A stretch of DNA of 64,000 nt from Candidatus Latescibacterota bacterium. Its GTDB lineage: Bacteria; Latescibacterota; UBA2968; GCA-2709665. The DNA is taken from positions 4,192,001 through 4,256,000 of the forward strand of contig OZ244937.1 in the NCBI GenBank assembly GCA_965222075.1, read 5' to 3'. The position numbers and the translations under genes are program-made. The notes beneath the pieces are model-generated. The model did no database searches. It was given only the letters and a program-made list of their open reading frames with translations, and was not told the origin of the DNA. Of this stretch, positions 1 to 64,000 are shown in pieces. Position 1 is the first letter of the stretch. Every line of letters starts with the position of its first letter.

Positions 1-1262
1 TGCCCCACAACCACGGCGTCCTCCAGGTGGAACACTGTGTGGACGACGACCAGTGTGTGCTTCGCACCCGGCACCCCCACTGGGCGCAGCGGCTAAGCGA
101 GGTCGGCTACCGCACCGGCTACTTTGGCAAGTGGCACATCGAACGCACCAACCGGCTGGAAGACTTCGGGTGGCAGGTCAACGGCTGCGACGCGGCCGCC
201 GCGTTTCGCGCCCTTGGTGAGGGTGTCGCCAGCACCGAGCAACTCCTGGACGACAACAGCCTGGTCGGGTACAAAACCGGTCCCGAAGGGTACAAGCCGG
301 TCCTGCACTACGGCGTCACCGAGGTCCCCTCCGAACAGCGCAGCTTCAGCATCACCACGCAGCTCGCGCAGGAATTCCTGACCGAATCTTTCGAATGTGA
401 CGACCCCTGGGCCTGCTGCGTCAGCTTCCCCGAGCCCAATGTCCCCGTCATCGCCGGCCGCGAGGCCTTCGAGCAATACGATGTCGACGCCATCAAACTC
501 CCCGAAAACCTGCACGACGACTTTGCGGGCAGCCCTGCCTTCTATCGCCGTCAAAAAGAGATCTTCAAAAATATCTCCGAGCAGCAGTGGCGCGAGTCTC
601 GGGCGGTCTACTACGCCCTCATCTCCGAGTTGGACCAGCAATTCGGCAAACTCCTGGACCTGCTCGAAGCGGCCTGCCAGCTCGACAACACCGTGGTCAT
701 CGCCGTCAGCGACCACGGCCGTTACATGGGCGCGCACGGCTTCGACGCGCACAACTACGGCGCTTTTGAAGAGATCTACAACATTCCCCTCATCGTCGCC
801 GGACCGGGTGTTGCGGAAGGCGTAGACACCGACGCCCTCGTCTCCTTCCACGACCTGGGCCCCACCCTGCTCGACTTGGCGGGCGCCGAACCGATCGATG
901 TGCCCGACTCGAAATCCTTCGTCCCCCTGCTTGCGGACCCGGCTGCCGGTGCGCCCAACTTCAACACCGGCTATGCCGAATTCTACGGCACGCGCTTTCT
1001 CATGACCCAGCGCATCCTCTGGCAGGGCCCCTGGAAATTCGTCTTTAACGGCTTCGACTACGACGAACTCTACAACCTGAACGACGACCCCCACGAACTG
1101 AACAACCTGGGCAACGATCCCGTGCACCGGGACCGCATCCGGGCGATGATGGCCGACATCTGGCGCATCGTCCGCGACACCGGAGACCGCGCCCTCTTAG
1201 AAACCCACTACTCCCCCATGCGCTTCGGGCTTGTGGGTCCTGACGTGGTCAAAGACGGGTAA
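1..1262 (+). CDS. Sulfatase-family hydrolase (choline-sulfatase-like), 5' end outside the window
   Basis: The frame is open from base 3 (PHNHGVLQVEH). Sulfatase motifs GYRTGYFGKWH, VSDHG, YNIPLI and ELYNLNDDPHELNNL are present; the CxPxR motif would lie upstream of the window. Confidence 0.85.
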   Translation, partial: PHNHGVLQVEHCVDDDQCVLRTRHPHWAQRLSEVGYRTGYFGKWHIERTNRLEDFGWQVNGCDAAAAFRALGEGVASTEQLLDDNSLVGYKTGPEGYKPVLHYGVTEVPSEQRSFSITTQLAQEFLTESFECDDPWACCVSFPEPNVPVIAGREAFEQYDVDAIKLPENLHDDFAGSPAFYRRQKEIFKNISEQQWRESRAVYYALISELDQQFGKLLDLLEAACQLDNTVVIAVSDHGRYMGAHGFDAHNYGAFEEIYNIPLIVAGPGVAEGVDTDALVSFHDLGPTLLDLAGAEPIDVPDSKSFVPLLADPAAGAPNFNTGYAEFYGTRFLMTQRILWQGPWKFVFNGFDYDELYNLNDDPHELNNLGNDPVHRDRIRAMMADIWRIVRDTGDRALLETHYSPMRFGLVGPDVVKDG

Positions 1263-1380
1263 AGATAGGCACCGCGCACCGAAAGATGCAACGTCTTTCA
1301 GAAGAGGCCCTCATCTCCCAATCCCTTCTTGGGTTTGTTTACTCACGCTGCTTCACCCCTACCAGACGACGGGAGTCCCC

Positions 1381-4134
1381 ATGAAAACCCTTTACCTCTT
1401 AGACGGCATGGCCCTGGTCTACCGCGCCCACTTCGCCCTTATCCGCAACCCGCGCATGTCCTCCACCGGCATGAACACCTCCACCCTCTTCGTCCTCACC
1501 TCCACCCTCCTGGACATCTTCAACAATGCCCAACCCACGCATATTGCCGCCGTCTTCGACACCCCCGAGCCTACCCATCGTCACAAATGCTTCCCCGAAT
1601 ACAAAGCCCAGCGAGAGGCCATGCCCGAGGATCTCAGTGCAGCCCTTCCCTACGTCTTCCGCCTGTGCGAAGCGTTCAACCTCCCCGTCCTCCGGATACC
1701 GGGCTGGGAAGCCGACGACCTCATCGGCACCTTAGCCAAACAGGCCGAAGCGCAGGGCTTCACGACTTATATGGTAACCCCCGACAAAGACTACGGCCAG
1801 CTCGTCTCCGAGAAAACTTTCATCTGCAAGCCCGGCCGCACCGGCAGCGACGCCGAGATCCAGGGCATCCCGGAAATCCTTGACCGGTGGAAGATCGAGC
1901 GCGTCGAGCAGGTCATCGACATCCTCGGCCTGATGGGCGACAGCAGCGACAATGTCCCCGGCGTGCCGGGCATTGGCGAGAAGACCGCCCAGAAACTCAT
2001 CGCCGAATACGGCAGCATCGAAAACCTCTTAGACCACGTTGATGAGCGAAAGGGCAAACAGAAGGAAAACCTGAAGACCTACCGCGAACAGGCCCTCCTC
2101 TCCAAAGCATTGGTCACCATCGAACGCAGCGTCTCCTTAGACATGAGCCTGTCGGACTTAGAGCGAAAAGACTGGGACGGCGAACGCCTCAAAGCCCTCT
2201 TCCTCGAACTCGAATTCAACACCCTGGGCAAACGTCTCTTCGGCGAAAACTTCCAGGCCACCCCCACGCGGGCCGTGGCATCCGAATCGGGCGAGGCAAA
2301 GCAGACCGATCCGCCCCTCAAGACCATCCACGACACGCCGCACGACTACCGTCTCGTCAACAATCCCGACGCCCGGAAGGACCTGATCGGTAAACTGAAC
2401 CTGCGGTCCGCCTTCTGCTTCGACATCGAAACCACCGGCCTGGATCCCAAAACGTGCGCCCTCATCGGCCTGGCCTTCTCCTTTGAAGCCCGCACCGGTT
2501 TCTACGTCCCCTTCCCCGAAGACCGGGATGAGGCGCAGACGATCCTCGAGGAATTCTGCCCTGTCCTTGAGGATCCGGCCATTGAAAAGATCGGCCACAA
2601 CCTCAAATTCGACCTCAGCGTCCTGCGCTGGCACAACATCATGGTGCATGGCCGCTTCTTCGACACCATGCTGGCCGCCCACCTGGCCGTGCCCGACCTG
2701 CGCCGCACCATGGACTACCTCGCCCAGGCCCTGCTCGGCTACCGGCCCATTCCCATATCCGACCTCATTGGAGAGCGGGGTGAGAACCAGCTCAACCTGC
2801 GCGACGTCCCCTTAGACAAAATCACCGAATACGCCGCCGAAGACGCCGACATCACCCTCCAGTTGTGCGAGGTCCTCAGGCCCCTGATAGCCGAAAAAAA
2901 CCAGGGACAGGTCTTCGACGGTGTGGAATGCCCCCTCATCCCGGTGCTCGTAGACATGGAATACGAAGGCATCCGCATGGATGTGGACGTCTTGCAGAGC
3001 CTCTCGAAAGACTTGAGCGACGAGATCAAAAGCACGGCCGAGTCCATTTTCGAACTGGCCGACGAACGCTTCAACCTCAACTCGCCCCAGCAACTGGGCA
3101 CGATCTTATTCGAAAAGCTCCAACTCGATCCCTATGCCCGCCGCACGCAGAAAACCGGGCAGTTTCAGACCAGCGAACAGGTCCTGCGGCGTTTGGCCCC
3201 CAGGCACGAAATCGTGGAAAAGGTCCTTCACTACCGGATGTGCACCAAGCTCACATCGACCTACGTGGACATACTGCCCGGCTCCGTCTTCAAGGGCACC
3301 GGCCGCGTCCACACCCACTATGAGCAGGCCGTCACCGCCACCGGCCGCCTCCAGTCCCACGGCCCAAACTTGCAGACCATCCCCATTCGTACCGACATGG
3401 GCCGCAAGATCCGCAGGGCCTTCGTCTCCCGCAGCGACGCGTATGTCCTGCTCTCCGCCGACTATTCGCAGATCGAACTCCGCATCGTCGCGGAACTGAG
3501 CGGAGATGCGGGCATGGTCGAAGTCTTCCATACCGGCGGCGACATCCACACTGCAACGGCGATGAAAATCTACGGCGTGGATGAAAAAAACGCCTCCGCC
3601 GACATGCGGCGCAAAGCCAAAACCGTCAACTTCGGCATCATCTACGGCATCTCCCCCTTCGGTCTGGCCGAGCGCTTAGACATCCCCCGCTTCCAGGCGG
3701 CCGACCTCATTGAACAGTATTTTGCGCAATACCCCGGCGCCCGCCGCTACATGGACGAAACCGTCGCCTTTGCCCAGGAACACGGCTACGTCGAAACCAT
3801 CACCGGCCGCCGCCGCTACCTGCGCGACATCAACTCCCGCAACGCCACGGCCCGCAAGGGGGCCGAACGCAACGCCATCAACGCCCGCATCCAGGGCACC
3901 GCGGCCGACATGATCAAGATCGCGATGAGCGCCATCCACCCTGAATTTCAAAAGCGCGGCCTCAAGTCCAGAATGCTCCTTCAGGTCCACGACGAACTCC
4001 TCTTCGACCTCCACAAAGACGAAATGGACACCGTGCCTCCCTTAGTCGAAGAAGCCATGAAAAACGCCATTCCGATGGAGGTGCCCATTGTGGTGGAGAT
4101 GGGTACGGGAAACAACTGGCTGGATGCGCATTGA
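1381..4134 (+). CDS. polA: DNA polymerase I
   Basis: 5'-3' exonuclease (LLDGMALVYRAHFA, GDSSDNVPGVPGIGEKTA), 3'-5' exonuclease (FDIETTG), polymerase motifs A SADYSQIELR, B RRKAKTVNFGIIYG and C QVHDEL. ATG at 1381 follows GGGAG. Confidence 0.98.
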   Translation: MKTLYLLDGMALVYRAHFALIRNPRMSSTGMNTSTLFVLTSTLLDIFNNAQPTHIAAVFDTPEPTHRHKCFPEYKAQREAMPEDLSAALPYVFRLCEAFNLPVLRIPGWEADDLIGTLAKQAEAQGFTTYMVTPDKDYGQLVSEKTFICKPGRTGSDAEIQGIPEILDRWKIERVEQVIDILGLMGDSSDNVPGVPGIGEKTAQKLIAEYGSIENLLDHVDERKGKQKENLKTYREQALLSKALVTIERSVSLDMSLSDLERKDWDGERLKALFLELEFNTLGKRLFGENFQATPTRAVASESGEAKQTDPPLKTIHDTPHDYRLVNNPDARKDLIGKLNLRSAFCFDIETTGLDPKTCALIGLAFSFEARTGFYVPFPEDRDEAQTILEEFCPVLEDPAIEKIGHNLKFDLSVLRWHNIMVHGRFFDTMLAAHLAVPDLRRTMDYLAQALLGYRPIPISDLIGERGENQLNLRDVPLDKITEYAAEDADITLQLCEVLRPLIAEKNQGQVFDGVECPLIPVLVDMEYEGIRMDVDVLQSLSKDLSDEIKSTAESIFELADERFNLNSPQQLGTILFEKLQLDPYARRTQKTGQFQTSEQVLRRLAPRHEIVEKVLHYRMCTKLTSTYVDILPGSVFKGTGRVHTHYEQAVTATGRLQSHGPNLQTIPIRTDMGRKIRRAFVSRSDAYVLLSADYSQIELRIVAELSGDAGMVEVFHTGGDIHTATAMKIYGVDEKNASADMRRKAKTVNFGIIYGISPFGLAERLDIPRFQAADLIEQYFAQYPGARRYMDETVAFAQEHGYVETITGRRRYLRDINSRNATARKGAERNAINARIQGTAADMIKIAMSAIHPEFQKRGLKSRMLLQVHDELLFDLHKDEMDTVPPLVEEAMKNAIPMEVPIVVEMGTGNNWLDAH

Positions 4135-4135
4135 A

Positions 4136-4174
4136 AATCCACCGCGGAGATGCGGAGATCGCAGAGCGGGTGGT
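4136..4174. terminator. Imperfect hairpin between convergent polA and ABC permease genes
   Basis: CCACCGC ... GCGGGTGG arms enclosing the degenerate repeats GCGGAGAT GCGGAGAT CGCAGAG, followed by T-rich sequence. Confidence 0.35.
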
Positions 4175-4259
4175 TGTTGATTCTGGTTCTTTTCTGTTAT
4201 CCTCCAGCACACGATTATTGACGAGGAGACAATGGGACACTCCCGATTAACGGTCTTCT

Positions 4260-7200
4260 CTACTCCCGCTTTAGTGCGGGAAGCAGTGGGATCCGCATTG
4301 CCAGGTAGGCCGCGGCGGCGCTGGACAGGATGCCGATGAGAAATACCAGCGCCAGGGTGAGCAAAAGCGATGTCCAGGGTACCGACACGCCGGGGGCCAT
4401 CAGGTGGGGGGCGACGGCAAGGAGTGCGGACAGCGCGCCGATGAGCAGGCCGATGAGCAGGAGAAAACCGTTTTCCGCAAGCAGCATGGTGGATAGGGTG
4501 GACCGGCGAAATCCGAAGGCCCGGAGGGTTGCGAGTTCGCCCCGGCGTTCCATCACGTTTCTCAAGAGGATGATTCCCAGGCCGATTGTGCCAAGAACCA
4601 ACCCCAGCCCGCCCAGCGTCTGGAAGGTGGACAGGTAGGTGTTTTCAACGGCCTGATAGCCGGCGAGTTTTTGGGTTGTTGAGGTTGCGTCGTAGCCGAA
4701 ATTTCGCAGCCTGCTTTCCAGAATTGCTGACAGTTGTTCGACATTTTCCGGAGGGGTCTGAACCAGGAAATAGCGATATCCGCTCTGGTTGGAAAAGTGC
4801 TTGAGAAAATTGGATTCGGAAATCAACAGTTCGCTTTGAAAGATGCTTGTTTGCAGGAGCCCGACCAGACGCAGTTTCACTTCCTCGCCCGCACTGTTGT
4901 AAAGGAGGATGTCCTCGCCCAGGCCGAGGTGTAAAATCCACACCACCGAGTTGAAATCCCCGATGGCCGGAAGGACGCCCGGTTCCAGATCTTGTTCAAG
5001 CAACTCCCACGGATTGCCTATCTCCTCTGTTGTCTGCTGAAACCGAAACCCGCCCCGGCGGATGAGTTCGTTGGGGACTCCCAGGACTCGGGGCGTTTGG
5101 GGCCGGTAGAGGTTCAGGCAACTGACATCCTCTCCCGGTAAGGCCCGAAAGGGCAAAATTTGAGCCCGGTTTAAGGTTTCGGCGTCTGCTTCGGAAAACC
5201 CCAGTTCGAACCGTCCCGTTTCGGTATTTAAATCGTGATGCAGGGGGATGTCGGCCTGCGCCACCAGTGCGAATCCCCCCGTACCGGCATCTTTTTCCAA
5301 GAGGGTGCGGCCGGACGGCTCAGCGCGGCGGTTGGCCCCCACGGCGACGATGACGAAGCAGGCGCAGCCGATGAGCGCCGCACAGAGGAGGCTCCGGCCG
5401 GGATGCCGGGCGCTGTTTCTGATGCCGATACGGGCGATACGGGCGACCCCGAATGGGGCGTCCTTTTCTTTTTTTTCACGGCGGAACCACAAAGCGGCAA
5501 AACTCAGTCCGGCAATGAGGAGGAGCGCGCCACTGCCGAAAAATAAGCCCACGGAGGCTGTTGTATCCGCAGCCAGTCCGGCCGCCATCAAAGCCACGGC
5601 CAGCCCCAGGCTGGCAAAAGCGTAGATCTGCGGTTTGCGCCCGGACGCGGAGCGGTCCAGAGTGGTTGCGCCCTCCAGCAACGCACGCACGGGTACCCTG
5701 CCGAGCTGGCGTACGGTCCGCCAGATGGAGAACAGGACGACGGCTGTTGAGATCAGGTATCCCAGGGCCAGGCTGGAGGGGGTCATGTAAAGGGATAAGA
5801 ACGGGGTGCCGACCGCCGACACCCACCAGGTCCGAAGGCCCACGATCATCAGCCACGCATAAAAGGCAGCGCCTGCCAGGCCCAGCAGGCCGCCGGAACC
5901 GGCAAGGATGGCGGCCTCAGACATAAACCGCCTGCGGATTGCCGCAAGCGGGTGACCCGAGGCCAGCAGAATGCCCACCTCTTTCGCCCGCTGCTCCACG
6001 CCAAGGCGGAAGAGCAGGCCGACCAGAAGGGCGGCGGAGACGATGAGGAACTGGCTGAATCCGATAAAGAGCACGCTGAAGTCGGTTGCGCCCGAAGCGG
6101 CGCTTAGGCCCCGAGCTTTGACCGGCTGAAATTCCAGGCCCACCTGTTCGGGACGGATTTTTCTGAGCAGATCTGCTTGAAAATTCGCCAGGGTGGTAGA
6201 TACGTCCAATCCGGGCGAGGCGCCGATCCGGACCGCGCTGATCGTGCCAAATCGACTGCGCCACAACCGCTGGCCTGTTTCCTCCGACACAAAGGCTTTC
6301 GGAGCGGCGCCAAACGTATCCCAGTACGCTTCATCCCGGGAACGTATGCGATTGAGGTCCACAGGGAAAGGCGCTTTCCAGGCCGACATGTTGTCCGCGT
6401 CCTGAATTCCAGGGAATTCCGGGGTCAACTTCGGATCCGCTGCCATGCCCTCTAAGGCCACGGTTCCCTTTAAACGAAATGACGCGCGTCTGGTAAATAA
6501 TTGCTCTCTGGGGCCGACCAGAAAGTACGTGAGTTCAATCCTGTCTTCGACCCGCACGCTTAGATCGTTCGCCGCCCACGCGTTGAGGAGAATTTCATCC
6601 TCACCCAGTTGAGGCACGGGCGAACCATCGGTCAGTTTGAATGTACCGAAGGGCGCAGAGGCGGTGTTTTTTTCCGCCGCTCCGTAGTTCAGCGCTGTGA
6701 CCGTGGAATAGGGGATTTCGCGATCGCCTGCGCTTATGGTGTTGGCCAGGTAGGTCAGAACGGGCAGGAATGGCGTGCGGTGCGTCGATGCGAGCGTTTT
6801 GATGGTTTTTACGATATCGGGCTTGAGGATAAACTGTGTGCTTTCTATGGAGAAATAATCGGGCTGCTCATAGAAGACCAGGCCGATGTCATCCAGGTGT
6901 AGAACGCGGGAAAGGGCCGCCTGCAGATCCTGTGGACGCGTATTTTCATCCCGGCGGGACACCAGGATGGCGTTTACCCGGCCGCGCTGTCCAAGCGTTT
7001 TTTGCAGAACGGGGAGAGAGACGAAGGCATTTAGCGGAAGGCTCTGGTGAGACCACAGGCCGAACCGGCCCATGCCCCGGTCTGGAATGACGTGCGTGAG
7101 GGTGAGGCGGAGGGTCTGAACGGTCTGCGAGGCGCCTTCACGGCCGAACAAGAATTCACGGTGGATGTCGCTTGGCCTTTCAAATGAGAGCAGGATCGGG

Positions 7201-7661
7201 TCGCCCACGTGGGCGTTCAGTTCCTTCTGGAGGGATTGGTTGATGATGACCGGCGGGAAGACCTGATTCTGTTTGCCGGGCAAAAAAAGGCCCGGTTGCT
7301 CTGTACCGGGACCGGGTTTAAAAAGCGCGGCAAACCGATGGTCGATGCCCTGAATCTGGACGCGAGAGGCCCGGGAGCGGGTGCTTGCGTTTACCGCGGA
7401 TCCACCCAGAAAAATGGCGGGCACCGCATGCTTTCCAAAGGCGGATTCGCCGGAGAGGTCGGTCGCCAGTTCGGAGCGGAAAAAGCGCGTTGAGACGAGG
7501 ATGTCGTCGATGCGGCCCAACCGCTCCAGGGAGAGGTTCCGCAGGCTGCCCCGGACCGAATCGCCTACCAGCAATGCGCCGGAGAGCACCGAGGTTGCCA
7601 CGGCTGCACCCAGGACCACCGCGAGGTGGATCTGCCAGAAGTGGGTTAGACTTCGACGCAT
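4260..7661 (-). CDS. Large fused ABC transporter permease, MacB/FtsX/LolC-E type, two permease halves (1133 aa)
   Basis: Two FtsX-like TM blocks with the signatures EQRAKEVGILLASG and ERRGELATLRAFGF, large periplasmic loops, adjacent LolD-like ATPase. Confidence 0.88.
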   Translation of the reverse strand: MRRSLTHFWQIHLAVVLGAAVATSVLSGALLVGDSVRGSLRNLSLERLGRIDDILVSTRFFRSELATDLSGESAFGKHAVPAIFLGGSAVNASTRSRASRVQIQGIDHRFAALFKPGPGTEQPGLFLPGKQNQVFPPVIINQSLQKELNAHVGDPILLSFERPSDIHREFLFGREGASQTVQTLRLTLTHVIPDRGMGRFGLWSHQSLPLNAFVSLPVLQKTLGQRGRVNAILVSRRDENTRPQDLQAALSRVLHLDDIGLVFYEQPDYFSIESTQFILKPDIVKTIKTLASTHRTPFLPVLTYLANTISAGDREIPYSTVTALNYGAAEKNTASAPFGTFKLTDGSPVPQLGEDEILLNAWAANDLSVRVEDRIELTYFLVGPREQLFTRRASFRLKGTVALEGMAADPKLTPEFPGIQDADNMSAWKAPFPVDLNRIRSRDEAYWDTFGAAPKAFVSEETGQRLWRSRFGTISAVRIGASPGLDVSTTLANFQADLLRKIRPEQVGLEFQPVKARGLSAASGATDFSVLFIGFSQFLIVSAALLVGLLFRLGVEQRAKEVGILLASGHPLAAIRRRFMSEAAILAGSGGLLGLAGAAFYAWLMIVGLRTWWVSAVGTPFLSLYMTPSSLALGYLISTAVVLFSIWRTVRQLGRVPVRALLEGATTLDRSASGRKPQIYAFASLGLAVALMAAGLAADTTASVGLFFGSGALLLIAGLSFAALWFRREKKEKDAPFGVARIARIGIRNSARHPGRSLLCAALIGCACFVIVAVGANRRAEPSGRTLLEKDAGTGGFALVAQADIPLHHDLNTETGRFELGFSEADAETLNRAQILPFRALPGEDVSCLNLYRPQTPRVLGVPNELIRRGGFRFQQTTEEIGNPWELLEQDLEPGVLPAIGDFNSVVWILHLGLGEDILLYNSAGEEVKLRLVGLLQTSIFQSELLISESNFLKHFSNQSGYRYFLVQTPPENVEQLSAILESRLRNFGYDATSTTQKLAGYQAVENTYLSTFQTLGGLGLVLGTIGLGIILLRNVMERRGELATLRAFGFRRSTLSTMLLAENGFLLLIGLLIGALSALLAVAPHLMAPGVSVPWTSLLLTLALVFLIGILSSAAAAYLAMRIPLLPALKRE

Positions 7662-8317
7662 GTGCCCTCCTGCAGCTCAAAGCGCCGCTCAAAGCGTCCG
7701 GCGAGGTCCAGGTTGTGTGTGACCACGATCAGGATGTTCTGTTCGGCCTGGTGCAGATCGAAGAGGAGGGCGGCGACCTCGTCGGCCCTGGAACGGTCGA
7801 GACTGCCGGTGGGCTCATCACAGAGCAGCAGGCCGGGGTGGTTGATCAGCGCCCGCGCCACCGCCACACGCTGCCGCTCGCCGCCCGAGAGTTCGGCCGG
7901 GCGATGGTCGATGCGATGCGAAAGCCCAACGCGCTCGATCAATTCCAGCGCCCGCGCTTTCGCATCGCCATCGGGCTGTTTAAACGCCAGCGTGGGCACC
8001 AGCACATTTTCCAGAACAGAATACTGAGGCAGCAGGTGGTGATCCTGAAAGACAAATCCGATCACCCGATTTCGAAACCGGGCGAGTTCGGGTTCGGGCA
8101 GCACAAACGGATCTTCGCCGTTGATCTCAAGATGCCCCGACGAAGGGCGGTCCAGCGTCCCGATTACGTGCAGAAGCGTACTCTTCCCCGACCCGGAAGG
8201 CCCCATCATAACCAGCGACTGTCCACCCGCCATTTCAAACGAAATACCGCGAAGAACCTCCACAGGCCGATCACCGCTCCCAAAGCGTTTTGAAATGTCG
8301 GATACCTTCAGTGACAT
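7646..8317 (-). CDS. ABC transporter ATP-binding protein (LolD/MacB type)
   Basis: Walker A GPSGSGKS, signature LSGGERQRVAVARAL, Walker B LLCDEPTG, H-loop VTH. Confidence 0.95.
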   Translation of the reverse strand: MSLKVSDISKRFGSGDRPVEVLRGISFEMAGGQSLVMMGPSGSGKSTLLHVIGTLDRPSSGHLEINGEDPFVLPEPELARFRNRVIGFVFQDHHLLPQYSVLENVLVPTLAFKQPDGDAKARALELIERVGLSHRIDHRPAELSGGERQRVAVARALINHPGLLLCDEPTGSLDRSRADEVAALLFDLHQAEQNILIVVTHNLDLAGRFERRFELQEGTCVEV

Positions 8318-8754
8318 GACGCCCTATCCCCTTCGCCTTCGGGTGCTTCTTCAATCCGCTCCGCAACAGAATCCGGGATCGGAATCGACCTCAATTTCTC
8401 CTCCGGATTGCAGATACAGCACACAGCCTTCAATTCTCCCCGGGCAACCACCTCGCCATCTCTGGTAAAAACGAAGCCATAGGTGATGGACATAGCGCCC
8501 TTTCGCATCACCCTTAACCGGATGTCCAGCTCCTCTTCAAACCGGACTGGATTCAGATATTCGCAGAACGCCGTCAGTCTGGGCCACCCGATCTTGTTGC
8601 CCTCCCATTGGGTAGAAACGCTCGTCCCCAGCGAACGTAAAAACGCGTGCTCGGCAGCCTCCATAAAAACAAAAAACCGGGCAAAGTGTACAATGCCGGC
8701 CATGTCCGTATCGGAAAATTCGACCCTGCGCTTTGTATAATACTCGTAAGGCAT
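8308..8754 (-). CDS. Hotdog-fold acyl-CoA thioesterase (4HBT/YbgC family)
   Basis: RVEFSDTDMAGIVHFARFFVFMEAAE signature; 148 aa. Confidence 0.9.
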   Translation of the reverse strand: MPYEYYTKRRVEFSDTDMAGIVHFARFFVFMEAAEHAFLRSLGTSVSTQWEGNKIGWPRLTAFCEYLNPVRFEEELDIRLRVMRKGAMSITYGFVFTRDGEVVARGELKAVCCICNPEEKLRSIPIPDSVAERIEEAPEGEGDRASCH

Positions 8755-8782
8755 ACACCGTTTCCTTCATCCAGACGCTCGT

Positions 8783-9283
8783 CTACGATCCGGGCCTGAA
8801 CAGCGTAACGAGACATCCTCCTACAGCCGCCAGTAGAATACCCGCTACAAACTGCCAGTTCAAACTGCTCAGTCCCCCGGCAGGAGGATGCAGCGCCATT
8901 GCTACAACCGCATTCACAACCGGCGCTCCGGCAAACACAATTGACATCACCACCGACGGTGTCCCCTTTGCCCCAAACGCCAACAAGACGCCGAATGCGC
9001 CCAGCGCCCCTGCAACGCCTGCAAGGGTGGACCACGTCATGCCCTTCGCCGTAAAGGACCACGAGGCGCCCTGAACGGCCAGCACGATAAGAGAGCCGAT
9101 CACCGCCGTTAACAGGTAGGCCAGTCCAACAAAAAGGAACGCTTTGTACCGTCCGTTTACCGCATCCCCCATCGCCATCTGTCCCGTATGCAGCAAAACG
9201 CCGTACAGACCCCAGGAACAAACGGTCATCATCGCAAAAACAAGCCAGGTCAAACCCGGTGATGAAACATCTTCGGTCAGCAT
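8783..9283 (-). CDS. Small integral membrane protein, DMT/EamA half-domain-like (~5 TM)
   Basis: Hydrophobic Gly/Ala-rich helices (SWGLYG, LAGVAGALGAFGVLLAF, APVVNAVV). The ATG at 9283 has an AGGAGG RBS and is preferred over 9349. Confidence 0.7.
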   Translation of the reverse strand: MLTEDVSSPGLTWLVFAMMTVCSWGLYGVLLHTGQMAMGDAVNGRYKAFLFVGLAYLLTAVIGSLIVLAVQGASWSFTAKGMTWSTLAGVAGALGAFGVLLAFGAKGTPSVVMSIVFAGAPVVNAVVAMALHPPAGGLSSLNWQFVAGILLAAVGGCLVTLFRPGS

Positions 9284-9345
9284 CGAAAACCCTCCTGAGA
9301 AAAATTTCAGACCTTTGAGCCATCCGCCGTAGGGACGGATGGTTT

Positions 9346-10632
9346 TCACACATACATCCTGTAAACTCCCAGCGTTGCCTCGGCCATCACCTCGTCTCCA
9401 AATGCCCGGTGCACCACCTCCTTACCTTTCCGCCCCAGGGCTTCCCTGTAGTCTGCATCTTTCATCAGTTGAAGCATGCCTTCTGCAATCGCACCCGGAT
9501 CATCCGGCTCCACCAGGATGCCGCCACCGGTCTCCTTGATAAGCTCGGGAAACGCCCCATGTCGCGGTTGTACCACAGGCACGCCATTGGCAAGCGCTTC
9601 TAAGACAAACAGCCCCTTGGGCTCTTTGTAGGGCGTTGGCACGGACAAAACATGCAGACCATTGAGAAAATCGATCTTTTGTGTGCGGTCGACTTCCCCC
9701 CGGTGATCAAACGCATCGGTTAGTCCCCAGGCATCGACCTGGTCCACGATCTTCTCAAAATAGGCCCGATCTCTCCTGCCCAGGTAACCTGCGACCTTGA
9801 GCCGAACGTGCTCTGCGCCGACCTCCTCCGTTAACCGGCGAAACGCTTCAACCAGCAGATGGAGGCCCTTTTCGGGACAAATGCGGGCCAGGTATCCCAC
9901 TGTAAAAGGTGCGTGATCCAAAGGTCTCCGGCTCTCTCCATGACCTTTCAGATTCAGCCCCAGCTTGACCACATGGATTTTATCGCCGGGAACATTCAGA
10001 TAATCCGCCATAAAATCGGCGTAGTATTGGCAGGGCGCGATAAACCCATCCATATCCACGGCCCGATCCCGCAGGAGCGCAAGCGTCCTCGATCTGTACG
10101 GCTCGACCAATCCCTCCAGAAAGATATCCTCTCCCTGAAAGGCACACAGCACAGGAACCCCCAGCTCCTTTTTGAGTTTCCAGGCCATTCCCGAAAACAT
10201 GGAATTGGTCAGCTGTACGATATCCGGACGGTAAACCTTCTTCAACCATTGAACCAGCTTCGCCAGCTCCTTCTTCTGCGCCCCCGCTTCCCCCTCCAGC
10301 ACGGAAACCGTAAGGGCGCCCAGGTCTTCGGCGCGAGCCGCACCGCTGAAGCGGGACAACCCCTTCAAAAGCGCCGGCCGATCCAGCACCCGATCCAGGG
10401 TCCAGGGTGTATGCCGGAACAGCGCGATCTTCTGCTGGAGATATACATTTATCCCACCATAAAAAATCTGACCGATGCTCACATCCGGTTCATCGGTGCG
10501 AAGGGGCGTATAGGTAGGCACAAGCGCAACTTCCGCCCCTTTTCTTTGCAGGGCCGCCGCCAGTGTATTATCGTGGATACAACTGCCGCAGTACATCCCC
10601 GCAGCGCCCGCAGCAATATAGGCGATTCTCAT
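9346..10632 (-). CDS. Glycosyltransferase family 4 (GT-B) with an N-terminal CxxC
   Basis: GYLARICPEKGLHLL, EPKGLFVLEALANGVPVV and GAFPE motifs; N-terminus MRIAYIAAGAAGMYCGSCIHDN. Confidence 0.9.
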   Translation of the reverse strand: MRIAYIAAGAAGMYCGSCIHDNTLAAALQRKGAEVALVPTYTPLRTDEPDVSIGQIFYGGINVYLQQKIALFRHTPWTLDRVLDRPALLKGLSRFSGAARAEDLGALTVSVLEGEAGAQKKELAKLVQWLKKVYRPDIVQLTNSMFSGMAWKLKKELGVPVLCAFQGEDIFLEGLVEPYRSRTLALLRDRAVDMDGFIAPCQYYADFMADYLNVPGDKIHVVKLGLNLKGHGESRRPLDHAPFTVGYLARICPEKGLHLLVEAFRRLTEEVGAEHVRLKVAGYLGRRDRAYFEKIVDQVDAWGLTDAFDHRGEVDRTQKIDFLNGLHVLSVPTPYKEPKGLFVLEALANGVPVVQPRHGAFPELIKETGGGILVEPDDPGAIAEGMLQLMKDADYREALGRKGKEVVHRAFGDEVMAEATLGVYRMYV

Positions 10633-10664
10633 ATTAATCGAGGGGAAACGTGTTTTTCACGGTC

Positions 10665-11936
10665 TCACTCCAGACGCCACAGAGCCAAGGTTGAAATATC
10701 TTTGACGAAAATCTGTCTTCCCAGCACAGCCGGATGGGCCCACGTCGGGCTGTCGGCCACCGAATATCGAGCAACAGACTCAAATCCCCTGGCACTTTTC
10801 TTAACCACAACCAACTCGGCCTCGGTCGTCAGACAGAACATCACCTCTCCGGCGCCAACAAGCGCAGCGTTTTTACCCTGCCGTCCCTCGCTCGTCCAGA
10901 GCATCGATCCGGTTCGAGCGTCCAGACAGAAAAATCGCCCCTTGCGTTTGTGGTCCAGCCCAAATAAAAGGTCATCGCACAGGACCGGCGAACTCATATA
11001 CATCGAAACCTCTGCGTTATGCCAGACCTGTTCGGTTGACCATGTATCGCCATCCCTGGTAACTTTAATCGCCGTTGTCCCCCTGTCCAGACCTGAGAAA
11101 ATCACCGTCTCCTCGAACACGACCGGCGTCACGATATTCTGGTCCCACGCGGTTGTAAACGGAATGCTCCAGAGCAACCGGCCTGTGTCTAAAGCAACCC
11201 CCACACAGTAATTTTGCGTCTGGGTCACCACCTGTTTTGTGCCTCCAAACACAGCCACAATCGGCGAGGTGTATGCCGGGCCGTCCCCGTCCCAGCGCCA
11301 TTTCACATCTCCGGTCTCCGCGTTAAAAGCCATCAGTGCGCCCTGGTCGTGCCCCCCAACGTGCGCGATCAGCATACGATCTGCCACCAGGGGCGACATC
11401 GCTGTGCCGTAAAGGGGTGAGGTCTTCTCAAATCGACTCGAAAACGCGTGACGCCACTTCAGCTTGCCCGTACTGGCCTCAAAACAGGATAAAATGCCGC
11501 TGATCCCCAGGGTATAGAGCTTCCCGTTGTGGAACACAGGTGTCGACTTCGGCCCCTTGCCGTGTCCTCTTGCAGCCGAATTCATACGATAAGGCGCCCG
11601 ATAGCGTTCCTGCCAGATCAACCGACCCGAATCCAGAGAGAAACAGGAGGCCGCCTCCTGCCCTTCCAGACGGGAGTGCAGATAGACCTTTTCACCCACA
11701 ACAACCGGCGATGCGTGTCCCGTTCCAACCGGTACCTTCCATCCAAGCTTCAACGAATCCGGCCAGACCCCCGGCATCGAAACCGATTTCGCCACCCCAT
11801 CCCGATTCGGGCCCCGCCATTGGGGCCACATACCCTCAGCAGAAACGCGTCCCAACCCCACCGCACCCACGCCCCACATCCAGGCGACCGTCCACGCGAT
11901 CACACGCAACCGCTTCACGTCACACTTTAGCAGCAT
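10665..11936 (-). CDS. Secreted PQQ-like beta-propeller protein (4 of 4 in the operon)
   Basis: Signal peptide then WPQWRGPNRDG; repeated ASPVV/STPV...G.L.W blades. Start is uncertain (11936 or 11918). Confidence 0.85.
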   Translation of the reverse strand: MLLKCDVKRLRVIAWTVAWMWGVGAVGLGRVSAEGMWPQWRGPNRDGVAKSVSMPGVWPDSLKLGWKVPVGTGHASPVVVGEKVYLHSRLEGQEAASCFSLDSGRLIWQERYRAPYRMNSAARGHGKGPKSTPVFHNGKLYTLGISGILSCFEASTGKLKWRHAFSSRFEKTSPLYGTAMSPLVADRMLIAHVGGHDQGALMAFNAETGDVKWRWDGDGPAYTSPIVAVFGGTKQVVTQTQNYCVGVALDTGRLLWSIPFTTAWDQNIVTPVVFEETVIFSGLDRGTTAIKVTRDGDTWSTEQVWHNAEVSMYMSSPVLCDDLLFGLDHKRKGRFFCLDARTGSMLWTSEGRQGKNAALVGAGEVMFCLTTEAELVVVKKSARGFESVARYSVADSPTWAHPAVLGRQIFVKDISTLALWRLE

Positions 11937-13194
11937 AAGAACCCGCATCTTCCGGAAGTTCACACATCTGTCCCATAGGCTCAAAGATTGCGCTGACATC
12001 CTTGATAAAAACGTGGCCGCTGAGGATGTCCACAACCCCCTGCTGGCACTCTGGAAACCGCTTCAGAAATCTGGCAAAACTGAACTCCCTGGTATAGAAG
12101 GCATAGACCAACTTCCGGATCGCTTCCATACCCCTCACAAACTCGGGCCCCCAGTTCCCCAGTTGATCGCCTGAAAAATCGTCTCTCTCGAATCCTTCAT
12201 TGATCGCATCAGCAGCCATTTCGCCGGACTTGAGCGCCAGAAACACGCCCGACGAATAGATCGGATCCAGGAACCCGAACGCATCCCCAACGAGCACCCA
12301 GCCGTTTCCTGCGACCTGACGGGAACGGTAGGAGAAATCTCTGGTCACCCTGACTGGAAACACCTGCGTTGCATTCGCCAACCGCTCCTGCATGCGCGGG
12401 CATTTTTCCAGCTCTTCGTCAAAAATCGCCTGTGCGCTCCCGCTACGATTCTGCAGAAGATGATCCAGGGCACCGACCACCCCCACGCTCACCCGGTCAT
12501 CTTGAAGCGGAATGTACCAGAACCACGCGTCCTTATCCCGCGTATGGAGAATCAACGTTGCCCCCTCATCAATCCCCTCGTCCCGCAGCCCGCCTTCAAA
12601 ATGGGTGAAAATGGACGCCTTTTTCAGGTTCGGCTCCACCGCTTTCACCTTTAACTTTCGGGAAATCAGCGCACTCTGCCCGGTCGCATCCACAACCACC
12701 CTGGCCGAAACCTCCTCAACCGCCCCATCCGGCAATTTTACCCGGACGCCCACCGCCCGATCTCCCTCAAACAGCACATGGCGAACGCCGACCCCATGGC
12801 ACACTTCTGCGCCTTTCGCCCCTGCATTGTCCAGCAGCATCTGATCGAACGCACTGCGCAGGACCTGCCAGGTCACGGAGCTCTCGTGCGGATTGTTCTC
12901 TGAAAAATAGAAAGGCGCAGACGCCTTCCCGGAACCGCCGAAAAACTGAACGCTGTGCTTCCTGGGAAAAACGCTCGCCTTCAACCGATCCAGAACGTCC
13001 AGCCGCTTGAGCGTCCAGTACGTCCCGGGCATCAAAGATTCCCCGATCTTGAAGAACGGAAATCTCTCCCGCTCCAGCAGAAGTACCCGATGCCCCTTCT
13101 CTGCCACCAGGGCCGCCGTCGTACTGCCCGCAGGCCCCCCTCCGGCAACGATCACATCGTAGGTGTCATCTTGAATGCTATTCCTCTTATTCAT
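11920..13194 (-). CDS. Flavin-dependent halogenase-like oxidoreductase (PltA/CmlS/CndH type)
   Basis: GGGPAG FAD motif, FPFFKIGESL, a Lys in FPRKHSV at the expected catalytic position, WFWYIP (WxWxIP), GDAFGFLDPIYSSGV. Confidence 0.8.
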   Translation of the reverse strand: MNKRNSIQDDTYDVIVAGGGPAGSTTAALVAEKGHRVLLLERERFPFFKIGESLMPGTYWTLKRLDVLDRLKASVFPRKHSVQFFGGSGKASAPFYFSENNPHESSVTWQVLRSAFDQMLLDNAGAKGAEVCHGVGVRHVLFEGDRAVGVRVKLPDGAVEEVSARVVVDATGQSALISRKLKVKAVEPNLKKASIFTHFEGGLRDEGIDEGATLILHTRDKDAWFWYIPLQDDRVSVGVVGALDHLLQNRSGSAQAIFDEELEKCPRMQERLANATQVFPVRVTRDFSYRSRQVAGNGWVLVGDAFGFLDPIYSSGVFLALKSGEMAADAINEGFERDDFSGDQLGNWGPEFVRGMEAIRKLVYAFYTREFSFARFLKRFPECQQGVVDILSGHVFIKDVSAIFEPMGQMCELPEDAGSYAAKV

Positions 13195-14476
13195 CTTCCC
13201 GATGGTCCCTAAACCGTCTCGCCTTAAGCTCAAAACGGGGCAACGTATTGTGAGGCACCGCCTCTACGGTCGCCCGAATGCCCAGAACATGCCGGACCTC
13301 TTTGGCCACTGTGCTCACAACCCGGTCGGGATCGGCTCCGTTCACCTCCAATCGGATCTCCAGCTCATCTAAGGCATCCCGTCGATAGACGTCTACGGCG
13401 AACTCTCCGACTTCCGGAAAACGCCGCACCGTGTTCTCAACCGCACCGGGATAAATATTCACACCACGGACGATCAACACATCGTCGATCCGTCCGACAA
13501 CCCCACCTTCAAGGCGCCAGAACGTGCGGCCGCATTCACAGGGCGCCCTCAGCAGCTTCACCCGATCTCCGGTGCGATACCGGATAACCGGCATGCCGAC
13601 CCGTCCCAGGTTGGTAATCACCAGTTCCCCTTCTTCTGCAGGGTCGCCGGTTACGGGATCGACCACCTCGCAGATGAACTCACCTTCATTGAGATGCACC
13701 CCCGCCTGGGCCTGGCATTCATACCCCCACGCGCCGACCTCGGTCGCACCGGCGTGATCGTAACACCGGGCGTTCCAGGCCTGTTCGATCCGCTGCCTGG
13801 TCGCCGGCAAACTGGCGCCGGGTTCCCCGGCATGAAGGGTAATCCCGATCCCGGAATGGGCGATATCGATCCCCTCCGCGGCGGCGACCTCGGCAAGGTA
13901 CAGGGCATAGGTAGGCGTGCAGACCAGCACCGAAGCTTCCTCAGACAGAATCGCCCTCAACCGCTGTTCCGAGGGCATCCCGCCCCCGGGAATCGACAGC
14001 GCGCCTGTGAACCGCGCCCCCTCAAGCGCACTCCAGAAGCCGATAAAAGGGCCAAAAGAAAAAGCGAAAAAAATGCGGTCCGCCGCCGTTACGCCGCCCG
14101 CCCAGTACACTGCTCCCCAGCAGCGGGCCCACCAGCCCCAGCTCTCCTTTGTATCCAGCCACCGAAGCGGGTCTCCTGTGGTACCCGACGTTTGATGAAC
14201 CCGGATGTAGCGCTCGGGGGGAAAAGTCAAATTTGTGCCATAGGGTGGGTGATCACGCTGATCTGCGGAGAGTTCCTGCTTGGTGGTAAACGGCAGTTGA
14301 AAATAATCTTCAGGTGTTTGCACATCCTCCGGCTGCTTCACGCCTGCCCTCACCAACTTTTGCCGGTAGAACGCGTTGGTCTTCAGCAAAGGACAAAGCA
14401 TTTCCCGCAGCTTTTTCAACTGCAGATTGACAAGCGCCTCTCGATCCAAAAATTCAAAATAAGTGTTTGCACCCAT
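13187..14476 (-). CDS. Phenylacetate-CoA ligase family (PaaK-like) aryl-CoA ligase
   Basis: LPFTTKQEL, HQTSGTTG, YDHAGATE, RYRTGD, GRIDD...RGVNIYP. Confidence 0.88.
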   Translation of the reverse strand: MGANTYFEFLDREALVNLQLKKLREMLCPLLKTNAFYRQKLVRAGVKQPEDVQTPEDYFQLPFTTKQELSADQRDHPPYGTNLTFPPERYIRVHQTSGTTGDPLRWLDTKESWGWWARCWGAVYWAGGVTAADRIFFAFSFGPFIGFWSALEGARFTGALSIPGGGMPSEQRLRAILSEEASVLVCTPTYALYLAEVAAAEGIDIAHSGIGITLHAGEPGASLPATRQRIEQAWNARCYDHAGATEVGAWGYECQAQAGVHLNEGEFICEVVDPVTGDPAEEGELVITNLGRVGMPVIRYRTGDRVKLLRAPCECGRTFWRLEGGVVGRIDDVLIVRGVNIYPGAVENTVRRFPEVGEFAVDVYRRDALDELEIRLEVNGADPDRVVSTVAKEVRHVLGIRATVEAVPHNTLPRFELKARRFRDHREDE

Positions 14477-14501
14477 AAGTTCTCAAACGCACCGTTCGTC
14501 T

Positions 14502-15860
14502 TTACGTGTATCTTGCATTTCGGTATTTTGAATCGTAAAATTCCGGCAACAGCTGGTCAACCCGAAGCAAGCCCTTCCGTGTTAAATGCACCCCGTGCTT
14601 ATCAAACATCAGCATCCCGTCATCCTGGAGCCTGTGATAGGTTGGGCCATATGCTTCCAGAATATCCACGCCAAATTTCTCTTGAAAATAACCTGTGCTG
14701 ATTTTTCCAAGTTTCAACTGCAGGATCATTTCCCGGGTGAGCCGTTCTTCCCGGGTGGTTGCAAATGCCCGGTTGAGCGGAAGCTGCCCCGCGCCCAGCG
14801 CCCCGATATACGCATCCCAGCTGGTGACATTCTGGAAATGCAGCCCGCCCATGTGAGAGAAAGAAGCGACCCCGGTACCGATCATATCGCTGCTGCGCCA
14901 GAGCGCATCCCGGTAGACGAATTTGTCCGGCCTCCCTTTTTTTACTACCGTATAAGCGCTGGAAATCTCATATCCGGCTTGCGTAAACCACTCAATCGCA
15001 TAATGATGCCATTCCCGCTTCGTCTCCCAATCGGCCACAGGCACCGGATCGCCATCCTCTGTCAGAATACGTTTCGAATAGACCGTGTTAAATGGCAGTT
15101 CCATCTGATAAACCGTCACGCTATCCGGGTCCAGATCAACCGTCTTCTGGACCGTATTCCGCCAGCTCTCCCACGTCTCTCCCACCATTCCGGCGATCAA
15201 ATCCACATTCACCTGCTCAAATCCAAGCGCCTTGATCCAGGGCACAACGGCAAAGACCTCCTTAGACAGGTGGGCCCTGCCATTTTCCCTCAAAATGTCG
15301 TCATTGAGATTCTCAACCCCAAGGCTCAACCGGGTAACGCCAACCTCCTTGACGGCTTCCAGCTTGCTTTGTGACAGGGTGCCGGGCTCGCATTCAAAAG
15401 CCACTTCCTCCACCTCATCCCACGGCATCGCCCCTTGAAGCCGCTCCACAAGCGCTTTCAGATGCTTGACACCGATATAAGAAGGCGTCCCACCGCCAAA
15501 ATAAACAAACTTCAGGGACCGTCCCGAAATCCTGGGCAATTCGCTGTACATCTCGACTTCATCGCCCAGCGCATCCAGATAGGCCTGAATCTGGGCGCTG
15601 TTTTTGTCGGTATACACCCGGAAATAACAGAATTTACAGCGCTTCCGGCAAAACGGAATGTGCAGGTAAAGGCCCAGAGGCGTTTCGAGCGAAGCCGAAT
15701 CTGAAGCGTTCAGCATCTTTATCACCTCCGGAACGCGATCTTCGCTCCAGAATGAGTACGGGGGGTAATTAGAAACAAAAACGCTCCCCACATCCGTCTT
15801 CTTCCAATCCTTTTTGGTGGTCGCCGGTTCAAGAGCCGCCACTTCTGAACGCTCACTCAT
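14502..15860 (-). CDS. HemN-like radical SAM enzyme (possible class C methyltransferase)
   Basis: LYLHIPFCRKRCKFCYF (CxxxCxxC), YFGGGTPS, RLSLGVE, NVDLIAG, HemN-type C-terminal domain. The ATG at 15860 overlaps the upstream stop. Confidence 0.88.
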   Translation of the reverse strand: MSERSEVAALEPATTKKDWKKTDVGSVFVSNYPPYSFWSEDRVPEVIKMLNASDSASLETPLGLYLHIPFCRKRCKFCYFRVYTDKNSAQIQAYLDALGDEVEMYSELPRISGRSLKFVYFGGGTPSYIGVKHLKALVERLQGAMPWDEVEEVAFECEPGTLSQSKLEAVKEVGVTRLSLGVENLNDDILRENGRAHLSKEVFAVVPWIKALGFEQVNVDLIAGMVGETWESWRNTVQKTVDLDPDSVTVYQMELPFNTVYSKRILTEDGDPVPVADWETKREWHHYAIEWFTQAGYEISSAYTVVKKGRPDKFVYRDALWRSSDMIGTGVASFSHMGGLHFQNVTSWDAYIGALGAGQLPLNRAFATTREERLTREMILQLKLGKISTGYFQEKFGVDILEAYGPTYHRLQDDGMLMFDKHGVHLTRKGLLRVDQLLPEFYDSKYRNARYT

Positions 15861-16983
15861 CGTTCTGCCTTTCGCCGAAACAGTATAAAATGCCATCTAC
15901 CGAACCGATCACCAGCTTCCCGGCCGCAACGCTTGGGGAAGCCACAATAGATGATCCTGTTACAAACGTCCAATCCGGTTCGCCTGTAAAAAGACCAAGC
16001 GCCAGGATCGCCCCGCCCATTGTGCCCACAAAGATCCGATTCCCAACAATCACAGGCGAAGAATCAATACGCGACCCCGTTGCATACGTCCACAACGGCT
16101 TCCCGGTTTGTGGGTCCAGCGCGTGGACCATCCTATCCCGCCCGCCCACAACCACCCCGCCAGCCGTCACTGCGGGAGATGCGTAAAATGGAAACCGCCG
16201 CTTTGGATGCTCATATTGCCAGAGAACCTCCGACCGCTCCAGATCGATACACAGAACCTGGTTCCCAAACGTACCCACATATGCCCGACCGTCCAGCACA
16301 GCCGCACTGGCCCCCACATAATCGCTCAACTCCACCTGCGTCTGCTCTGTGCCGTCCCGAATATTGACAACGCGCAAGTACCCATCGCACCCTGCAATTA
16401 AAGTCCTCCCATCCACAACCGAGGGCATGCCGTGAACAAAACCCTCCGTCTCCAGTTTCCAGATCAAGGCCCCATCTTTCATAGAAAGACAGTACAGATA
16501 CTGGTCGTAGGAGCCAAACAGCACACAGTCCCCGCCAGAATTCGCCGAAGAAACAATCCCCCCCTCTGTGCGAAACGCCCACTTACCCTCACCCGTCCGG
16601 GCGTCTACAGCGTGAAAATTACCCCCCTCATCCCCGAAATACACCACATGGTCGAATACGGACGGAGAAGACTTAATCTCGTCGGACGCCTTATATTTCC
16701 ATTTCAACTTCCCACCGGCAAGCTCGATGGCGTACAGGAAGCCGTCCAGACCGCCTACAAAAACCGTTCTTTCCCAGATTGCGGCCGTCGACTCAATCCC
16801 ACCTCCGACCTCTGTGGTCCAGAGCAGGCGCAAACTATCTGGCAGATCGCTTTTAGAAACGCCTGTTAACCGGGCATCCCCCCGGAAGCTGGGCCATTTA
16901 TCCTGCCCGTAGCCGGCCTGGACAAAAACCAGAAAAACCAGCAATCCGCACCCGGAGCGTACTTTCGACAAGGTATCCACCAT
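15853..16983 (-). CDS. Secreted PQQ-like (BamB-like) beta-propeller protein (3 of 4)
   Basis: Signal peptide, WPSFRGD, about eight SSP.V...VYFG..DG.L.A....G...W blades. Confidence 0.88.
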   Translation of the reverse strand: MVDTLSKVRSGCGLLVFLVFVQAGYGQDKWPSFRGDARLTGVSKSDLPDSLRLLWTTEVGGGIESTAAIWERTVFVGGLDGFLYAIELAGGKLKWKYKASDEIKSSPSVFDHVVYFGDEGGNFHAVDARTGEGKWAFRTEGGIVSSANSGGDCVLFGSYDQYLYCLSMKDGALIWKLETEGFVHGMPSVVDGRTLIAGCDGYLRVVNIRDGTEQTQVELSDYVGASAAVLDGRAYVGTFGNQVLCIDLERSEVLWQYEHPKRRFPFYASPAVTAGGVVVGGRDRMVHALDPQTGKPLWTYATGSRIDSSPVIVGNRIFVGTMGGAILALGLFTGEPDWTFVTGSSIVASPSVAAGKLVIGSVDGILYCFGERQNDE

Positions 16984-16986
16984 TGC

Positions 16987-18129
16987 TCAGTAAACCGCTT
17001 CATAAAGCTGTAAAAAATCACCCTCGGTCACCCGACGCGGGTTAAACGTCCCCGTCCACTGCCCGGCGGCTTCTTTCGCCAGCAGAGGCAAATCGCCTCT
17101 CTCAATCCGGAAATCTCTCAGACATTCGGGCAACCCCGCCGTGGCCTTCAACCTGACAATGCGGTCAACAAGAAGAGCCACACACCTCTGTCGGTCTGCC
17201 TGGGCCCGATGCGCAGCCAGACCCTCATAAAGCCCTGCTTCCACCTGGCCGTTGAACCGGATCACCACAGGCAGCATAAGTCCCACCGCAATCCCGTGCG
17301 TCATTCCATATCGGGCTGTCAGGGGATTTGCGCACGCATGGGCAGCGCCCAGCATAGAATTCTCGATGGCTGCGCCGGCCAGATGAGCTCCCAGAAGCAT
17401 CTTCCCCCTGGCCTCAACGGACGCCGGTTCGGACAAACTTATCTCAAAACTCCCTTCGAGCAACTCCCATGCACGCAGGGCGAACATCTGCGAAACAGGA
17501 TTCCTCCGCGTTGAAACATAGCTCTCCAGAGCGTGGGAGACGGCGTCCATACCGGCAGCGGCAGCAACGGATTTCGGCACGCTCTCTGTCAGAACGGGAT
17601 CGAGAATCACCGCCCAAAATCGCGCCTTCACATCCCCGCACGCCATCTTCTGGTGGGACGCTTCCCGGGCGATTAGCGCATACGACTGCGCCTCACTGCC
17701 CGTCCCCGCAGTTGTCGGAATCCCGATCGATGGAAGCATGGGCTGGACTGCCTTGCCCATACCCCAATAATCCTCCATCTTCCCGCCATTGGTCAGAATA
17801 AGATTGACCCCTTTGGCGCAGTCCATCGCACTGCCCCCCCCCAGCCCCACAATCAGATCGACTTCCCCCTGCGCCTTCGCAAAATGCACCCCCGCTTCAA
17901 CATGCCGTGTGGTCGGATTCTCTTCCGTACCCTCAAAAACGCAAACCTCCAGGGATGCCTGCCTCAACGACCGAACCGCCCGCTCCACAATACCCACCTT
18001 CACGATCCCCGGATCGGTAACAATCAAAACACGCCCACCACCCAGTTCTTCCACCAGATCTCCCAGTCGGTCTAAGGTACCTTCACCAAAAATCACCCGT
18101 GTGGTAGGCTGGAAATCGAAAGGTTGCAT
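16987..18129 (-). CDS. Iron-containing alcohol dehydrogenase
   Basis: GLGGGSAMD, IPTTAGTGSE, metal ligands in GMDAVSH, AAHAC and MTHG. Confidence 0.92.
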   Translation of the reverse strand: MQPFDFQPTTRVIFGEGTLDRLGDLVEELGGGRVLIVTDPGIVKVGIVERAVRSLRQASLEVCVFEGTEENPTTRHVEAGVHFAKAQGEVDLIVGLGGGSAMDCAKGVNLILTNGGKMEDYWGMGKAVQPMLPSIGIPTTAGTGSEAQSYALIAREASHQKMACGDVKARFWAVILDPVLTESVPKSVAAAAGMDAVSHALESYVSTRRNPVSQMFALRAWELLEGSFEISLSEPASVEARGKMLLGAHLAGAAIENSMLGAAHACANPLTARYGMTHGIAVGLMLPVVIRFNGQVEAGLYEGLAAHRAQADRQRCVALLVDRIVRLKATAGLPECLRDFRIERGDLPLLAKEAAGQWTGTFNPRRVTEGDFLQLYEAVY

Positions 18130-18166
18130 AGAAGTTCAATTCAGGAGATTTTGACCCTGATGCGCC

Positions 18167-19594
18167 CTACGCCCGCTTCGCCCACTGCAGCGCCCGCTGT
18201 CGGTAGAGATGCTCGAACAAATTCCCTTCGTGAGGCTGATCCCAGGAAACATGGGTGGTGGGAATGGGCCCCACATTCAGGCGTTCCACATCCGGAGAGC
18301 CCAACAGCGCGTCGATCAATGCGCCGTCCTCCGTAAGCGCGGTCACTGCGAGACTTGGGCCGATCCGGTCCAGGATCTCCTCCTGGGGCGCTTCGACCAC
18401 ACTGACAAACGGGAACAGGAATTCCGTATTGGCCAGGGGGTGTTCGGGGTCTTCGCACCAGATCACCGTCGGATTCAAAAAGGTACATCCCGCCTTCTCA
18501 ACCACCCGATCCGTCCCCCTGAGCCCAACCGTCAGGTCCACGGCGCCGGGAACCTTAAGCTGGCTGTCGATCAAACCGGAAAGCCGTCGGGCAAATTCGG
18601 GCCGGGTAAACGCGGCAATCTGCGCCTCCGGATCATCCAGCGGCCGGGCGGTAATCTGGACCAGGCACTCCGCCAGCGCCTCTGCGATCTCACGGCCATG
18701 TCCGGGCACCCATACACCGGACGCATTGATACAGGACCTGCCGCCGTTTTCGGCGATAGAGGCCACCATCACATCCAGGCCATCTTCCCATGCCGAAACC
18801 CGATCGGCCCCAATAATTACCTTGCTCCGCCCCGGCCCGTGAATCTGCACACGGGGATCGGCCTCCCAGGGCGCCACTGTCGGTCCGCCGCCAAACAGCA
18901 GCGACCGCCCGCAGCGGAGTAAAAGTTCACCTGCCCCTGCATGGTCCGTCGGATAAACCCCGAATGCCTCCGGCGGGCAGCCCGCCGCAATAAACGCCTG
19001 CGCAATGCGAAACGGCGTCCAGGGCTCCTCGCTGCCGGGCTTGAGAACAAGCGGTACTTTTAAAGGAATCGCAGGAATCCAGAGAGAATGCACCCCGGGC
19101 GAGTTGCTGGGCAGCACGGCGCCCAGGGCTTCGGTCTGGCAGACGTAGCTCAAAGGCCGTTCATTTTGAACCTTCCACCCTTCGTCCAGCACAGAAAGAT
19201 CGAGCCCGCGCGTCAGCCCGTCCAGAACAGCCTCCATCTCTTCGGAAACCAGGCGGATCTTATCCATATTCTGCCGGCAGAGAGATTCAGGCATACCCGT
19301 CGTCCCCGACACCTGCCGACCGTAATCTTCGGGCGACTGCGCATCCCCGTCCAGCGGCAAATCCGCCTCCATAAAAAGCCGGGCGGCCCGTTTACAAATC
19401 CCCAGCAGTTCCGAAACACCGTAAGCCTCAAGCGCCCGCTTATTGGACGCCGCCGACAGCAGATCCTTTGCCACCAGCCCGCGGTTGGCCTGACTGACAG
19501 CCCCCAGGGGTTCCCCGGTCTGAACGTGTGAAACATGGGCTACACTCAAACTCCTGTAAGCCCGCCCGGCCCGTAGAATTGGGAGGTGTACCAT
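18167..19594 (-). CDS. Aldehyde dehydrogenase-fold acyl reductase, EhpG/GriD-like
   Basis: VLPSNSPG, LVLKPG, catalytic Cys in NGGRSCINAS, EFLFP. The canonical ELGG is replaced by QIHGPGRSK. Directly follows the EhpF-like gene. Confidence 0.8.
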   Translation of the reverse strand: MVHLPILRAGRAYRSLSVAHVSHVQTGEPLGAVSQANRGLVAKDLLSAASNKRALEAYGVSELLGICKRAARLFMEADLPLDGDAQSPEDYGRQVSGTTGMPESLCRQNMDKIRLVSEEMEAVLDGLTRGLDLSVLDEGWKVQNERPLSYVCQTEALGAVLPSNSPGVHSLWIPAIPLKVPLVLKPGSEEPWTPFRIAQAFIAAGCPPEAFGVYPTDHAGAGELLLRCGRSLLFGGGPTVAPWEADPRVQIHGPGRSKVIIGADRVSAWEDGLDVMVASIAENGGRSCINASGVWVPGHGREIAEALAECLVQITARPLDDPEAQIAAFTRPEFARRLSGLIDSQLKVPGAVDLTVGLRGTDRVVEKAGCTFLNPTVIWCEDPEHPLANTEFLFPFVSVVEAPQEEILDRIGPSLAVTALTEDGALIDALLGSPDVERLNVGPIPTTHVSWDQPHEGNLFEHLYRQRALQWAKRA

Positions 19595-19613
19595 AGCTAA
19601 ACGTATTCCTGAT

Positions 19614-20702
19614 TTAATACACTCCCACCACAACGGATTCCTGAAGTTCGGAAAGAAGCCTCAGGTTGCGCACGCCGTCCCAGGGGTAGGGCTCGATCGG
19701 TTCTGCCCGTTCCGCTTCATCCCGTTCTAAAAATCGCGGCATAAAAAACTCTTTGGTCAGCGTCGTCAGCATCACCCGGCCCGTTTCGCCGTAATCCACA
19801 GGTTTGTCGGGATTGGCGGGATCTACAAGCTCGATAACCGCTCGAGGGCAGGGTGAATAGTAAATAATCGCGTAATCATCTGCAGGATCAAACGGCTTGG
19901 AGTGCGCCAGCCCCATCAGCGTGTTCCCGTACGTGGGTACAAAATCAACGCCTGGAACCAGCTCTTCCCGGGCAAAGCGGTGAAATTGGGCATTCATCTC
20001 TGTGCCGCCGCAAAAAATCCCGGCGATGCCCACCTTCTCCAGCGAGACTTTTTCACACAGGGCTTCCAGCAGCCTGGGGGTAGTGAAAATGCACCGGATA
20101 TTGTCATTGGCTCTTAAAATCGTCAGCGCCTGATCAATCACGTGGGCCTTGTACGTATCCATCTCCTGAAGCTTGCCATGCCCGATCAGCTTATTCACCC
20201 ACCGCGGGTCCAGATCCACCAGAAAGCAGATCCCCCCCCGGATCTGGGCCAGGTACTCAATCGCAAGGCGCAGCCGCCGCGGCCCGGTCGGCCCCAGCAT
20301 CAGCCAGTCGCTCCCCCTGGGAAACCCCTCCTCCGACAGGTGCTCGCTGAACATCTCGTAGTCGGTCTGAAAATCGTGAATATTAATCCGATACTTGGGC
20401 ACCCCGGTGGAGCCGCCCGTTTCAAACACATAAACCGGTTTATCGGCAAGCGCCCGGGGCACCCAGCGCCTCACGGGCCCGCCGCGCAGCCACTCGTCCT
20501 GAAAATGGCCCAGCGCCTTGAGGTCGCCGTACCCGCCGATCTCTTTGCACGGGTCAAAATCGAGGCCCCCGGCAAATTCCAGCCAGAACGGACAGCCGGT
20601 CTCCGGACTGAAATGCCACTGCACGATGTCACGAACGTGGGCATCCAGCTCCTGGCGTGCTTTTTCAACCTTCTGGGATAAGGTTCGATCTAAGATCTCC
20701 AT
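19614..20702 (-). CDS. Atypical ANL adenylating enzyme, EhpF/GriC-like
   Basis: Shares ordered motifs with EhpF as I recall its sequence: WHFSPETGCPFWL, ETGGSTGVPK, PTGP, DLDPRWV, GGTE, YGNT, VDYGETGRV, PRFLERD, C-terminal GVY; similar length (~360 aa). Confidence 0.82.
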   Translation of the reverse strand: MEILDRTLSQKVEKARQELDAHVRDIVQWHFSPETGCPFWLEFAGGLDFDPCKEIGGYGDLKALGHFQDEWLRGGPVRRWVPRALADKPVYVFETGGSTGVPKYRINIHDFQTDYEMFSEHLSEEGFPRGSDWLMLGPTGPRRLRLAIEYLAQIRGGICFLVDLDPRWVNKLIGHGKLQEMDTYKAHVIDQALTILRANDNIRCIFTTPRLLEALCEKVSLEKVGIAGIFCGGTEMNAQFHRFAREELVPGVDFVPTYGNTLMGLAHSKPFDPADDYAIIYYSPCPRAVIELVDPANPDKPVDYGETGRVMLTTLTKEFFMPRFLERDEAERAEPIEPYPWDGVRNLRLLSELQESVVVGVY

Positions 20703-20723
20703 TCAACCCCCAACCGTCAGTCA

Positions 20724-20770
20724 AATTGCGGATTGCAGAATAAAGGGTTTTCAATCCGCAATCCGCAATT
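20724..20770. repeat. Inverted repeat built from AATCCGC heptamers
   Basis: AATTGCGGATTGCAGAAT (20724-20741) pairs with AATCCGCAATCCGCAATT (20753-20770) at 16 of 18 positions; intergenic within the operon. Confidence 0.7.
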
Positions 20771-20774
20771 GTCT

Positions 20775-22238
20775 TTACCGGCCTCTGTCTTCAATCGCAA
20801 AAAGCGTATTGCGGCCCCCAATATAAAGCACCCCGTCTTTTGCCACAGGCGTGGTGTATACGGCGCTGCCCATGTTCACTTCATAAAGCAGCTCCAGCTT
20901 TTTGCCTACCTTCAAGACGGCAACATCCCCGTCCTCGTCTCCAATATAAACCTTTCCGTCGGCCACAAACGGCGATCCCCAGATTGCGGCAAACGTGTCG
21001 TACTTCCAGTGAGATTTGCCCGTCTTGACATCCAGGCAGTAGACAAACCCGCTCAGATCCGCCGCGTAGAGCAGGCCGTCGTGAATGGCCACGGTAGACA
21101 TCGTCCGGTTAAAATCCTGCCCCCCAAAATGCCACACCGTGCCGCTCCCGGTCACATCCCCTTTGCCCGTCGCGTCGATCGCCCACAGGTGGCCGACGCC
21201 TTCTCCGTGCTCGGGATCCTGTCCCACACCGATAAAGACCTTGTTGTCGTACACAACCGGCGTTGCAACAATGTTATTGCGCGTTCCCCTTCCGCCCAGT
21301 TCCCAGACCGACTCCTTGGGATTGCAGTCAAACTTCCAGATCAGCTCCCCCGTCTCAGGCTCTAACGCATAAATCCACCCATCTCCCCCTGGAAAAATCA
21401 CCTGCGGCTTGCCGTTAATCACCCCGTAGGCCGGATTGGACCACTGCCCGTGCAGGATATTTTCTCCGGGAAGGTCCTTTTCCCAAACGACCTCACCCGT
21501 CTTCGTGTTGACCGCAATAAAACTCGGCGCAAACGGGGAAGGAATGTGGAAATGCCCCTCGTCTACCCCGTTGCTGGTCACCACAAATAGGAGGTCGCCT
21601 GCGCCGACGGGGGAGCAGGTGGCCAAGTTGTGCGGGAAAACCTCCAGCTCCGCCATCATGTCCAGCTTCCAGATCATATCCGCACCGATGTCGCTCGTAT
21701 CGGCTTCCGCTTTGAACGGCCCGTCGTTCTCACCATCCCGGAATCCCTCGGTATCCACACACACCACCTCACAGCGATTGGAGATATAATACAGCCGATC
21801 CTCCTCCACATAAGGCGTTGAGCAGATCCCCTGCTGGGGCCAGTCGTTCACCCGTCCGGCAGCCAGCTTCGTATGCGTGGACTGCCAGAGAAACCGGCCG
21901 TCCGCCTGCCGAAACGCCATTACAACGCCGCGGTCGCCCGTGAGTTTGGGGTCCCGTAAGCCCTGGTTGTTCGTGCCCACAAAGATTTTACCGCCCACAA
22001 TCACGGGCCCCGCATACGTCTGGGACCCCAACACTTCTTTCCATTTAATATTCTCCCCTGTAGCGGGGTCCCACTTTGTCGGCAGGCCTTTCTCGTCAGA
22101 GACCAGATTGCGATCAGGCGTGAAGCCCCACATCGCAGCCTCCTGGGCAGCGGCCGCCGGCGCAATTGCCAAAACTGTTACCACTGTGACGTAAGCAAAC
22201 AGAAAAATATTCCCCATCGGGATGCGTTTAGATTTCAT
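20775..22238 (-). CDS. Secreted PQQ-like beta-propeller protein (2 of 4)
   Basis: Signal peptide ending AAAA-QE; blades such as GICSTP, NLATCSP, QWSNP, IVATP, IWGSP and VYTTP, each followed by G..W. Confidence 0.87.
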   Translation of the reverse strand: MKSKRIPMGNIFLFAYVTVVTVLAIAPAAAAQEAAMWGFTPDRNLVSDEKGLPTKWDPATGENIKWKEVLGSQTYAGPVIVGGKIFVGTNNQGLRDPKLTGDRGVVMAFRQADGRFLWQSTHTKLAAGRVNDWPQQGICSTPYVEEDRLYYISNRCEVVCVDTEGFRDGENDGPFKAEADTSDIGADMIWKLDMMAELEVFPHNLATCSPVGAGDLLFVVTSNGVDEGHFHIPSPFAPSFIAVNTKTGEVVWEKDLPGENILHGQWSNPAYGVINGKPQVIFPGGDGWIYALEPETGELIWKFDCNPKESVWELGGRGTRNNIVATPVVYDNKVFIGVGQDPEHGEGVGHLWAIDATGKGDVTGSGTVWHFGGQDFNRTMSTVAIHDGLLYAADLSGFVYCLDVKTGKSHWKYDTFAAIWGSPFVADGKVYIGDEDGDVAVLKVGKKLELLYEVNMGSAVYTTPVAKDGVLYIGGRNTLFAIEDRGR

Positions 22239-22275
22239 CTCTCACCTCGGTGAAATTGAAGATCGAATATTGAAT

Positions 22276-24489
22276 TCAATCTTCAATAACCTTGATATTA
22301 TCGTAGTATATCTCCGCCGGCGAATACCCATACAGCCCCGGGCTCCCTTCCCGGTTGGGCAGCGGGTCTTCCGCCGTAATCGTCCAGGCCCCGGGCTCGG
22401 GGTCGGAGGTCCGCCAGACCTTCCCCTTGACAATCGCTTTCTCGCCGACAACATCCACCTTCAACTTCATCGTATACCACACATCCGGGTCCCACTGAAA
22501 GTCGATCGTCTTGGCCATCCTCAGATCCGACGTCCAGGAACGGACCTGCAGCCGCTGGTGGTTGCCCATCATATCCAGCGTATAGCGGTTGGCGATCAAC
22601 CCCATATCGGAACGCCTCCGTCCCCTTTTGGCGCCCATCAGATCGGCCTGAATCGTGTAATTCGCCATACCGGGCGGGCCCAGATAAACATTGGAACGGT
22701 TTAACCCCCGTCTTACCGGCGCTTTGACCAGCACCTTGTTCCCGTCCTTCACCTTAACCAGAAACTTGGTCCCTGCCCCCACCCAGTGGGAGGGATTCTT
22801 GTCCACCTCAACCGATTCAAAGTCTTCAGACCACGGCAGAGGAGGCACAACCCGAACCCGTGCGGCCCCTTTTAAATCTCCCACCTGAGCAAAAAGGAAG
22901 CCTGCTTGCGCGCCCCGTTTTTTATCCGGCGTAAACCGTCCTTTCTCACCCATCTCTCCCAACAGCCCTTTGAGCGACCACGCGGCGTTCACCCTCCGTA
23001 TAAATCTTCCCTGAGCGTCAAAAGTCCGCACGCTGAACCGAACCGTCTCGCCCGGGCGAACCAGAACCTCCGCAGGGACGACCCGGATGGTGGCCGGTGG
23101 GGCGTTCCGATCGGGTCTCCTTCCAGCACCCGCCATCGCTTTGGAGGGTATAACGGTGAATTCGGCCTTTTTGTCGCCCAGGCAGTAAAGCCCCTCTTCT
23201 GTTGTAAAATAGATCCGCCCATAAGCAACCGCAGGCGACCCGTAGATCTCCGCAGGGCGTCCACCGGGCAACTTGATTTTTTCTTTATCGAGCGCTTTGC
23301 CGGCATCCTTCCCGGCTTGAACCACCTGAAACGCACCGTTCACTTCCGTTACGTACAACTTTCCATCCGCCCACACCGGAGACCCCTTGCCCACCGTACC
23401 GACATTGTAATGCCAGTAAACCGTGCCATTTTCGGCATCCAGACAGTGAAGGTTCGCCGAATTGTCGACAACATAAAGCCGCCCGGCGTGCACCACCGGC
23501 GAGGCATACCCCACCATACACTCGTCGTAGCGCCAGGCTTCGTGCGTTTTGGTCACATCGCCCGTCCCGGTTCCATCAATGCACACCACCCGTCCCATGG
23601 ACGTATTGTCCAGATTCTCTTCGCTGTGGGCCGCATACACCCGGTCCCCGTCCACCACCACCGAGGCATTGATGCCGCGCTTGCTAAGCTGGAATCCCCA
23701 CACCTTCTCTCCCGTTTGCACCTTAAGCGCATAGATCGCGCCATTCGCATTTCCGGCAATCAGGAGCCGCTGCCCGTTGATCACCGCCACAACCGGTGTG
23801 GAGTACGTGGTATCCTTTGGCGGCCCCCCCGGTGTCGAAATCCAGACCACCTCACCCGTCCGTTTATCAAACGCATAATAACGGTGTCTGCCCGGCACCT
23901 GGTCTCCCCAGCTGGAATTGAGAAAACTGATAATCACAAGGTCGCCGTCCACAAACGGCGTATGGACGCGCCCCCCATAACCCGAAATCCGACCCAATTC
24001 TTCGGTTAAAGAACGCGACCACAAGATATTGCCGTCTCTGTCAAAACAGAAAAACAGCCCCCCGATCCCGTGGGCATATACATTCCCGGTTTCAGGATCG
24101 CCGGCCGGACTCGCCCAGCCCACGCGGTTAAAAGGAATGGTCGTGTGAAAAACGTTGAACCGGTGCTCCCAGAGCAATTTTCCGGTCTCGGCGTCAAAAC
24201 AGGCGACCCGTTCCTGCTCGGTGATATCTTTGCCGATTCGCCCGATCGCATACACCCGGCCGTTGAGCACAACAGGTGTGGAACGGCCGATAAAATCCGC
24301 CTTCCAGATCAGGTTTTCGTCCTCTAAAGACCAGTTTGAGATCAAACCCCTTTCCGGGGAAACCCCGGTTTGCAGGGGGCCGCGCCAGTGCGGCCAGTCT
24401 GCGGCCAGAACGCTCTGACAGCCAGCGCTCCCCACCAGGTGCAGGCAGAGCGAGATACCGATCATCTTAAGTGTAATTTGAGTTCTCAT
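22276..24489 (-). CDS. Secreted PQQ-like beta-propeller protein with C-terminal Ig-like and lectin/ConA-like domains (1 of 4)
   Basis: Signal peptide, DWPHWRGP, propeller blades to about aa 440, an Ig-like segment (IRVVPAEVLVRPGETVRF) and a beta-sandwich tail (WYTMKLKV...VKGKVW...IYYDNIKV). Confidence 0.85.
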   Translation of the reverse strand: MRTQITLKMIGISLCLHLVGSAGCQSVLAADWPHWRGPLQTGVSPERGLISNWSLEDENLIWKADFIGRSTPVVLNGRVYAIGRIGKDITEQERVACFDAETGKLLWEHRFNVFHTTIPFNRVGWASPAGDPETGNVYAHGIGGLFFCFDRDGNILWSRSLTEELGRISGYGGRVHTPFVDGDLVIISFLNSSWGDQVPGRHRYYAFDKRTGEVVWISTPGGPPKDTTYSTPVVAVINGQRLLIAGNANGAIYALKVQTGEKVWGFQLSKRGINASVVVDGDRVYAAHSEENLDNTSMGRVVCIDGTGTGDVTKTHEAWRYDECMVGYASPVVHAGRLYVVDNSANLHCLDAENGTVYWHYNVGTVGKGSPVWADGKLYVTEVNGAFQVVQAGKDAGKALDKEKIKLPGGRPAEIYGSPAVAYGRIYFTTEEGLYCLGDKKAEFTVIPSKAMAGAGRRPDRNAPPATIRVVPAEVLVRPGETVRFSVRTFDAQGRFIRRVNAAWSLKGLLGEMGEKGRFTPDKKRGAQAGFLFAQVGDLKGAARVRVVPPLPWSEDFESVEVDKNPSHWVGAGTKFLVKVKDGNKVLVKAPVRRGLNRSNVYLGPPGMANYTIQADLMGAKRGRRRSDMGLIANRYTLDMMGNHQRLQVRSWTSDLRMAKTIDFQWDPDVWYTMKLKVDVVGEKAIVKGKVWRTSDPEPGAWTITAEDPLPNREGSPGLYGYSPAEIYYDNIKVIED

Positions 24490-24578
24490 GCAAAACCTTT
24501 GTGTGAATAATCACCCAGAGACATCAGGGCAAAGCGACTGGAAGTCTTGAACCGATCTACGGAAACGAGCGATGGTAT

Positions 24579-24607
24579 ATAATATCCTGTATCACAGCGG
24601 AAATCAA
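24579..24607 (-). promoter_or_regulatory. Sigma70-type promoter for the 15-gene operon
   Basis: Minus strand TTGATT-17 nt-TATTAT, about 90 nt upstream of the ATG at 24489. Confidence 0.6.
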
Positions 24608-24722
24608 GCAAAAGAACGCCCTTCCCCCGTGTTCGGTCGCCTCGATTGAGGCTCCTGCTTGGAAGAAGGGCATTAGCCTCGGCTCACGCCGACGTGTGGA
24701 CTTGCAGATCAGAAAAAAATTG

Positions 24723-24752
24723 TTGTCATTATGACATCTTGTTGTATAGATT
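24723..24752 (+). promoter_or_regulatory. Promoter for the di-haem protein gene with an overlapping palindromic operator
   Basis: TTGTCA-18 nt-TAGATT; the perfect palindrome TGTCAT-T-ATGACA (24724-24736) covers the -35 box. Confidence 0.5.
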
Positions 24753-24838
24753 TATAGGACAGGCAGCTTCTGGGATCGCGAACGCCAAACAGGAACCCTT
24801 GTTCTGAAACCCATCGGCTTCTCGCAGGAGGTCGTAAG

Positions 24839-26089
24839 ATGACAAAAGGTGGGTCTATTTCGGCCAGAAGACTCCCCTCCGGCCGGCTGATCGTACTGGC
24901 TGTAGCAATGCTGGCAGGCGCCCTCACCCTGGCGGGCTGCGAGGGCAGGCAGCAGGCAGACCCGTCCCTGGAAGCCCAGACCGGCGCCATCCCCCTCGAC
25001 GGCCTTTCCCCGTCTCAGAAAGCCGCCTTTATCAGAGGCGCCGAACAGTTCGAGCGCTCCTTTACGATTCCGGAGGGGTTGGGCCCTCTCTTCAACCAGT
25101 CGAGCTGTGTCTCCTGCCACCCGGGTAACGGCCGGGGAACCCCCGCCACCGCCCTGACCCGCTTCAGCAAAAAGGACGATCCTGTGCTGCACTTAGGTGG
25201 ACCGCAGCTCCAGGATAAGAGCATCCCGGGCGTGCCTCCCGAAGTCCTGCCGCGCTATGTGGACACCTCCGTTCGGATGCCTCCGCAACTCTTCGGCGCG
25301 GGGTTGATCGAGTCGATCCCCGAAGAGGCGCTGATCGCCCTTACAGACCCGGACGATGCGAACGGCGACGGCATCTCGGGGCGCGTGAACTTGGTAAAGC
25401 GCACAGTCTCTTCGCCAGAAGGCAAGGGGGGGGCAGAACCCGGCCGAGTTGTGGGCCGGTTCGGGCTTAAGGCGAACGTGTCCTCGTTGCTGGATCAGGT
25501 GGTCAGCGCCTACCGCGAAGATATCGGGATCACCTCCGATTTCCTCCCCGAAGAGGTCCCGCATCCGCAGTTCAACGGCGACGCGATCGGTGACATCGTC
25601 CCCGACCCGGAGCTCTCCGCCTCACAGGTCCGAGACGTGGTGACCTACGTGCGCCTTCTGGCGCCGCCCCAGCGGGGGGAGATCACCGACGAAGTCCGGA
25701 GAGGGGAGGCGCTTTTTACCCGGATCGGCTGTGTCTCCTGCCACGTGCCCACCCTGAAGACGGGGCCAAACCCGATACCGGCGCTCAACGAGGTTGAGGT
25801 GCGCCTCTATTCCGACCTGCTCCTGCACGATGTGGGCTACTTCCTGGGCGACGGCCAGCAGGAGGAAGGTGACAACGGCTACGAATGGCGCACGTCCCCC
25901 CTGTGGGGACTGCGGCTGGCCGGCGACCGACACGGCGGGACACCCTTCTACATGCACGACGGCCGGACCTCCGACCTGAGGGAGGTCATCTGGATGCACC
26001 TTGGCGAGGCCACAGAGGCCCGGAACCGCTTCCTGTCCCTCCCCAAAGGGGATCAGAAGGCGTTGATTGCCTTCCTGATGTCCCTTTGA
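24839..26089 (+). CDS. Di-haem oxidoreductase family lipoprotein (DHOR/DUF1111)
   Basis: Lipobox LAGC, two CVSCH haem c motifs, family motifs GLGPLFN, DPDDANGDGISGR, GRFGLKA, YSDLLLHD, WRTSPLWG and MHDGR. Confidence 0.88.
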   Translation: MTKGGSISARRLPSGRLIVLAVAMLAGALTLAGCEGRQQADPSLEAQTGAIPLDGLSPSQKAAFIRGAEQFERSFTIPEGLGPLFNQSSCVSCHPGNGRGTPATALTRFSKKDDPVLHLGGPQLQDKSIPGVPPEVLPRYVDTSVRMPPQLFGAGLIESIPEEALIALTDPDDANGDGISGRVNLVKRTVSSPEGKGGAEPGRVVGRFGLKANVSSLLDQVVSAYREDIGITSDFLPEEVPHPQFNGDAIGDIVPDPELSASQVRDVVTYVRLLAPPQRGEITDEVRRGEALFTRIGCVSCHVPTLKTGPNPIPALNEVEVRLYSDLLLHDVGYFLGDGQQEEGDNGYEWRTSPLWGLRLAGDRHGGTPFYMHDGRTSDLREVIWMHLGEATEARNRFLSLPKGDQKALIAFLMSL

Positions 26090-26115
26090 GTGTTGGCTTT
26101 ATCAGAGGAACACCG

Positions 26116-26928
26116 ATGAGACCATTCGGGATCTTTTTAACAGGATTGGCGCTTGTGGTGGGGTGCGGTGAGAAAATCGAAGTTGAAAGAGAGATCCACG
26201 CCCAGACCGGCCAGGTGATTACAGAATATGAATACTACCACCATCCGGAGACGCACGAAAAGGTAAAACATGGATATCACAAAACATACCATGTAGCAGG
26301 AAAGAAAGGATATCGGGAAGTAGGAAACTACAACCATGGGAAGAAGGCAGGCGTCTGGACTTACTACCAGGAGAACGGAAACAAATATTTAGACCTGATA
26401 CTGAAAGGCGGCAATGAACAGAGATTCACCTTCTATTACAAAAATGGAAATAAGAAATATGAAGGAAAAACAAAAAATGGGCTGAGAGAAGGATTCTGGA
26501 CCTTCTATCGTGAAAGTGAAAAAAAAGAGAGTGAAGGAATATATAAAAAGGCCAAACGAGAGGGATTCTGGACCTTCTACGACGAAAACGGAAAGAAGGA
26601 GAGCGAAGGAAACTGGAAGGACGACAAACAGGAAGGCCTCTGGAGGTTCTATCATCCAAATGGAAAGAAGAGAGAAGAGGTCACGTTCATAGGTGGAAAA
26701 AGAGAAGGCGCTGTTACGGTTTATGACAAAAATGGGAACAAAAGAATGTCAGGAAGCTATAAAAACGGCAAAATGGAAGGATTCTTTACGCTCTACCACA
26801 CCAATGGGAACAAAAGAACAGAAGGAATATTTGCAGACGGAAAAAGAGAAGGCCTTTGGACACAGTATGATGAAAGTGGAACCGTCCTATCCAGAAAGAC
26901 CTACAAAGAGGGGAAAGAGGTGGAATGA
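26116..26928 (+). CDS. MORN-variant repeat lipoprotein (YwqK antitoxin-like)
   Basis: ATG at 26116 with lipobox VVGC; about 8 repeats of G.K.G.WT.YY.NG.K..EG.Y; AT-rich and Lys-rich. Confidence 0.82.
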   Translation: MRPFGIFLTGLALVVGCGEKIEVEREIHAQTGQVITEYEYYHHPETHEKVKHGYHKTYHVAGKKGYREVGNYNHGKKAGVWTYYQENGNKYLDLILKGGNEQRFTFYYKNGNKKYEGKTKNGLREGFWTFYRESEKKESEGIYKKAKREGFWTFYDENGKKESEGNWKDDKQEGLWRFYHPNGKKREEVTFIGGKREGAVTVYDKNGNKRMSGSYKNGKMEGFFTLYHTNGNKRTEGIFADGKREGLWTQYDESGTVLSRKTYKEGKEVE

Positions 26929-26931
26929 TTA

Positions 26932-26951
26932 AGGAGGGCTTCGGCTTTTCT
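26932..26951 (+). terminator. Probable terminator hairpin
   Basis: AGGAGGGC-TTCG-GCTTTTCT with a C(UUCG)G loop just after the stop codon, between convergent genes. Confidence 0.4.
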
Positions 26952-26980
26952 GTTGGCATGAAACGTCTCTGGGAAAATAG

Positions 26981-28564
26981 CTACAATAGACCTGCGCCCT
27001 GAATAGGAGAGGCCACGATGTTTTTTTCTTCTATGTTACGAGGCCGATAGTATCTCGCACGCATGGCATCTATTACAGAATCAACGGCCTCTGTTTTTAC
27101 CAGAACCATCATGCTGCCGCCCATACCTGCACCCGATATCTGCGCTCCGTCAGCGCCGGTTTCTAAGGCTATGTCAACCATTCCATCAATTTCAGGGATG
27201 CTGCAGTTATAATCCCCTGGTTGTAAATGCAGGTCTTGTTCCGGATTGAATCTGGGTGAGCTTAAGGAGACTCTATCTCCATCGTGGGAGACGTTCATTA
27301 ACTGACCATAAATATCTACTCTATTTTGGTTTAATACTTCTTTTAACATTCTGCTGCGTTCGGCTTCAGCAATACCGTAGGTCAACACCATGCGAATCTG
27401 ATAATCACCTTCAGGTTCACTATGCGTGGCAAACTGCTGCTTCAGTAAAGCTTGATCTTCAGGCCATTGTTTTAACAACTCCTGTCTGTTGATGCGCTCT
27501 GGCAGGTGTTGTATCAGTCTGTATGTCTGCTGCTGGCGCAGACATTCGACCACATCGCCCAGGTGGAATTTTTTTTCTATTTCTAACCCCTGCCTGCTAT
27601 CCACAATTCTCTGGAATATGTCCCCATGCTGTTCTTGCATATATCCTCTTAGGTAGATCTCTCCGATTTCATAGGTCGCCGTCTTTTCGTTAAATTTCTG
27701 TCCGGCTGCCCCTGTTTTGACCGCTTCTATCCCCGAATCGAATATGACGATCTGGTACCCCTCCGGGAAGGGAAGGTAAGCGTCGATCATGAGTTCGGGA
27801 AGCGTTCTCATGTGTGTGATCTTCCCTAACCGACCGAATTTGATCGCAGCGTGGTCGCCTGAACCCCCTCTGGTGCCGACATACCATTCTGCAGCGCCAC
27901 AGTACCTGACGAATTGCTGGTCGTCTAAAGAGATACTATTGACGTCCATCATGATTTCCATCGATGCTACAACAATGGCTGAAGAGGAACTCAGACCTGC
28001 CTTGCCGGGGATGCTGCTGCTCACCACAGCCTCAAATCCCAGCAGTTTCTCACCGGGGAATTGCAGGTGAAGGTATACAGGGGCCGCTTTCAGTTTAGGG
28101 CTCCAATCCTCGTTCGTCCCCGCCGCTTTACGTTCGTCCGTTTTTTTTTGGGTCCAGTCTAACCATTCGCTGTCTGAGGTTATTGGAACAGAGGCACATG
28201 CTTCCGTAATTCTAAAGCCCCTTGTTCCATACGACCGGTCTAAATTATATACTTCAACAGAATCGTCGTTTCTGCCAGCATAACAGAGGAGGATTTCTTT
28301 GTCTATGGACATCGGATTGATATATGCGCCCCGGTGGTCGGCGTGCCTGCCCAGAGTATTTAATCTTCCCGGCACTCTGACGAACCCGACCTCTTTGGCG
28401 CCATAGATTTCTCCGAATTTGTCGGTCAAGCTCAATAAGGCGTTCAACCGTTCCTCAAGAAGCGCACGGTTTTCACCGTAGATGGATTCAAGCCGAGAGA
28501 TTAAATGGCGATCTCTCTTCCGGATCAAGTCCCTCCATTCATCGGTGTTTTTTTTGCCAATCAT
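26981..28564 (-). CDS. GHMP-family sugar kinase (galactokinase/N-acetylhexosamine kinase-like)
   Basis: PGRLNTLGRHADH, IPGKAGLSSSSA, EWYVGTRGGSGDH, GAQISGAGMGG. The ATG at 28564 has a GGAG RBS; the longer track start overlaps the upstream gene. Confidence 0.85.
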   Translation of the reverse strand: MIGKKNTDEWRDLIRKRDRHLISRLESIYGENRALLEERLNALLSLTDKFGEIYGAKEVGFVRVPGRLNTLGRHADHRGAYINPMSIDKEILLCYAGRNDDSVEVYNLDRSYGTRGFRITEACASVPITSDSEWLDWTQKKTDERKAAGTNEDWSPKLKAAPVYLHLQFPGEKLLGFEAVVSSSIPGKAGLSSSSAIVVASMEIMMDVNSISLDDQQFVRYCGAAEWYVGTRGGSGDHAAIKFGRLGKITHMRTLPELMIDAYLPFPEGYQIVIFDSGIEAVKTGAAGQKFNEKTATYEIGEIYLRGYMQEQHGDIFQRIVDSRQGLEIEKKFHLGDVVECLRQQQTYRLIQHLPERINRQELLKQWPEDQALLKQQFATHSEPEGDYQIRMVLTYGIAEAERSRMLKEVLNQNRVDIYGQLMNVSHDGDRVSLSSPRFNPEQDLHLQPGDYNCSIPEIDGMVDIALETGADGAQISGAGMGGSMMVLVKTEAVDSVIDAMRARYYRPRNIEEKNIVASPIQGAGLL

Positions 28565-28709
28565 TTGAATAACTCCCAGTATAAATCTGTCTTGACGGAT
28601 TTTTGAAATAAAAAAAACGGCAATTCCGCCAATAGAATGGCGACAGCCCTCTATCGGTTTGAGAAGAAATGCCGTTTGGAACGTGCTTAGAAGCTCGTCA
28701 GGGGTGATG

Positions 28710-29690
28710 CTAAAGTTTTTCCACGTCAAATACGCCTTCTTGCGTGTCCACAACTCTTTCGGATCTGGTTTTAAACATGGTACCGGCCGGATAATAGCCT
28801 GCTTTGACATAGGCCAATCCATACGATATACACATCGGCCCCAACAAGGTTCCCGGATCGGTTAGTGATTCACATGCCAATTGCGCCCTGTCCCCAAGAA
28901 CGACTCCCATCTTAGACCCGCCCAGGTCGTACCATTTGCCGTTAATTTCTACTTTCAGGTTTACCCTTTTATCCCTTTCCCTAACACCCTGGATGATTCC
29001 CAGATTGGCTGCTGTTGCCTGGTTGCCAAAATGGGTGGCAAATCCACAGACGCTGTCTCCTAAATAGGATAGATGCGGAAAATTCGCTTCATCCATCATC
29101 AGGACATTTTTCAATTCACCTCGGATTGCATTGTCTCCCTGTTTCTGGTGGCTGCCGATGATGATGTTGCCCCTGAGATAGGCCCCTTGTCTTATTTCAT
29201 TTCTTTTTCCAAAGATGGTTGGCCCTTTTACACCGGCTGTGGGTTCAACGACGGTTTCTTCTCCGACGTAAATGTCCCCACCATCTAAGTAGATAACAGC
29301 CCCTACAACTTTTGCATCCTTTGCAACATAAAGGGTATGGCCGTCTCCATTCAAAGATCCGTGAACAAACAGGGGTTCGCATACCGCGCCTTTTTCTACT
29401 AATACTTTGAATTTTCCAACCCCCGGTACACCGGTTCGTTCTTCTACGTTACCGCTGCCCTCTTCTGAACGGACTTTTTCCGCCAACCACTCTGTTGCAT
29501 ATTTCTCAATCCCGTTCTTTCCGATAATATCAACGACCGATCTGGCTCTGTCTACCAGGGCCCGGTGTTCGAACGGATGTGCCTCAAGATCGAAGAAATT
29601 CTCCGGCCTTAACTCAGGTGGAACCTCTTCAGCATCTAATTCGGTCACTACGATTGGATCTTGTTTTGTCCCTGTGCCTTTGATAGCCAT
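28710..29690 (-). CDS. Left-handed beta-helix (hexapeptide) acyltransferase, GlmU C-terminal-like
   Basis: Hexapeptide repeats; EIRQGAYLRG, ELKN, HLSYLGDS, HFGN..TAANL and KMGVVLGD resemble the acetyltransferase domain of GlmU-like proteins; no N-terminal NTP-transferase domain. Confidence 0.72.
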   Translation of the reverse strand: MAIKGTGTKQDPIVVTELDAEEVPPELRPENFFDLEAHPFEHRALVDRARSVVDIIGKNGIEKYATEWLAEKVRSEEGSGNVEERTGVPGVGKFKVLVEKGAVCEPLFVHGSLNGDGHTLYVAKDAKVVGAVIYLDGGDIYVGEETVVEPTAGVKGPTIFGKRNEIRQGAYLRGNIIIGSHQKQGDNAIRGELKNVLMMDEANFPHLSYLGDSVCGFATHFGNQATAANLGIIQGVRERDKRVNLKVEINGKWYDLGGSKMGVVLGDRAQLACESLTDPGTLLGPMCISYGLAYVKAGYYPAGTMFKTRSERVVDTQEGVFDVEKL

Positions 29691-29693
29691 TTC

Positions 29694-30641
29694 TCAACCC
29701 TTTCTACTTTCTGCGATTTTTGCCAAGGTTTGATCGTGCAACACTTGGGTTCTGCTGACGAGAACGTCAAAAACGGTTTCGTGGTCTTCTGTAGGTTTGG
29801 GTATATTATTTCCATCAAAATCGGTTATAATCAAACCGCTCTGTTGCGCCAATTGAATCCCTGAAAATATATCTACATACGGTTGTTGTCTTGCAAAATA
29901 GACGTCTATCTGTCCTGCCGCAGCTTCGGCAAATGCGTATGGGCCGCCATTTGGATGCAGCATTTTGAAGGCATCGATAACCGGCCTGTATTCATCAATC
30001 AGAGGCAGCATAAATTTGGCGGGTTTTAAGAGGTACGACTCCACACAGGCGTCAGCGATACCAGCAGCGGGTTCACCGTGCCTCTTTCTTCTGTATTCCT
30101 CATCCAATTTTTCTACACTTTCTAATTGGTCACCGCTTAACCTGGCCATAAAAGCGCCGTTGGTGTTGGCAAATGCTACATCTTTGTTAAAGACATCCCC
30201 TGTTACAGAAGTCAGGGCATTGAACTCCGAATCGTACAACGCCAGTGAACTGTATTGCATAAAAGGCAACCCCCTTTTATACAACCAGCTCCCATCGAAG
30301 GGATCGGAAATACCGTATAACTTATCCCCCAGTTTGCCTTCTGTTAAATCAACCCTTCCGGCTTCTTCGGACAATAAAACGACCGGATGAGCACTTTCTT
30401 TCAGCCTTGTAATATAGGCGCCTTCAGCGGCTTCGTCGACACCGAAGATCTCTGCATCCCAGCTCTTGTATTCTCCCTCCCTGGTTCGAATAACCATAGC
30501 ACCGCTCTCTTTGCCCTGCAGGTCTTCCAGAATATCCAGGGTTTCAGCAACAATTGCCAGATTAAGAACGGTTAAGTCATTTACATTACCAATTCTACTA
30601 AACTTCTCCACTCTTTTTTCAAAAAGCTTATCATCATCCAT
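29694..30641 (-). CDS. Inositol monophosphatase/FBPase-fold phosphatase
   Basis: LLSEE, ISDPFDGS (DPxDG motif), AAGQID, YVDIFSG at the WDxAAG position, ITDFDG. ATG at 30641 with a GGAGAGG RBS. Confidence 0.8.
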   Translation of the reverse strand: MDDDKLFEKRVEKFSRIGNVNDLTVLNLAIVAETLDILEDLQGKESGAMVIRTREGEYKSWDAEIFGVDEAAEGAYITRLKESAHPVVLLSEEAGRVDLTEGKLGDKLYGISDPFDGSWLYKRGLPFMQYSSLALYDSEFNALTSVTGDVFNKDVAFANTNGAFMARLSGDQLESVEKLDEEYRRKRHGEPAAGIADACVESYLLKPAKFMLPLIDEYRPVIDAFKMLHPNGGPYAFAEAAAGQIDVYFARQQPYVDIFSGIQLAQQSGLIITDFDGNNIPKPTEDHETVFDVLVSRTQVLHDQTLAKIAESRKG

Positions 30642-30761
30642 TTTTTGTCCTCTCCAGAAAAATATCTTATAAATTGTTGTTTTAAAATTATTTGATTGGA
30701 TATATCCAGCACAAAAGACGCTGCAACATACCACAAATAGGGACGCCATTTCTCGTTACCC

Positions 30762-30790
30762 AGTATACCACATTGGTTCTGAAATGTCAA
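30762..30790 (-). promoter_or_regulatory. Near-consensus sigma70 promoter for the phosphatase cassette
   Basis: Minus strand TTGACA-17 nt-TATACT with an extended TG. Confidence 0.75.
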
Positions 30791-30801
30791 GGCAAAACAT
30801 A

Positions 30802-30830
30802 TTGCGGAATCCCGGTTTGGATGTTATCAT
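30802..30830 (+). promoter_or_regulatory. Divergent promoter for nagA
   Basis: TTGCGG-17 nt-TATCAT with an extended TG. Confidence 0.5.
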
Positions 30831-30902
30831 TCAGGGTGGGCCAAAGCATTGGCGGATAGGCGAAAAGAGCGTATGTAGAAGCTGAGGCTGAAAGGAGAGG
30901 CG

Positions 30903-32072
30903 ATGGTTATTCGGGGCAAGGTTGTTGGGACGGCGGAGCCTGTGACGGTAGAGGTCGAAGGGGCGACGATTTCGGCGGTGGGAGACGGGCCTGCACCGGT
31001 GCAGGCGCTGGGGGAAGAAGACGTCTGGATTTCGCCGGCAATCTTCGATGTGCAGGTCAACGGCGCAGGCGGGATCAGCTACAGCGCTGCGGACTTGACG
31101 GTGGACCGGGTGCTGGAAACACAGGCGTGGGTGTACAAGACAGGGACGGGGCTTTTCTGTCCCACGACGACGACCTCTCCGGTCGAACAGGCGATTGCGG
31201 CGCTGGGCATCTTGGCCAGGGCCTGTGAAGAGGAAAAGACGGCGGATGCGTCTTTTGTCGGGTTCCATATAGAGGGCCCCTATATCGCATCGGAGGATGG
31301 GCCGCGGGGCGCCCATCCCTCAGCGTATATTCGGGATCCGGACTGGGACGAGTTCTGTCGCTACCAGGAGGCAGCGGGAGGGCGGATCAGGATGCTTACG
31401 CTGGCGCCCGAGCGGGAGGGGGCGCTGGCGTTTATCGAGAAGGCCACCGAGTCGGGAGTGATTGTGTCGCTGGGGCATACGGGGGCCAGCCGGGAGCGGG
31501 TGCGGGAGGCGATTGCGGCAGGCGCCCGGATGTCCACACATCTGGGGAACGGGGCGCACGCGATGCTCCCCCGGCACGACAACTATATCTGGGAACAGCT
31601 CGCCGCAGACGACCTCTGGGCGGGGATCATCCCCGACGGACACCACCTGCCTCCGCCGGTGCTGAAGAGTTTTTACCGTGCAAAGCAGAAGGGGCGGATC
31701 TGCCTGGTAAGCGATGTGTCTTCTATCGCCGGGCTACCGCCGGGGGTCTACGACCGAAGCTACGGGAAGGACGAGGTGGAGATTCATCCGGACGGCAAAA
31801 TTTCGTTGGTAGGTACGCCGTACTTAGCAGGCGCGTCTCTCTTTTTAGATCGGGGGATTCCCAATACCACGGCGTACACGGATGCGACGCTGGCGGATGC
31901 GGTGGAGATGGCGACGGCCAATCCGGCGCGGTTGCTGGGCGTGGATGACCGGCTGGGCAGCGTGGAGGTTGGAAAGGAGGCGAGTCTGACGCTGTTTCGG
32001 TGGGAGGAGGGTCAGGCATCGCTTTCGATTGTGGCGACGATTGTGCGGGGGGAGGTTGTTTACCGTGGGTGA
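30903..32072 (+). CDS. nagA: N-acetylglucosamine-6-phosphate deacetylase
   Basis: DVQVNG, GFHIEGPYI, RGAH, LTLAPE, SLGHT, THLGN, DGHH, ATANPARLLG. Confidence 0.88.
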   Translation: MVIRGKVVGTAEPVTVEVEGATISAVGDGPAPVQALGEEDVWISPAIFDVQVNGAGGISYSAADLTVDRVLETQAWVYKTGTGLFCPTTTTSPVEQAIAALGILARACEEEKTADASFVGFHIEGPYIASEDGPRGAHPSAYIRDPDWDEFCRYQEAAGGRIRMLTLAPEREGALAFIEKATESGVIVSLGHTGASRERVREAIAAGARMSTHLGNGAHAMLPRHDNYIWEQLAADDLWAGIIPDGHHLPPPVLKSFYRAKQKGRICLVSDVSSIAGLPPGVYDRSYGKDEVEIHPDGKISLVGTPYLAGASLFLDRGIPNTTAYTDATLADAVEMATANPARLLGVDDRLGSVEVGKEASLTLFRWEEGQASLSIVATIVRGEVVYRG

Positions 32073-32073
32073 G

Positions 32074-32097
32074 AAGGGCACGGCATGCCGTGCCCTT
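32074..32097. repeat. REP-like perfect palindrome
   Basis: AAGGGCACGGCATGCCGTGCCCTT, a 24-bp perfect palindrome between nagA and recD2; on the minus strand it begins GTAAGGGC. Confidence 0.7.
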
Positions 32098-32113
32098 ACG
32101 AAGGTTTCGAGCT

Positions 32114-34279
32114 ATGGAACGCCTTGAGGGGATTGTTGAACGCATCACATTTCAGAGTCCTGAGACTGGCTATACGGTGGCCAAGCTTCAGCCGGAGGGC
32201 CGGGCCGGGGAGCCGGTGACGGTGGTGGGGGAGACGCTGTCTCTGAGTCCGGGTGAGAGTGTTGTGCTGGAGGGTGACTGGACGACGCATGCACAGTACG
32301 GGCGCCAGTTTAAGATTGCCTCGTATCGGACGGTTGCGCCTTCGACGGTGGAAGGGATGCGTAGATACCTCGGGTCGGGGCTGATCAAGGGGATCGGGCC
32401 GGTGACGGCGCGGCGGGTTGTGGACCATTTTGGGGCGGAGACCCTGGATGTGATTGAGAAATCGCCAGAACGGCTGGTGGAGGTGGAGGGGCTGGGGGCC
32501 AGGCGGGCGGAGTGGATCCTCCAGGCCTGGCAGGAGCAGCGGGAGATCCACAATGTGATGCTTTTTCTGCAGTCCCACGATGTGGGGACGGGGTATGCGG
32601 TCAAGATCTGGAAGGCGTACGGCCAGCAGGCGATTTCGTTGATCCAGGAGAATCCTTACCGGCTTTCTAAGGATATCTGGGGCATCGGGTTTCTTACGGC
32701 GGACCAGATTGCGCAGAAGCTGGGCGTTGCGCCTCATTCTGAAAAACGGATCCTGGCCGGCATCCGGCACGTGCTTGATTCTGCAGCGGAGGACAGCGGC
32801 CATGTCTACCTCCCGCTGGAGGAACTGGTGGGGGCCTGTGCGGAGGCGCTGGGTGTGTCGGCCGATCTGATCGGGCCCTGCTTAGCGGCCCTGCGTGAGG
32901 CGGAGGAGGTGATTGTAAAAGAGGACCGGGTTTATATCCCGCCCCTTTACTATGCCGAGAAGGGAACGGCGACGCGGCTTTACCAGTTGTCGAGCATTCA
33001 GCGGATTGAGACAGGGGATATCCCCCGGGAGATAGAAGCGATCGAGCGCCGCGAGGGGGTGCGCTTTGCCCCGCTTCAGAAGGTTGCTCTTCAAAAGGCG
33101 CTGTCCCACAGTGTGTTGATTCTCACTGGCGGTCCGGGGACGGGGAAGACGACGACGATCAAGGGGCTGATCGCTCTGCTGGAGGCCAGAGAGAAGGTGG
33201 TTGCACTGGCGGCGCCCACCGGGCGGGCGGCCAAGCGGCTGTCGGAGGCGACCGGGCGGGCGGCCAAGACGATCCACCGGCTGCTCAAGTTCAGCCCCCG
33301 GCAGATGGCGTTTGAGAAAAACTTCCAGAATCCGCTGGAGATTGACGCGCTGATTGTGGATGAAGTCTCTATGGTGGATACGGTGTTGATGAACAGCCTG
33401 ATGCGGGCGGTTCCGCTGAGCGCTTCGGTGGTCCTGGTAGGCGATGTGGACCAGCTCCCATCGGTAGGTCCGGGCAATGTTTTGAAGGATGCGATTGCCT
33501 CGGGGGTTGTGGAGACGGTGATGTTAAACGAGATTTTTCGGCAGGCGCAGGCCAGCCGGATTGTGGTGAACGCCCACGCGGTTAACGCGGGTGAGTTCCC
33601 CGATATCCGCCATGCGCGGGATTCCGATTTTTTCTTTATCGAGATAGAGGACCCCGGAGAGGTTGCGGAGACGGTCTGCGGCCTGTGCAAGGCGCGGCTG
33701 CCCCGCACGTATGGGTTCGATCCGATCGACGATATTCAGGTGTTGACCCCGATGTACCGGGGTGAGACGGGCGTGGTGCACCTCAACCGGGTGCTTCAGG
33801 AGACGCTGAATCCGAAGGGACAGGAATTGCAGCGGGGGGGGGTGTGTTTCCGGGTGGGGGATAAGGTGATGCAGGTCCGAAACAATTACGACAAGGATGT
33901 CTTTAACGGGGATATTGGCCGTATTACCGGGATTGATGCAATCGAGCAGGTCGTCGGGGTGGCCTTCCCGGAACGGGCGGTGGGCTACGATTTTGCGGAG
34001 TTAGACGAGGTTGTGCTGGCCTATGCGACCAGTGTGCACAAGAGTCAGGGATCGGAGTATCGGGCGGTGATTCTGCCGCTGACCACCCAGCATTATATGA
34101 TGCTTCAGCGCAATCTTCTCTATACCGGGATTACCCGGGCGCGGGATTTCGTGGTGCTTGTGGGCACGGTGAAGGCGCTGGGCATTGCCGTGCGAAACAA
34201 TCAGGTGGCCGAACGCTACACCTCGCTTGCAGAACGCATTCGGGCCGGTGCGGCAGAACCTCAGGAGCCTTCGGTGTGA
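32114..34279 (+). CDS. recD2: ATP-dependent RecD2 DNA helicase
   Basis: YGRQFK, YLGSGLIKGIGP (HhH), ENPY, TGGPGTGKTT, APTGRAA, IVDEVSMVD, VGDVDQLPSVGPG, HKSQGSEY, RNLLYTGITRA. Confidence 0.95.
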   Translation: MERLEGIVERITFQSPETGYTVAKLQPEGRAGEPVTVVGETLSLSPGESVVLEGDWTTHAQYGRQFKIASYRTVAPSTVEGMRRYLGSGLIKGIGPVTARRVVDHFGAETLDVIEKSPERLVEVEGLGARRAEWILQAWQEQREIHNVMLFLQSHDVGTGYAVKIWKAYGQQAISLIQENPYRLSKDIWGIGFLTADQIAQKLGVAPHSEKRILAGIRHVLDSAAEDSGHVYLPLEELVGACAEALGVSADLIGPCLAALREAEEVIVKEDRVYIPPLYYAEKGTATRLYQLSSIQRIETGDIPREIEAIERREGVRFAPLQKVALQKALSHSVLILTGGPGTGKTTTIKGLIALLEAREKVVALAAPTGRAAKRLSEATGRAAKTIHRLLKFSPRQMAFEKNFQNPLEIDALIVDEVSMVDTVLMNSLMRAVPLSASVVLVGDVDQLPSVGPGNVLKDAIASGVVETVMLNEIFRQAQASRIVVNAHAVNAGEFPDIRHARDSDFFFIEIEDPGEVAETVCGLCKARLPRTYGFDPIDDIQVLTPMYRGETGVVHLNRVLQETLNPKGQELQRGGVCFRVGDKVMQVRNNYDKDVFNGDIGRITGIDAIEQVVGVAFPERAVGYDFAELDEVVLAYATSVHKSQGSEYRAVILPLTTQHYMMLQRNLLYTGITRARDFVVLVGTVKALGIAVRNNQVAERYTSLAERIRAGAAEPQEPSV

Positions 34280-34353
34280 GAAGCTGTCTTTGTTCCGGGG
34301 GGGGAGACGGTCTGGAGACAGTGCCTGCCTGTGCGTCTGCACGCAGACAGGCG

Positions 34354-35025
34354 TTAGCCAATCGTCCGGGGTGGGTATTGTTCCGCGGTTCTTCCAAGCA
34401 CCCGGTAGACCGCTTCCGACGCGATTTGGCCCTCGCGGAGGATTTTTATTTTTTCCACCGAGACGTCGACGAGCGTTGACGGGCGGGCATCCGCCGCCGG
34501 TCCGCCGTCTAAGATCAGGTCGACACGGTCGCCAAGCGCTGAGGCCGCTTCTGATGCCGAACGGGCCGGCGGGTCTCCCGACCGGTTTGCGCTTGTGCTG
34601 GTGATGGGGCCGCCGGTGCGGTCCAAAAGGGTCTGGACCGCCGGGGCATCCGATACCCTCAGAGCGATGGTAGACCGTGCGCCCATGAGCCGTTCGGGCA
34701 GACCGGGACGCGCCTGGAAGACGAGGGTCAACGGTCCGGGCCAGAAGGCGTCCATGAGGTCCTGTGCAGTCTGCGGAACTTCCGCTGTCAGGGCATTCAG
34801 GTTTTCAGGGCCGCGGATGAGGAGGATGAGGGCCTTGTTCGCTTCCCGTTCCTTGACCGCAAAAATCCGATTCAGGCCCTCGGTGCTGAAGGGATCGGCG
34901 CCCAGGCCGTAGACGGTTTCGGTGGGATAGACGACGAGGCCGCCTGCGCGAATCTGTTCGGCGGCCACCGCGATGCCGGATGTATCCGTCGGCAGGATGG
35001 GGGTGATTGGTTTACCCGAAGGCAT
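34354..35025 (-). CDS. tsaC: L-threonylcarbamoyladenylate synthase (TsaC/Sua5 N-domain)
   Basis: YPTETVYGLGAD, KxR, FWPGPLT, STSANRSG, PSTLVD. Confidence 0.93.
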   Translation of the reverse strand: MPSGKPITPILPTDTSGIAVAAEQIRAGGLVVYPTETVYGLGADPFSTEGLNRIFAVKEREANKALILLIRGPENLNALTAEVPQTAQDLMDAFWPGPLTLVFQARPGLPERLMGARSTIALRVSDAPAVQTLLDRTGGPITSTSANRSGDPPARSASEAASALGDRVDLILDGGPAADARPSTLVDVSVEKIKILREGQIASEAVYRVLGRTAEQYPPRTIG

Positions 35026-38000
35026 TGGCAAAGAGGACGAAGTCGGCGAATCCCACCCGACCGTCGCTGTCTAAGTCGAACTGGGGATCGGTCGATCCGA
35101 AGGCATTGGCGAAGAGGACGAAGTCGGCGAAGTTGACTTTGCCGTCGCTGTTAAAGTCGGCAGATTTCTCTTCTCCGTTGCCCGACGGCTCGGACCGGGG
35201 AAAAACGACCGTGAGTTCCCGGATGCGGTTGTTGCGGGTATCGGCGATGTAGACAGCGCCGTTGGGACCTATAGACAGGCCGGAAGGCTCGTTCAGGCTG
35301 ATCTGAAGGGCCGGTCCTTCTTCCTGATCGAAGCCCGCAAAGCCAATGCCGGCAACGGTCTGGATCAGGCCGGTGTTGAGGTCGAGCATCCGGATGCGGT
35401 TGTTGCGCGTATCGGCAATGAAGAGGTGCCCTTCGCGGTCGACGGCTACATCCCCCGGGGCATTGAGCTGGGCCAGCACGCCGGGGCCCCCATCGCCCGA
35501 GAACCCTCTCATCCCTGTGCCTGCGACGGTGGTGATGATCCCCTTCCTGTCTACCATCCGCACCCGATGGTTGCTCGTGTCGGCGATAAAGAGGCGCCCC
35601 AGGCTGTCCACGGCCACACCCAGGGGACGGTTCAGCCGGGCCCTTCCGGCGGGGCCGCCATCGCCCGTATCGCCCGCCTGGAAGCTGCCTGCGGCAGTGG
35701 TGACGATTCCCTTCCTGTCTACCATCCGCACCCGATGGTTGAACTGGTCTGCGATCCAGACGTTTCCCCGACCATCCGCGGCGATGCCTGCCGGCAGGTA
35801 CAGGTTGGCCCGGTCGCCCGGTCGCCCGTCGCCTCCAAAGCCGGGCACGCCCCGGCCGACAAAGGCGGCCATCGTGTCGGTGCGCACGATGAGCCGCCGG
35901 ATGACGTGGCCGTTCTGTTCACTGATGAGGAGGTCTCCATTGGGCAGGAGGGCCAACCCCCGGGGTTTGGCCACCCGAGCTTCGGATGCGGGACCGTCAT
36001 TTCCGGTTGAGGCGGTTACGCCGTCGCCGATGAGGGTCTGAATGGCGCCTGTTGCCGCATCGACTCGCCGGATGCGCTGGTTTGCGGAGTCGGCAATATA
36101 GATGTTTCCCGCTGAATCGACGGCGACGGCCTCGGGATGGTCGAGGAGGGCATCGGTTGCGGGGCCCCCGTCTCCTTCAAAGCCTTGATCGGTCCCTGCG
36201 ACGGTTCGAAGGGTGGCCTGTTCCGAGCCGAGGGGCGCCAGGAGGTCCAGGACGATCTGCCCGGTGACTCTCTCTGCCCGGGCCGAGATGACGGCAGAGC
36301 CCGGTGTGCGTCCCACCCGGAACCGGATCTTCGCGCGGCCGTCCTGTACTTCAACGGTATCGCTGCCTACAAAGGCGCCGTCTCCAAGGATGATGCGGAA
36401 GATGATGGCAACATTGTTGACCAGTACGACCTCGTTTTGGACGTTGACCACGCTGGCTTGAATCTCAGTTTGCGCCTGTCCGTTGGCAACAATAGAGGGG
36501 GTGCTCACTTCCAGCAGGATCCGGTTGGGGGGAAGGGGCGGGGTTTCGGTGATGCTCAGGATGCTGTTTGTCGGCACATTCAGGAGCCGCTGTACAATCC
36601 CCCGGGGCCAGCGGACGGTCAGGACATCCACCTGCTCTGCGTCGCCCACACCGAAGGCGGCTGTGAGGGCGTCCTGCGAGAGGTAGGATGTCCCGCCGGT
36701 TATCTCCCGAACCGCGCGCTGGCCATTGTTGTAGAGGATTTCGAAGCGGGTGCAGATGGCGTCCCGGCTGCTCTGGGTGGCTCTTGGGCGTACGATCAGC
36801 CAGTTCCCGTTGGCTTCCTGGTTGCGGTAGAGGCGGTCGGCGCCCTCCTGGATTGCGACGTAGAGGTCGATGCCGCCGTCGCTGTCGAAGTCGGCTAAGG
36901 CGACGCCCCGGCTGTCTGCTTCAACGTTTACTCCCAGATCACCTGCGACCTCCGTAAATTGGGCGCCATCGTTTCGGAAGAGGAGGTTGGGCTGTCCGCT
37001 GTTGGTGGCGTAGAGGTCGAGGTCGCCGTCGTTGTCGATGTCTCCCCAAACCGCCCCCCGGCTGCGCCCGTCCGCAGGTCCGGTAACGTCGAGTTGTCGC
37101 GCTGCGTCCCGGAAGCGCCCTTCCTCATTCAGGTAGAGTCGGTTGCCCTCTCCGAAATAGGCGATGTAGAGGTCGAGGTCGCCGTCGTTGTCGACGTCTC
37201 CCCAGGCCGCTCCAGAGCTGGGGCCGTCTTCGGCAAGGCCGACCTGGTCTGTGGCATCGGTGAAGCGGCCCTCCTCGTTTTGGAAAAACCGGTTGGGGCC
37301 CCTGTTGGCCAGGAAGAGGTCGGGGTCGCCGTCGTTGTCAAAGTCGTTCCAGACAGCCTGTATGCTGCTGCTGGAATCGGCCAGCCCGAGGTCGTCGGCG
37401 GTTTCCACAAACCGGCCCCCCTCGTTTTGGAAAAACCGGTTGGGGCCAAAGTTGGCCACATACAGATCCGGGTCTCCGTCCCGGTCATAGTCTGCCCAGG
37501 AGGCGCCGTAGCCGTCTCCGGGGTCGGCTGTTTCACCTTCCACGGCGGTGAAGACCGAGCCATTGTTCTGGTAGAGCCGGTTGGGCTGTGCAAAGTTGGT
37601 GACATAGAGGTCGAGGTCGCCGTCGCCGTCGTAATCCGCCCAGGCCGCTCCGTTGCCGTCGCCGTCATCGTCCACCCCCACGGCCGCGCCGACTTCGGTG
37701 AAGCGGGTGCCGTCGTTCCGGTAGAGGAGGTTGGGCTGCAGGCTGCGGACCACATAGAGGTCGGGGTCGTCGTCGCCGTCGTAGTCTGCCCAGGCCACGC
37801 CGAAGCCGTCGCCCGGATCGCCCATCCCCAGGCTGTCTCCCACCTCTGCGAAGCCGCCCGGCTTGGGAATCCTGGCAAAGCCCTGCAGGGGGATGGGGAA
37901 AGCGGGTTCAACCGGATCGTTGCTGAGAAGGGTAAGGACAGCCCGCTGGGTGTCTGCCCGTGTGGGCCGGAAGGTGACGGAGAGAGGTGTGGTCTCGCCC

Positions 38001-39658
38001 GAGCCGATCCTGAGGGTATCGGTCAGGCCGACCAGAAACTGGGCGGTGTCGGTGAGGGCCACACGGGCGATGCTGAGGACGCCCGCCCCGAGGTTGGAGA
38101 TCCGGAGGTCCTGGGCCTGTGTCTGTCCGATGAAGGTGCGGCTGAAGACAATCTCCTCTGGGATGACGCCAATTACGGGTACGGCTCCGATGCCTCTGAG
38201 GGAGATGGTCAAGATGGGGCGTATGGGATCGTCTGTGGTCAGGGTGAGCCGCCCGTCGGTAAGGCCTTCACCAATCGGGCTAAACGTTACGAGGATCTCT
38301 TCGGTCTGTACCGGTCCGACCTGGATCGGGAAGGTGGTTTCTACGGTAAATTCAGGGTTGTCCGAGACGGCGCTGAGAATAGAGAAGGGAGCATTCCCCC
38401 TGTTTTCCACCCGCAAGGGGAAGGTCAGCAGATCGCCCAGGTTGACCCGCTGAAAATCGAGCTGGGAGGCGCGTAGCCTCAGGATGGGCGTTCTAAAGAA
38501 AGGGTCAATCAGGAGGCGGATGCGGTCGTTGCCGACGTCTATGATGAGCAGGTTGCCGTCCGGGTCTAAGGCCAGGCGGATGGGCTGGTTGAAGACCGCT
38601 TCCAGGGCCAGACCGCCGTCGCCTCCAGGGCCCACCCCGCCGGTGCCTGCCAGGGTAAGGATCTCTCCTGTGGCGGCATCCACAAACCGGATGCGATGGT
38701 TAGACGCATCGGCGATGTAGAGGTTGCCATCGGCGTCTACGGTTACACCTGTGGGGGTATTAAGCTGTGCGTCCGTGGCCGGGCCCGCATCGCCACCATA
38801 GCCTCCATCGCCGAAGATGTTGGCAGGCCCCCGACCGGCGACGGTGGTGATGATGCCGGTTTGGGCATCCACTTTCCGGATGCGGTGGCTGTTAAAATCG
38901 GCGATGTAGAGGTTTCCGGATGCGTCTAAGGCGATGCCTTCGGTGGTCAGTCCGGCGTCTGTGGCCGGTCCCCCGTCTCCCGAAAAGCCGGGGCTCCCGT
39001 TTCCGGCCACGGTTTCGATGGTCCCCGAGGCCAGGTTGATCCGCCGCACCCGATGGTTGCCCCTTGTTGCGCCCGACAGGATGCCGTCGGAGATGTAGAG
39101 GGCAGCATCACCATCGGCCAGGATGTCTACGATTTCGTTGAAGGTGGCCGCTGTGGCCGGTCCCCCGTCCCCTCCAAAGTCGCGGTCGCCCGTGCCGGCG
39201 ATGGTTGTGATGGCGCCTGTGCCGGCGTCTACACGCCGGATGCGACCGTTGCCCGAATCGGCGATGTAGAGGTTTCCGGATGCGTCTAAGGCAACCCCCT
39301 GCGGCCTGTTGAGCTGTGCGTCTGTGGCCGGGCCGCCATCTCCAGAGAACCCGGATGTGCCGGTTCCTGCAACTGTGGTTGCCGTGTCTGTAACGGCATC
39401 TATTCGCAGGATGCGACCGTTGCCCGAATCGGCAATGTAGAGGTTGCCCCGGGCGTCTGTGGCCACGGATAGTGGAATGTTCATTTTCAACTCGACGGCA
39501 GGGATTCCCGCCTCTGTCTGCTGGCCTCCTCCTGCAATTGTTACCAGGGTGCCCGGCTCTTGTGCCAGCGCAGTCCCAGGCCAGAATCCCAGGGCGAGCA
39601 CCGCGTATCCGAGCCACCGTAACGGCAAACGGCAAACGCTCCCCCCCCGAAACGTCAC
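35012..39658 (-). CDS. Large secreted multidomain surface protein: NHL repeats, 2 Ig-like (ASH-type) domains, FG-GAP repeats with ASPIC/UnbV, Big_1-like Ig, NHL repeats, dockerin/EF-hand tail
   Basis: Signal peptide (ALA-Q); repeats GDGGPATDA.LN.P.GVA.D..GNLYIAD..N.RIR; WADYDGDGDLDLYV repeats; GGTSYLSQ...FGVG...VRWP; IVANG Ig segment; twin DFNSDGKVNFADFVLFANAFG tail. Confidence 0.9.
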   Translation of the reverse strand: MTFRGGSVCRLPLRWLGYAVLALGFWPGTALAQEPGTLVTIAGGGQQTEAGIPAVELKMNIPLSVATDARGNLYIADSGNGRILRIDAVTDTATTVAGTGTSGFSGDGGPATDAQLNRPQGVALDASGNLYIADSGNGRIRRVDAGTGAITTIAGTGDRDFGGDGGPATAATFNEIVDILADGDAALYISDGILSGATRGNHRVRRINLASGTIETVAGNGSPGFSGDGGPATDAGLTTEGIALDASGNLYIADFNSHRIRKVDAQTGIITTVAGRGPANIFGDGGYGGDAGPATDAQLNTPTGVTVDADGNLYIADASNHRIRFVDAATGEILTLAGTGGVGPGGDGGLALEAVFNQPIRLALDPDGNLLIIDVGNDRIRLLIDPFFRTPILRLRASQLDFQRVNLGDLLTFPLRVENRGNAPFSILSAVSDNPEFTVETTFPIQVGPVQTEEILVTFSPIGEGLTDGRLTLTTDDPIRPILTISLRGIGAVPVIGVIPEEIVFSRTFIGQTQAQDLRISNLGAGVLSIARVALTDTAQFLVGLTDTLRIGSGETTPLSVTFRPTRADTQRAVLTLLSNDPVEPAFPIPLQGFARIPKPGGFAEVGDSLGMGDPGDGFGVAWADYDGDDDPDLYVVRSLQPNLLYRNDGTRFTEVGAAVGVDDDGDGNGAAWADYDGDGDLDLYVTNFAQPNRLYQNNGSVFTAVEGETADPGDGYGASWADYDRDGDPDLYVANFGPNRFFQNEGGRFVETADDLGLADSSSSIQAVWNDFDNDGDPDLFLANRGPNRFFQNEEGRFTDATDQVGLAEDGPSSGAAWGDVDNDGDLDLYIAYFGEGNRLYLNEEGRFRDAARQLDVTGPADGRSRGAVWGDIDNDGDLDLYATNSGQPNLLFRNDGAQFTEVAGDLGVNVEADSRGVALADFDSDGGIDLYVAIQEGADRLYRNQEANGNWLIVRPRATQSSRDAICTRFEILYNNGQRAVREITGGTSYLSQDALTAAFGVGDAEQVDVLTVRWPRGIVQRLLNVPTNSILSITETPPLPPNRILLEVSTPSIVANGQAQTEIQASVVNVQNEVVLVNNVAIIFRIILGDGAFVGSDTVEVQDGRAKIRFRVGRTPGSAVISARAERVTGQIVLDLLAPLGSEQATLRTVAGTDQGFEGDGGPATDALLDHPEAVAVDSAGNIYIADSANQRIRRVDAATGAIQTLIGDGVTASTGNDGPASEARVAKPRGLALLPNGDLLISEQNGHVIRRLIVRTDTMAAFVGRGVPGFGGDGRPGDRANLYLPAGIAADGRGNVWIADQFNHRVRMVDRKGIVTTAAGSFQAGDTGDGGPAGRARLNRPLGVAVDSLGRLFIADTSNHRVRMVDRKGIITTVAGTGMRGFSGDGGPGVLAQLNAPGDVAVDREGHLFIADTRNNRIRMLDLNTGLIQTVAGIGFAGFDQEEGPALQISLNEPSGLSIGPNGAVYIADTRNNRIRELTVVFPRSEPSGNGEEKSADFNSDGKVNFADFVLFANAFGSTDPQFDLDSDGRVGFADFVLFANAFG
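39620..39637. repeat. GGCAAAC heptamer tandem, inside the N-terminal coding region of the surface protein
   Basis: TAACGGCAAACGGCAAAC is the exact reverse complement of 62791-62808. Confidence 0.5.
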
Positions 39659-39661
39659 GTT

Positions 39662-40672
39662 TCACCTCCCTTCAAACAGGTCCCGGCCCTTTACCAGCGC
39701 CTCTATTTTGCGGTCTGCCACGCTGCGCTGGAGCATCCAGAATCCGCAGTCGGGGTGGATGTAGGCGAGACGGTCCGGGCCGAGGTGCGCTGCGGCCGTT
39801 TCGATGTCTCTGGCGATCTCGTCGGGGGTCTCAACCCCGTTGTTTTTGATGTCGATGACGCCCACGCCGATTCTGACCGTTTCGGGCAGGTCTTTCAAGC
39901 AGGCGACCTGTTCGATGCCCCGCCGTTTGAATTCGAGCACCAGATGGTCTGCGCGCAGGGCAAAGAGGAAGGGGACCAGGGCATCCCAGGTGCCCTGCTG
40001 TACGGTCTGGCCGCCGTAGTTGCCAAAGCAGACGTGGACGGCCTTTTCGCCCTGTACGGCGGAAAGCACCCTGTTGATGGCGGCCGCAGCCCATTCGCCT
40101 TCTTCGGGATGGCCCGGGATGTTCGCTTCGTCTACCTGGACCACATCGGCGTCGATATGGGCAACCTGTGTTGCGAGGATCTCGGCGATGGCAGCCGCCA
40201 GGGCGGCCCGGTCTTTGTAGTGCCGGTCCAGTAAGACCTTGCTGAGCATATGGGGACCGGTGAGGGTAAATTTGAGCTTTGACCGGGTGAGGGCACGGGC
40301 CATCCGATAGTCTGTTGGAAGGTTGAGGGTGCCCTCGCCGATGGGCCCTTCGACGACTCCGGCAGGCGCTGCCCGGTAAGACAGACCCGTTTCTTTGTGG
40401 AACGCCGCCAGGGCTTTCCGTCCGAACGTTGTTGTAATGCCTTCCATTTTGCCGACGAAGTAGTCGATCATTCCGTTGGTTTCGGGGTGGTTCACGTCGA
40501 ACCGGTAGAGTTCGCCGTCTGCGGCGACATCGATGCCGGCCTCTTCCTGGATTTTGAGGACGACACGGATCGCATCGACCAGGGCTTGCCGGGTGGGGTA
40601 GACCCTGAGCCAGTCCGGCAGGGGATAGCTGCCTACCACGGTTGTGAGGATGGCGTGTTCTTTTCCTGCCAT
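39662..40672 (-). CDS. Cobalamin-independent methionine synthase II family (single-domain MetE-like) protein
   Basis: TTVVGSYP, DGELYR, TGPH, QVDE, zinc ligands in HVCFGN, LEF and HPDCG. Confidence 0.85.
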   Translation of the reverse strand: MAGKEHAILTTVVGSYPLPDWLRVYPTRQALVDAIRVVLKIQEEAGIDVAADGELYRFDVNHPETNGMIDYFVGKMEGITTTFGRKALAAFHKETGLSYRAAPAGVVEGPIGEGTLNLPTDYRMARALTRSKLKFTLTGPHMLSKVLLDRHYKDRAALAAAIAEILATQVAHIDADVVQVDEANIPGHPEEGEWAAAAINRVLSAVQGEKAVHVCFGNYGGQTVQQGTWDALVPFLFALRADHLVLEFKRRGIEQVACLKDLPETVRIGVGVIDIKNNGVETPDEIARDIETAAAHLGPDRLAYIHPDCGFWMLQRSVADRKIEALVKGRDLFEGR

Positions 40673-40737
40673 TGTCGGCCTTGCTGAAGGGTGTGGGGTA
40701 GGCCTAAAAGGTAAAAGGGCGGACACAAGGTTCGTCT

Positions 40738-41928
40738 CTACCGTTTCAACCTCAGGTCGCGCAGGATGGCGTCCAGTTTGTCCCGATTCTCTCCTTCAAG
40801 CCCCCCCAGGGCTTCGAAGAGAAAGGCCAGCAGGACGCTGATTGCCAGGCTGAGGCCGCCGGCGATGGCGACCATCACCGTTCTGCGCGGGCGGCTGCGG
40901 GTATCGGGGGGCACGGCTTTGTCAAGAACAGTGACGAGGGGCGTCCTTTTTCCTTCTTCGAACCTGGCCTGCTCGTATTCCTGGAAGACAAACTTGTAGA
41001 TCGCATTCTGGATCTCCACATCCCGCAACAGCGAGAGGGCCTCCAGGCCCAGTTTCGGAACCTTCCGGAAGGGGATGAAGACCTCGGGGAACTCGCCATC
41101 GAGCACCAGGTCGCCTCCTCCGGGCTGGGGCTGGCCCATCAGGATACGGTCTAAGGCCTCCCGGGCGCCTTCGATTTTAAGGTCGAGCTGTTTTAACTTG
41201 GTGTGACCCGGCACCATCAGTTTTGCGGCGATGTCCCGTTCGATGACCATCTCTCCAAAGATGGTGAACAGCTTGGAGGCGCTTTCGATCTGGGCCTTGG
41301 CCTGGGTCTCCAGGTCGATGGCCATGTGCTCCTGCTGGAATCGGTTGTAGGCCTGTTCGGCTTCGAGCATGTCCTGTTCCGCCATTGCAAGACGTTTTTC
41401 CAGGTAGACCCGAAGGCTTTCCGACTGTTCCTTTCTCCGTTCCTGAAGCGCACGGTCGAGTTCCTCTACAAAGGCGTTTGTGATTTCGGCCGCGAGTTCG
41501 GGGGTTTCGGCTTCGTAGGATACCCTGAGGAACTGTTCGCGGGTGAGTTCCACCCCCCGTCTTTTGGCCACCATGTCGTAGAGCTCTTCCCGGGTTTCGG
41601 GTTCGTAGCGTTCCTTCAGATTGAACCGCCAAATGATGGCCCCGGCCACCCGTTCGCTCTTGAGGATCGGCACGAAATCGGTGGCCGAAACCGTCCCCTC
41701 GCCCATCCCCAGCAGCCCCATCGGAAGGTTGCCCAGGAGGGCGGAAAGGCCGAACATCTCCTGGCTCTCCTTGGGGGGGTAGACCACGGCCTGCGCCCGA
41801 TAGGCTTTGGGCAGGATCAGGCTGATGCCAGCGGTGATCAGGCATACGGTGAATACGGAGGTGAAGACCATTCGGCGCCAGCGCACGATCACAGCGAGAT
41901 GATCCAAGATGTTTTTCTCGCGTTCCAT
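40738..41928 (-). CDS. Wzz/GumC-type polysaccharide chain-length regulator
   Basis: N- and C-terminal TM helices, PKAYRA, coiled coil, VLDKAVPP...RPRR. TGATG coupling to the upstream gene. Confidence 0.85.
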   Translation of the reverse strand: MEREKNILDHLAVIVRWRRMVFTSVFTVCLITAGISLILPKAYRAQAVVYPPKESQEMFGLSALLGNLPMGLLGMGEGTVSATDFVPILKSERVAGAIIWRFNLKERYEPETREELYDMVAKRRGVELTREQFLRVSYEAETPELAAEITNAFVEELDRALQERRKEQSESLRVYLEKRLAMAEQDMLEAEQAYNRFQQEHMAIDLETQAKAQIESASKLFTIFGEMVIERDIAAKLMVPGHTKLKQLDLKIEGAREALDRILMGQPQPGGGDLVLDGEFPEVFIPFRKVPKLGLEALSLLRDVEIQNAIYKFVFQEYEQARFEEGKRTPLVTVLDKAVPPDTRSRPRRTVMVAIAGGLSLAISVLLAFLFEALGGLEGENRDKLDAILRDLRLKR

Positions 41929-43670
41929 CAGCGTCTCGTATTCTGAATGATGAGGATGAGCGTGGCGATCTGTGTGGCCACCATCAGCGTCTCTCGAAAG
42001 ATCCGCCAACCCTGCCCCGGGATTTTGTCAGGGACAAAGATCGCATCTCCGGGGGCGATCTGGTTCACCTTTGAAGCCTTCACCCGGTTGAGGGTGCTGC
42101 CCTTGATGACGATAACACCTCTCCTTTTGGCACGATCGCTGAACCCCCCGGCCCGATCGATATAGTCGTTGATGGTATACGTCGAGTCGTACGGGATAGC
42201 GGCGGGCGCAAGCACGGAGCCGTTAACCAGCACGGAGGGCGTAAAGCGGGGTATGCGGATGATGTCGCCCCCTTTCAGGCGGATGTTGTGCTCATTCTTT
42301 CCGCGTTCGAAGAGGGAGGTGAAATCGACCGGCAGGCGGCCCGGCACCTGCTGCGTCTTCATGGTCAGTAAGGCCTGTTCTTCATCTGTAAGCTGCGTCC
42401 TGGGCAGGCTTAACAGCCGGTTCAATACCACGTCCTCTTCGTCGTTGTGCCCATAGTCAATCTGTCGAACGACCGAGGCCTGCGCCAGGGAGGCCGAAGG
42501 CGTAAATCCACCGGCACGGTGGATCAGTTCTTTCAGCCTGAGCCCGTCTTCAATCGGGTAGGCGCCGGGGAAGCGAACTTCGCCTTCCAGGGTGACCCGT
42601 TGTTCCCTTCCCTCCACATAGAGCTTATCTCCTGTCTGCAGCTGGAAGTTTGCCGTCGAGTCGTCGGCCAGGGCTCCGGCCAGGTCGATCTGAATGCGCT
42701 TTTCTGGCTTTCCATCTTTTGGGAGGCGAAGGAGTTCGGCGGTTGCGGTTTTGAGGTTTCCCGCAAGGCCGCTGGCCAGCCGAACGAGGTCTGTGACGCG
42801 ATCGCCGGGGGCGTATTCGTAATTCCCCGGGCGCTGCACCGCTCCTGATACGCTGATGGAGTCTCCGCGTGCGGGGACCAGGATTTGATCGCCGTCTAAG
42901 AGGAAGGGGTTGTAGTCGATCTCTCCGGTGAGGCGCCAGAGCGCCAGATCGGCCTTCCGGTTGGATTTTTCAACCGTTCCCTCATCCGAGAAGCGCTGTA
43001 CCTGGATGTTGCGGAGGGAGGCCCTGCCCTCCGGTTCGCTCAGCAGCCCACCGGACCTCTTGATCAGTTCCGAGACCTGTTCCACGCCGCGAACATCGTA
43101 GGCGCCTGGGAAGCGGACTTCTCCCACGACGTTGACCGTAAAGGTCCGAAGGAACGTGAGCGTGATGGAGATGTCCAGATGTTGGAAGCTGCTCTGGACG
43201 GTGGCCTGTATCGCAGCCTCGGCCTCTTTGAGGCTCAATCCCGCAACCTGCACGGCGCCCACATAGGGGATGACCAGTTTTCCTGTGGCCCCGACCAGGA
43301 CCTCCTGAACCTCCGGCTCTTCATTCCGGTCGACTACGACTACGAAGACATCGCTGGGGCCGACGATGTAGCGGCCGGGCCGGATCACAGCGTCGTAGGC
43401 GGCCTTGCTGAGGCGCTCGGCTTCGATCTTCGTTTCGATGCCTTTCCGCTCCTCTTCCAGCCCGGAAAAGGCTTCGATATCCGACCGCCTTCGTTTGGGT
43501 TTCTCCTTCTTTTCCCGTTCCGCTTGCCGACGTCGAGGCTGGGCATAAAGCAGGATGGGTTCGAAGGCGAAGACGAAGACGAGCAGGCCGACGATGCACC
43601 GGCAGGCCAGGGTTGTGAGGCGTCCTGCATGCGCGTCGGCCGGATCTGGTTTGCATATTTTTGTGATCAT
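41928..43670 (-). CDS. Polysaccharide export protein with multiple SLBB domains (Wza/KpsD-like)
   Basis: YIVGPSD, G.LVIPYVG.VQVAGLSL, repeated V.GEV..PG.Y and AGG...GD.I.VP units. Confidence 0.88.
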   Translation of the reverse strand: MITKICKPDPADAHAGRLTTLACRCIVGLLVFVFAFEPILLYAQPRRRQAEREKKEKPKRRRSDIEAFSGLEEERKGIETKIEAERLSKAAYDAVIRPGRYIVGPSDVFVVVVDRNEEPEVQEVLVGATGKLVIPYVGAVQVAGLSLKEAEAAIQATVQSSFQHLDISITLTFLRTFTVNVVGEVRFPGAYDVRGVEQVSELIKRSGGLLSEPEGRASLRNIQVQRFSDEGTVEKSNRKADLALWRLTGEIDYNPFLLDGDQILVPARGDSISVSGAVQRPGNYEYAPGDRVTDLVRLASGLAGNLKTATAELLRLPKDGKPEKRIQIDLAGALADDSTANFQLQTGDKLYVEGREQRVTLEGEVRFPGAYPIEDGLRLKELIHRAGGFTPSASLAQASVVRQIDYGHNDEEDVVLNRLLSLPRTQLTDEEQALLTMKTQQVPGRLPVDFTSLFERGKNEHNIRLKGGDIIRIPRFTPSVLVNGSVLAPAAIPYDSTYTINDYIDRAGGFSDRAKRRGVIVIKGSTLNRVKASKVNQIAPGDAIFVPDKIPGQGWRIFRETLMVATQIATLILIIQNTRR

Positions 43671-44566
43671 TCCACCGTTACTCCGTCAGAATCGACTTGA
43701 AGTACACAAGCCTCTGTTTCGATGCCCACTGCGCGCCAGGCCTCGACCATCGCCCCCTTTACCCTTTCCGCGCCGTCTGTTGCAAAGGCCAGCAGCGTGG
43801 GGCCGGCCCCGCTGAGACAGGTTCCCAGCGCGCCCGCCTCCGTAGCGGCCTTTAACACACCCTCGAACCCCGGGATGAGCGGAGCCCGGTAGGGCTGGTG
43901 GAGCCGGTCGATCATGCCGGGCTGCAAGGCGTGGAGGTCTCCACACAAGAGCGCTGCGGTGACCAGGCAGGCGTGGCTGACGTTGAAGATGGCCTCCCGG
44001 TGGGAGACCTCTTTTGGGAGGGCCGCCCGGGCGGCTTCTGTTTTGAGTTCGAAATGCGGAATGGCCACCACGGCCCGGAGTTCGGGGGGGGGGAAGGCCC
44101 GGATGCAGGTGACATGCCCGTTTGAGAGGGAGGAGATGGTGAGTCCGCCCCGCAAGCAGGCCGATACGTTGTCCGGATGCCCTTCCAGTTCTGCGGCCAG
44201 GTCGAGACGTTCGGATTCCGACAGGGGTTCTCCAAAGAGGTGGTTGGCCGCGGTAATTCCCGCGACGATCGCTGTGGAACTGCTTCCCAGGCCACGGGCC
44301 AGGGGAATTTGATTGCGCATTTCCACCTCCAGCCCCGGCAGGGGGCTGCCGATCCGCTGCGCAGCGGCAGCAGCGGCCCGGAAGAAGAGGTTGGTCTCGT
44401 CTTCGGGCAGGAGGCCCGCGCCCATCCCCTGTACAGCGATCCGTATCCCGGCTGCTGACGTGGTGCGGACCGCGAGACGGTTGTAAAGGGTCAGGGCCAG
44501 CCCTAAGGTGTCGAACCCGGGGCCCAGGTTGGACGTCGATCCGGGCACCCGCAATCGGATCTCCAT
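43667..44566 (-). CDS. thrB: Homoserine kinase
   Basis: VPGSTSNLGPGFD, IPLARGLGSS, EGHPDN, DRLHQPYR, LSGAGPT. Confidence 0.96.
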   Translation of the reverse strand: MEIRLRVPGSTSNLGPGFDTLGLALTLYNRLAVRTTSAAGIRIAVQGMGAGLLPEDETNLFFRAAAAAAQRIGSPLPGLEVEMRNQIPLARGLGSSSTAIVAGITAANHLFGEPLSESERLDLAAELEGHPDNVSACLRGGLTISSLSNGHVTCIRAFPPPELRAVVAIPHFELKTEAARAALPKEVSHREAIFNVSHACLVTAALLCGDLHALQPGMIDRLHQPYRAPLIPGFEGVLKAATEAGALGTCLSGAGPTLLAFATDGAERVKGAMVEAWRAVGIETEACVLQVDSDGVTVE

Positions 44567-45682
44567 CTAAATCCCCTTTACAAGCTCCGCACAGACCAGA
44601 TCGGCCAGTAAAAGGCCGCGGCGGGTGAGGCAGATCCGCTCCCCGGTCCGTTCGAGGAGGCGATGCGACAGCAGGCGGTTGAGGGAGGGGGCCGTCCGGG
44701 CGCCGGCAAGCAGGGTTTCGGGGATGCCCTCCCTCTGGCGCAGCCCCAGCATGACCCGTTCCAGAACCCGGCCCTCACCGCCGATGGCTTCTTCACCTTC
44801 GATTGCGGTTCCGACCGATTCCACCTTTTCTATATACGCCATGAGGTTCCGGATGTTCCAGGAACGGCGGTTGTTTAGAAAGGAGTGGGCCGAGAGTCCG
44901 ATGCCCAGGTAAGGGCGCCCCTTCCAGTAGCCGAGGTTGTGCTGTGAGGCAAAGCCTGGCCGTGCGAGGTTGGAGATTTCGTAGTGGTGGTAGCCGGCCC
45001 CGGTCAGCCGGTCCAGGGCAAGACCGTACATGGCTGCCTGGTCGTCTTCTGCAGGGAGGGGGAGACGGCCCTTCCGAAACCGGCGCCCGAACGCGGTTTC
45101 GGGTTCTACGGTGAGTCCATAGACCGAGAGGTGGTCGGGGAAGAGCGCAACCGAACGGTCCAGGGTGGCCCTCCAGGCGGCCACGGCCTGTTCGGGCGCT
45201 CCGAAGATCAGGTCGATATTGATGTTCCGGAATCCGGCCCGCCGGGCCGTCTGAAAGGCCGCGACGGCGTCGGCTGTGTTGTGCAACCGGCCCAGGGCTT
45301 TCAGGTCAGGGTCGTTCAGGGCCTGCACACCGAGGCTCAGCCGGTTGATGCCAATTTCCCAAAGCGCCCGAAATACCGCGCGATCCCCCGGGTTGGCCTC
45401 GGCGGTAATTTCCGCGTTAGGAACGATATCCGCCTCCAGTCGAATCGCGCTCAGGATGCGGTGCAGGGCTTCCGGCGGGACGGCTGAAGGGGTGCCCCCC
45501 CCAAAGTAGACCGTTTTGAAGATGGGGTGGGCACCCACATGGGGCAAACGGGTGCGGAACTCCCGGATGACGGCTCCGGCGTACCGATCGGCCAGGTGGG
45601 TTTTGCGCACCTCAAATGCGAAGTCGCAGTAGGGACAGGGCGAGTCGCAGAATGGGATGTGGATGTACAGACCGAAGGTCAT
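44567..45682 (-). CDS. hemW: Radical SAM haem chaperone HemW
   Basis: GLYIHIPFCDSPCPYCDF, GGGTPS, YEISN, HNLGYW...YLGIG; sits in the usual lepA-lepB-hemW neighbourhood. Confidence 0.9.
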   Translation of the reverse strand: MTFGLYIHIPFCDSPCPYCDFAFEVRKTHLADRYAGAVIREFRTRLPHVGAHPIFKTVYFGGGTPSAVPPEALHRILSAIRLEADIVPNAEITAEANPGDRAVFRALWEIGINRLSLGVQALNDPDLKALGRLHNTADAVAAFQTARRAGFRNINIDLIFGAPEQAVAAWRATLDRSVALFPDHLSVYGLTVEPETAFGRRFRKGRLPLPAEDDQAAMYGLALDRLTGAGYHHYEISNLARPGFASQHNLGYWKGRPYLGIGLSAHSFLNNRRSWNIRNLMAYIEKVESVGTAIEGEEAIGGEGRVLERVMLGLRQREGIPETLLAGARTAPSLNRLLSHRLLERTGERICLTRRGLLLADLVCAELVKGI

Positions 45683-45714
45683 AGGGATCAGGTTCCAGGT
45701 AGGAGCGAGGTGAT

Positions 45715-46473
45715 CTACTTTACAAGGGTGCCGATTCTGCTCCATCGGACGCGCTGAGGGAAGTGGAGCAGGTTGTAGAGTAGGATTTTCGGGAGCGAGA
45801 GAAGGCCTGTATATTCGGGCACACCGGCATCCGGGGCCCAGGATAAGTAGAGGATGAATGCCTGGCCTTTGATCAGGTTGTAGGATAGGAAGCTCCAGTA
45901 GCGGCTGTCTTCGCTGTTGTCCCGATTGTCCCCCATCATAAAAAAATGGCCTTCGGGCACCACCACGGGTCCAAAGTTGTCACGTCTGCCGTTGGGAGAT
46001 TTCACCGGCAGAATTTTCGGGTCGGTATATTTAGAACGGGTCGGATCGATCGCCCGTTTGCCGTCTACATAGAGGATTTTGTTCTGGATCTCCACCGTCT
46101 GTTTGGGGCCGGCCACACAGCGCTTGATGAAGTCCCGGCTGGTATCAAGGGGGTACTCAAAGATGATGACATCCCCCGGTTGGGGCTCCCGAAGCGCGGG
46201 CAGCCGATAGTCGGTGAAGGGGATCTTGGCGCCGTAGATGAATTTGTTGGCCAGGAGGAAGTCTCCCACCAAGAGCGTGTCTTCCATCGATGCGGAGGGG
46301 ATGCGAAAGGCCTGCACCACAAAGGTCCGGATGAGGAGGGCCAGCCCTACGGCCACCAGGATGACTTCGACGTATTCTCTGGCCACGGACTTTTTCCTCT
46401 TTTTCGATGCCCTCCGCCCCTTTTCAGGCCGGGGTCTTCGCCGGGATTTTTTCCGCGCTGCTGTTTTGCTCAT
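45715..46473 (-). CDS. lepB: Signal peptidase I
   Basis: IPSASMEDTL (Ser), FIKR (Lys), MGDNRDNSEDSRYW. Confidence 0.96.
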   Translation of the reverse strand: MSKTAARKKSRRRPRPEKGRRASKKRKKSVAREYVEVILVAVGLALLIRTFVVQAFRIPSASMEDTLLVGDFLLANKFIYGAKIPFTDYRLPALREPQPGDVIIFEYPLDTSRDFIKRCVAGPKQTVEIQNKILYVDGKRAIDPTRSKYTDPKILPVKSPNGRRDNFGPVVVPEGHFFMMGDNRDNSEDSRYWSFLSYNLIKGQAFILYLSWAPDAGVPEYTGLLSLPKILLYNLLHFPQRVRWSRIGTLVK

Positions 46474-46482
46474 GGTGATTCG

Positions 46483-48282
46483 TCAGGTGTCTATACTCAG
46501 AACGGCCAGGAAGGCTTCTTGTGGGATTTCCACATTGCCGACCTGCTTCATGCGTTTTTTCCCTTCTCTCTGTCTCTCCAGGAGCTTCCGCTTCCGGGTG
46601 ACATCTCCCCCGTAACATTTGGCCGTGACATTTTTCCGGAATGGCCTTATCGATTCCCTGGCGACGACTTTTTTTCCGATTGCGGCCTGAATGATCACTT
46701 CAAACATCTGGCGGGGGATCAGTTCCACCAGCTTCTGGCAGATCGCCTTGCCCCATTCATAAGCTTTGTCCCGGTGGACAATGGCCGAGAGCGCATCGAC
46801 CGGGTCGCCATTGATGAGCAGGTCGAGCTTGACCAGGTTGGAGGGGCGGTGCGCTTTGTACTCATAATCGAAGGAGGCGTAGCCCCGGCTGACCGATTTG
46901 AGGCGATCGTAGAAGTCGAGGACGATTTCCGAAAGGGGTAGTTCGTAGCGCAGTAGCGCCCGCGTGGGGTCGATGTATTCGGTGGTGATGTAGACCCCCC
47001 GCCGGTCCTGTGCCAGCTGCATAATACTTCCCACATATTCCGAGGGGACCAGGATCTGGGCGTCGAGGATCGGTTCGGTGACTTCCTCGATCTGCCCTGG
47101 CGGTGGCATCTGGGCGGGACTGTGGACCTCGATTACTTCACCGTCGGTGAGCAGGACACCGTACTCTACGTTGGGCACAGTGGCGATGATTTCCATGTCG
47201 AATTCTCTGGCGAGCCGCTCCTGGACGATTTCCATGTGGAGGAGGCCCAGGAATCCGCACCGGAAGCCGAATCCGAGCGCCGTGGAGGTTTCCGGATCGT
47301 AGCGGATTGAGGCGTCGTTCAGATGGAGTTTTTCCAGCGCAGCGCGGAGGTTTTCGTAGTCGTCGGAATTGACAGGGTAGAGGCCCGCAAAGACCATCGG
47401 TTTGACCTCTCTGTAGCCGGGCAGGGGGGTATCGGCAGGGCGTTGGACGCCGGTGACGGTATCGCCCATGTGCGCATCTTTTAGGTCTTTTATTCCGGCG
47501 ATGAGATAGCCCACCTCACCGGCCCGCAGGACTTTCCGTCCGACCCGTCCCAGCCTGAGGATGCCGATCTCTTCGGCGCCGTAGTCCCGGCCAGTGGAGA
47601 AGAAGCGGACCGGCATCCCCTCCTCCAGGGTGCCTTCAAATACCCGCAGGTAGGCCATGACGCCCCGGTAGCGGTCGAAGACGGAGTCGAAGACCAGGGC
47701 TTTCAGCGGCGCATCCGGATCGCCCTGGGGGGGGGGAATCCGATCAATGATGGCCTCGAAGATCGTTTCAATGCCGATGTCCTGTTTGGCGCTGATTTTG
47801 AGGATCTCCGATTCTTCGACCCCCAGCAGGTCGTGGATCTGCATCACCACCCGGTCGATTTCCGCGTTGGGCAGGTCGATTTTGTTGATGACGGGAATCA
47901 GTGTCAGGTCATGTTCTAAGGCGAGGAGGACGTTGCTGACGGTCTGCGCTTCAACGCCCTGGGCGGCGTCCACCAGCAGGAGCGCCCCTTCGCAGGCGGT
48001 GAGGCTGCGGGAGACCTCGTAGGAGAAGTCGACGTGCCCTGGCGTGTCGATCAGGTTGAGGACATAGCTTTGACCGTCGGGCGCCTGGTAGTCCATCCGG
48101 ACGGCGTGGGATTTGATGGTGATCCCCCGTTCGCGCTCTAAGTCCATGTTGTCCAGGACCTGATCCATCATCTCCTTCTGAGAGAGGGTGAGGGTGCGCT
48201 CCAGGAATCGGTCGGCTAAGGTGGATTTCCCGTGGTCGATATGGGCGATGATCGAAAAGTTTCGAATCTGCCGGACGTCCAT
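46483..48282 (-). CDS. lepA: Translation elongation factor 4
   Basis: [55 protein letters not shown]. Confidence 0.99.
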
Positions 48283-48342
48283 CTTCTGGATTTTCCTAAA
48301 AATGGAGACAAGTCTAAAAAACTCAAGGGAGTAGAGCTTTCA

Positions 48343-48371
48343 AATATACTGTCTTATACAGATAAAGTCAA
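48343..48371 (-). promoter_or_regulatory. Sigma70 promoter of the lepA operon
   Basis: Minus strand TTGACT-17 nt-TATATT. Confidence 0.65.
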
Positions 48372-48508
48372 CTCTCACGCAGGGTCGACATTTATTGATA
48401 TTACACGCCTGGAACTGACTCCAGAAAGCGTCGCACAGGTCCCTGTTCCGTATGTATCTTGCGGCTGAAGGGTGTTGAAGAACGATTCCGGGGCCTTTTT
48501 CTATACGC

Positions 48509-48537
48509 TTGCATTTCCATGCTGACCGCATTATCTT
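48509..48537 (+). promoter_or_regulatory. Possible sigma70 promoter for the Gfo/OSBS pair
   Basis: TTGCAT-17 nt-TATCTT. Confidence 0.4.
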
Positions 48538-48571
48538 CCAGGCGTAGCTTGACAAGGAGAGAAGAGATTCG

Positions 48572-49786
48572 ATGTCCACGCTTCGCATCGCTGTCTTAGG
48601 CGCAGGCGCCGGGCCCGGTTCTCGCGCACGGCAGTTTCTCTCGACGATTGTGCGCCTGACCGACCACTACGAACTGGCCGCCGTCTGTGATCGCAACCCG
48701 GATGTGCTTCAAGAAGTGGGCGTCCAGTATGGTGTGGAGGCCCGCTATGGGGATGTACGCGCCCTTTTTGAGGCGGAGAAGCCGGATATTGTGCTTTCTC
48801 TGACGCCTAAGGACTCGCATATTGTGATGGCGCTGACCGCCGCGCGACACGGGGCGCACGTGATTACGGAGATTCCGGTGGCGCTGACGCGCCGATACGC
48901 CGGGGCGGTTGCGCAGGCGTGCCGCGAACACGGGGTGCTGTGGGAAGTGGCCGAGCAGGTCTGGCTCTGGCCACAGGAGCGCCTGAAGCGGCGGATCATC
49001 GAGTCCGGGCTGCTGGGCGGAGTCACCCACGCACGGCTGTGGTACCTGACTGGACAGTACCACGGCTTCAGCGCAATTCGGGCGCTGCTGGGCGTTGAGG
49101 CGGCGCGTGTGCTGGGCTACTGCGGCGAGGTGGAGACCGAGCCCTACGCGGCCTACGGCGGTGAACCGGAGTCGACGGTGCAGTGGGAGACTGCCGTGAT
49201 CGAGTTCGCCGGAGACGCGGTGTGCCTGTTTGAGAAGCCGCCCCGGATCTTTCCGTCGGCTCCCCACAATTTTCCAGTCGGGTGGCAGGTTGAGGGCCCG
49301 CGAGGACACCTGGACCGGAACCGGCTTACGCTGTACGGGAAAAACGAATCCAAGGTGTATGAGATCTCAGAGCAGTACGTTGAGATGGACGGGGAAAGGG
49401 TGCTGGAGGCCGTTCGGGTGGAGACCGACCCGCCGGTGGTCTGGGAAAATCCTTTCACGCCGTATCGGATCGGGTCTCTCGACGATGTGGCGCAGGCGAG
49501 TATTCTCACCAGTTTCCACAAAGCCATCACCGAGGGGGGGAGGCCGCAGTACGGTTATGAAAACGGCCTCCGGGACTATGAACTCAGCCTTGCAGTCCGC
49601 GAAAGCGCCCGCCTCGGGAACGCCTGGGTTACGCTGCCGCTGGGCGGGCCGACGGAACTGGAGCAACAGATCGAGGCGGAGTTCGTGCGCCGCTACGGGC
49701 ACGATCCAATCGAGGAGACCGAGGCGCTCTTAGATGCACCCTTTGAACGGTCCGCGACGCTCTGGCCTTTCGCGCACTGGCTCTAA
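48572..49786 (+). CDS. Gfo/Idh/MocA family oxidoreductase
   Basis: RIAVLGAG, AVCD, PDIV...H, HVITEIP at the EKP position, WEVAEQ. Confidence 0.85.
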   Translation: MSTLRIAVLGAGAGPGSRARQFLSTIVRLTDHYELAAVCDRNPDVLQEVGVQYGVEARYGDVRALFEAEKPDIVLSLTPKDSHIVMALTAARHGAHVITEIPVALTRRYAGAVAQACREHGVLWEVAEQVWLWPQERLKRRIIESGLLGGVTHARLWYLTGQYHGFSAIRALLGVEAARVLGYCGEVETEPYAAYGGEPESTVQWETAVIEFAGDAVCLFEKPPRIFPSAPHNFPVGWQVEGPRGHLDRNRLTLYGKNESKVYEISEQYVEMDGERVLEAVRVETDPPVVWENPFTPYRIGSLDDVAQASILTSFHKAITEGGRPQYGYENGLRDYELSLAVRESARLGNAWVTLPLGGPTELEQQIEAEFVRRYGHDPIEETEALLDAPFERSATLWPFAHWL

Positions 49787-49803
49787 ACCCTGGAGGGGGT
49801 TCG

Positions 49804-50916
49804 GTGAAGATCGAGTTCGCAGAGATCCGCTACATCGAGCTACCGCTGATTTCTCCCTGGCGAACGGCCTACGGGGAGGATGCGGCGATCCATTCGGTGA
49901 TGGTCCGGCTTTCGGGTGGGGGCGAGGAGGCGTGGGGGGAGTCTACACCGTTTTATGCGCCGACATATTCTCCCGAGTCTGCCCGGTCGGTGTACGAGAC
50001 GGCCAGGGAATTTTTTCTGCCTCGCCTGGTGGGAAGGGAGGTGGATTCGGCGGGTGAATTGATGGACCGGATTGCAGTTTTCAAGGGCAATCCGTTTGCA
50101 AAGGCGGCCGTGGAGACGGCCTGGTGGGCGCTGCACAGCAGGCTTCTGGGCCAGCCCCTGTGGCGGGTGCTGGGGGCACAGCAGCCGGTTGTCCGGTGCG
50201 GAGCGGATTTCGGGGTGCAAGAGGGGATCGACGACCTGCTGGGGCTGATTCAGGGGGCGGTGGACGCGGGCTACCCCAGGGTCAAGCTGAAGGTCCGGCA
50301 CGGGTGGGATGTTGAGATGTTAGAGACGGTCCGGTCGGCGTTTCCCGATCCGGTTTTTCACGTGGACTGTAATTCGGGATACGATCTGGGTGAGGATATC
50401 GACACGCTCCGGGCGTTCGATCGGTTCAACTTAGCGATGATCGAACAGCCCCTGTTCCACACGGACCTGATCGAACATGCCGAGCTGCAAAAGCAGATTG
50501 AGACGCCCGTCTGTTTAGACGAGTCGATTAAGGATGTGCGGGATTTCAGGCTGGCGCTGAAGATCGGGGCCTGCCGGGTGGTGAACGTGAAGCCGGGCCG
50601 TGTGGGGGGGCTGCACAATGCGGTGCAGATTCACGATATGGCCAGAGAGGAAGGGATGGAGGCCTGGGTGGGTGGGATGCTGGAGAGTGGGGTGGGCGCG
50701 GGCATTTGCGCGGCGCTTGGTACGCTGCCCGGTTTTACCTATCCGGCGGACGTGTTTCCCTCCAGCAGGTTTTACACGGAGGACATCACCGAACGCTGGA
50801 TCGAGCAAGACGAGGGCTGCTGCGTGGTCTTAGACGAGACGCCCGGCGTGGGGTTCGACCCGGTCCCGGAACGGCTGGATGGGGTGACGCTGTTTCAAGA
50901 GGTGTTTGAGGAGTAG
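49804..50916 (+). CDS. o-succinylbenzoate synthase / N-acylamino acid racemase family enolase-superfamily enzyme
   Basis: GEST...PTYSPE, KLK, VDCN, IEQP, LDES, NVKPGRVGG, WVGGMLESG. No other men genes nearby. Confidence 0.85.
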   Translation: MKIEFAEIRYIELPLISPWRTAYGEDAAIHSVMVRLSGGGEEAWGESTPFYAPTYSPESARSVYETAREFFLPRLVGREVDSAGELMDRIAVFKGNPFAKAAVETAWWALHSRLLGQPLWRVLGAQQPVVRCGADFGVQEGIDDLLGLIQGAVDAGYPRVKLKVRHGWDVEMLETVRSAFPDPVFHVDCNSGYDLGEDIDTLRAFDRFNLAMIEQPLFHTDLIEHAELQKQIETPVCLDESIKDVRDFRLALKIGACRVVNVKPGRVGGLHNAVQIHDMAREEGMEAWVGGMLESGVGAGICAALGTLPGFTYPADVFPSSRFYTEDITERWIEQDEGCCVVLDETPGVGFDPVPERLDGVTLFQEVFEE

Positions 50917-51093
50917 ACGGCAGGCGATGTTATGTGGGTATCCACATTTTAAAATGAAGGAGAGGATATACGGTGGCGTCCGAGACGCCTTCACAAGACG
51001 AAAGACGCAGGGCACACCACATCCAATTGAGGCTTCCGGTCCCAGGGCCGGGGTGGGCAGCGGCGAGTACCAGGACCTGGAAGTAGTGGATCT

Positions 51094-51113
51094 GGGCACA
51101 GCGTGCTGTGCCC
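51094..51113. repeat. Second REP-like palindrome
   Basis: GGGCACAGC-GT-GCTGTGCCC, homologous to 32076-32095, followed by a T run; lies between convergent genes. Confidence 0.65.
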
Positions 51114-51126
51114 CTGTTTTTATATG

Positions 51127-52128
51127 TTATTCGATTTTTAAAAATTCGCCTTCCTGCCGGGCAGAGGTTTCGGCCATGATGCAGGCCTTTGCAACGGCCA
51201 AGACGTCGGTGGTGGAGATGGTGTTTTCGCGACCGCTGGAGAAGGCGTCGATCATGGTTTCGACAAAAACGCCGTTGCGTTCGGGGGGAAACTCGGGCTG
51301 GTAGGCTCCCCTGCCGTCGGCGACGATGAGGAGGCTGTCGGCGGTGTAGGCCCGCAGGTGCGCCGAACCCACCGTGCCCATGAGGATGAAGCGGGTGTCG
51401 CCAAAGGAGGGGGAGTCCTGGGGCGTGAGCCAGTCGGCGGTGAGGAGGGCAGAGGAACCGTTGCTCAACCGGTACGAGGCCTGGATGTGGTCCATTTCTA
51501 TTTTTCGAGGCGGGTGGGTGTGTTTTTTGCAGGTGCCGACCGCGTGGACACCGACGCATTCTGCGCCCGTGAGCCATCGTATCTGGTCCACGCCGTGACA
51601 GCCAACGTCGTGGAAGGTGCCGACGTAGAGGTTCGGGTCGAAGTACCAGGGGGGTGCCCAGTCCCCCAGCTTGTGCGGGTGCGTGGAGATGAGGCTGACG
51701 ATTTCTCCCAGGACCCCATCCAAGACTGCCTCCCGCAGGGCGATAAAGGGAGGGTAATTGCGGGAGGTGAAGAACATGGTGAGGCGGGTGTTGTGGGTTT
51801 CGACGGCGGTCTTGATGCGCTGCCAGTCTTCTAAGGAGCGGCAGAGGGGTTTGTCTAAGAAGACGTGGGCACCGGCAGAGGCGCAGGTTTCGATCATTTC
51901 GACTTTTTCGTGTTGGGCGAGCCCTTCCATCACGATTTCGGGTCTGGCTTCTTCCAGCATGGCGCTTAGGGTTGGATAGCGGGGAATCTTGGTGTCTTCG
52001 GTATACTTCTGGTAGAGGGCGTCGTCCGGTTCAACGATGCCGACGATTTCGCCGTTCGGGGCGTTGACAGCCGACCGGAACATGCCGCTGATGTGTCCGT
52101 AATGGACACCCATAATGCCGATTCGCAT
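51127..52128 (-). CDS. Gfo/Idh/MocA family oxidoreductase
   Basis: MRIGIMG, HVFLDKP, DVGCHGVD...WLTG. Confidence 0.87.
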   Translation of the reverse strand: MRIGIMGVHYGHISGMFRSAVNAPNGEIVGIVEPDDALYQKYTEDTKIPRYPTLSAMLEEARPEIVMEGLAQHEKVEMIETCASAGAHVFLDKPLCRSLEDWQRIKTAVETHNTRLTMFFTSRNYPPFIALREAVLDGVLGEIVSLISTHPHKLGDWAPPWYFDPNLYVGTFHDVGCHGVDQIRWLTGAECVGVHAVGTCKKHTHPPRKIEMDHIQASYRLSNGSSALLTADWLTPQDSPSFGDTRFILMGTVGSAHLRAYTADSLLIVADGRGAYQPEFPPERNGVFVETMIDAFSSGRENTISTTDVLAVAKACIMAETSARQEGEFLKIE

Positions 52129-52188
52129 GGATGACTCCTTGACGTGGTTTGGACTTGCGCGTTTATGTTTTGCTCGGGGAGTGAGGGC

Positions 52189-53313
52189 CTATACGCCTCC
52201 TGAAAACCGTTTGACTGCCTCCCGGTCGAGGTTGATGCCGAGGCCCGGGGCGGTGGGTATGGTGAGCATGCCGTCGTCGTTCAGTTTGAACGGCTCTGTC
52301 AGGATCGTTTCGATGTAGGGCGAGGGCGTGATGTATTCCACCCAGCGGGCGGTGGGGTTGGCCGCAGCCAGGTGGAGGTCGGCGGCCAGGCCCACGGCGG
52401 TATTCCAGCCATGGGTGACCAGGAGAACATTGTGGTCGCAGGCGGACCAGAGGATGCGCCGCACTTCGGAGATGCCTCCGACCTTGGTGGTGTCGGGCTG
52501 CACGATGTCGAGCGCGCCCCGCTCGATCCAGGGGATGAAGCTCTGCCGGCGGGTGAAGACCTCTCCAGACGCGATCAGAAGAGGCGCATGTTCTCTGAGC
52601 CGGGTGTAGCCTTCGATGTCGTCGGGGGGGAGCGCTTCTTCAAACCAGACAACATCGTGGTCGGCCAGCATGCGGGCGGTTTCGAGCGCCCACTTGTAGC
52701 CATGGGGCCAGAACTGCTCGCTGCCTCCGGCGTCGACCATGATCTCAACGTTGGGACCGACGGTTTCCCGGACCAGCCGGACCAGCCGCTCGTCGGTTTT
52801 CCGGTCGATGCGGCCGAAAGGTCCCCATCCGAGTTTGAAGGCCCGGAAGCCCCGTTCCACCGCCTTGAACAGGGTTTCCCGGAGGTCCTCCTCGGAGCGT
52901 TGGAAGAGGAGGGAGCCATAGGGTTTGATTTTTCCCCGGTAAGAGCCGCCCAGCAGCCGGCCGACCGGCTGTCCACAGGCTTTTCCGAGCAGGTCCCAGA
53001 GGGCGATGTCGATGCCGGATATGGCGTGAGTGACCGTGCCCCCCCTCCCCTGCCAGAAGGTCATCTGGTGGAGTTTTTCGGAGACGCGCTCTGGCTCCAG
53101 CGCAGACTCGCCGATCAGGTGGGGACGGAGGAGGCCGAGCGCGCCTTCGACAAGGGCCTGGCTGGTGAAGCAACTCCCCAGGCCGACCAGGCCCTCGTCG
53201 GTTTCGACTTCGACGAGGGTGTTCATGTTTTCGGAGGGGTCGGTGCCTTGCGACCAGCCGGTGTCGGGGGTTTCCCCGAAGAGGGGGATGGTGCGGATGT
53301 GGGTGATTTGCAT
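52189..53313 (-). CDS. Mandelate racemase/muconate lactonizing enzyme family (acid-sugar dehydratase-like)
   Basis: VETDEG..G.G, AISGIDIALWDLLGK, MVDA, WFEE, SGE, VQPD..KVGG, H in VTHG, PTAPGLG. Confidence 0.9.
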   Translation of the reverse strand: MQITHIRTIPLFGETPDTGWSQGTDPSENMNTLVEVETDEGLVGLGSCFTSQALVEGALGLLRPHLIGESALEPERVSEKLHQMTFWQGRGGTVTHAISGIDIALWDLLGKACGQPVGRLLGGSYRGKIKPYGSLLFQRSEEDLRETLFKAVERGFRAFKLGWGPFGRIDRKTDERLVRLVRETVGPNVEIMVDAGGSEQFWPHGYKWALETARMLADHDVVWFEEALPPDDIEGYTRLREHAPLLIASGEVFTRRQSFIPWIERGALDIVQPDTTKVGGISEVRRILWSACDHNVLLVTHGWNTAVGLAADLHLAAANPTARWVEYITPSPYIETILTEPFKLNDDGMLTIPTAPGLGINLDREAVKRFSGGV

Positions 53314-53391
53314 TGTAAATTCTCCTGGTAGAATACTGCCCGTTTAGTCGCTGATCGTGTCATCCGCCTGAATCCTGCCTCGGAGAGGAAG

Positions 53392-54165
53392 TCAGCTTGT
53401 CTTTATGTTTTTAAAGGGTGTCAGCAGCATCTTAAGGATGGTCTGTTCCTCTTTCAGTCCTTTGATTCCGTAGACGATGTCTTTCGGGTTTAGGACGATT
53501 CTGTAGGTTCTAAAGAGTCTGTCCCAGAGAGAGAGCAAGCTGGTGTAATTTGAATCGGTTTCAACCTTCAGGTCTGAATGGTGTACTTTGTGCATCAGAG
53601 GGGATGTCAAGAAGATTCGAAACCCTTTATCCAGTGTGTTTCCAATGGATATGTTGGCGTGGTGAAAAAGCACATTGGCCAAAAATACAGTTTCGTAAAC
53701 CAGAATGTAGTCCAGTTTCATTGCACATATGGCGTACAGACCACTTCGGATCAGGATGGTGATGATGTGCTCTCCGATGTGAAATCGGGATCCGGTTGTG
53801 ACGTCCATCTCAGTATCGGAATGGTGCATCCGGTGAAATCGCCACAAGAATGGAAGTTTGTGAAATAAGACATGCAGAATATAGGTTAAAGCGTCAATAA
53901 AGAGAATGGTCAGGATGAGTTCTACCTTCCAGTCCATGGATACCGTATTAAACAGGCCCCACGATGTGTCAGTTGAAAGGACGATGAGAGGGATTAGCAA
54001 CAGATTGGTGATGACCGCATTAAATGCGATGACACCGATGTTTCTAACGGCATGTAGAGATTTGTTTTTGAAGGTGTCAAAATAGGGGAACAGACATTCC
54101 AGTATGTAGAGAATCATCAGGAACAAAATCAGGATCAGGTCTTTCTCTGTTTTGGTTATAACCAT
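53392..54165 (-). CDS. Sterol desaturase/fatty acid hydroxylase superfamily membrane protein
   Basis: His boxes HVLFH, HRMHH, FHHAN and HKVHH; SNY...WDRLF; visibly AT-rich. Confidence 0.88.
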   Translation of the reverse strand: MVITKTEKDLILILFLMILYILECLFPYFDTFKNKSLHAVRNIGVIAFNAVITNLLLIPLIVLSTDTSWGLFNTVSMDWKVELILTILFIDALTYILHVLFHKLPFLWRFHRMHHSDTEMDVTTGSRFHIGEHIITILIRSGLYAICAMKLDYILVYETVFLANVLFHHANISIGNTLDKGFRIFLTSPLMHKVHHSDLKVETDSNYTSLLSLWDRLFRTYRIVLNPKDIVYGIKGLKEEQTILKMLLTPFKNIKTS

Positions 54166-54228
54166 AGTGACAACCCGCGCTTTGCCCCGTTCCGTTCAAA
54201 GAACGGGGCATCCTGGCATCCTCTCATG

Positions 54229-54261
54229 AAAAAGCCGAAGCCTCAACTGAGGGCTTCGGCT
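54229..54261 (-). terminator. Intrinsic terminator of the selenoprotein gene
   Basis: Minus strand AGCCGAAGCC...GGCTTCGGCT stem followed by TTTT, about 25 nt after the stop codon. Confidence 0.8.
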
Positions 54262-54284
54262 GTCTGCGCGCCATTCTTTCGACT

Positions 54285-54518
54285 TCAGAGCCGCTTCTGG
54301 ATGTACGGCTGGATCTCGTCGTATTCCGGGAACCTCCCTTCCTGGACCTTGGAGAAGACGAGGTCGCCGTCGATGCTGAATTCAAACCGCCCCTTGTCGG
54401 AGGGGACGAGGGTGAGGGATTCGATGTCCTGTTTGAACGCTTTCAAAATCGTGTCCGTCATACTGACGGCCTGGGGTTCATAGCCTCAAGCCGCGCAATA
54501 GATGAGTTCGAGTTTCAT
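54285..54518 (-). CDS. Rdx family (SelW/SelT/SelH-like) selenoprotein, 77 aa, with an in-frame UGA read as Sec
   Basis: Translated by hand: MKLELIYCAAUGYEPQAVSMTDTILKAFKQDIESLTLVPSDKGRFEFSIDGDLVFSKVQEGRFPEYDEIQPYIQKRL. CxxU with the TGA at 54486-54488; G.FE...DG..VFSK...GRFP family motif; AAGGAGG RBS. Absent from the ORF track. Confidence 0.92.
54455..54469 (-). promoter_or_regulatory. Bacterial SECIS-like hairpin
   Basis: mRNA CCGUCA-GUA-UGACGG; the apical loop starts with G, 22 nt downstream of the UGA. Confidence 0.7.
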
Positions 54519-54587
54519 CTCTCAATCCTCCTTCTGAAACAGTCGCTTTGGTTTTCCACCGGCAACACCGACGGATTCTAAGTTCCT

Positions 54588-54616
54588 AATATATCCGATC
54601 CAAGCTCGGTTGTCAA
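54588..54616 (-). promoter_or_regulatory. Sigma70 promoter of the selenoprotein gene
   Basis: Minus strand TTGACA-17 nt-TATATT. Confidence 0.75.
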
Positions 54617-54678
54617 ATCCTGTGGAGATCTCTGCTGTGAGGTGAGGAAGCGTCCAGCATATCCGGCCGGGATTCCGC

Positions 54679-54707
54679 TTGACGGAGGAGATGTGAGGCG
54701 TTAGATT
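54679..54707 (+). promoter_or_regulatory. Divergent promoter for the nucleoside hydrolase operon
   Basis: TTGACG-17 nt-TAGATT. Confidence 0.55.
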
Positions 54708-54767
54708 GCCTTCTCTTAGAAAACGCTATTTCAAGTGAGAAAAAGGGGTATCAAAGGGTGGCGCCGT

Positions 54768-54909
54768 CTGCTAGGCCTGCGACGAATTGATCCGGCAGGG
54801 GATGTGCTACCGGGCTGGAGAACTGGTTGAGACGGTGGCCGGGAAGCCGTTGAGCCACCGCGCACTGATGGCGCATTTGCGGGCGAAGTACGGGCCGCTT
54901 TAAGGAATT
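54768..54909 (+). pseudogene. Degenerate C-terminal remnant of an M32 carboxypeptidase
   Basis: LLGLRRI, then a frame change, then IRQGMCYRAGELVETVAGKPLSHRALMAHLRAKYGPL*GI. This resembles the M32 tail (LL.WLR..IH..G..Y...EL....TG.PL....L..YL..KY..LYG); the TAA sits at the LYG Tyr. Confidence 0.6.
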
Positions 54910-54914
54910 CAGGC

Positions 54915-55871
54915 ATGGGTTCGCTGCCGGTGATTCTGGATATGGACCCGGGGGTGGACGATGCGCTGGCGATGATGCTGGCGCTGGGGTCTCCGGAGAT
55001 AGAGGTGCTGGGGATCTCGACGGTGAACGGAAACGTCCCGCTGAGGGTGGGGACACAGAATGCGCTGCGGGTGCTGGGGCTGCTGGACCGGACCGATGCG
55101 CCGGTCTATCCGGGGGCGGACCGACCGCTTGTGCGCGATCCGGTCTACGCAACAGAGGTGCACGGCCCGGAGGGACTGGGAGAAGCCGTGCTGCCCGATC
55201 CGGATGTCCCGCCTGCGGGAGATGGGGTTGGGTTTCTGGTGGAGACGCTTTCGGCCCGCCCCGGGGAGGTGACGCTGATCGCGGTGGGGCCGCTGACGAA
55301 CTTAGCGCTGGCGGAGCAGCGGGTGCCGGGGGTGCTGTGTGAAGCGCGGCAGGTGATTGTGATGGGCGGGGCAATCAAAGAACCCGGGAATTCGACGCCG
55401 ACGGCGGAGTTCAATTTTTATGCCGATCCGGATGCGGCAGGGCAGGTGGTCCGGTCCGGGGCGCCGCTGACGCTGATGACGCTGGATGTGACGCGCCGGG
55501 TGGGCCTGGACGTTGAAGGGATTCAACATCGGGTGGCGCCGCTTGGAACACCAAAGGCGCGGTTTGTGGAGGCCGCGGTTCAATCGGCAATCGCCTATAC
55601 CAAACGGGTCTACGGGTACGCAGGCATCTACCTGCACGATCCCTTAGCCGTGGGACTGGCAATTGACCCGTCGCTTTTCAAGCTGGCGCCTGTTTTTTTA
55701 GAGGTGGAGACGGAGGGTCGGTTGACGGCGGGGCAGGCCGTGGCCGACCGGAGGCCGTTCCTGAAAGATGCGAATCGGAAGGGGCACCGGGTGATGTGTG
55801 CGGTTGAGGTGGAGGCGGAGCGGTTTTTGGAGTGGTTTCTGGAACGGGCACTGGGAGAGGTCAGACATTGA
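54915..55871 (+). CDS. Inosine/uridine-preferring nucleoside hydrolase
   Basis: DMDPGVDDA, GN, VHGPEGLG, VGPLTNLA, MGG...GN...AEFNFYADP, LHDP. Confidence 0.93.
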   Translation: MGSLPVILDMDPGVDDALAMMLALGSPEIEVLGISTVNGNVPLRVGTQNALRVLGLLDRTDAPVYPGADRPLVRDPVYATEVHGPEGLGEAVLPDPDVPPAGDGVGFLVETLSARPGEVTLIAVGPLTNLALAEQRVPGVLCEARQVIVMGGAIKEPGNSTPTAEFNFYADPDAAGQVVRSGAPLTLMTLDVTRRVGLDVEGIQHRVAPLGTPKARFVEAAVQSAIAYTKRVYGYAGIYLHDPLAVGLAIDPSLFKLAPVFLEVETEGRLTAGQAVADRRPFLKDANRKGHRVMCAVEVEAERFLEWFLERALGEVRH

Positions 55872-56620
55872 AGGCAATTATTATTGGCGCGGGGCGGGGT
55901 GAGCGGCTGATGCCGCACACTGCGAACGCCCCGAAGTGTTTTGCAAAGGTGAAGGGACGGCGGATTCTGGACTGGGGGATCGAGGCGCTCCGGACAGGGG
56001 GGCTGATGGATGTCGTTTTTGTCGGGGGATACCGCATCGAGCAGATCCAGGCGGAATATCCGGAGTTTACGTTCTGTCACAATGCGGACTGGCAGAACAA
56101 CAACACCCTCGTCTCACTGATGCACGCTGAATTCCACATGGACGACGGATTTGTGTGCGCCTATTCGGATATCCTCTACCGTCCGGACATCCCCCATCGG
56201 CTGATGCAGAGCGCTCACGATATGACCCTGGTCTGCGATACGGCGTGGCGAACGCGCTACCAGAAGCGGACGGAGCACCCTGAGACGGACGCGGAGAAAG
56301 TTGCCGTGGAAGGGGGGCGCGTGGTTGCGATCAATCGGACGATGCCAAGTGAGGCGGCCCGGGATGAATACATCGGGGTTGCCCGGTTTACGCGGGAGGG
56401 GGCACGGATACTGCGGGATGCGTACCACCGAGCAAAGGCGAAGTACGATGGGCGCCCTTTCCAGGACGCCCCGGCGTTCCAGAAAGCATACCTGATCAAT
56501 CTGTTCCAGGAGATGATCGAGGAGGGGATACCGATGCACCCGATGGAAACCGAGGGGGGGTATATGGAGATCGATACGAACCAGGACTTTCAGGTTGCGC
56601 GAGAGGAGTGGTCGGTATGA
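55868..56620 (+). CDS. Nucleotidyltransferase, phosphocholine/phosphonate cytidylyltransferase (LicC-like) family
   Basis: KAIIIGAGRGERL, PKC, GY, NN..SL, YSD, EYIG, EIDT..D. The TTG start overlaps the upstream stop. Confidence 0.82.
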   Translation: MKAIIIGAGRGERLMPHTANAPKCFAKVKGRRILDWGIEALRTGGLMDVVFVGGYRIEQIQAEYPEFTFCHNADWQNNNTLVSLMHAEFHMDDGFVCAYSDILYRPDIPHRLMQSAHDMTLVCDTAWRTRYQKRTEHPETDAEKVAVEGGRVVAINRTMPSEAARDEYIGVARFTREGARILRDAYHRAKAKYDGRPFQDAPAFQKAYLINLFQEMIEEGIPMHPMETEGGYMEIDTNQDFQVAREEWSV

Positions 56621-57678
56621 GCAACAAGAGGCCTCTTTTTCCTGCGGGTGTGGTGGGAAGTATGCCCAGGCCACAGTTCGTGCGCGATCTGCTCGATCCC
56701 GAAAAGGAGGCGTCCGATCCGGAAGCGTTTGCGAAGCGGATGGACGCGGCGGTGGATTATATCGTGGCGTTGCAGGAGGCCGCCGGCTTGGATATTGTTT
56801 CGGACGGGGAGTACCGCCGCCGGTCTTATATCGGGATTATTGCGGATGTGGCGGACGGCTTCCTGCGTGAGCGGAAGGACGGGCTGTGGTGGCATACGGT
56901 GGTGGAGCCGATGCGGGTGGCTCGTCCGGGACTAGCCGCTGAGGAGGCGTGCTACCTGAAGGCGCGTACGGACCGGCAGATCAAGGTCTGCCTGCCTTCG
57001 GCCTACCTGCTGGGGCAGCGAATGTGGGACCCGGACCGGTCGCGGGAGGCGTATCCCACGCGCGAGGCATTTATGGAGGCGGTGGTTCCGATTTTGCGGG
57101 GAGAACTGGAGCTTTTGAGAGAGGCGGGCGCAGATATCGTGCAGTTCGACGATCCCCACCTCTGTCTGTTCGTGGATGAGGGGGTGCGCACCCAGTTTAA
57201 GAATCCGGATGGAGAGGTGGACCTGTGCGTGGACCTGTTCAACCAGATTGTGGACGGCATTGACGGGATCACCCGGGCGATTCACCTGTGCCGGCGGAAC
57301 AAGGGGCGCGCCGGGTGGGTGGGGGAGGGAGGCTACGAGCCGATTCTGCCGGCGCTCAAGCGGCTGCGCATGGATCAGTACGTGATGGAGTTTACGATTC
57401 CGGTATCGGGCGACCTGTCGGTGCTGAGGCAGCTGCCGGGCGACCGGCAGGTGGGTCTGGGGTGTGTGGACTGCCGGGGAGAGGTGGTCGATTCGGTGAA
57501 GGAGATTGTGGGGCGGGTGGAAGAGGCGCTGCAGTATCTGCGACCGGAGCAGGTTCTGCTAAACCCGGACTGTGGATTTGCGCCAGGGAATGCCGCGGAT
57601 ATTCCGATCGACGAGGCGTATGAGAAGCTGTGTAACGAGGCAGAGGCGGCTCAGATGTTGCGGGAGAAGTACGGGTAG
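56617..57678 (+). CDS. Second single-domain MetE-like (methionine synthase II family) zinc enzyme
   Basis: VVGSMPRP, SDGEYRR, QFDDP, HLCRRN, MEF, NPDCGF. ATGA overlap with the upstream gene. Confidence 0.87.
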   Translation: MSNKRPLFPAGVVGSMPRPQFVRDLLDPEKEASDPEAFAKRMDAAVDYIVALQEAAGLDIVSDGEYRRRSYIGIIADVADGFLRERKDGLWWHTVVEPMRVARPGLAAEEACYLKARTDRQIKVCLPSAYLLGQRMWDPDRSREAYPTREAFMEAVVPILRGELELLREAGADIVQFDDPHLCLFVDEGVRTQFKNPDGEVDLCVDLFNQIVDGIDGITRAIHLCRRNKGRAGWVGEGGYEPILPALKRLRMDQYVMEFTIPVSGDLSVLRQLPGDRQVGLGCVDCRGEVVDSVKEIVGRVEEALQYLRPEQVLLNPDCGFAPGNAADIPIDEAYEKLCNEAEAAQMLREKYG

Positions 57679-57717
57679 GATAGACCATAAGATCAACAAA
57701 TAAGGATTAAGCTATAG

Positions 57718-58693
57718 ATGGAGCCCGTTTATACTGATCCCTCAGAAATTATTACTACTTGGCAGGAGACCGCTCAAGGCTTTCTTCAGCAGGCCACAAG
57801 GCAATTTGAACTGGCGTTACCCTTTGTTGAGGGAATAATTGAAGCGAAAAGAAAATTTGGAAGAGGCAGGGGAAGAATTGGAAAGCCTGTTAGATGCAGC
57901 AGAAAGTGATGATGAACTTTTTGAAATTCTCATAGCTGCTTCTGGATTTTCCGAAAAGGCCAAGAGTGCTATTGGCACTGATGAAACAAAGCAACTGTTG
58001 CGACAGCATATTATTGGAAGAAAGGGGGACCTGAGTAAAGAGGACTTAATAGAGACTATTTTGTACAGGTATGCTCTTACTTGCGGAGATCAACTCGGTG
58101 GCGTGAAACGCAATGATACCGGAAGGCAGGCTGAGATAAAACTCGGAGAATATCTCCTCAAGAAGATGCAAACGAAGTACAAAAGCGTGGGAGTAAGATA
58201 CTTGCAAAGGAGAAGGAATACGTTTGGAAATCTATCAGGCACAGATATACCCATTCTTCTTGAAAATGGACTGAGCGCAATACAATGGCCTCAAAGAGTT
58301 TTAGCCTTCAATATGAAATGTCCTTTTATAGGCACGAGAGGGAACAATATTGATATAATTCTCCTGGAGACTTCTGAGCAACTCTATACAAGAGGCCAGC
58401 TTGTAGGGTTGCTCAAAAGGAGAGAAAACTACATACTATGTGGCGAACTTAAAGGGGGTATTGATCCTGCCGGAGCAGATGAGCACTGGAAGACAGCAAG
58501 CAGGGCTTTAGATCGAATTGAAGAGAGCTTCCCGGACGACACTCCGAAACTGGTATTCGTAGGTGCTGCAATAGAGGCTACAATGGCTCATGAGATCATT
58601 GAGCGTTTAGAAAAAGGCAGATTAGCCGGGGTAGCCAATCTTTGTAAGCCAGAACAGATGGAAAGATTGGTGGATTGGTTAGTGGAACTCTAA
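57718..58693 (+). pseudogene. AvaI/BsoBI family type II restriction endonuclease, interrupted by a +1 frameshift
   Basis: The N-terminus (TDPSEIITT...GF...ALPFVE) is in the 57718 frame. The rest (ASGFSEKAK, YRYALTCGDQLGGVKRN, DII, GELKGGIDPAGADEHWKTA, FVGAAIE..MA.EI) is in the 57839 frame. Deleting one base in AAAATTT (57852-57858) fuses them. Confidence 0.82.
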
Positions 58694-60189
58694 GTTTTTT
58701 CCCATACATAAACGCATTTTCTTAATTCCGCTCGTCCATATTTTCCCATCTGTTGGCTGCTGTTGCCTTTACCTGTTCCTAAAATCCAGATATTCCTGGT
58801 AGATAAACCGGCAGCTTCAGCGAAATCTGAGAGGATTAAATCAACCGGAACCTCCTCACCAGAGTATCTGACATTGTCGTTAACCATTACGATTTTTCCG
58901 CCTACTCTTAATACTCTGCTCATCTCAAATATCACCAGGGCCATCTCAAGAAAATAGTTCGCAACCATCCTGGGGATATTTGAGTTATTTAGCATGCCTT
59001 CTTTATTATAGACATTCAGCCAGTAAAGCACTTCTTGAAGAGCACTGTGACTGTTAAAAGTCCCAATAGCTTTTTCAAGAAAATCCTCTTTTTGTATTTT
59101 TTCATATTGAGCTCTTAACGAATCAATTTTATCTCTATTTTCAACGGTGCACGATAACATCTGTTGTCGTAACCGCTTTACTTCATCGTTAGTTTTATGC
59201 AGGAATATTAACTCAAGAGCATAAGTACGTGTGTAATCATAACGATTACAATACGGTGGAGAAGTCAAAATAAAATCAAAACTGTGATCTTTATGTTTAC
59301 AAAGTTTCTCTAGGCAAGATCCCTGGACAAGCTTTATCTCCTTTTTCTTTTTAGACCTCTTACTCTCAAAGAGGTCCATCTCATCATGGGTAAGATCCTT
59401 TAACATTGTCTCAAGCTGAAGTTGAAGAGCTTCTTTAAAGGAATAAATCTTGCCTTTGTTAAATTTCGTCTTTACTCGATTCTTTCCTGCTCGATAATCC
59501 CAACGGAGATACTGACCGTCTTTCCGTGTGTAACTGATATTTTCCAGGATACAGAACGCAGCAAAACGGAGAATGGTTCTTATATAAGGATTATTTATTT
59601 CGTCACTACAATATGCCAAATAACCGTTTAATTGTTCCTCCGTATCTTGAGGAAATGCACCTTCAGTAATCCCTATATGTTTGATTAGAGGTTTTCTTGG
59701 CCTAATCGTGGAAAAATCAATGTCACAAATAGATTTCATTGCTTTTTGAAATTCCGCTGGAAATTCCGCTGGATCTATTTTTTTTGTAGCCTGTCTTGCT
59801 TCGATTATAGCACACCCAACCGGCAGAAGCTCAATCCCCGTTGCTGCCCACCCAAGTTTCTGGGAAGCAAATAAAGCAGTTCCCGCTCCCGCAAATGGGT
59901 CTAGCAGTCTTCCTGGTTTCTTTGCTAATGTTTTGAGAATATAATGGACCATTTGGGCAGAAAAGCCTTCTTTGTATTTAAACCACCCATAGAAGGGGAT
60001 CGTTTTATTTGCTTGAAAGCTAACGAGGGTTCTTTTTAGTTGAGGATTGTGAGTGATCAGGCGCTCGTATTTCTTCTCCAGAAGGTCTCTGTGCTTTGTG
60101 TGTTTTTCACGGCTATTTTTCGTTTTGTTTTGGGTCTTTTGAAGGGCAAGAGCAGGTGGGTTTTGGACGATCAATTCAGGATTTGCCAT
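58690..60189 (-). CDS. Amino-methyltransferase (probably N4-cytosine) cognate to the AvaI/BsoBI-type endonuclease
   Basis: WFKYKEGFS, motif I LLDPFAGAGT before motif IV TSPPYCNRYDYTRTYALEL, KGNSSQQMG; AT-rich; convergent 4-bp overlap with the endonuclease. Confidence 0.9.
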   Translation of the reverse strand: MANPELIVQNPPALALQKTQNKTKNSREKHTKHRDLLEKKYERLITHNPQLKRTLVSFQANKTIPFYGWFKYKEGFSAQMVHYILKTLAKKPGRLLDPFAGAGTALFASQKLGWAATGIELLPVGCAIIEARQATKKIDPAEFPAEFQKAMKSICDIDFSTIRPRKPLIKHIGITEGAFPQDTEEQLNGYLAYCSDEINNPYIRTILRFAAFCILENISYTRKDGQYLRWDYRAGKNRVKTKFNKGKIYSFKEALQLQLETMLKDLTHDEMDLFESKRSKKKKEIKLVQGSCLEKLCKHKDHSFDFILTSPPYCNRYDYTRTYALELIFLHKTNDEVKRLRQQMLSCTVENRDKIDSLRAQYEKIQKEDFLEKAIGTFNSHSALQEVLYWLNVYNKEGMLNNSNIPRMVANYFLEMALVIFEMSRVLRVGGKIVMVNDNVRYSGEEVPVDLILSDFAEAAGLSTRNIWILGTGKGNSSQQMGKYGRAELRKCVYVWEKT

Positions 60190-60393
60190 ATCGAATTTTC
60201 TCCCCGTTATTCCTGACAAATTATGACAGGCTTATTTTTTATAATATACATATGTGCATCAATTAAGGCAAGGGAAATTTATGCAGCCATATTCAACGGG
60301 CAACGTTCGATTTAGAGACAAAAACAGTGGGGATGAAGGGGAGAATTTCAACCTGGAACTGGGTAGTGGCATGTGTATGGGGTGTAGCAGAAG

Positions 60394-61359
60394 TCAGGGA
60401 TTCTCCCGCAGGCGCAGGTAGTTCGCATAGCGCGCCGGGTCGATATTTCCCGCTTCGACGGCCTCCTTGACCGCACATCCCGGTTCGTGGATGTGCGAGC
60501 AGTCTCTGAACCGGCATTGGCCGATCAGATCCCGGAATTCTTTGAAGAGGGCCGGGACGTCTTTCGGTTCGATGTCCCAGAGGTAGAATTCACGGACGCC
60601 TGGGATGTCGCCCACCAATCCGCCGCCGGCGAGTTCGACAAGTTCCAGGTGGGTGGTGGTGTGCCGTCCCTCGCCGGTGGCCGGGCTGACCTCGGCGGTT
60701 CTGAGTTCGAGACCGGGCTGTAGCCAGTTGAGGAGGCTTGACTTTCCCACACCGGAGGGACCCATCAGGAGGGAGATACGATTTTGCAGCACGTCCTGGA
60801 ACGCCTCTTTGCCCATGTCGGCGGTCACGCTGGTATAGACGACGCGATATCCAATTCGTTCGTAGCCGGCCATGGCCTCACGGGCGGCAACCTCGTCTGT
60901 GAGGTCGATTTTGTTGAAGCAGATGACGGCAGGGACCTCCTCCCATTCGGCAATGGCCAGCATCCGGTCGAGGAGGTCCCACTCGGGAGGGGGGGCGGCT
61001 GCGGAGAAGATGGGGAGGGCCTGATCAACGTTGGCCGCCAGGATCTGCTCTTTCCGGGAACCGCCCGAGGCCCGGCGGGAGACCTTGTTGCGGCGAGGCA
61101 TCACTTCGCAGATCATGCCGGCTCCTCCCTCGCCCTCCTCAAAGCGCACCCGGTCTCCAATGGCAACGGGGTCCACCACCCGGACCCGGCGGACGGACTG
61201 TACGCGCCGTCGTCGGGAACCGGGACTGGCTTCGGGATACTGCAGCTGTTTCCGCAGTCGGGTGGAAAGGGCACAATCGGTGATGGTTGAGCCGGAGGCA
61301 ACGTAGTAATGGCCCAGATATTGTCGGATGACCGTGCCTTCCCCGATGGGGTTCTCCAT
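60394..61359 (-). CDS. rsgA: Ribosome small subunit-dependent GTPase A
   Basis: ANVD, NKID, GPSGVGKSSL, GRHTTT, DIPG, zinc finger CRFRDCSHIHEPGC. ATG at 61359 with a GAGGAAGG RBS. Confidence 0.95.
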   Translation of the reverse strand: MENPIGEGTVIRQYLGHYYVASGSTITDCALSTRLRKQLQYPEASPGSRRRRVQSVRRVRVVDPVAIGDRVRFEEGEGGAGMICEVMPRRNKVSRRASGGSRKEQILAANVDQALPIFSAAAPPPEWDLLDRMLAIAEWEEVPAVICFNKIDLTDEVAAREAMAGYERIGYRVVYTSVTADMGKEAFQDVLQNRISLLMGPSGVGKSSLLNWLQPGLELRTAEVSPATGEGRHTTTHLELVELAGGGLVGDIPGVREFYLWDIEPKDVPALFKEFRDLIGQCRFRDCSHIHEPGCAVKEAVEAGNIDPARYANYLRLRENP

Positions 61360-61372
61360 ACCTTCCTCAAAT

Positions 61373-61432
61373 GGCAAACGGCAAATAGCAAACGCGTTTC
61401 TTGTCAGGTTTTACGTCTGCCGTTTGCCGTTT
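61373..61432. repeat. Inverted repeat built from GGCAAAC heptamers
   Basis: GGCAAAC-GGCAAAT-AGCAAAC ... GTCTGCC-GTTTGCC-GTTT in the rfbA-rsgA spacer. Confidence 0.6.
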
Positions 61433-61445
61433 CAGGTGTTGATCC

Positions 61446-62525
61446 TCAGATGATATCCACCTTGCTGTCGTCCCCAAGCGTAAACCGGTACGCGGCCGGG
61501 CGGGCCTTGGCGCGGGTGACCTCGGCGTTGTGGCCGATGAGAGAGTCTGCAATCCGTTCGCCCAGGTCGAGGATGCGGCCGCCGTCTAAAACGATGGAGT
61601 GTTCGATTTCAGAGCCGACAATTTCCACCCCGCTGCCGATGGCCGTATAGGGTCCTACATAGGCGTCTTGCAGCCGACAGTTCTCGCCGATGACGACCGG
61701 CCCCCGGATGATGCAGTTGTCGACCCGGGTGCCCTTTGCGATTTGCACCCGTCCTGTGATCCTGGAGGAGGATTCGACCTGAACGCTCGGGGCGATTTCT
61801 TTTTTGTCCGGGAGTTCATCCAGGACGATCTGATTGGCCTCCAGCATGTCGTCTTTTTTGCCTGTGTCGAGCCACCAGTCGGTGAGGATGTTGGACCCGA
61901 CCTTCGATCCTGAGTCGAGGAGTTTCTGGATCGCGTCGGTAATTTCGTATTCTCCCCGGGCCGAGGGCTGGAGCTGGTCGATGGCGGCGTGCACTTTGGC
62001 GTTGAAGAGGTAGACGCCGACTAAGGCCAGGTTGGAGCGAGGGACCTCCGGTTTCTCTTCCAGGCGGATCACGCGGCCCTCTCCATCCAGTTCGGCGACC
62101 CCAAAGCTCCTGGGGTCTTCGACTTCCTTCAACTGGATCAGGGCGTCCAGGTCCTGTTCTCTATACTGTTTGGCCAGTTCCGACACCTCGTGCTTGATCA
62201 GGTTGTCTCCGAGGTACATCACAAAGGGATCATCTCTTAGAAAGTCACGGGAGGCCTTGACCGCGTGCGCCAACCCCAGCGGCTGGTCCTGGTAGATGTA
62301 GGTGATCTTTGCGTTCCAGCACGACCCATCGGCAACTTTCTGCTTGATCTCCTCGCCGGTCTCTCCGATGACGATGCCGATTTCCCGGACCCCGGCGCGG
62401 ACAATCGATTCGATGCCGTAAAAGACGATGGGTTTGTTTGCTACCGGCAGGAGTTGTTTGGCCTGGGTGTGGGTCATGGGCCTCAGCCTGCTTCCGATTC
62501 CACCACAGAGGATAAGGGCTTTCAT
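61446..62525 (-). CDS. rfbA: Glucose-1-phosphate thymidylyltransferase, long form
   Basis: MKALILCGGIGSRLRP.T...KQLLPVANKP, PLGLAHAV, YLGDN, EEKP, RGEYEITD, WWLDTG, C-terminal hexapeptide domain. Confidence 0.92.
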   Translation of the reverse strand: MKALILCGGIGSRLRPMTHTQAKQLLPVANKPIVFYGIESIVRAGVREIGIVIGETGEEIKQKVADGSCWNAKITYIYQDQPLGLAHAVKASRDFLRDDPFVMYLGDNLIKHEVSELAKQYREQDLDALIQLKEVEDPRSFGVAELDGEGRVIRLEEKPEVPRSNLALVGVYLFNAKVHAAIDQLQPSARGEYEITDAIQKLLDSGSKVGSNILTDWWLDTGKKDDMLEANQIVLDELPDKKEIAPSVQVESSSRITGRVQIAKGTRVDNCIIRGPVVIGENCRLQDAYVGPYTAIGSGVEIVGSEIEHSIVLDGGRILDLGERIADSLIGHNAEVTRAKARPAAYRFTLGDDSKVDII

Positions 62526-62601
62526 TTTCTGCATTCCCGGTCTGACACTGTGAAGCTGGGCCGACATAACTTGGTTATCCCTATCAGTTGATCGTGAAAC
62601 C

Positions 62602-62630
62602 AAAATAAAGGTCGGTAAATTCTTTGTCAA
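62602..62630 (-). promoter_or_regulatory. Sigma70 promoter for rfbA-rsgA
   Basis: Minus strand TTGACA-17 nt-TATTTT. Confidence 0.55.
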
Positions 62631-62906
62631 GCATTTTCAGGTGAAAGGAGCGACGGATGGTTTGACGTAGCTTGCCGGTTTATTATCATTTATCAGTCAT
62701 TTTCACCCTCTGTTCGGGAGTCCGGGGAGTTCGGGTTTATGGAAGACCTCCAGTTGCTTTAGAAGCGGTGCCGAATTGTCTCCCCACTCTGTTTGCCGTT
62801 TGCCGTTATTCTTTGGTTGACATTTAGATTTCTTTTCTCCATATTTTTTTTAGGCTTGCATTTGCTCTTAGATTCATGATTCCATCTCCTCTGGTGGAGG
62901 CCTGCG

Positions 62907-63668
62907 ATGAACAAGGATCTTTCACCTATCCTCAACGACTGGAAGTTTGATCCGGGGGATATCTGCGCCCGGAAGATCATCGGCGTGGATGGCAGGGAAA
63001 AGCTCCAGGTCCGACTTGATCTGGGCGTGCTTCAGATGGAGTTGACCGGGCGTCCGGACAGCGCCCGTCCCAATGGCTACGAATCCGCCTTAGACGACTA
63101 TCTGGATCGCCTCGAGGACTATCGGGTTGCGCATGGGTCTGACGAGGGATTCTGCTTAGATGAAAAGGCGTGCGCCGAATTGTGGCAGGAGAGCGTATAC
63201 TATTACCACCGTTATATCTGCCTTCTGCGTTTGGAGGACTACGAGGGGGTCTTGCGGGACACGGCGCACAACCTGGCCCTTTTCGATCTGGTCAAGGCCT
63301 ATACCGACGATGAAGAGGCCAAGCTTTCTTTTGAACAGTACCGGCCCTATGTGATTATGGTCCATGCCCGGTCCAAGGGGGAGATTTGTCTGCAAAGCGA
63401 CGACTACGACGGCGCGCTGGAGGTGGTGCAGGAGGGGATTGAGGAGATCCGCTCCTTTTTTGAGGCGTTTGGCGATCCCGAGTTGATCGAGTCGAGCGAG
63501 GAACTTCAGGCCCTCGAGACTTGGGCCGAAGAGATCCGTCACAACCGTCCGTTGGGCCTCAAACAGCGGCTTTCTCAACAACTGAAGGAGGCTATTGCGG
63601 AGGAGAAGTACGAACTGGCCGCGCGGATTCGGGACCGCCTCCAGAGGCTCGAAGGCAGGAGTTTCTAA
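62907..63668 (+). CDS. Conserved hypothetical protein with a C-terminal UvrB/UvrC motif
   Basis: QVRLDLGVLQME..GRPD, YYHRY, RDT.HNL, QYRPYVIM; C-terminal LKEAIAEEKYELAARIRD (UVR motif); GGAGG RBS. Confidence 0.8.
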   Translation: MNKDLSPILNDWKFDPGDICARKIIGVDGREKLQVRLDLGVLQMELTGRPDSARPNGYESALDDYLDRLEDYRVAHGSDEGFCLDEKACAELWQESVYYYHRYICLLRLEDYEGVLRDTAHNLALFDLVKAYTDDEEAKLSFEQYRPYVIMVHARSKGEICLQSDDYDGALEVVQEGIEEIRSFFEAFGDPELIESSEELQALETWAEEIRHNRPLGLKQRLSQQLKEAIAEEKYELAARIRDRLQRLEGRSF

Positions 63669-63685
63669 GCTTTTCGGTGTCCCAC

Positions 63686-64000
63686 GTGGAGCCCAGAGAG
63701 AAGATTTCGGTGGCCCTTACCAACTGGAACGGGGCCGCCCACATCGCGCGCTGTCTGGACGCCCTTTTTGTTCAGACGCATCCGCCGGCCGAGGTGGTGG
63801 TGGTGGACAACGGCTCTACCGACGGTTCCCGGGAGTTGCTCCGGGAGCGGTATCCACAGGTGCGGCTGATTGAGCGGCCGGTGAATGAAGGGTTTTGCAG
63901 GGGCTATAATCTGGCGATTGGGCATACCCACTGCCCTTACGTCCTGATCCTGAACACGGACGTATTTCTGGATCGGAATTTTTTGTGTGAGGCACTTGGG
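63686..64000 (+). CDS. Glycosyltransferase family 2, truncated by the window end
   Basis: Translated by hand from the GTG at 63686: KISVALTNWNG...CLDAL...VVVVDNGSTDGS...NEGFCRGYN...YVLILNTD. Not in the ORF track because there is no stop codon inside the window. Confidence 0.88.
   Translation, partial: MEPREKISVALTNWNGAAHIARCLDALFVQTHPPAEVVVVDNGSTDGSRELLRERYPQVRLIERPVNEGFCRGYNLAIGHTHCPYVLILNTDVFLDRNFLCEALG

Follow-up and report, generated by a model that had tools for sequence, protein, structure and literature searches.

The 15 genes described here form a real, widely inherited and uncharacterised bacterial system. They lie closely packed on the minus strand at positions 4260-24489 of the window, the 64,000-nt stretch of Latescibacterota DNA that was analysed. 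Our tentative reading is that they supply a small glycoside of an aromatic alcohol, carrying a halogen or methyl group in this genome. It would be synthesised in the cytoplasm and exported, secreted beta-propellers would bind or process it, and most lineages would recapture it. That all 15 act as one two-compartment system is proposed with the same reserve. The observations behind this reading are gene content, conserved motifs, synteny, co-occurrence, and the membership of a receptor and a symporter in related clusters.

Gene content of the putative operon

Nine of the gene junctions overlap and the widest gap, between g02 and g03, is 72 nt. The gene families, their order and their tight minus-strand packing, as read from the ORF list and from Pfam and NCBIfam searches, agree with the initial annotation. 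The features, with the basis of each assignment, are as follows:

24579..24607, minus strand: sigma-70-like promoter match TTGATT-17-TATTAT upstream of g01 (consensus match only)
g01, 22276..24489, minus strand: secreted PQQ_2 (BamB-like) beta-propeller, 737 aa (Pfam, NCBIfam)
g02, 20775..22238, minus strand: secreted PQQ_2 propeller, 487 aa (Pfam)
g03, 19614..20702, minus strand: EhpF-like truncated ANL adenylating enzyme (PDB 3hgu alignment)
g04, 18167..19633, minus strand: EhpG-like ALDH-family reductase (Pfam)
g05, 16987..18129, minus strand: iron-containing alcohol dehydrogenase, Fe-ADH (Pfam, NCBIfam)
g06, 15853..16983, minus strand: secreted propeller, ACSF4/PQQ_2 type, 376 aa (PF13570)
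g07, 14502..15896, minus strand: HemN-like (class C) radical SAM enzyme (Pfam, NCBIfam)
g08, 13187..14476, minus strand: PaaK-like aryl-acid CoA ligase (Pfam, NCBIfam, PDB 4r1l)
g09, 11920..13233, minus strand: flavin-dependent halogenase, CndH/PltA type (homolog motifs)
g10, 10665..12035, minus strand: secreted PQQ_2 propeller, 456 aa (Pfam); true start probably near 11936-11948
g11, 9346..10632, minus strand: GT4 glycosyltransferase (Pfam, NCBIfam)
g12, 8783..9349, minus strand: small five-helix membrane protein, single EamA/DMT-like (helices, Atlas cluster placement)
g13, 8308..8754, minus strand: hotdog (4HBT/YbgC-like) thioesterase (Pfam, NCBIfam)
g14, 7646..8317, minus strand: ABC ATPase, LolD/MacB-like (Pfam, NCBIfam)
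g15, 4260..7661, minus strand: duplicated (double-FtsX) permease, 1133 aa (Pfam)

The earlier claim that the operon lacks a PKS, NRPS, carrier-protein, phenazine-core or precursor-peptide gene was borne out: the 15 proteins had no Pfam or NCBIfam match to the first four families, and the intergenic gaps are too small for a precursor ORF. Family searches likewise found no ring-cleavage or beta-oxidation genes.

A consensus scan gave three sigma-70-like sites in the 600 nt upstream of g01 (0.3 expected) and nine promoter-like sites inside the operon (7.2 +/- 2.3 expected), the latter also consensus matches only. There was no Fur box when up to 3 mismatches were allowed, 13/19 matches being equally common elsewhere in the window, and a riboswitch search found none. 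At least eight short RNA contigs of 158-223 nt match the operon with 0-1 mismatch; they come from one sponge metatranscriptome, in which DNA carry-over is possible, and those listed fall on g15, g14, g11, g07, g04 and g03.

The enzyme families of the initial annotation hold, and their catalytic motifs are conserved in relatives. g03 aligns end to end with EhpF (PDB 3hgu, E 1.5e-49), keeps the P-loop and lacks the C-terminal ANL subdomain. g04 has a conserved Cys within GGRSCINASG and shares 27% identity, across 87% of its length, with the ALDH adjoining an EhpF-type gene in an E. coli plasmid phenazine cluster (ehp names from the tables of PMC11278526). Seven of 15 long relatives of g03 are gene calls fused to an ALDH, one also to an Fe-ADH, although these are single-member and possibly assembly artefacts. 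g05 scores 161 bits as an Fe-ADH, under all NCBIfam equivalog cut-offs, and g08 scores 207 bits against PDB 4r1l. The motifs CxxxCxxC and GGGTPS of g07 are present in 43/43 homologs, as are GxGxxG and WxWxIP of g09; the g09 Lys aligning with the CndH/PltA lysine is kept in all 36 of the 43 homologs whose variants were listed. The N-terminal motif MYCG[ST]C..DN of g11 is invariant in 99/99 homologs. A separate HemW-like paralog of g07 lies at 44567-45745.

All four propellers have signal-peptide-like N-termini, read by eye. They match BamB-like PQQ_2 proteins, with PF01011 matching single repeats only, and do not match true quinoprotein dehydrogenases (TIGR03075, 39-86 bits; cut-off 480). g01 carries an extension of about 300 aa without a Pfam match, and its orthologs, 48-69% identical, adjoin g02-g03 in relatives. 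The best conserved of the four is g02, with 61-77% identity across phyla. Among 120 long g02 relatives listed (42-63% identity), 42 are fused to BlaR1-type M56 and 15 to Ser/Thr protein kinases; one gene call among the relatives listed joins a g02-type propeller to a TonB receptor. g06 reaches 266.7 bits against PF13570 (cut-off 133), and g10 is the propeller type that accompanies a short Acidobacteriota form of the cluster. In relatives, an esterase domain (PF00756) is joined to one accessory propeller; with the enterochelin-esterase model this domain reaches 56.8 bits, short of the 222 bits required.

The frame of g12 had to be corrected to 8783-9349, the longer overlapping ORF at 8574-9353 not being the gene; neither frame matches Pfam. 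The multi-helix g12 product is placed near DMT/EamA clusters in the Atlas (score 0.97), its AF2 model has five helices at low confidence (pLDDT 59.7), and Poribacteria carry three tandem paralogs. The best ATPase match of g14 is LolD, with 254 bits (cut-off 307.75). g15 has 10 predicted helices and a first periplasmic domain of 500 aa (residues 28-527; AF2 pLDDT 83.5), whose best Foldseek matches, over about 230 columns, are the periplasmic domains of LolE, LolC, MacB and YbbP. The predicted fold thus favours the LolCDE/MacB-type transporter suggested initially. MacB-type pumps normally depend on an adaptor and a channel in the outer membrane; the cluster contains no gene for a MacA-like adaptor, TolC or LolA.

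Conservation across phyla

The initial annotation called the cluster an orphan. It belongs instead to a very large family: at least 592 relatives of the EhpF-like g03, 68-82% identical to it, come from genomes that carry the labels of six or more phyla, and the g03 family comprises at least 8000 protein clusters at 90% identity. Gene order and content are strongly conserved across those phyla, and synteny is kept in 160 related loci and a further 70 in Acidobacteriota. Within the window's phylum g03 is patchy, occurring in 95 of 153 genomes and 21 of 46 genera. The GT4 (g11) ortholog is found in 93 of the 95 carrier genomes and none of the 58 others, even where 1-3 Mb separate the two genes; in Poribacteria and some Latescibacterota the system is split into two halves at separate loci. 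Failure to co-occur had been named beforehand as grounds for rejecting a single system, and the genes both co-occur and are syntenic across phyla; they therefore constitute one functional system.

The shared core consists of the EhpF/EhpG-like carboxylate reductase pair, the CxxC-type GT4, the LolE/MacB-like ABC transporter and secreted PQQ_2 propellers. In Acidobacteriota the short form is limited to these components, without halogenase or PaaK-like ligase. Propellers are the sole periplasmic component found in every variant, long or short, and were present in 34 of 45 covered short-form loci.

The initial annotation missed two further members. Of the 31 loci spanning the g07-g08 junction, 25 have a TonB receptor at that point, and an SSF (sodium:solute) symporter lies directly upstream of the GT4 in 36 of 94 loci. 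In the window's phylum, 81 of the 95 carrier genomes have the receptor ortholog, and none of the 58 non-carriers does. With 252.5 bits the receptor exceeds the TIGR01783 siderophore-receptor cut-off of 223.5 (Fiu next), a family membership that need not imply an iron ligand. Its identity as PqqU was rejected (35.8 bits; cut-off 1200). Both receptor and symporter are absent from the window's genome, whose lineage lost them while retaining synthesis and export along with four propellers. The receptor is also absent from 14 of 95 carrier genomes and from 45/45 adequately covered Acidobacteriota short forms, so recapture lies outside the invariant core.

Proposed pathway and alternative readings

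From these genes we infer a substrate, an order of steps, a product and a propeller role. The PaaK-like ligase g08 would activate an aromatic carboxylic acid from central metabolism, which the CndH/PltA-type g09 could halogenate and the HemN-like g07 could C-modify before the hotdog thioesterase g13 released it. g03 and g04 would reduce a carboxylate to the aldehyde, which g05 would take on to the alcohol for glycosylation by g11, the CxxC-type GT4. The small DMT-like g12 may take the product over the inner membrane, and g14/g15, acting on the periplasmic side, may carry it onward to the propellers, which would bind or process it. In most relatives the siderophore-type receptor, often with the SSF symporter, would return the molecule or its metal complex. 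The simplest form of such a released and recaptured molecule would be a metallophore-like shuttle whose synthesis needs neither NRPS nor NIS enzymes. Against a metallophore, NRPS, NIS and opine-type synthases are all absent and the invariant propellers go unexplained. Against the pathway, the CndH/PltA-type family usually acts on carrier-bound substrates, yet there is no carrier protein; against export by the ABC machine, the cluster lacks the usual adaptor and channel of MacB-type pumps.

The product could instead be a dedicated ligand of the propellers, a prosthetic group or signal exported from the cytoplasm like PQQ, with the receptor as optional salvage; in E. coli the TonB receptor PqqU is a salvage route for PQQ. 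The presence of propellers in every variant, a conservation of g02 that is unusual for a secreted protein, its use as the extracytoplasmic domain of M56 transducers and kinases, which fits a ligand-binding module, and the retention of synthesis, export and propellers in receptor-less lineages all speak for this. The propellers nevertheless fail the quinoprotein models, g02-type sensor domains occur in many outside proteins, so that the ligand may be general, and the symporter suggests import into the cytoplasm; we consider this reading unlikely. An amphiphilic envelope glycoconjugate, one of the products first suggested, seems distinctly unlikely. Here the GT4 would act at the membrane and g12 would flip a lipid-linked sugar, as ArnE/ArnF do; it is just as doubtful that the Lol-like ABC machine then extracts that sugar for propellers serving as periplasmic carriers. 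Such traffic is suggested by the LolD and LolE/LolC matches, by the single-EamA half-transporter g12 and its triplication in Poribacteria, by the frequent lipid acceptors of GT4 enzymes and by the composition of the short form. However, no lipid-building gene is present, the PaaK-like ligase, CndH-type halogenase, 4HBT thioesterase and EhpF are aromatic-acid enzymes by family, and patchy presence is unlike core envelope machinery. The receptor and symporter, which have no role in outward lipid traffic, favour a released and recaptured molecule.

It is improbable that the locus makes nothing de novo and instead takes up an exogenous aromatic through receptor and symporter, exporting it again after modification, detoxification or recycling. 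PaaK-type ligases do begin aromatic catabolism, SSF permeases transport phenylacetate in Pseudomonas, and relatives carry both importers; but neither importer is present in the window's genome or in the short forms, which keep all their enzymes, flavin halogenases, class C radical SAM enzymes and GT4 belong to anabolic families, and ring-cleavage and beta-oxidation genes are absent. Chance neighbours, or several unrelated transcription units, are largely refuted and very improbable: the short RNA contigs and the separated halves would allow it, but order and content conserved over six or more phyla, near-perfect co-occurrence even of unlinked halves, and tight or overlapping gene boundaries argue against it.

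Comparison with known systems

The operon and its relatives share features with several described systems. Searching the literature on cluster-specific terms turned up no characterised pathway with this gene combination, as the initial annotation had supposed. Closest for g03 is EhpF/EhpG, from the phenazine pathway by which Pantoea agglomerans makes D-alanylgriseoluteic acid, in full-length alignment, P-loop and missing C-terminal ANL subdomain; plasmid ehp-type clusters likewise place an EhpF-type gene before an ALDH-family gene, as in g03-g04. The EhpF structure paper reportedly proposed reduction of an aromatic carboxylate to the aldehyde via an acyl-adenylate. Unlike that pathway, the operon has no phenazine core genes, identity to the EhpG-type protein is only about 27%, and the g03 family is about 70-80% conserved across phyla and tied to a GT4, an ABC machine and propellers.

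Metallophore loci combine synthesis, exporter and TonB receptor, as in pseudopaline cntOLMI (DMT exporter CntI), or glycosyltransferase, ABC exporter, esterases and receptor, as in salmochelin iroBCDEN. The relatives' clusters share with them a siderophore-type receptor, a DMT-like protein, a glycosyltransferase and an ABC system; the likeness to salmochelin-type esterases is limited to one relative's propeller-esterase fusion and is weak, below the enterochelin-esterase cut-off. The operon differs in having no NRPS, NIS or opine synthase and in yielding no iron-regulation signal when searched, with the receptor missing from the window's genome, and to our knowledge secreted propellers are part of no described metallophore system. 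With PQQ and quinoproteins it would share cytoplasmic synthesis involving a radical SAM enzyme and periplasmic clients of the eight-bladed propeller type, but it lacks pqq genes and a precursor peptide, and its propellers fail quinoprotein models. Among Type VII (mechanotransmission) ABC systems (LolCDE, MacAB-TolC, YbbAP), g14 best matches the LolD, MacB and YbbA ATPases, and g15 likewise has two FtsX modules and a first ectodomain predicted to fold like LolE/LolC/MacB/YbbP; however, g14 and g15 score below all equivalog cut-offs and the g15 ectodomain exceeds the matched LolE/MacB-type core by about 270 residues.

The nearest published grouping is the Halo_AMP pseudoclass of sponge-microbiome gene clusters, which pairs a flavin halogenase with an AMP-binding enzyme (Loureiro et al., bioRxiv 10.64898/2026.08.03.742642). 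According to that preprint, PQQ-like domains, TonB receptors, GT, TE and rSAM genes are frequent in the class, which has 20 components, and the best matches are BagE, YtkN, BrtI and Bmp2. All members are orphan, among them clusters from Latescibacterota and Poribacteria that abound in PQQ-like domains. Halo_AMP is a search rule rather than a defined system and is likened to the operon by description only, and in Acidobacteriota the core of EhpF/EhpG, GT4, ABC and propeller occurs without halogenase or PaaK. Clusters of a similar kind are already catalogued as orphan in that 2026 preprint.

The gene block and its surroundings

The window (G000:C1:4192001-4256000) belongs to a genome of 5.36 Mb, G000, which is a single contig and 97.6% complete. 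Fifteen minus-strand ORFs run from 24489 to 4260, with a maximum gap of 72 nt and nine overlapping junctions. The gene order proposed in the initial annotation was recovered with Pfam and NCBIfam: propellers g01 and g02, EhpF-like g03, EhpG-like ALDH g04, Fe-ADH g05, propeller g06, radical SAM g07, PaaK-like g08, halogenase-like g09, propeller g10, GT4 g11, small DMT-like g12, 4HBT thioesterase g13, LolD-like ATPase g14 and double-FtsX permease g15. The block and the other features discussed are as follows:

1231-4134 (+), polA, flanking the block on one side
4260-24489 (-), the block, g15 to g01
8783-9349 (-), the frame taken as g12, a multi-helix membrane protein
24607-24579, promoter-like site
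24839-26089 (+), di-haem DHOR-family putative peroxidase, flanking the block on the other side, divergent from the cluster promoter region
26981-30749 (-), low-GC stretch (GC 0.46-0.47) with a 613-aa galactokinase-like GHMP kinase, a weak hexapeptide-repeat protein and an inositol-monophosphatase-like gene
35012-39658 (-), 1548-aa protein with NHL, FG-GAP, ASPIC/UnbV and Ig-like domains
44567-45745, HemW-like gene beside lepA/lepB
57839-60219, low-GC island (GC 0.41 in 58001-60000) with BsoBI-type restriction endonuclease and DNA methylase genes

The g12 frame adjoins DMT/EamA clusters in the Atlas (0.97); a longer overlapping ORF, which shares 181 nt with the thioesterase gene, was rejected. 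Within the block, nine internal promoter-like sites were counted against 7.2 expected, indicating no enrichment. No Rfam family matched between 4000 and 25200, with E values allowed up to 1. No E. coli-type Fur box was found at three or fewer mismatches, this consensus being that of E. coli and possibly not that of the window's phylum; a Fur-like match (13/19, at 24715) did not surpass six others in the window.

In the relatives examined, the DHOR gene does not recur next to the cluster. Just past the cluster, the 26981-30749 stretch may be an acquired sugar-activation cassette, and the 57839-60219 island is probably a horizontally acquired restriction-modification system. The 1548-aa protein has the typical make-up of large secreted repeat proteins in these symbionts.

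The stretch was nearly whole (0.91-0.99 of sampled words) in 13 sequencing runs with five coded host labels, and about one fifth of its words occurred in three runs labelled as sponge metagenomes (X14-X16). From one sponge metatranscriptome 16 contigs matched, and the eight listed (158-223 nt, 0-1 mismatch) fall on g15, g14, g11, g07, g04 and g03. These contigs are weak evidence that the cluster is transcribed and have no bearing on operon structure.

Conservation across phyla and within the phylum

The proposal that the block is one system depended on its genes occurring together in other genomes, and conserved order and content were found across phyla. A scan for g03 using one genome per species returned at least 599 stretches, at least 592 of them confirmed. 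The best 80 of these confirmed stretches, with 68-82% identity to g03, come from genomes labelled Poribacteria, Latescibacterota, Gemmatimonadota, Calditrichia, Acidobacteriota (Blastocatellia, Vicinamibacterales, Bryobacterales) and Polyangiaceae. No cultured carrier appeared among the 240 matches listed from three scans, all of which are marked as MAGs except L115, an Acidobacteria single-cell-style record.

Synteny was assessed by tblastn of all 15 proteins on the related loci and by a second scan centred on the GT4 gene. The order g01-g02-g03-g04-g05-g06-g07 is kept in most Latescibacterota, Poribacteria and Gemmatimonadota loci, and the GT4-centred scan gave g08-g09-(g10)-g11-g12-g13-g14-g15. 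The nearest named relative, a Latescibacterota MAG (L082), keeps the window's order from g03 to g15 (91-95% identity), followed by polA. A short form, g03-(propeller)-g04-g11-g14-g15-propeller, is found in Acidobacteriota. In the 45 short-form loci that extend 9 kb or more downstream of g03, g04 was present in 40, g11 in 44, g14 in 32, g15 in 30 and a propeller in 34, while g05-g09, the receptor and the symporter described below were found in none. The invariant core therefore consists of the reductase pair, the CxxC-GT4, the ABC machine and a secreted propeller. In the Blastocatellia loci L174, L194, L204 and L229, the GT4 gene is flanked by a pair of EhpF-like genes whose identities to g03 are about 69% and 60%.

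Co-occurrence was then scored in 153 genomes of the window's phylum, each at least 80% complete. The g03 gene was present in 95 genomes and in 21 of 46 genera, nearly all-or-none per genus. A GT4 ortholog (E <= 1e-100) was found in 93 genomes, all of them g03 carriers, and in none of the 58 others; the two carriers missing it are 88% and 84% complete. Since related genomes are not independent, the effective sample is about 21 genera. In several single-contig genomes (G079, G076, G130, G118 and G129) g03 and the GT4 gene lie 1-3 Mb apart, and in Poribacteria the cluster halves also occur at separate loci. That both halves are retained when unlinked argues for one function. An apparent 833-aa g03 'fusion' in one genus was discarded as a stop-to-stop open frame running over g02 in a different frame.

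Enzymes, transport parts and propellers

Alignments, and motif conservation across homologs drawn from the related loci, supported the enzyme families assigned initially. The AMP-binding match of g03 in Pfam and NCBIfam was weak, and phmmer matched it to EhpF (3hgu, E 1.5e-49), with residues 19-362 of 362 aligned to EhpF 23-369 of 369 and the P-loop GGSTGVPK kept. Because g03 ends where EhpF ends, it lacks the C-terminal ANL subdomain; with similarity over the full length of EhpF, it has the form of an EhpF-type truncated ANL enzyme. Its neighbour g04 has 27.3% identity over 87% (E 9e-31) to an ALDH gene of the E. coli plasmid NZ_CP076707.1, which directly follows an EhpF-type gene annotated 'phenazine antibiotic biosynthesis protein' in a phenazine cluster. 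In Proteus such a pair bears the names ehpF/ehpG (PMC11278526, tables). The catalytic-type Cys of g04 is kept in all 58 homologs with variants listed, of 63, giving g03 the adjacent EhpG-like partner of an EhpF-type system. Among long g03 relatives, seven single-member gene calls are fused to an ALDH, one of them also to an Fe-ADH; they agree with coupling of g03, g04 and g05, and may be artefacts. No phzA-G core gene was found in the window, inside the cluster or outside it, and the block thus does not fall among phenazine tailoring clusters.

Among proteins of solved structure, g09 matched halogenases best, namely 8zop (229 bits), CndH (207) and PltA (175), with a geranylgeranyl reductase at 63. 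In alignments to 8zop, 3e1t and 5dbj, g09 keeps GxGxxG, WxWxIP and a lysine aligned to the catalytic lysine of CndH/PltA. Both motifs are present in 43 of 43 homologs, and the lysine in all 36 with variants listed, of 43. The g09 protein thus carries the flavin-dependent halogenase motifs, at 204 bits on the CmlS equivalog model (cut-off 900), and no PP-binding (carrier protein) family was found in the cluster. An archaeal-type lipid reading, from a G1P dehydrogenase and a geranylgeranyl reductase, was rejected: the G1PDH model gave g05 only 24.7 bits, and g09 scored 229 as a halogenase against 63 as a reductase.

The g07 protein combines radical SAM and HemN_C domains, as in class C HemN-like enzymes, and CxxxCxxC and GGGTPS are both kept in 43 of 43 homologs. 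Its equivalog scores lie below the cut-offs for HemN (190 against 325 bits), HemW (175.6 against 205.4) and ChuW (175.7 against 400), and it is an extra paralog, the HemW-like gene beside lepA/lepB being separate. Ordinary GT4 enzymes have a glycine-rich loop near the N-terminus; the subfamily of g11 is marked by a CxxC motif near the extreme N-terminus, where MYCG[ST]C..DN is kept in 99 of 99 homologs. No NRPS, NIS or opine-type synthase was found among the 15 proteins.

An AF2 model of residues 28-527 of g15, its first periplasmic domain, reached pLDDT 83.5; the best matches of this model, at E 1e-8 or weaker and over about 230 of 500 columns, were the periplasmic domains of LolE, LolC, MacB and YbbP. 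This makes g14/g15 a type VII ABC machine whose ectodomain is enlarged. The LolCDE/MacB-type transporter proposed initially therefore stood, an FtsX permease whose periplasmic domain is of Porter/Sabre type being paired with a MacB/LolD-type ATPase, but not as LolCDE or MacAB-TolC proper: scores fell short of the LolD (254 against 307.75) and MacB (189 against 966) equivalog cut-offs, and the cluster has no gene for an adaptor/channel (MacA/TolC) or LolA partner. Type VII machines work on the periplasmic side and do not transport solutes across the inner membrane, so another protein must, and the DMT-like g12 is a candidate. Its AF2 model was weak (pLDDT 59.7). In Poribacteria (L084, L085, L087 and others, at about 11270-12800) three tandem g12 paralogs, with 45-56% and 77-80% identity to g12, follow the GT4 gene, which suggests a hetero-oligomeric transporter.

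All four propellers have signal-peptide-like N-termini; g01 and g02 are PQQ_2 propellers, g06 matches PF13570 (266.7 bits) and g10 is a further propeller. They are BamB-like PQQ_2 proteins that failed the quinoprotein models: PF01011 matched single-repeat stretches only, and TIGR03075 gave 39-86 bits (cut-off 480). The BamB equivalog model gave 58-148 bits against 285. In relatives, the cluster propellers start with SPase-I-type signals followed by a conserved WPQW(R/L)GP, and 3 of 96 fit a loose lipobox pattern. The identity of g02 across phyla, 61-77%, is unusually high for a secreted protein. Among 120 matches listed (42-63% identity), longer g02 relatives include 42 with a BlaR1-type M56 domain, 15 with a protein kinase and one with a plug and TonB barrel behind a g02-type propeller (58% identity over 469 residues), which may be a gene-call artefact. 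These fusions suggest that the g02-type propeller may be a ligand-binding extracytoplasmic module. A complex prediction of the g15 ectodomain with g10 scored 0.00 against a mark of 0.32, which speaks neither for nor against binding.

The receptor in relatives, possible products and known systems

ORFs in the related loci that the 15 proteins left unexplained were clustered, and three recurrent families emerged: further PQQ_2 propellers (96 ORFs in 54 loci), a TonB-dependent receptor (51 loci) and a sodium:solute symporter (SSF; 44 loci). Of the 31 loci spanning the g07-g08 junction, 25 have the receptor there; the symporter lies immediately upstream of the GT4 gene in 36 of 94 loci. On the TonB-dependent siderophore receptor subfamily model the receptor scored 252.5 bits, above the cut-off of 223.5, the next best model being Fiu (catecholate). 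Its ortholog was found in 81 of the 153 genomes, all g03 carriers (81 of 95), and in none of the 58 non-carriers. In the window the receptor is absent, the g07-g08 junction being 25 nt; its genome has neither receptor nor symporter, the best receptor match being 23 bits, to the plug only, and the best symporter match 57 bits. Since L083/G034, the nearest relative outside L082, keeps the receptor between g07 and g08, the window's lineage lost it, leaving the 25-nt junction. Heme uptake was rejected as the main idea, the receptor scoring 77.5 bits against 316.85 on the heme-receptor model. One accessory propeller in a relative is fused to a PF00756 esterase, with 56.8 bits on the enterochelin-esterase model (cut-off 222).

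Relatives also carry other genes inside the cluster. In the Poribacteria locus L002 (5999-8026) an AAA_21 (AbiEii-type) ATPase and a DUF4276 gene lie between g01 and g02 and look like a defence-type pair landed in the operon; a DUF4143/AAA_14 ATPase is inserted in nine loci, including L139:11384-12574 and L155:11330-12574, and in one subgroup the GT4 gene and g12 are separated by a LysR regulator and an adenylosuccinate-synthetase-like gene. In four Poribacteria loci (including L002:11441-13192 and L007:12688-14439) a thiamine-diphosphate enzyme gene separates g03 from g04, and L002 has a creatininase-family gene between g04 and g05; both may add tailoring or precursor steps specific to their lineages. 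A small Vgb-lyase-like propeller (about 233 aa) occupies the g03-g04 interval in 16 Poribacteria loci (L011, L012, L028 and others).

Taken with the chemistry of the enzyme families, the observed gene content, motifs, synteny and co-occurrence point, tentatively and as the likeliest of the readings, to a small molecule that would be released and recaptured in the manner of a metallophore. The PaaK-like ligase would activate an aromatic acid, the CndH/PltA-type enzyme would halogenate it, the class C radical SAM enzyme would C-modify it and the hotdog thioesterase would release it; the EhpF/EhpG-like pair would reduce a carboxylate to the aldehyde and the Fe-ADH this to the alcohol, and the GT4 would add a sugar. 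The product would pass to the periplasm via g12 and then within it via g14/g15, and the propellers would bind or process it. In most lineages the siderophore-type receptor, often with the SSF symporter, would recapture it. The main weakness of this shuttle is that the propellers belong to the invariant core and the receptor lies outside it.

Invariant propellers with an optional receptor are better explained if the cluster product is itself a ligand, a periplasmic prosthetic group or signal, for the widespread secreted PQQ_2-type propellers. The reuse of the same propeller type as a sensor domain in BlaR1-type proteases and Ser/Thr kinases fits such a ligand, and one gene call fuses that type to a TonB receptor. 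However, the propellers are not quinoprotein-like, which leaves this explanation without direct support, and we consider it unlikely. An envelope amphiphile would suit the Lol-like machine and the half-DMT protein, but fits the aromatic enzyme set and the receptor poorly, and is a doubtful candidate. It is very improbable that the system imports and modifies an external compound, as the window's genome and the short forms lack both importers and keep all enzymes.

The EhpF-like gene alone forms at least 8000 protein clusters at 90% identity in a large public collection, all without a name or with a generic one, and occurs in at least 590 species-level genomes; the system is nearly all-or-none per genus in a largely uncultured phylum. 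It thus represents a function that is common and strongly conserved among bacteria of sponges, sediments and soils. A metallophore-like shuttle would be a route without NRPS or NIS enzymes, probably missed by rule-based miners. Were the product a propeller ligand, the huge PQQ_2/BamB-like propeller families of Planctomycetota, Acidobacteriota and related phyla would have a function assigned for the first time. The cluster would then be a second PQQ-like system, in which the product is synthesised in the cytoplasm, exported to propeller clients in the periplasm and salvaged through TonB; it would occur in Latescibacterota, Poribacteria, Gemmatimonadota, Calditrichota, KSB1, Acidobacteriota and some Myxococcota. 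In sponge symbionts, the long form with its halogenase is also relevant to the unsolved question of where sponge bromo-aromatics come from.

The view that the cluster matches no characterised pathway held in the literature searched on EhpF/EhpG, Poribacteria/Latescibacteria halogenases and PQQ-like/TonB clusters, where the single relevant text was a 2026 preprint. Its accessible text (bioRxiv 10.64898/2026.08.03.742642) describes a 'Halo_AMP' search class in sponge metagenomes, with Latescibacterota/Poribacteria clusters in which PQQ-like domains, TonB receptors, GT, TE and rSAM are frequent, and links these clusters to no product. As the class is given in that text, its defining FADH2-dependent halogenase and AMP-binding enzyme are both present here, as g09 with g08 and g03, and overlap of the class with this exact architecture is likely. 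Compared with known systems, we regard the locus as one of small-molecule synthesis, export and uptake with an unprecedented propeller component, and with a realistic chance of greater novelty.
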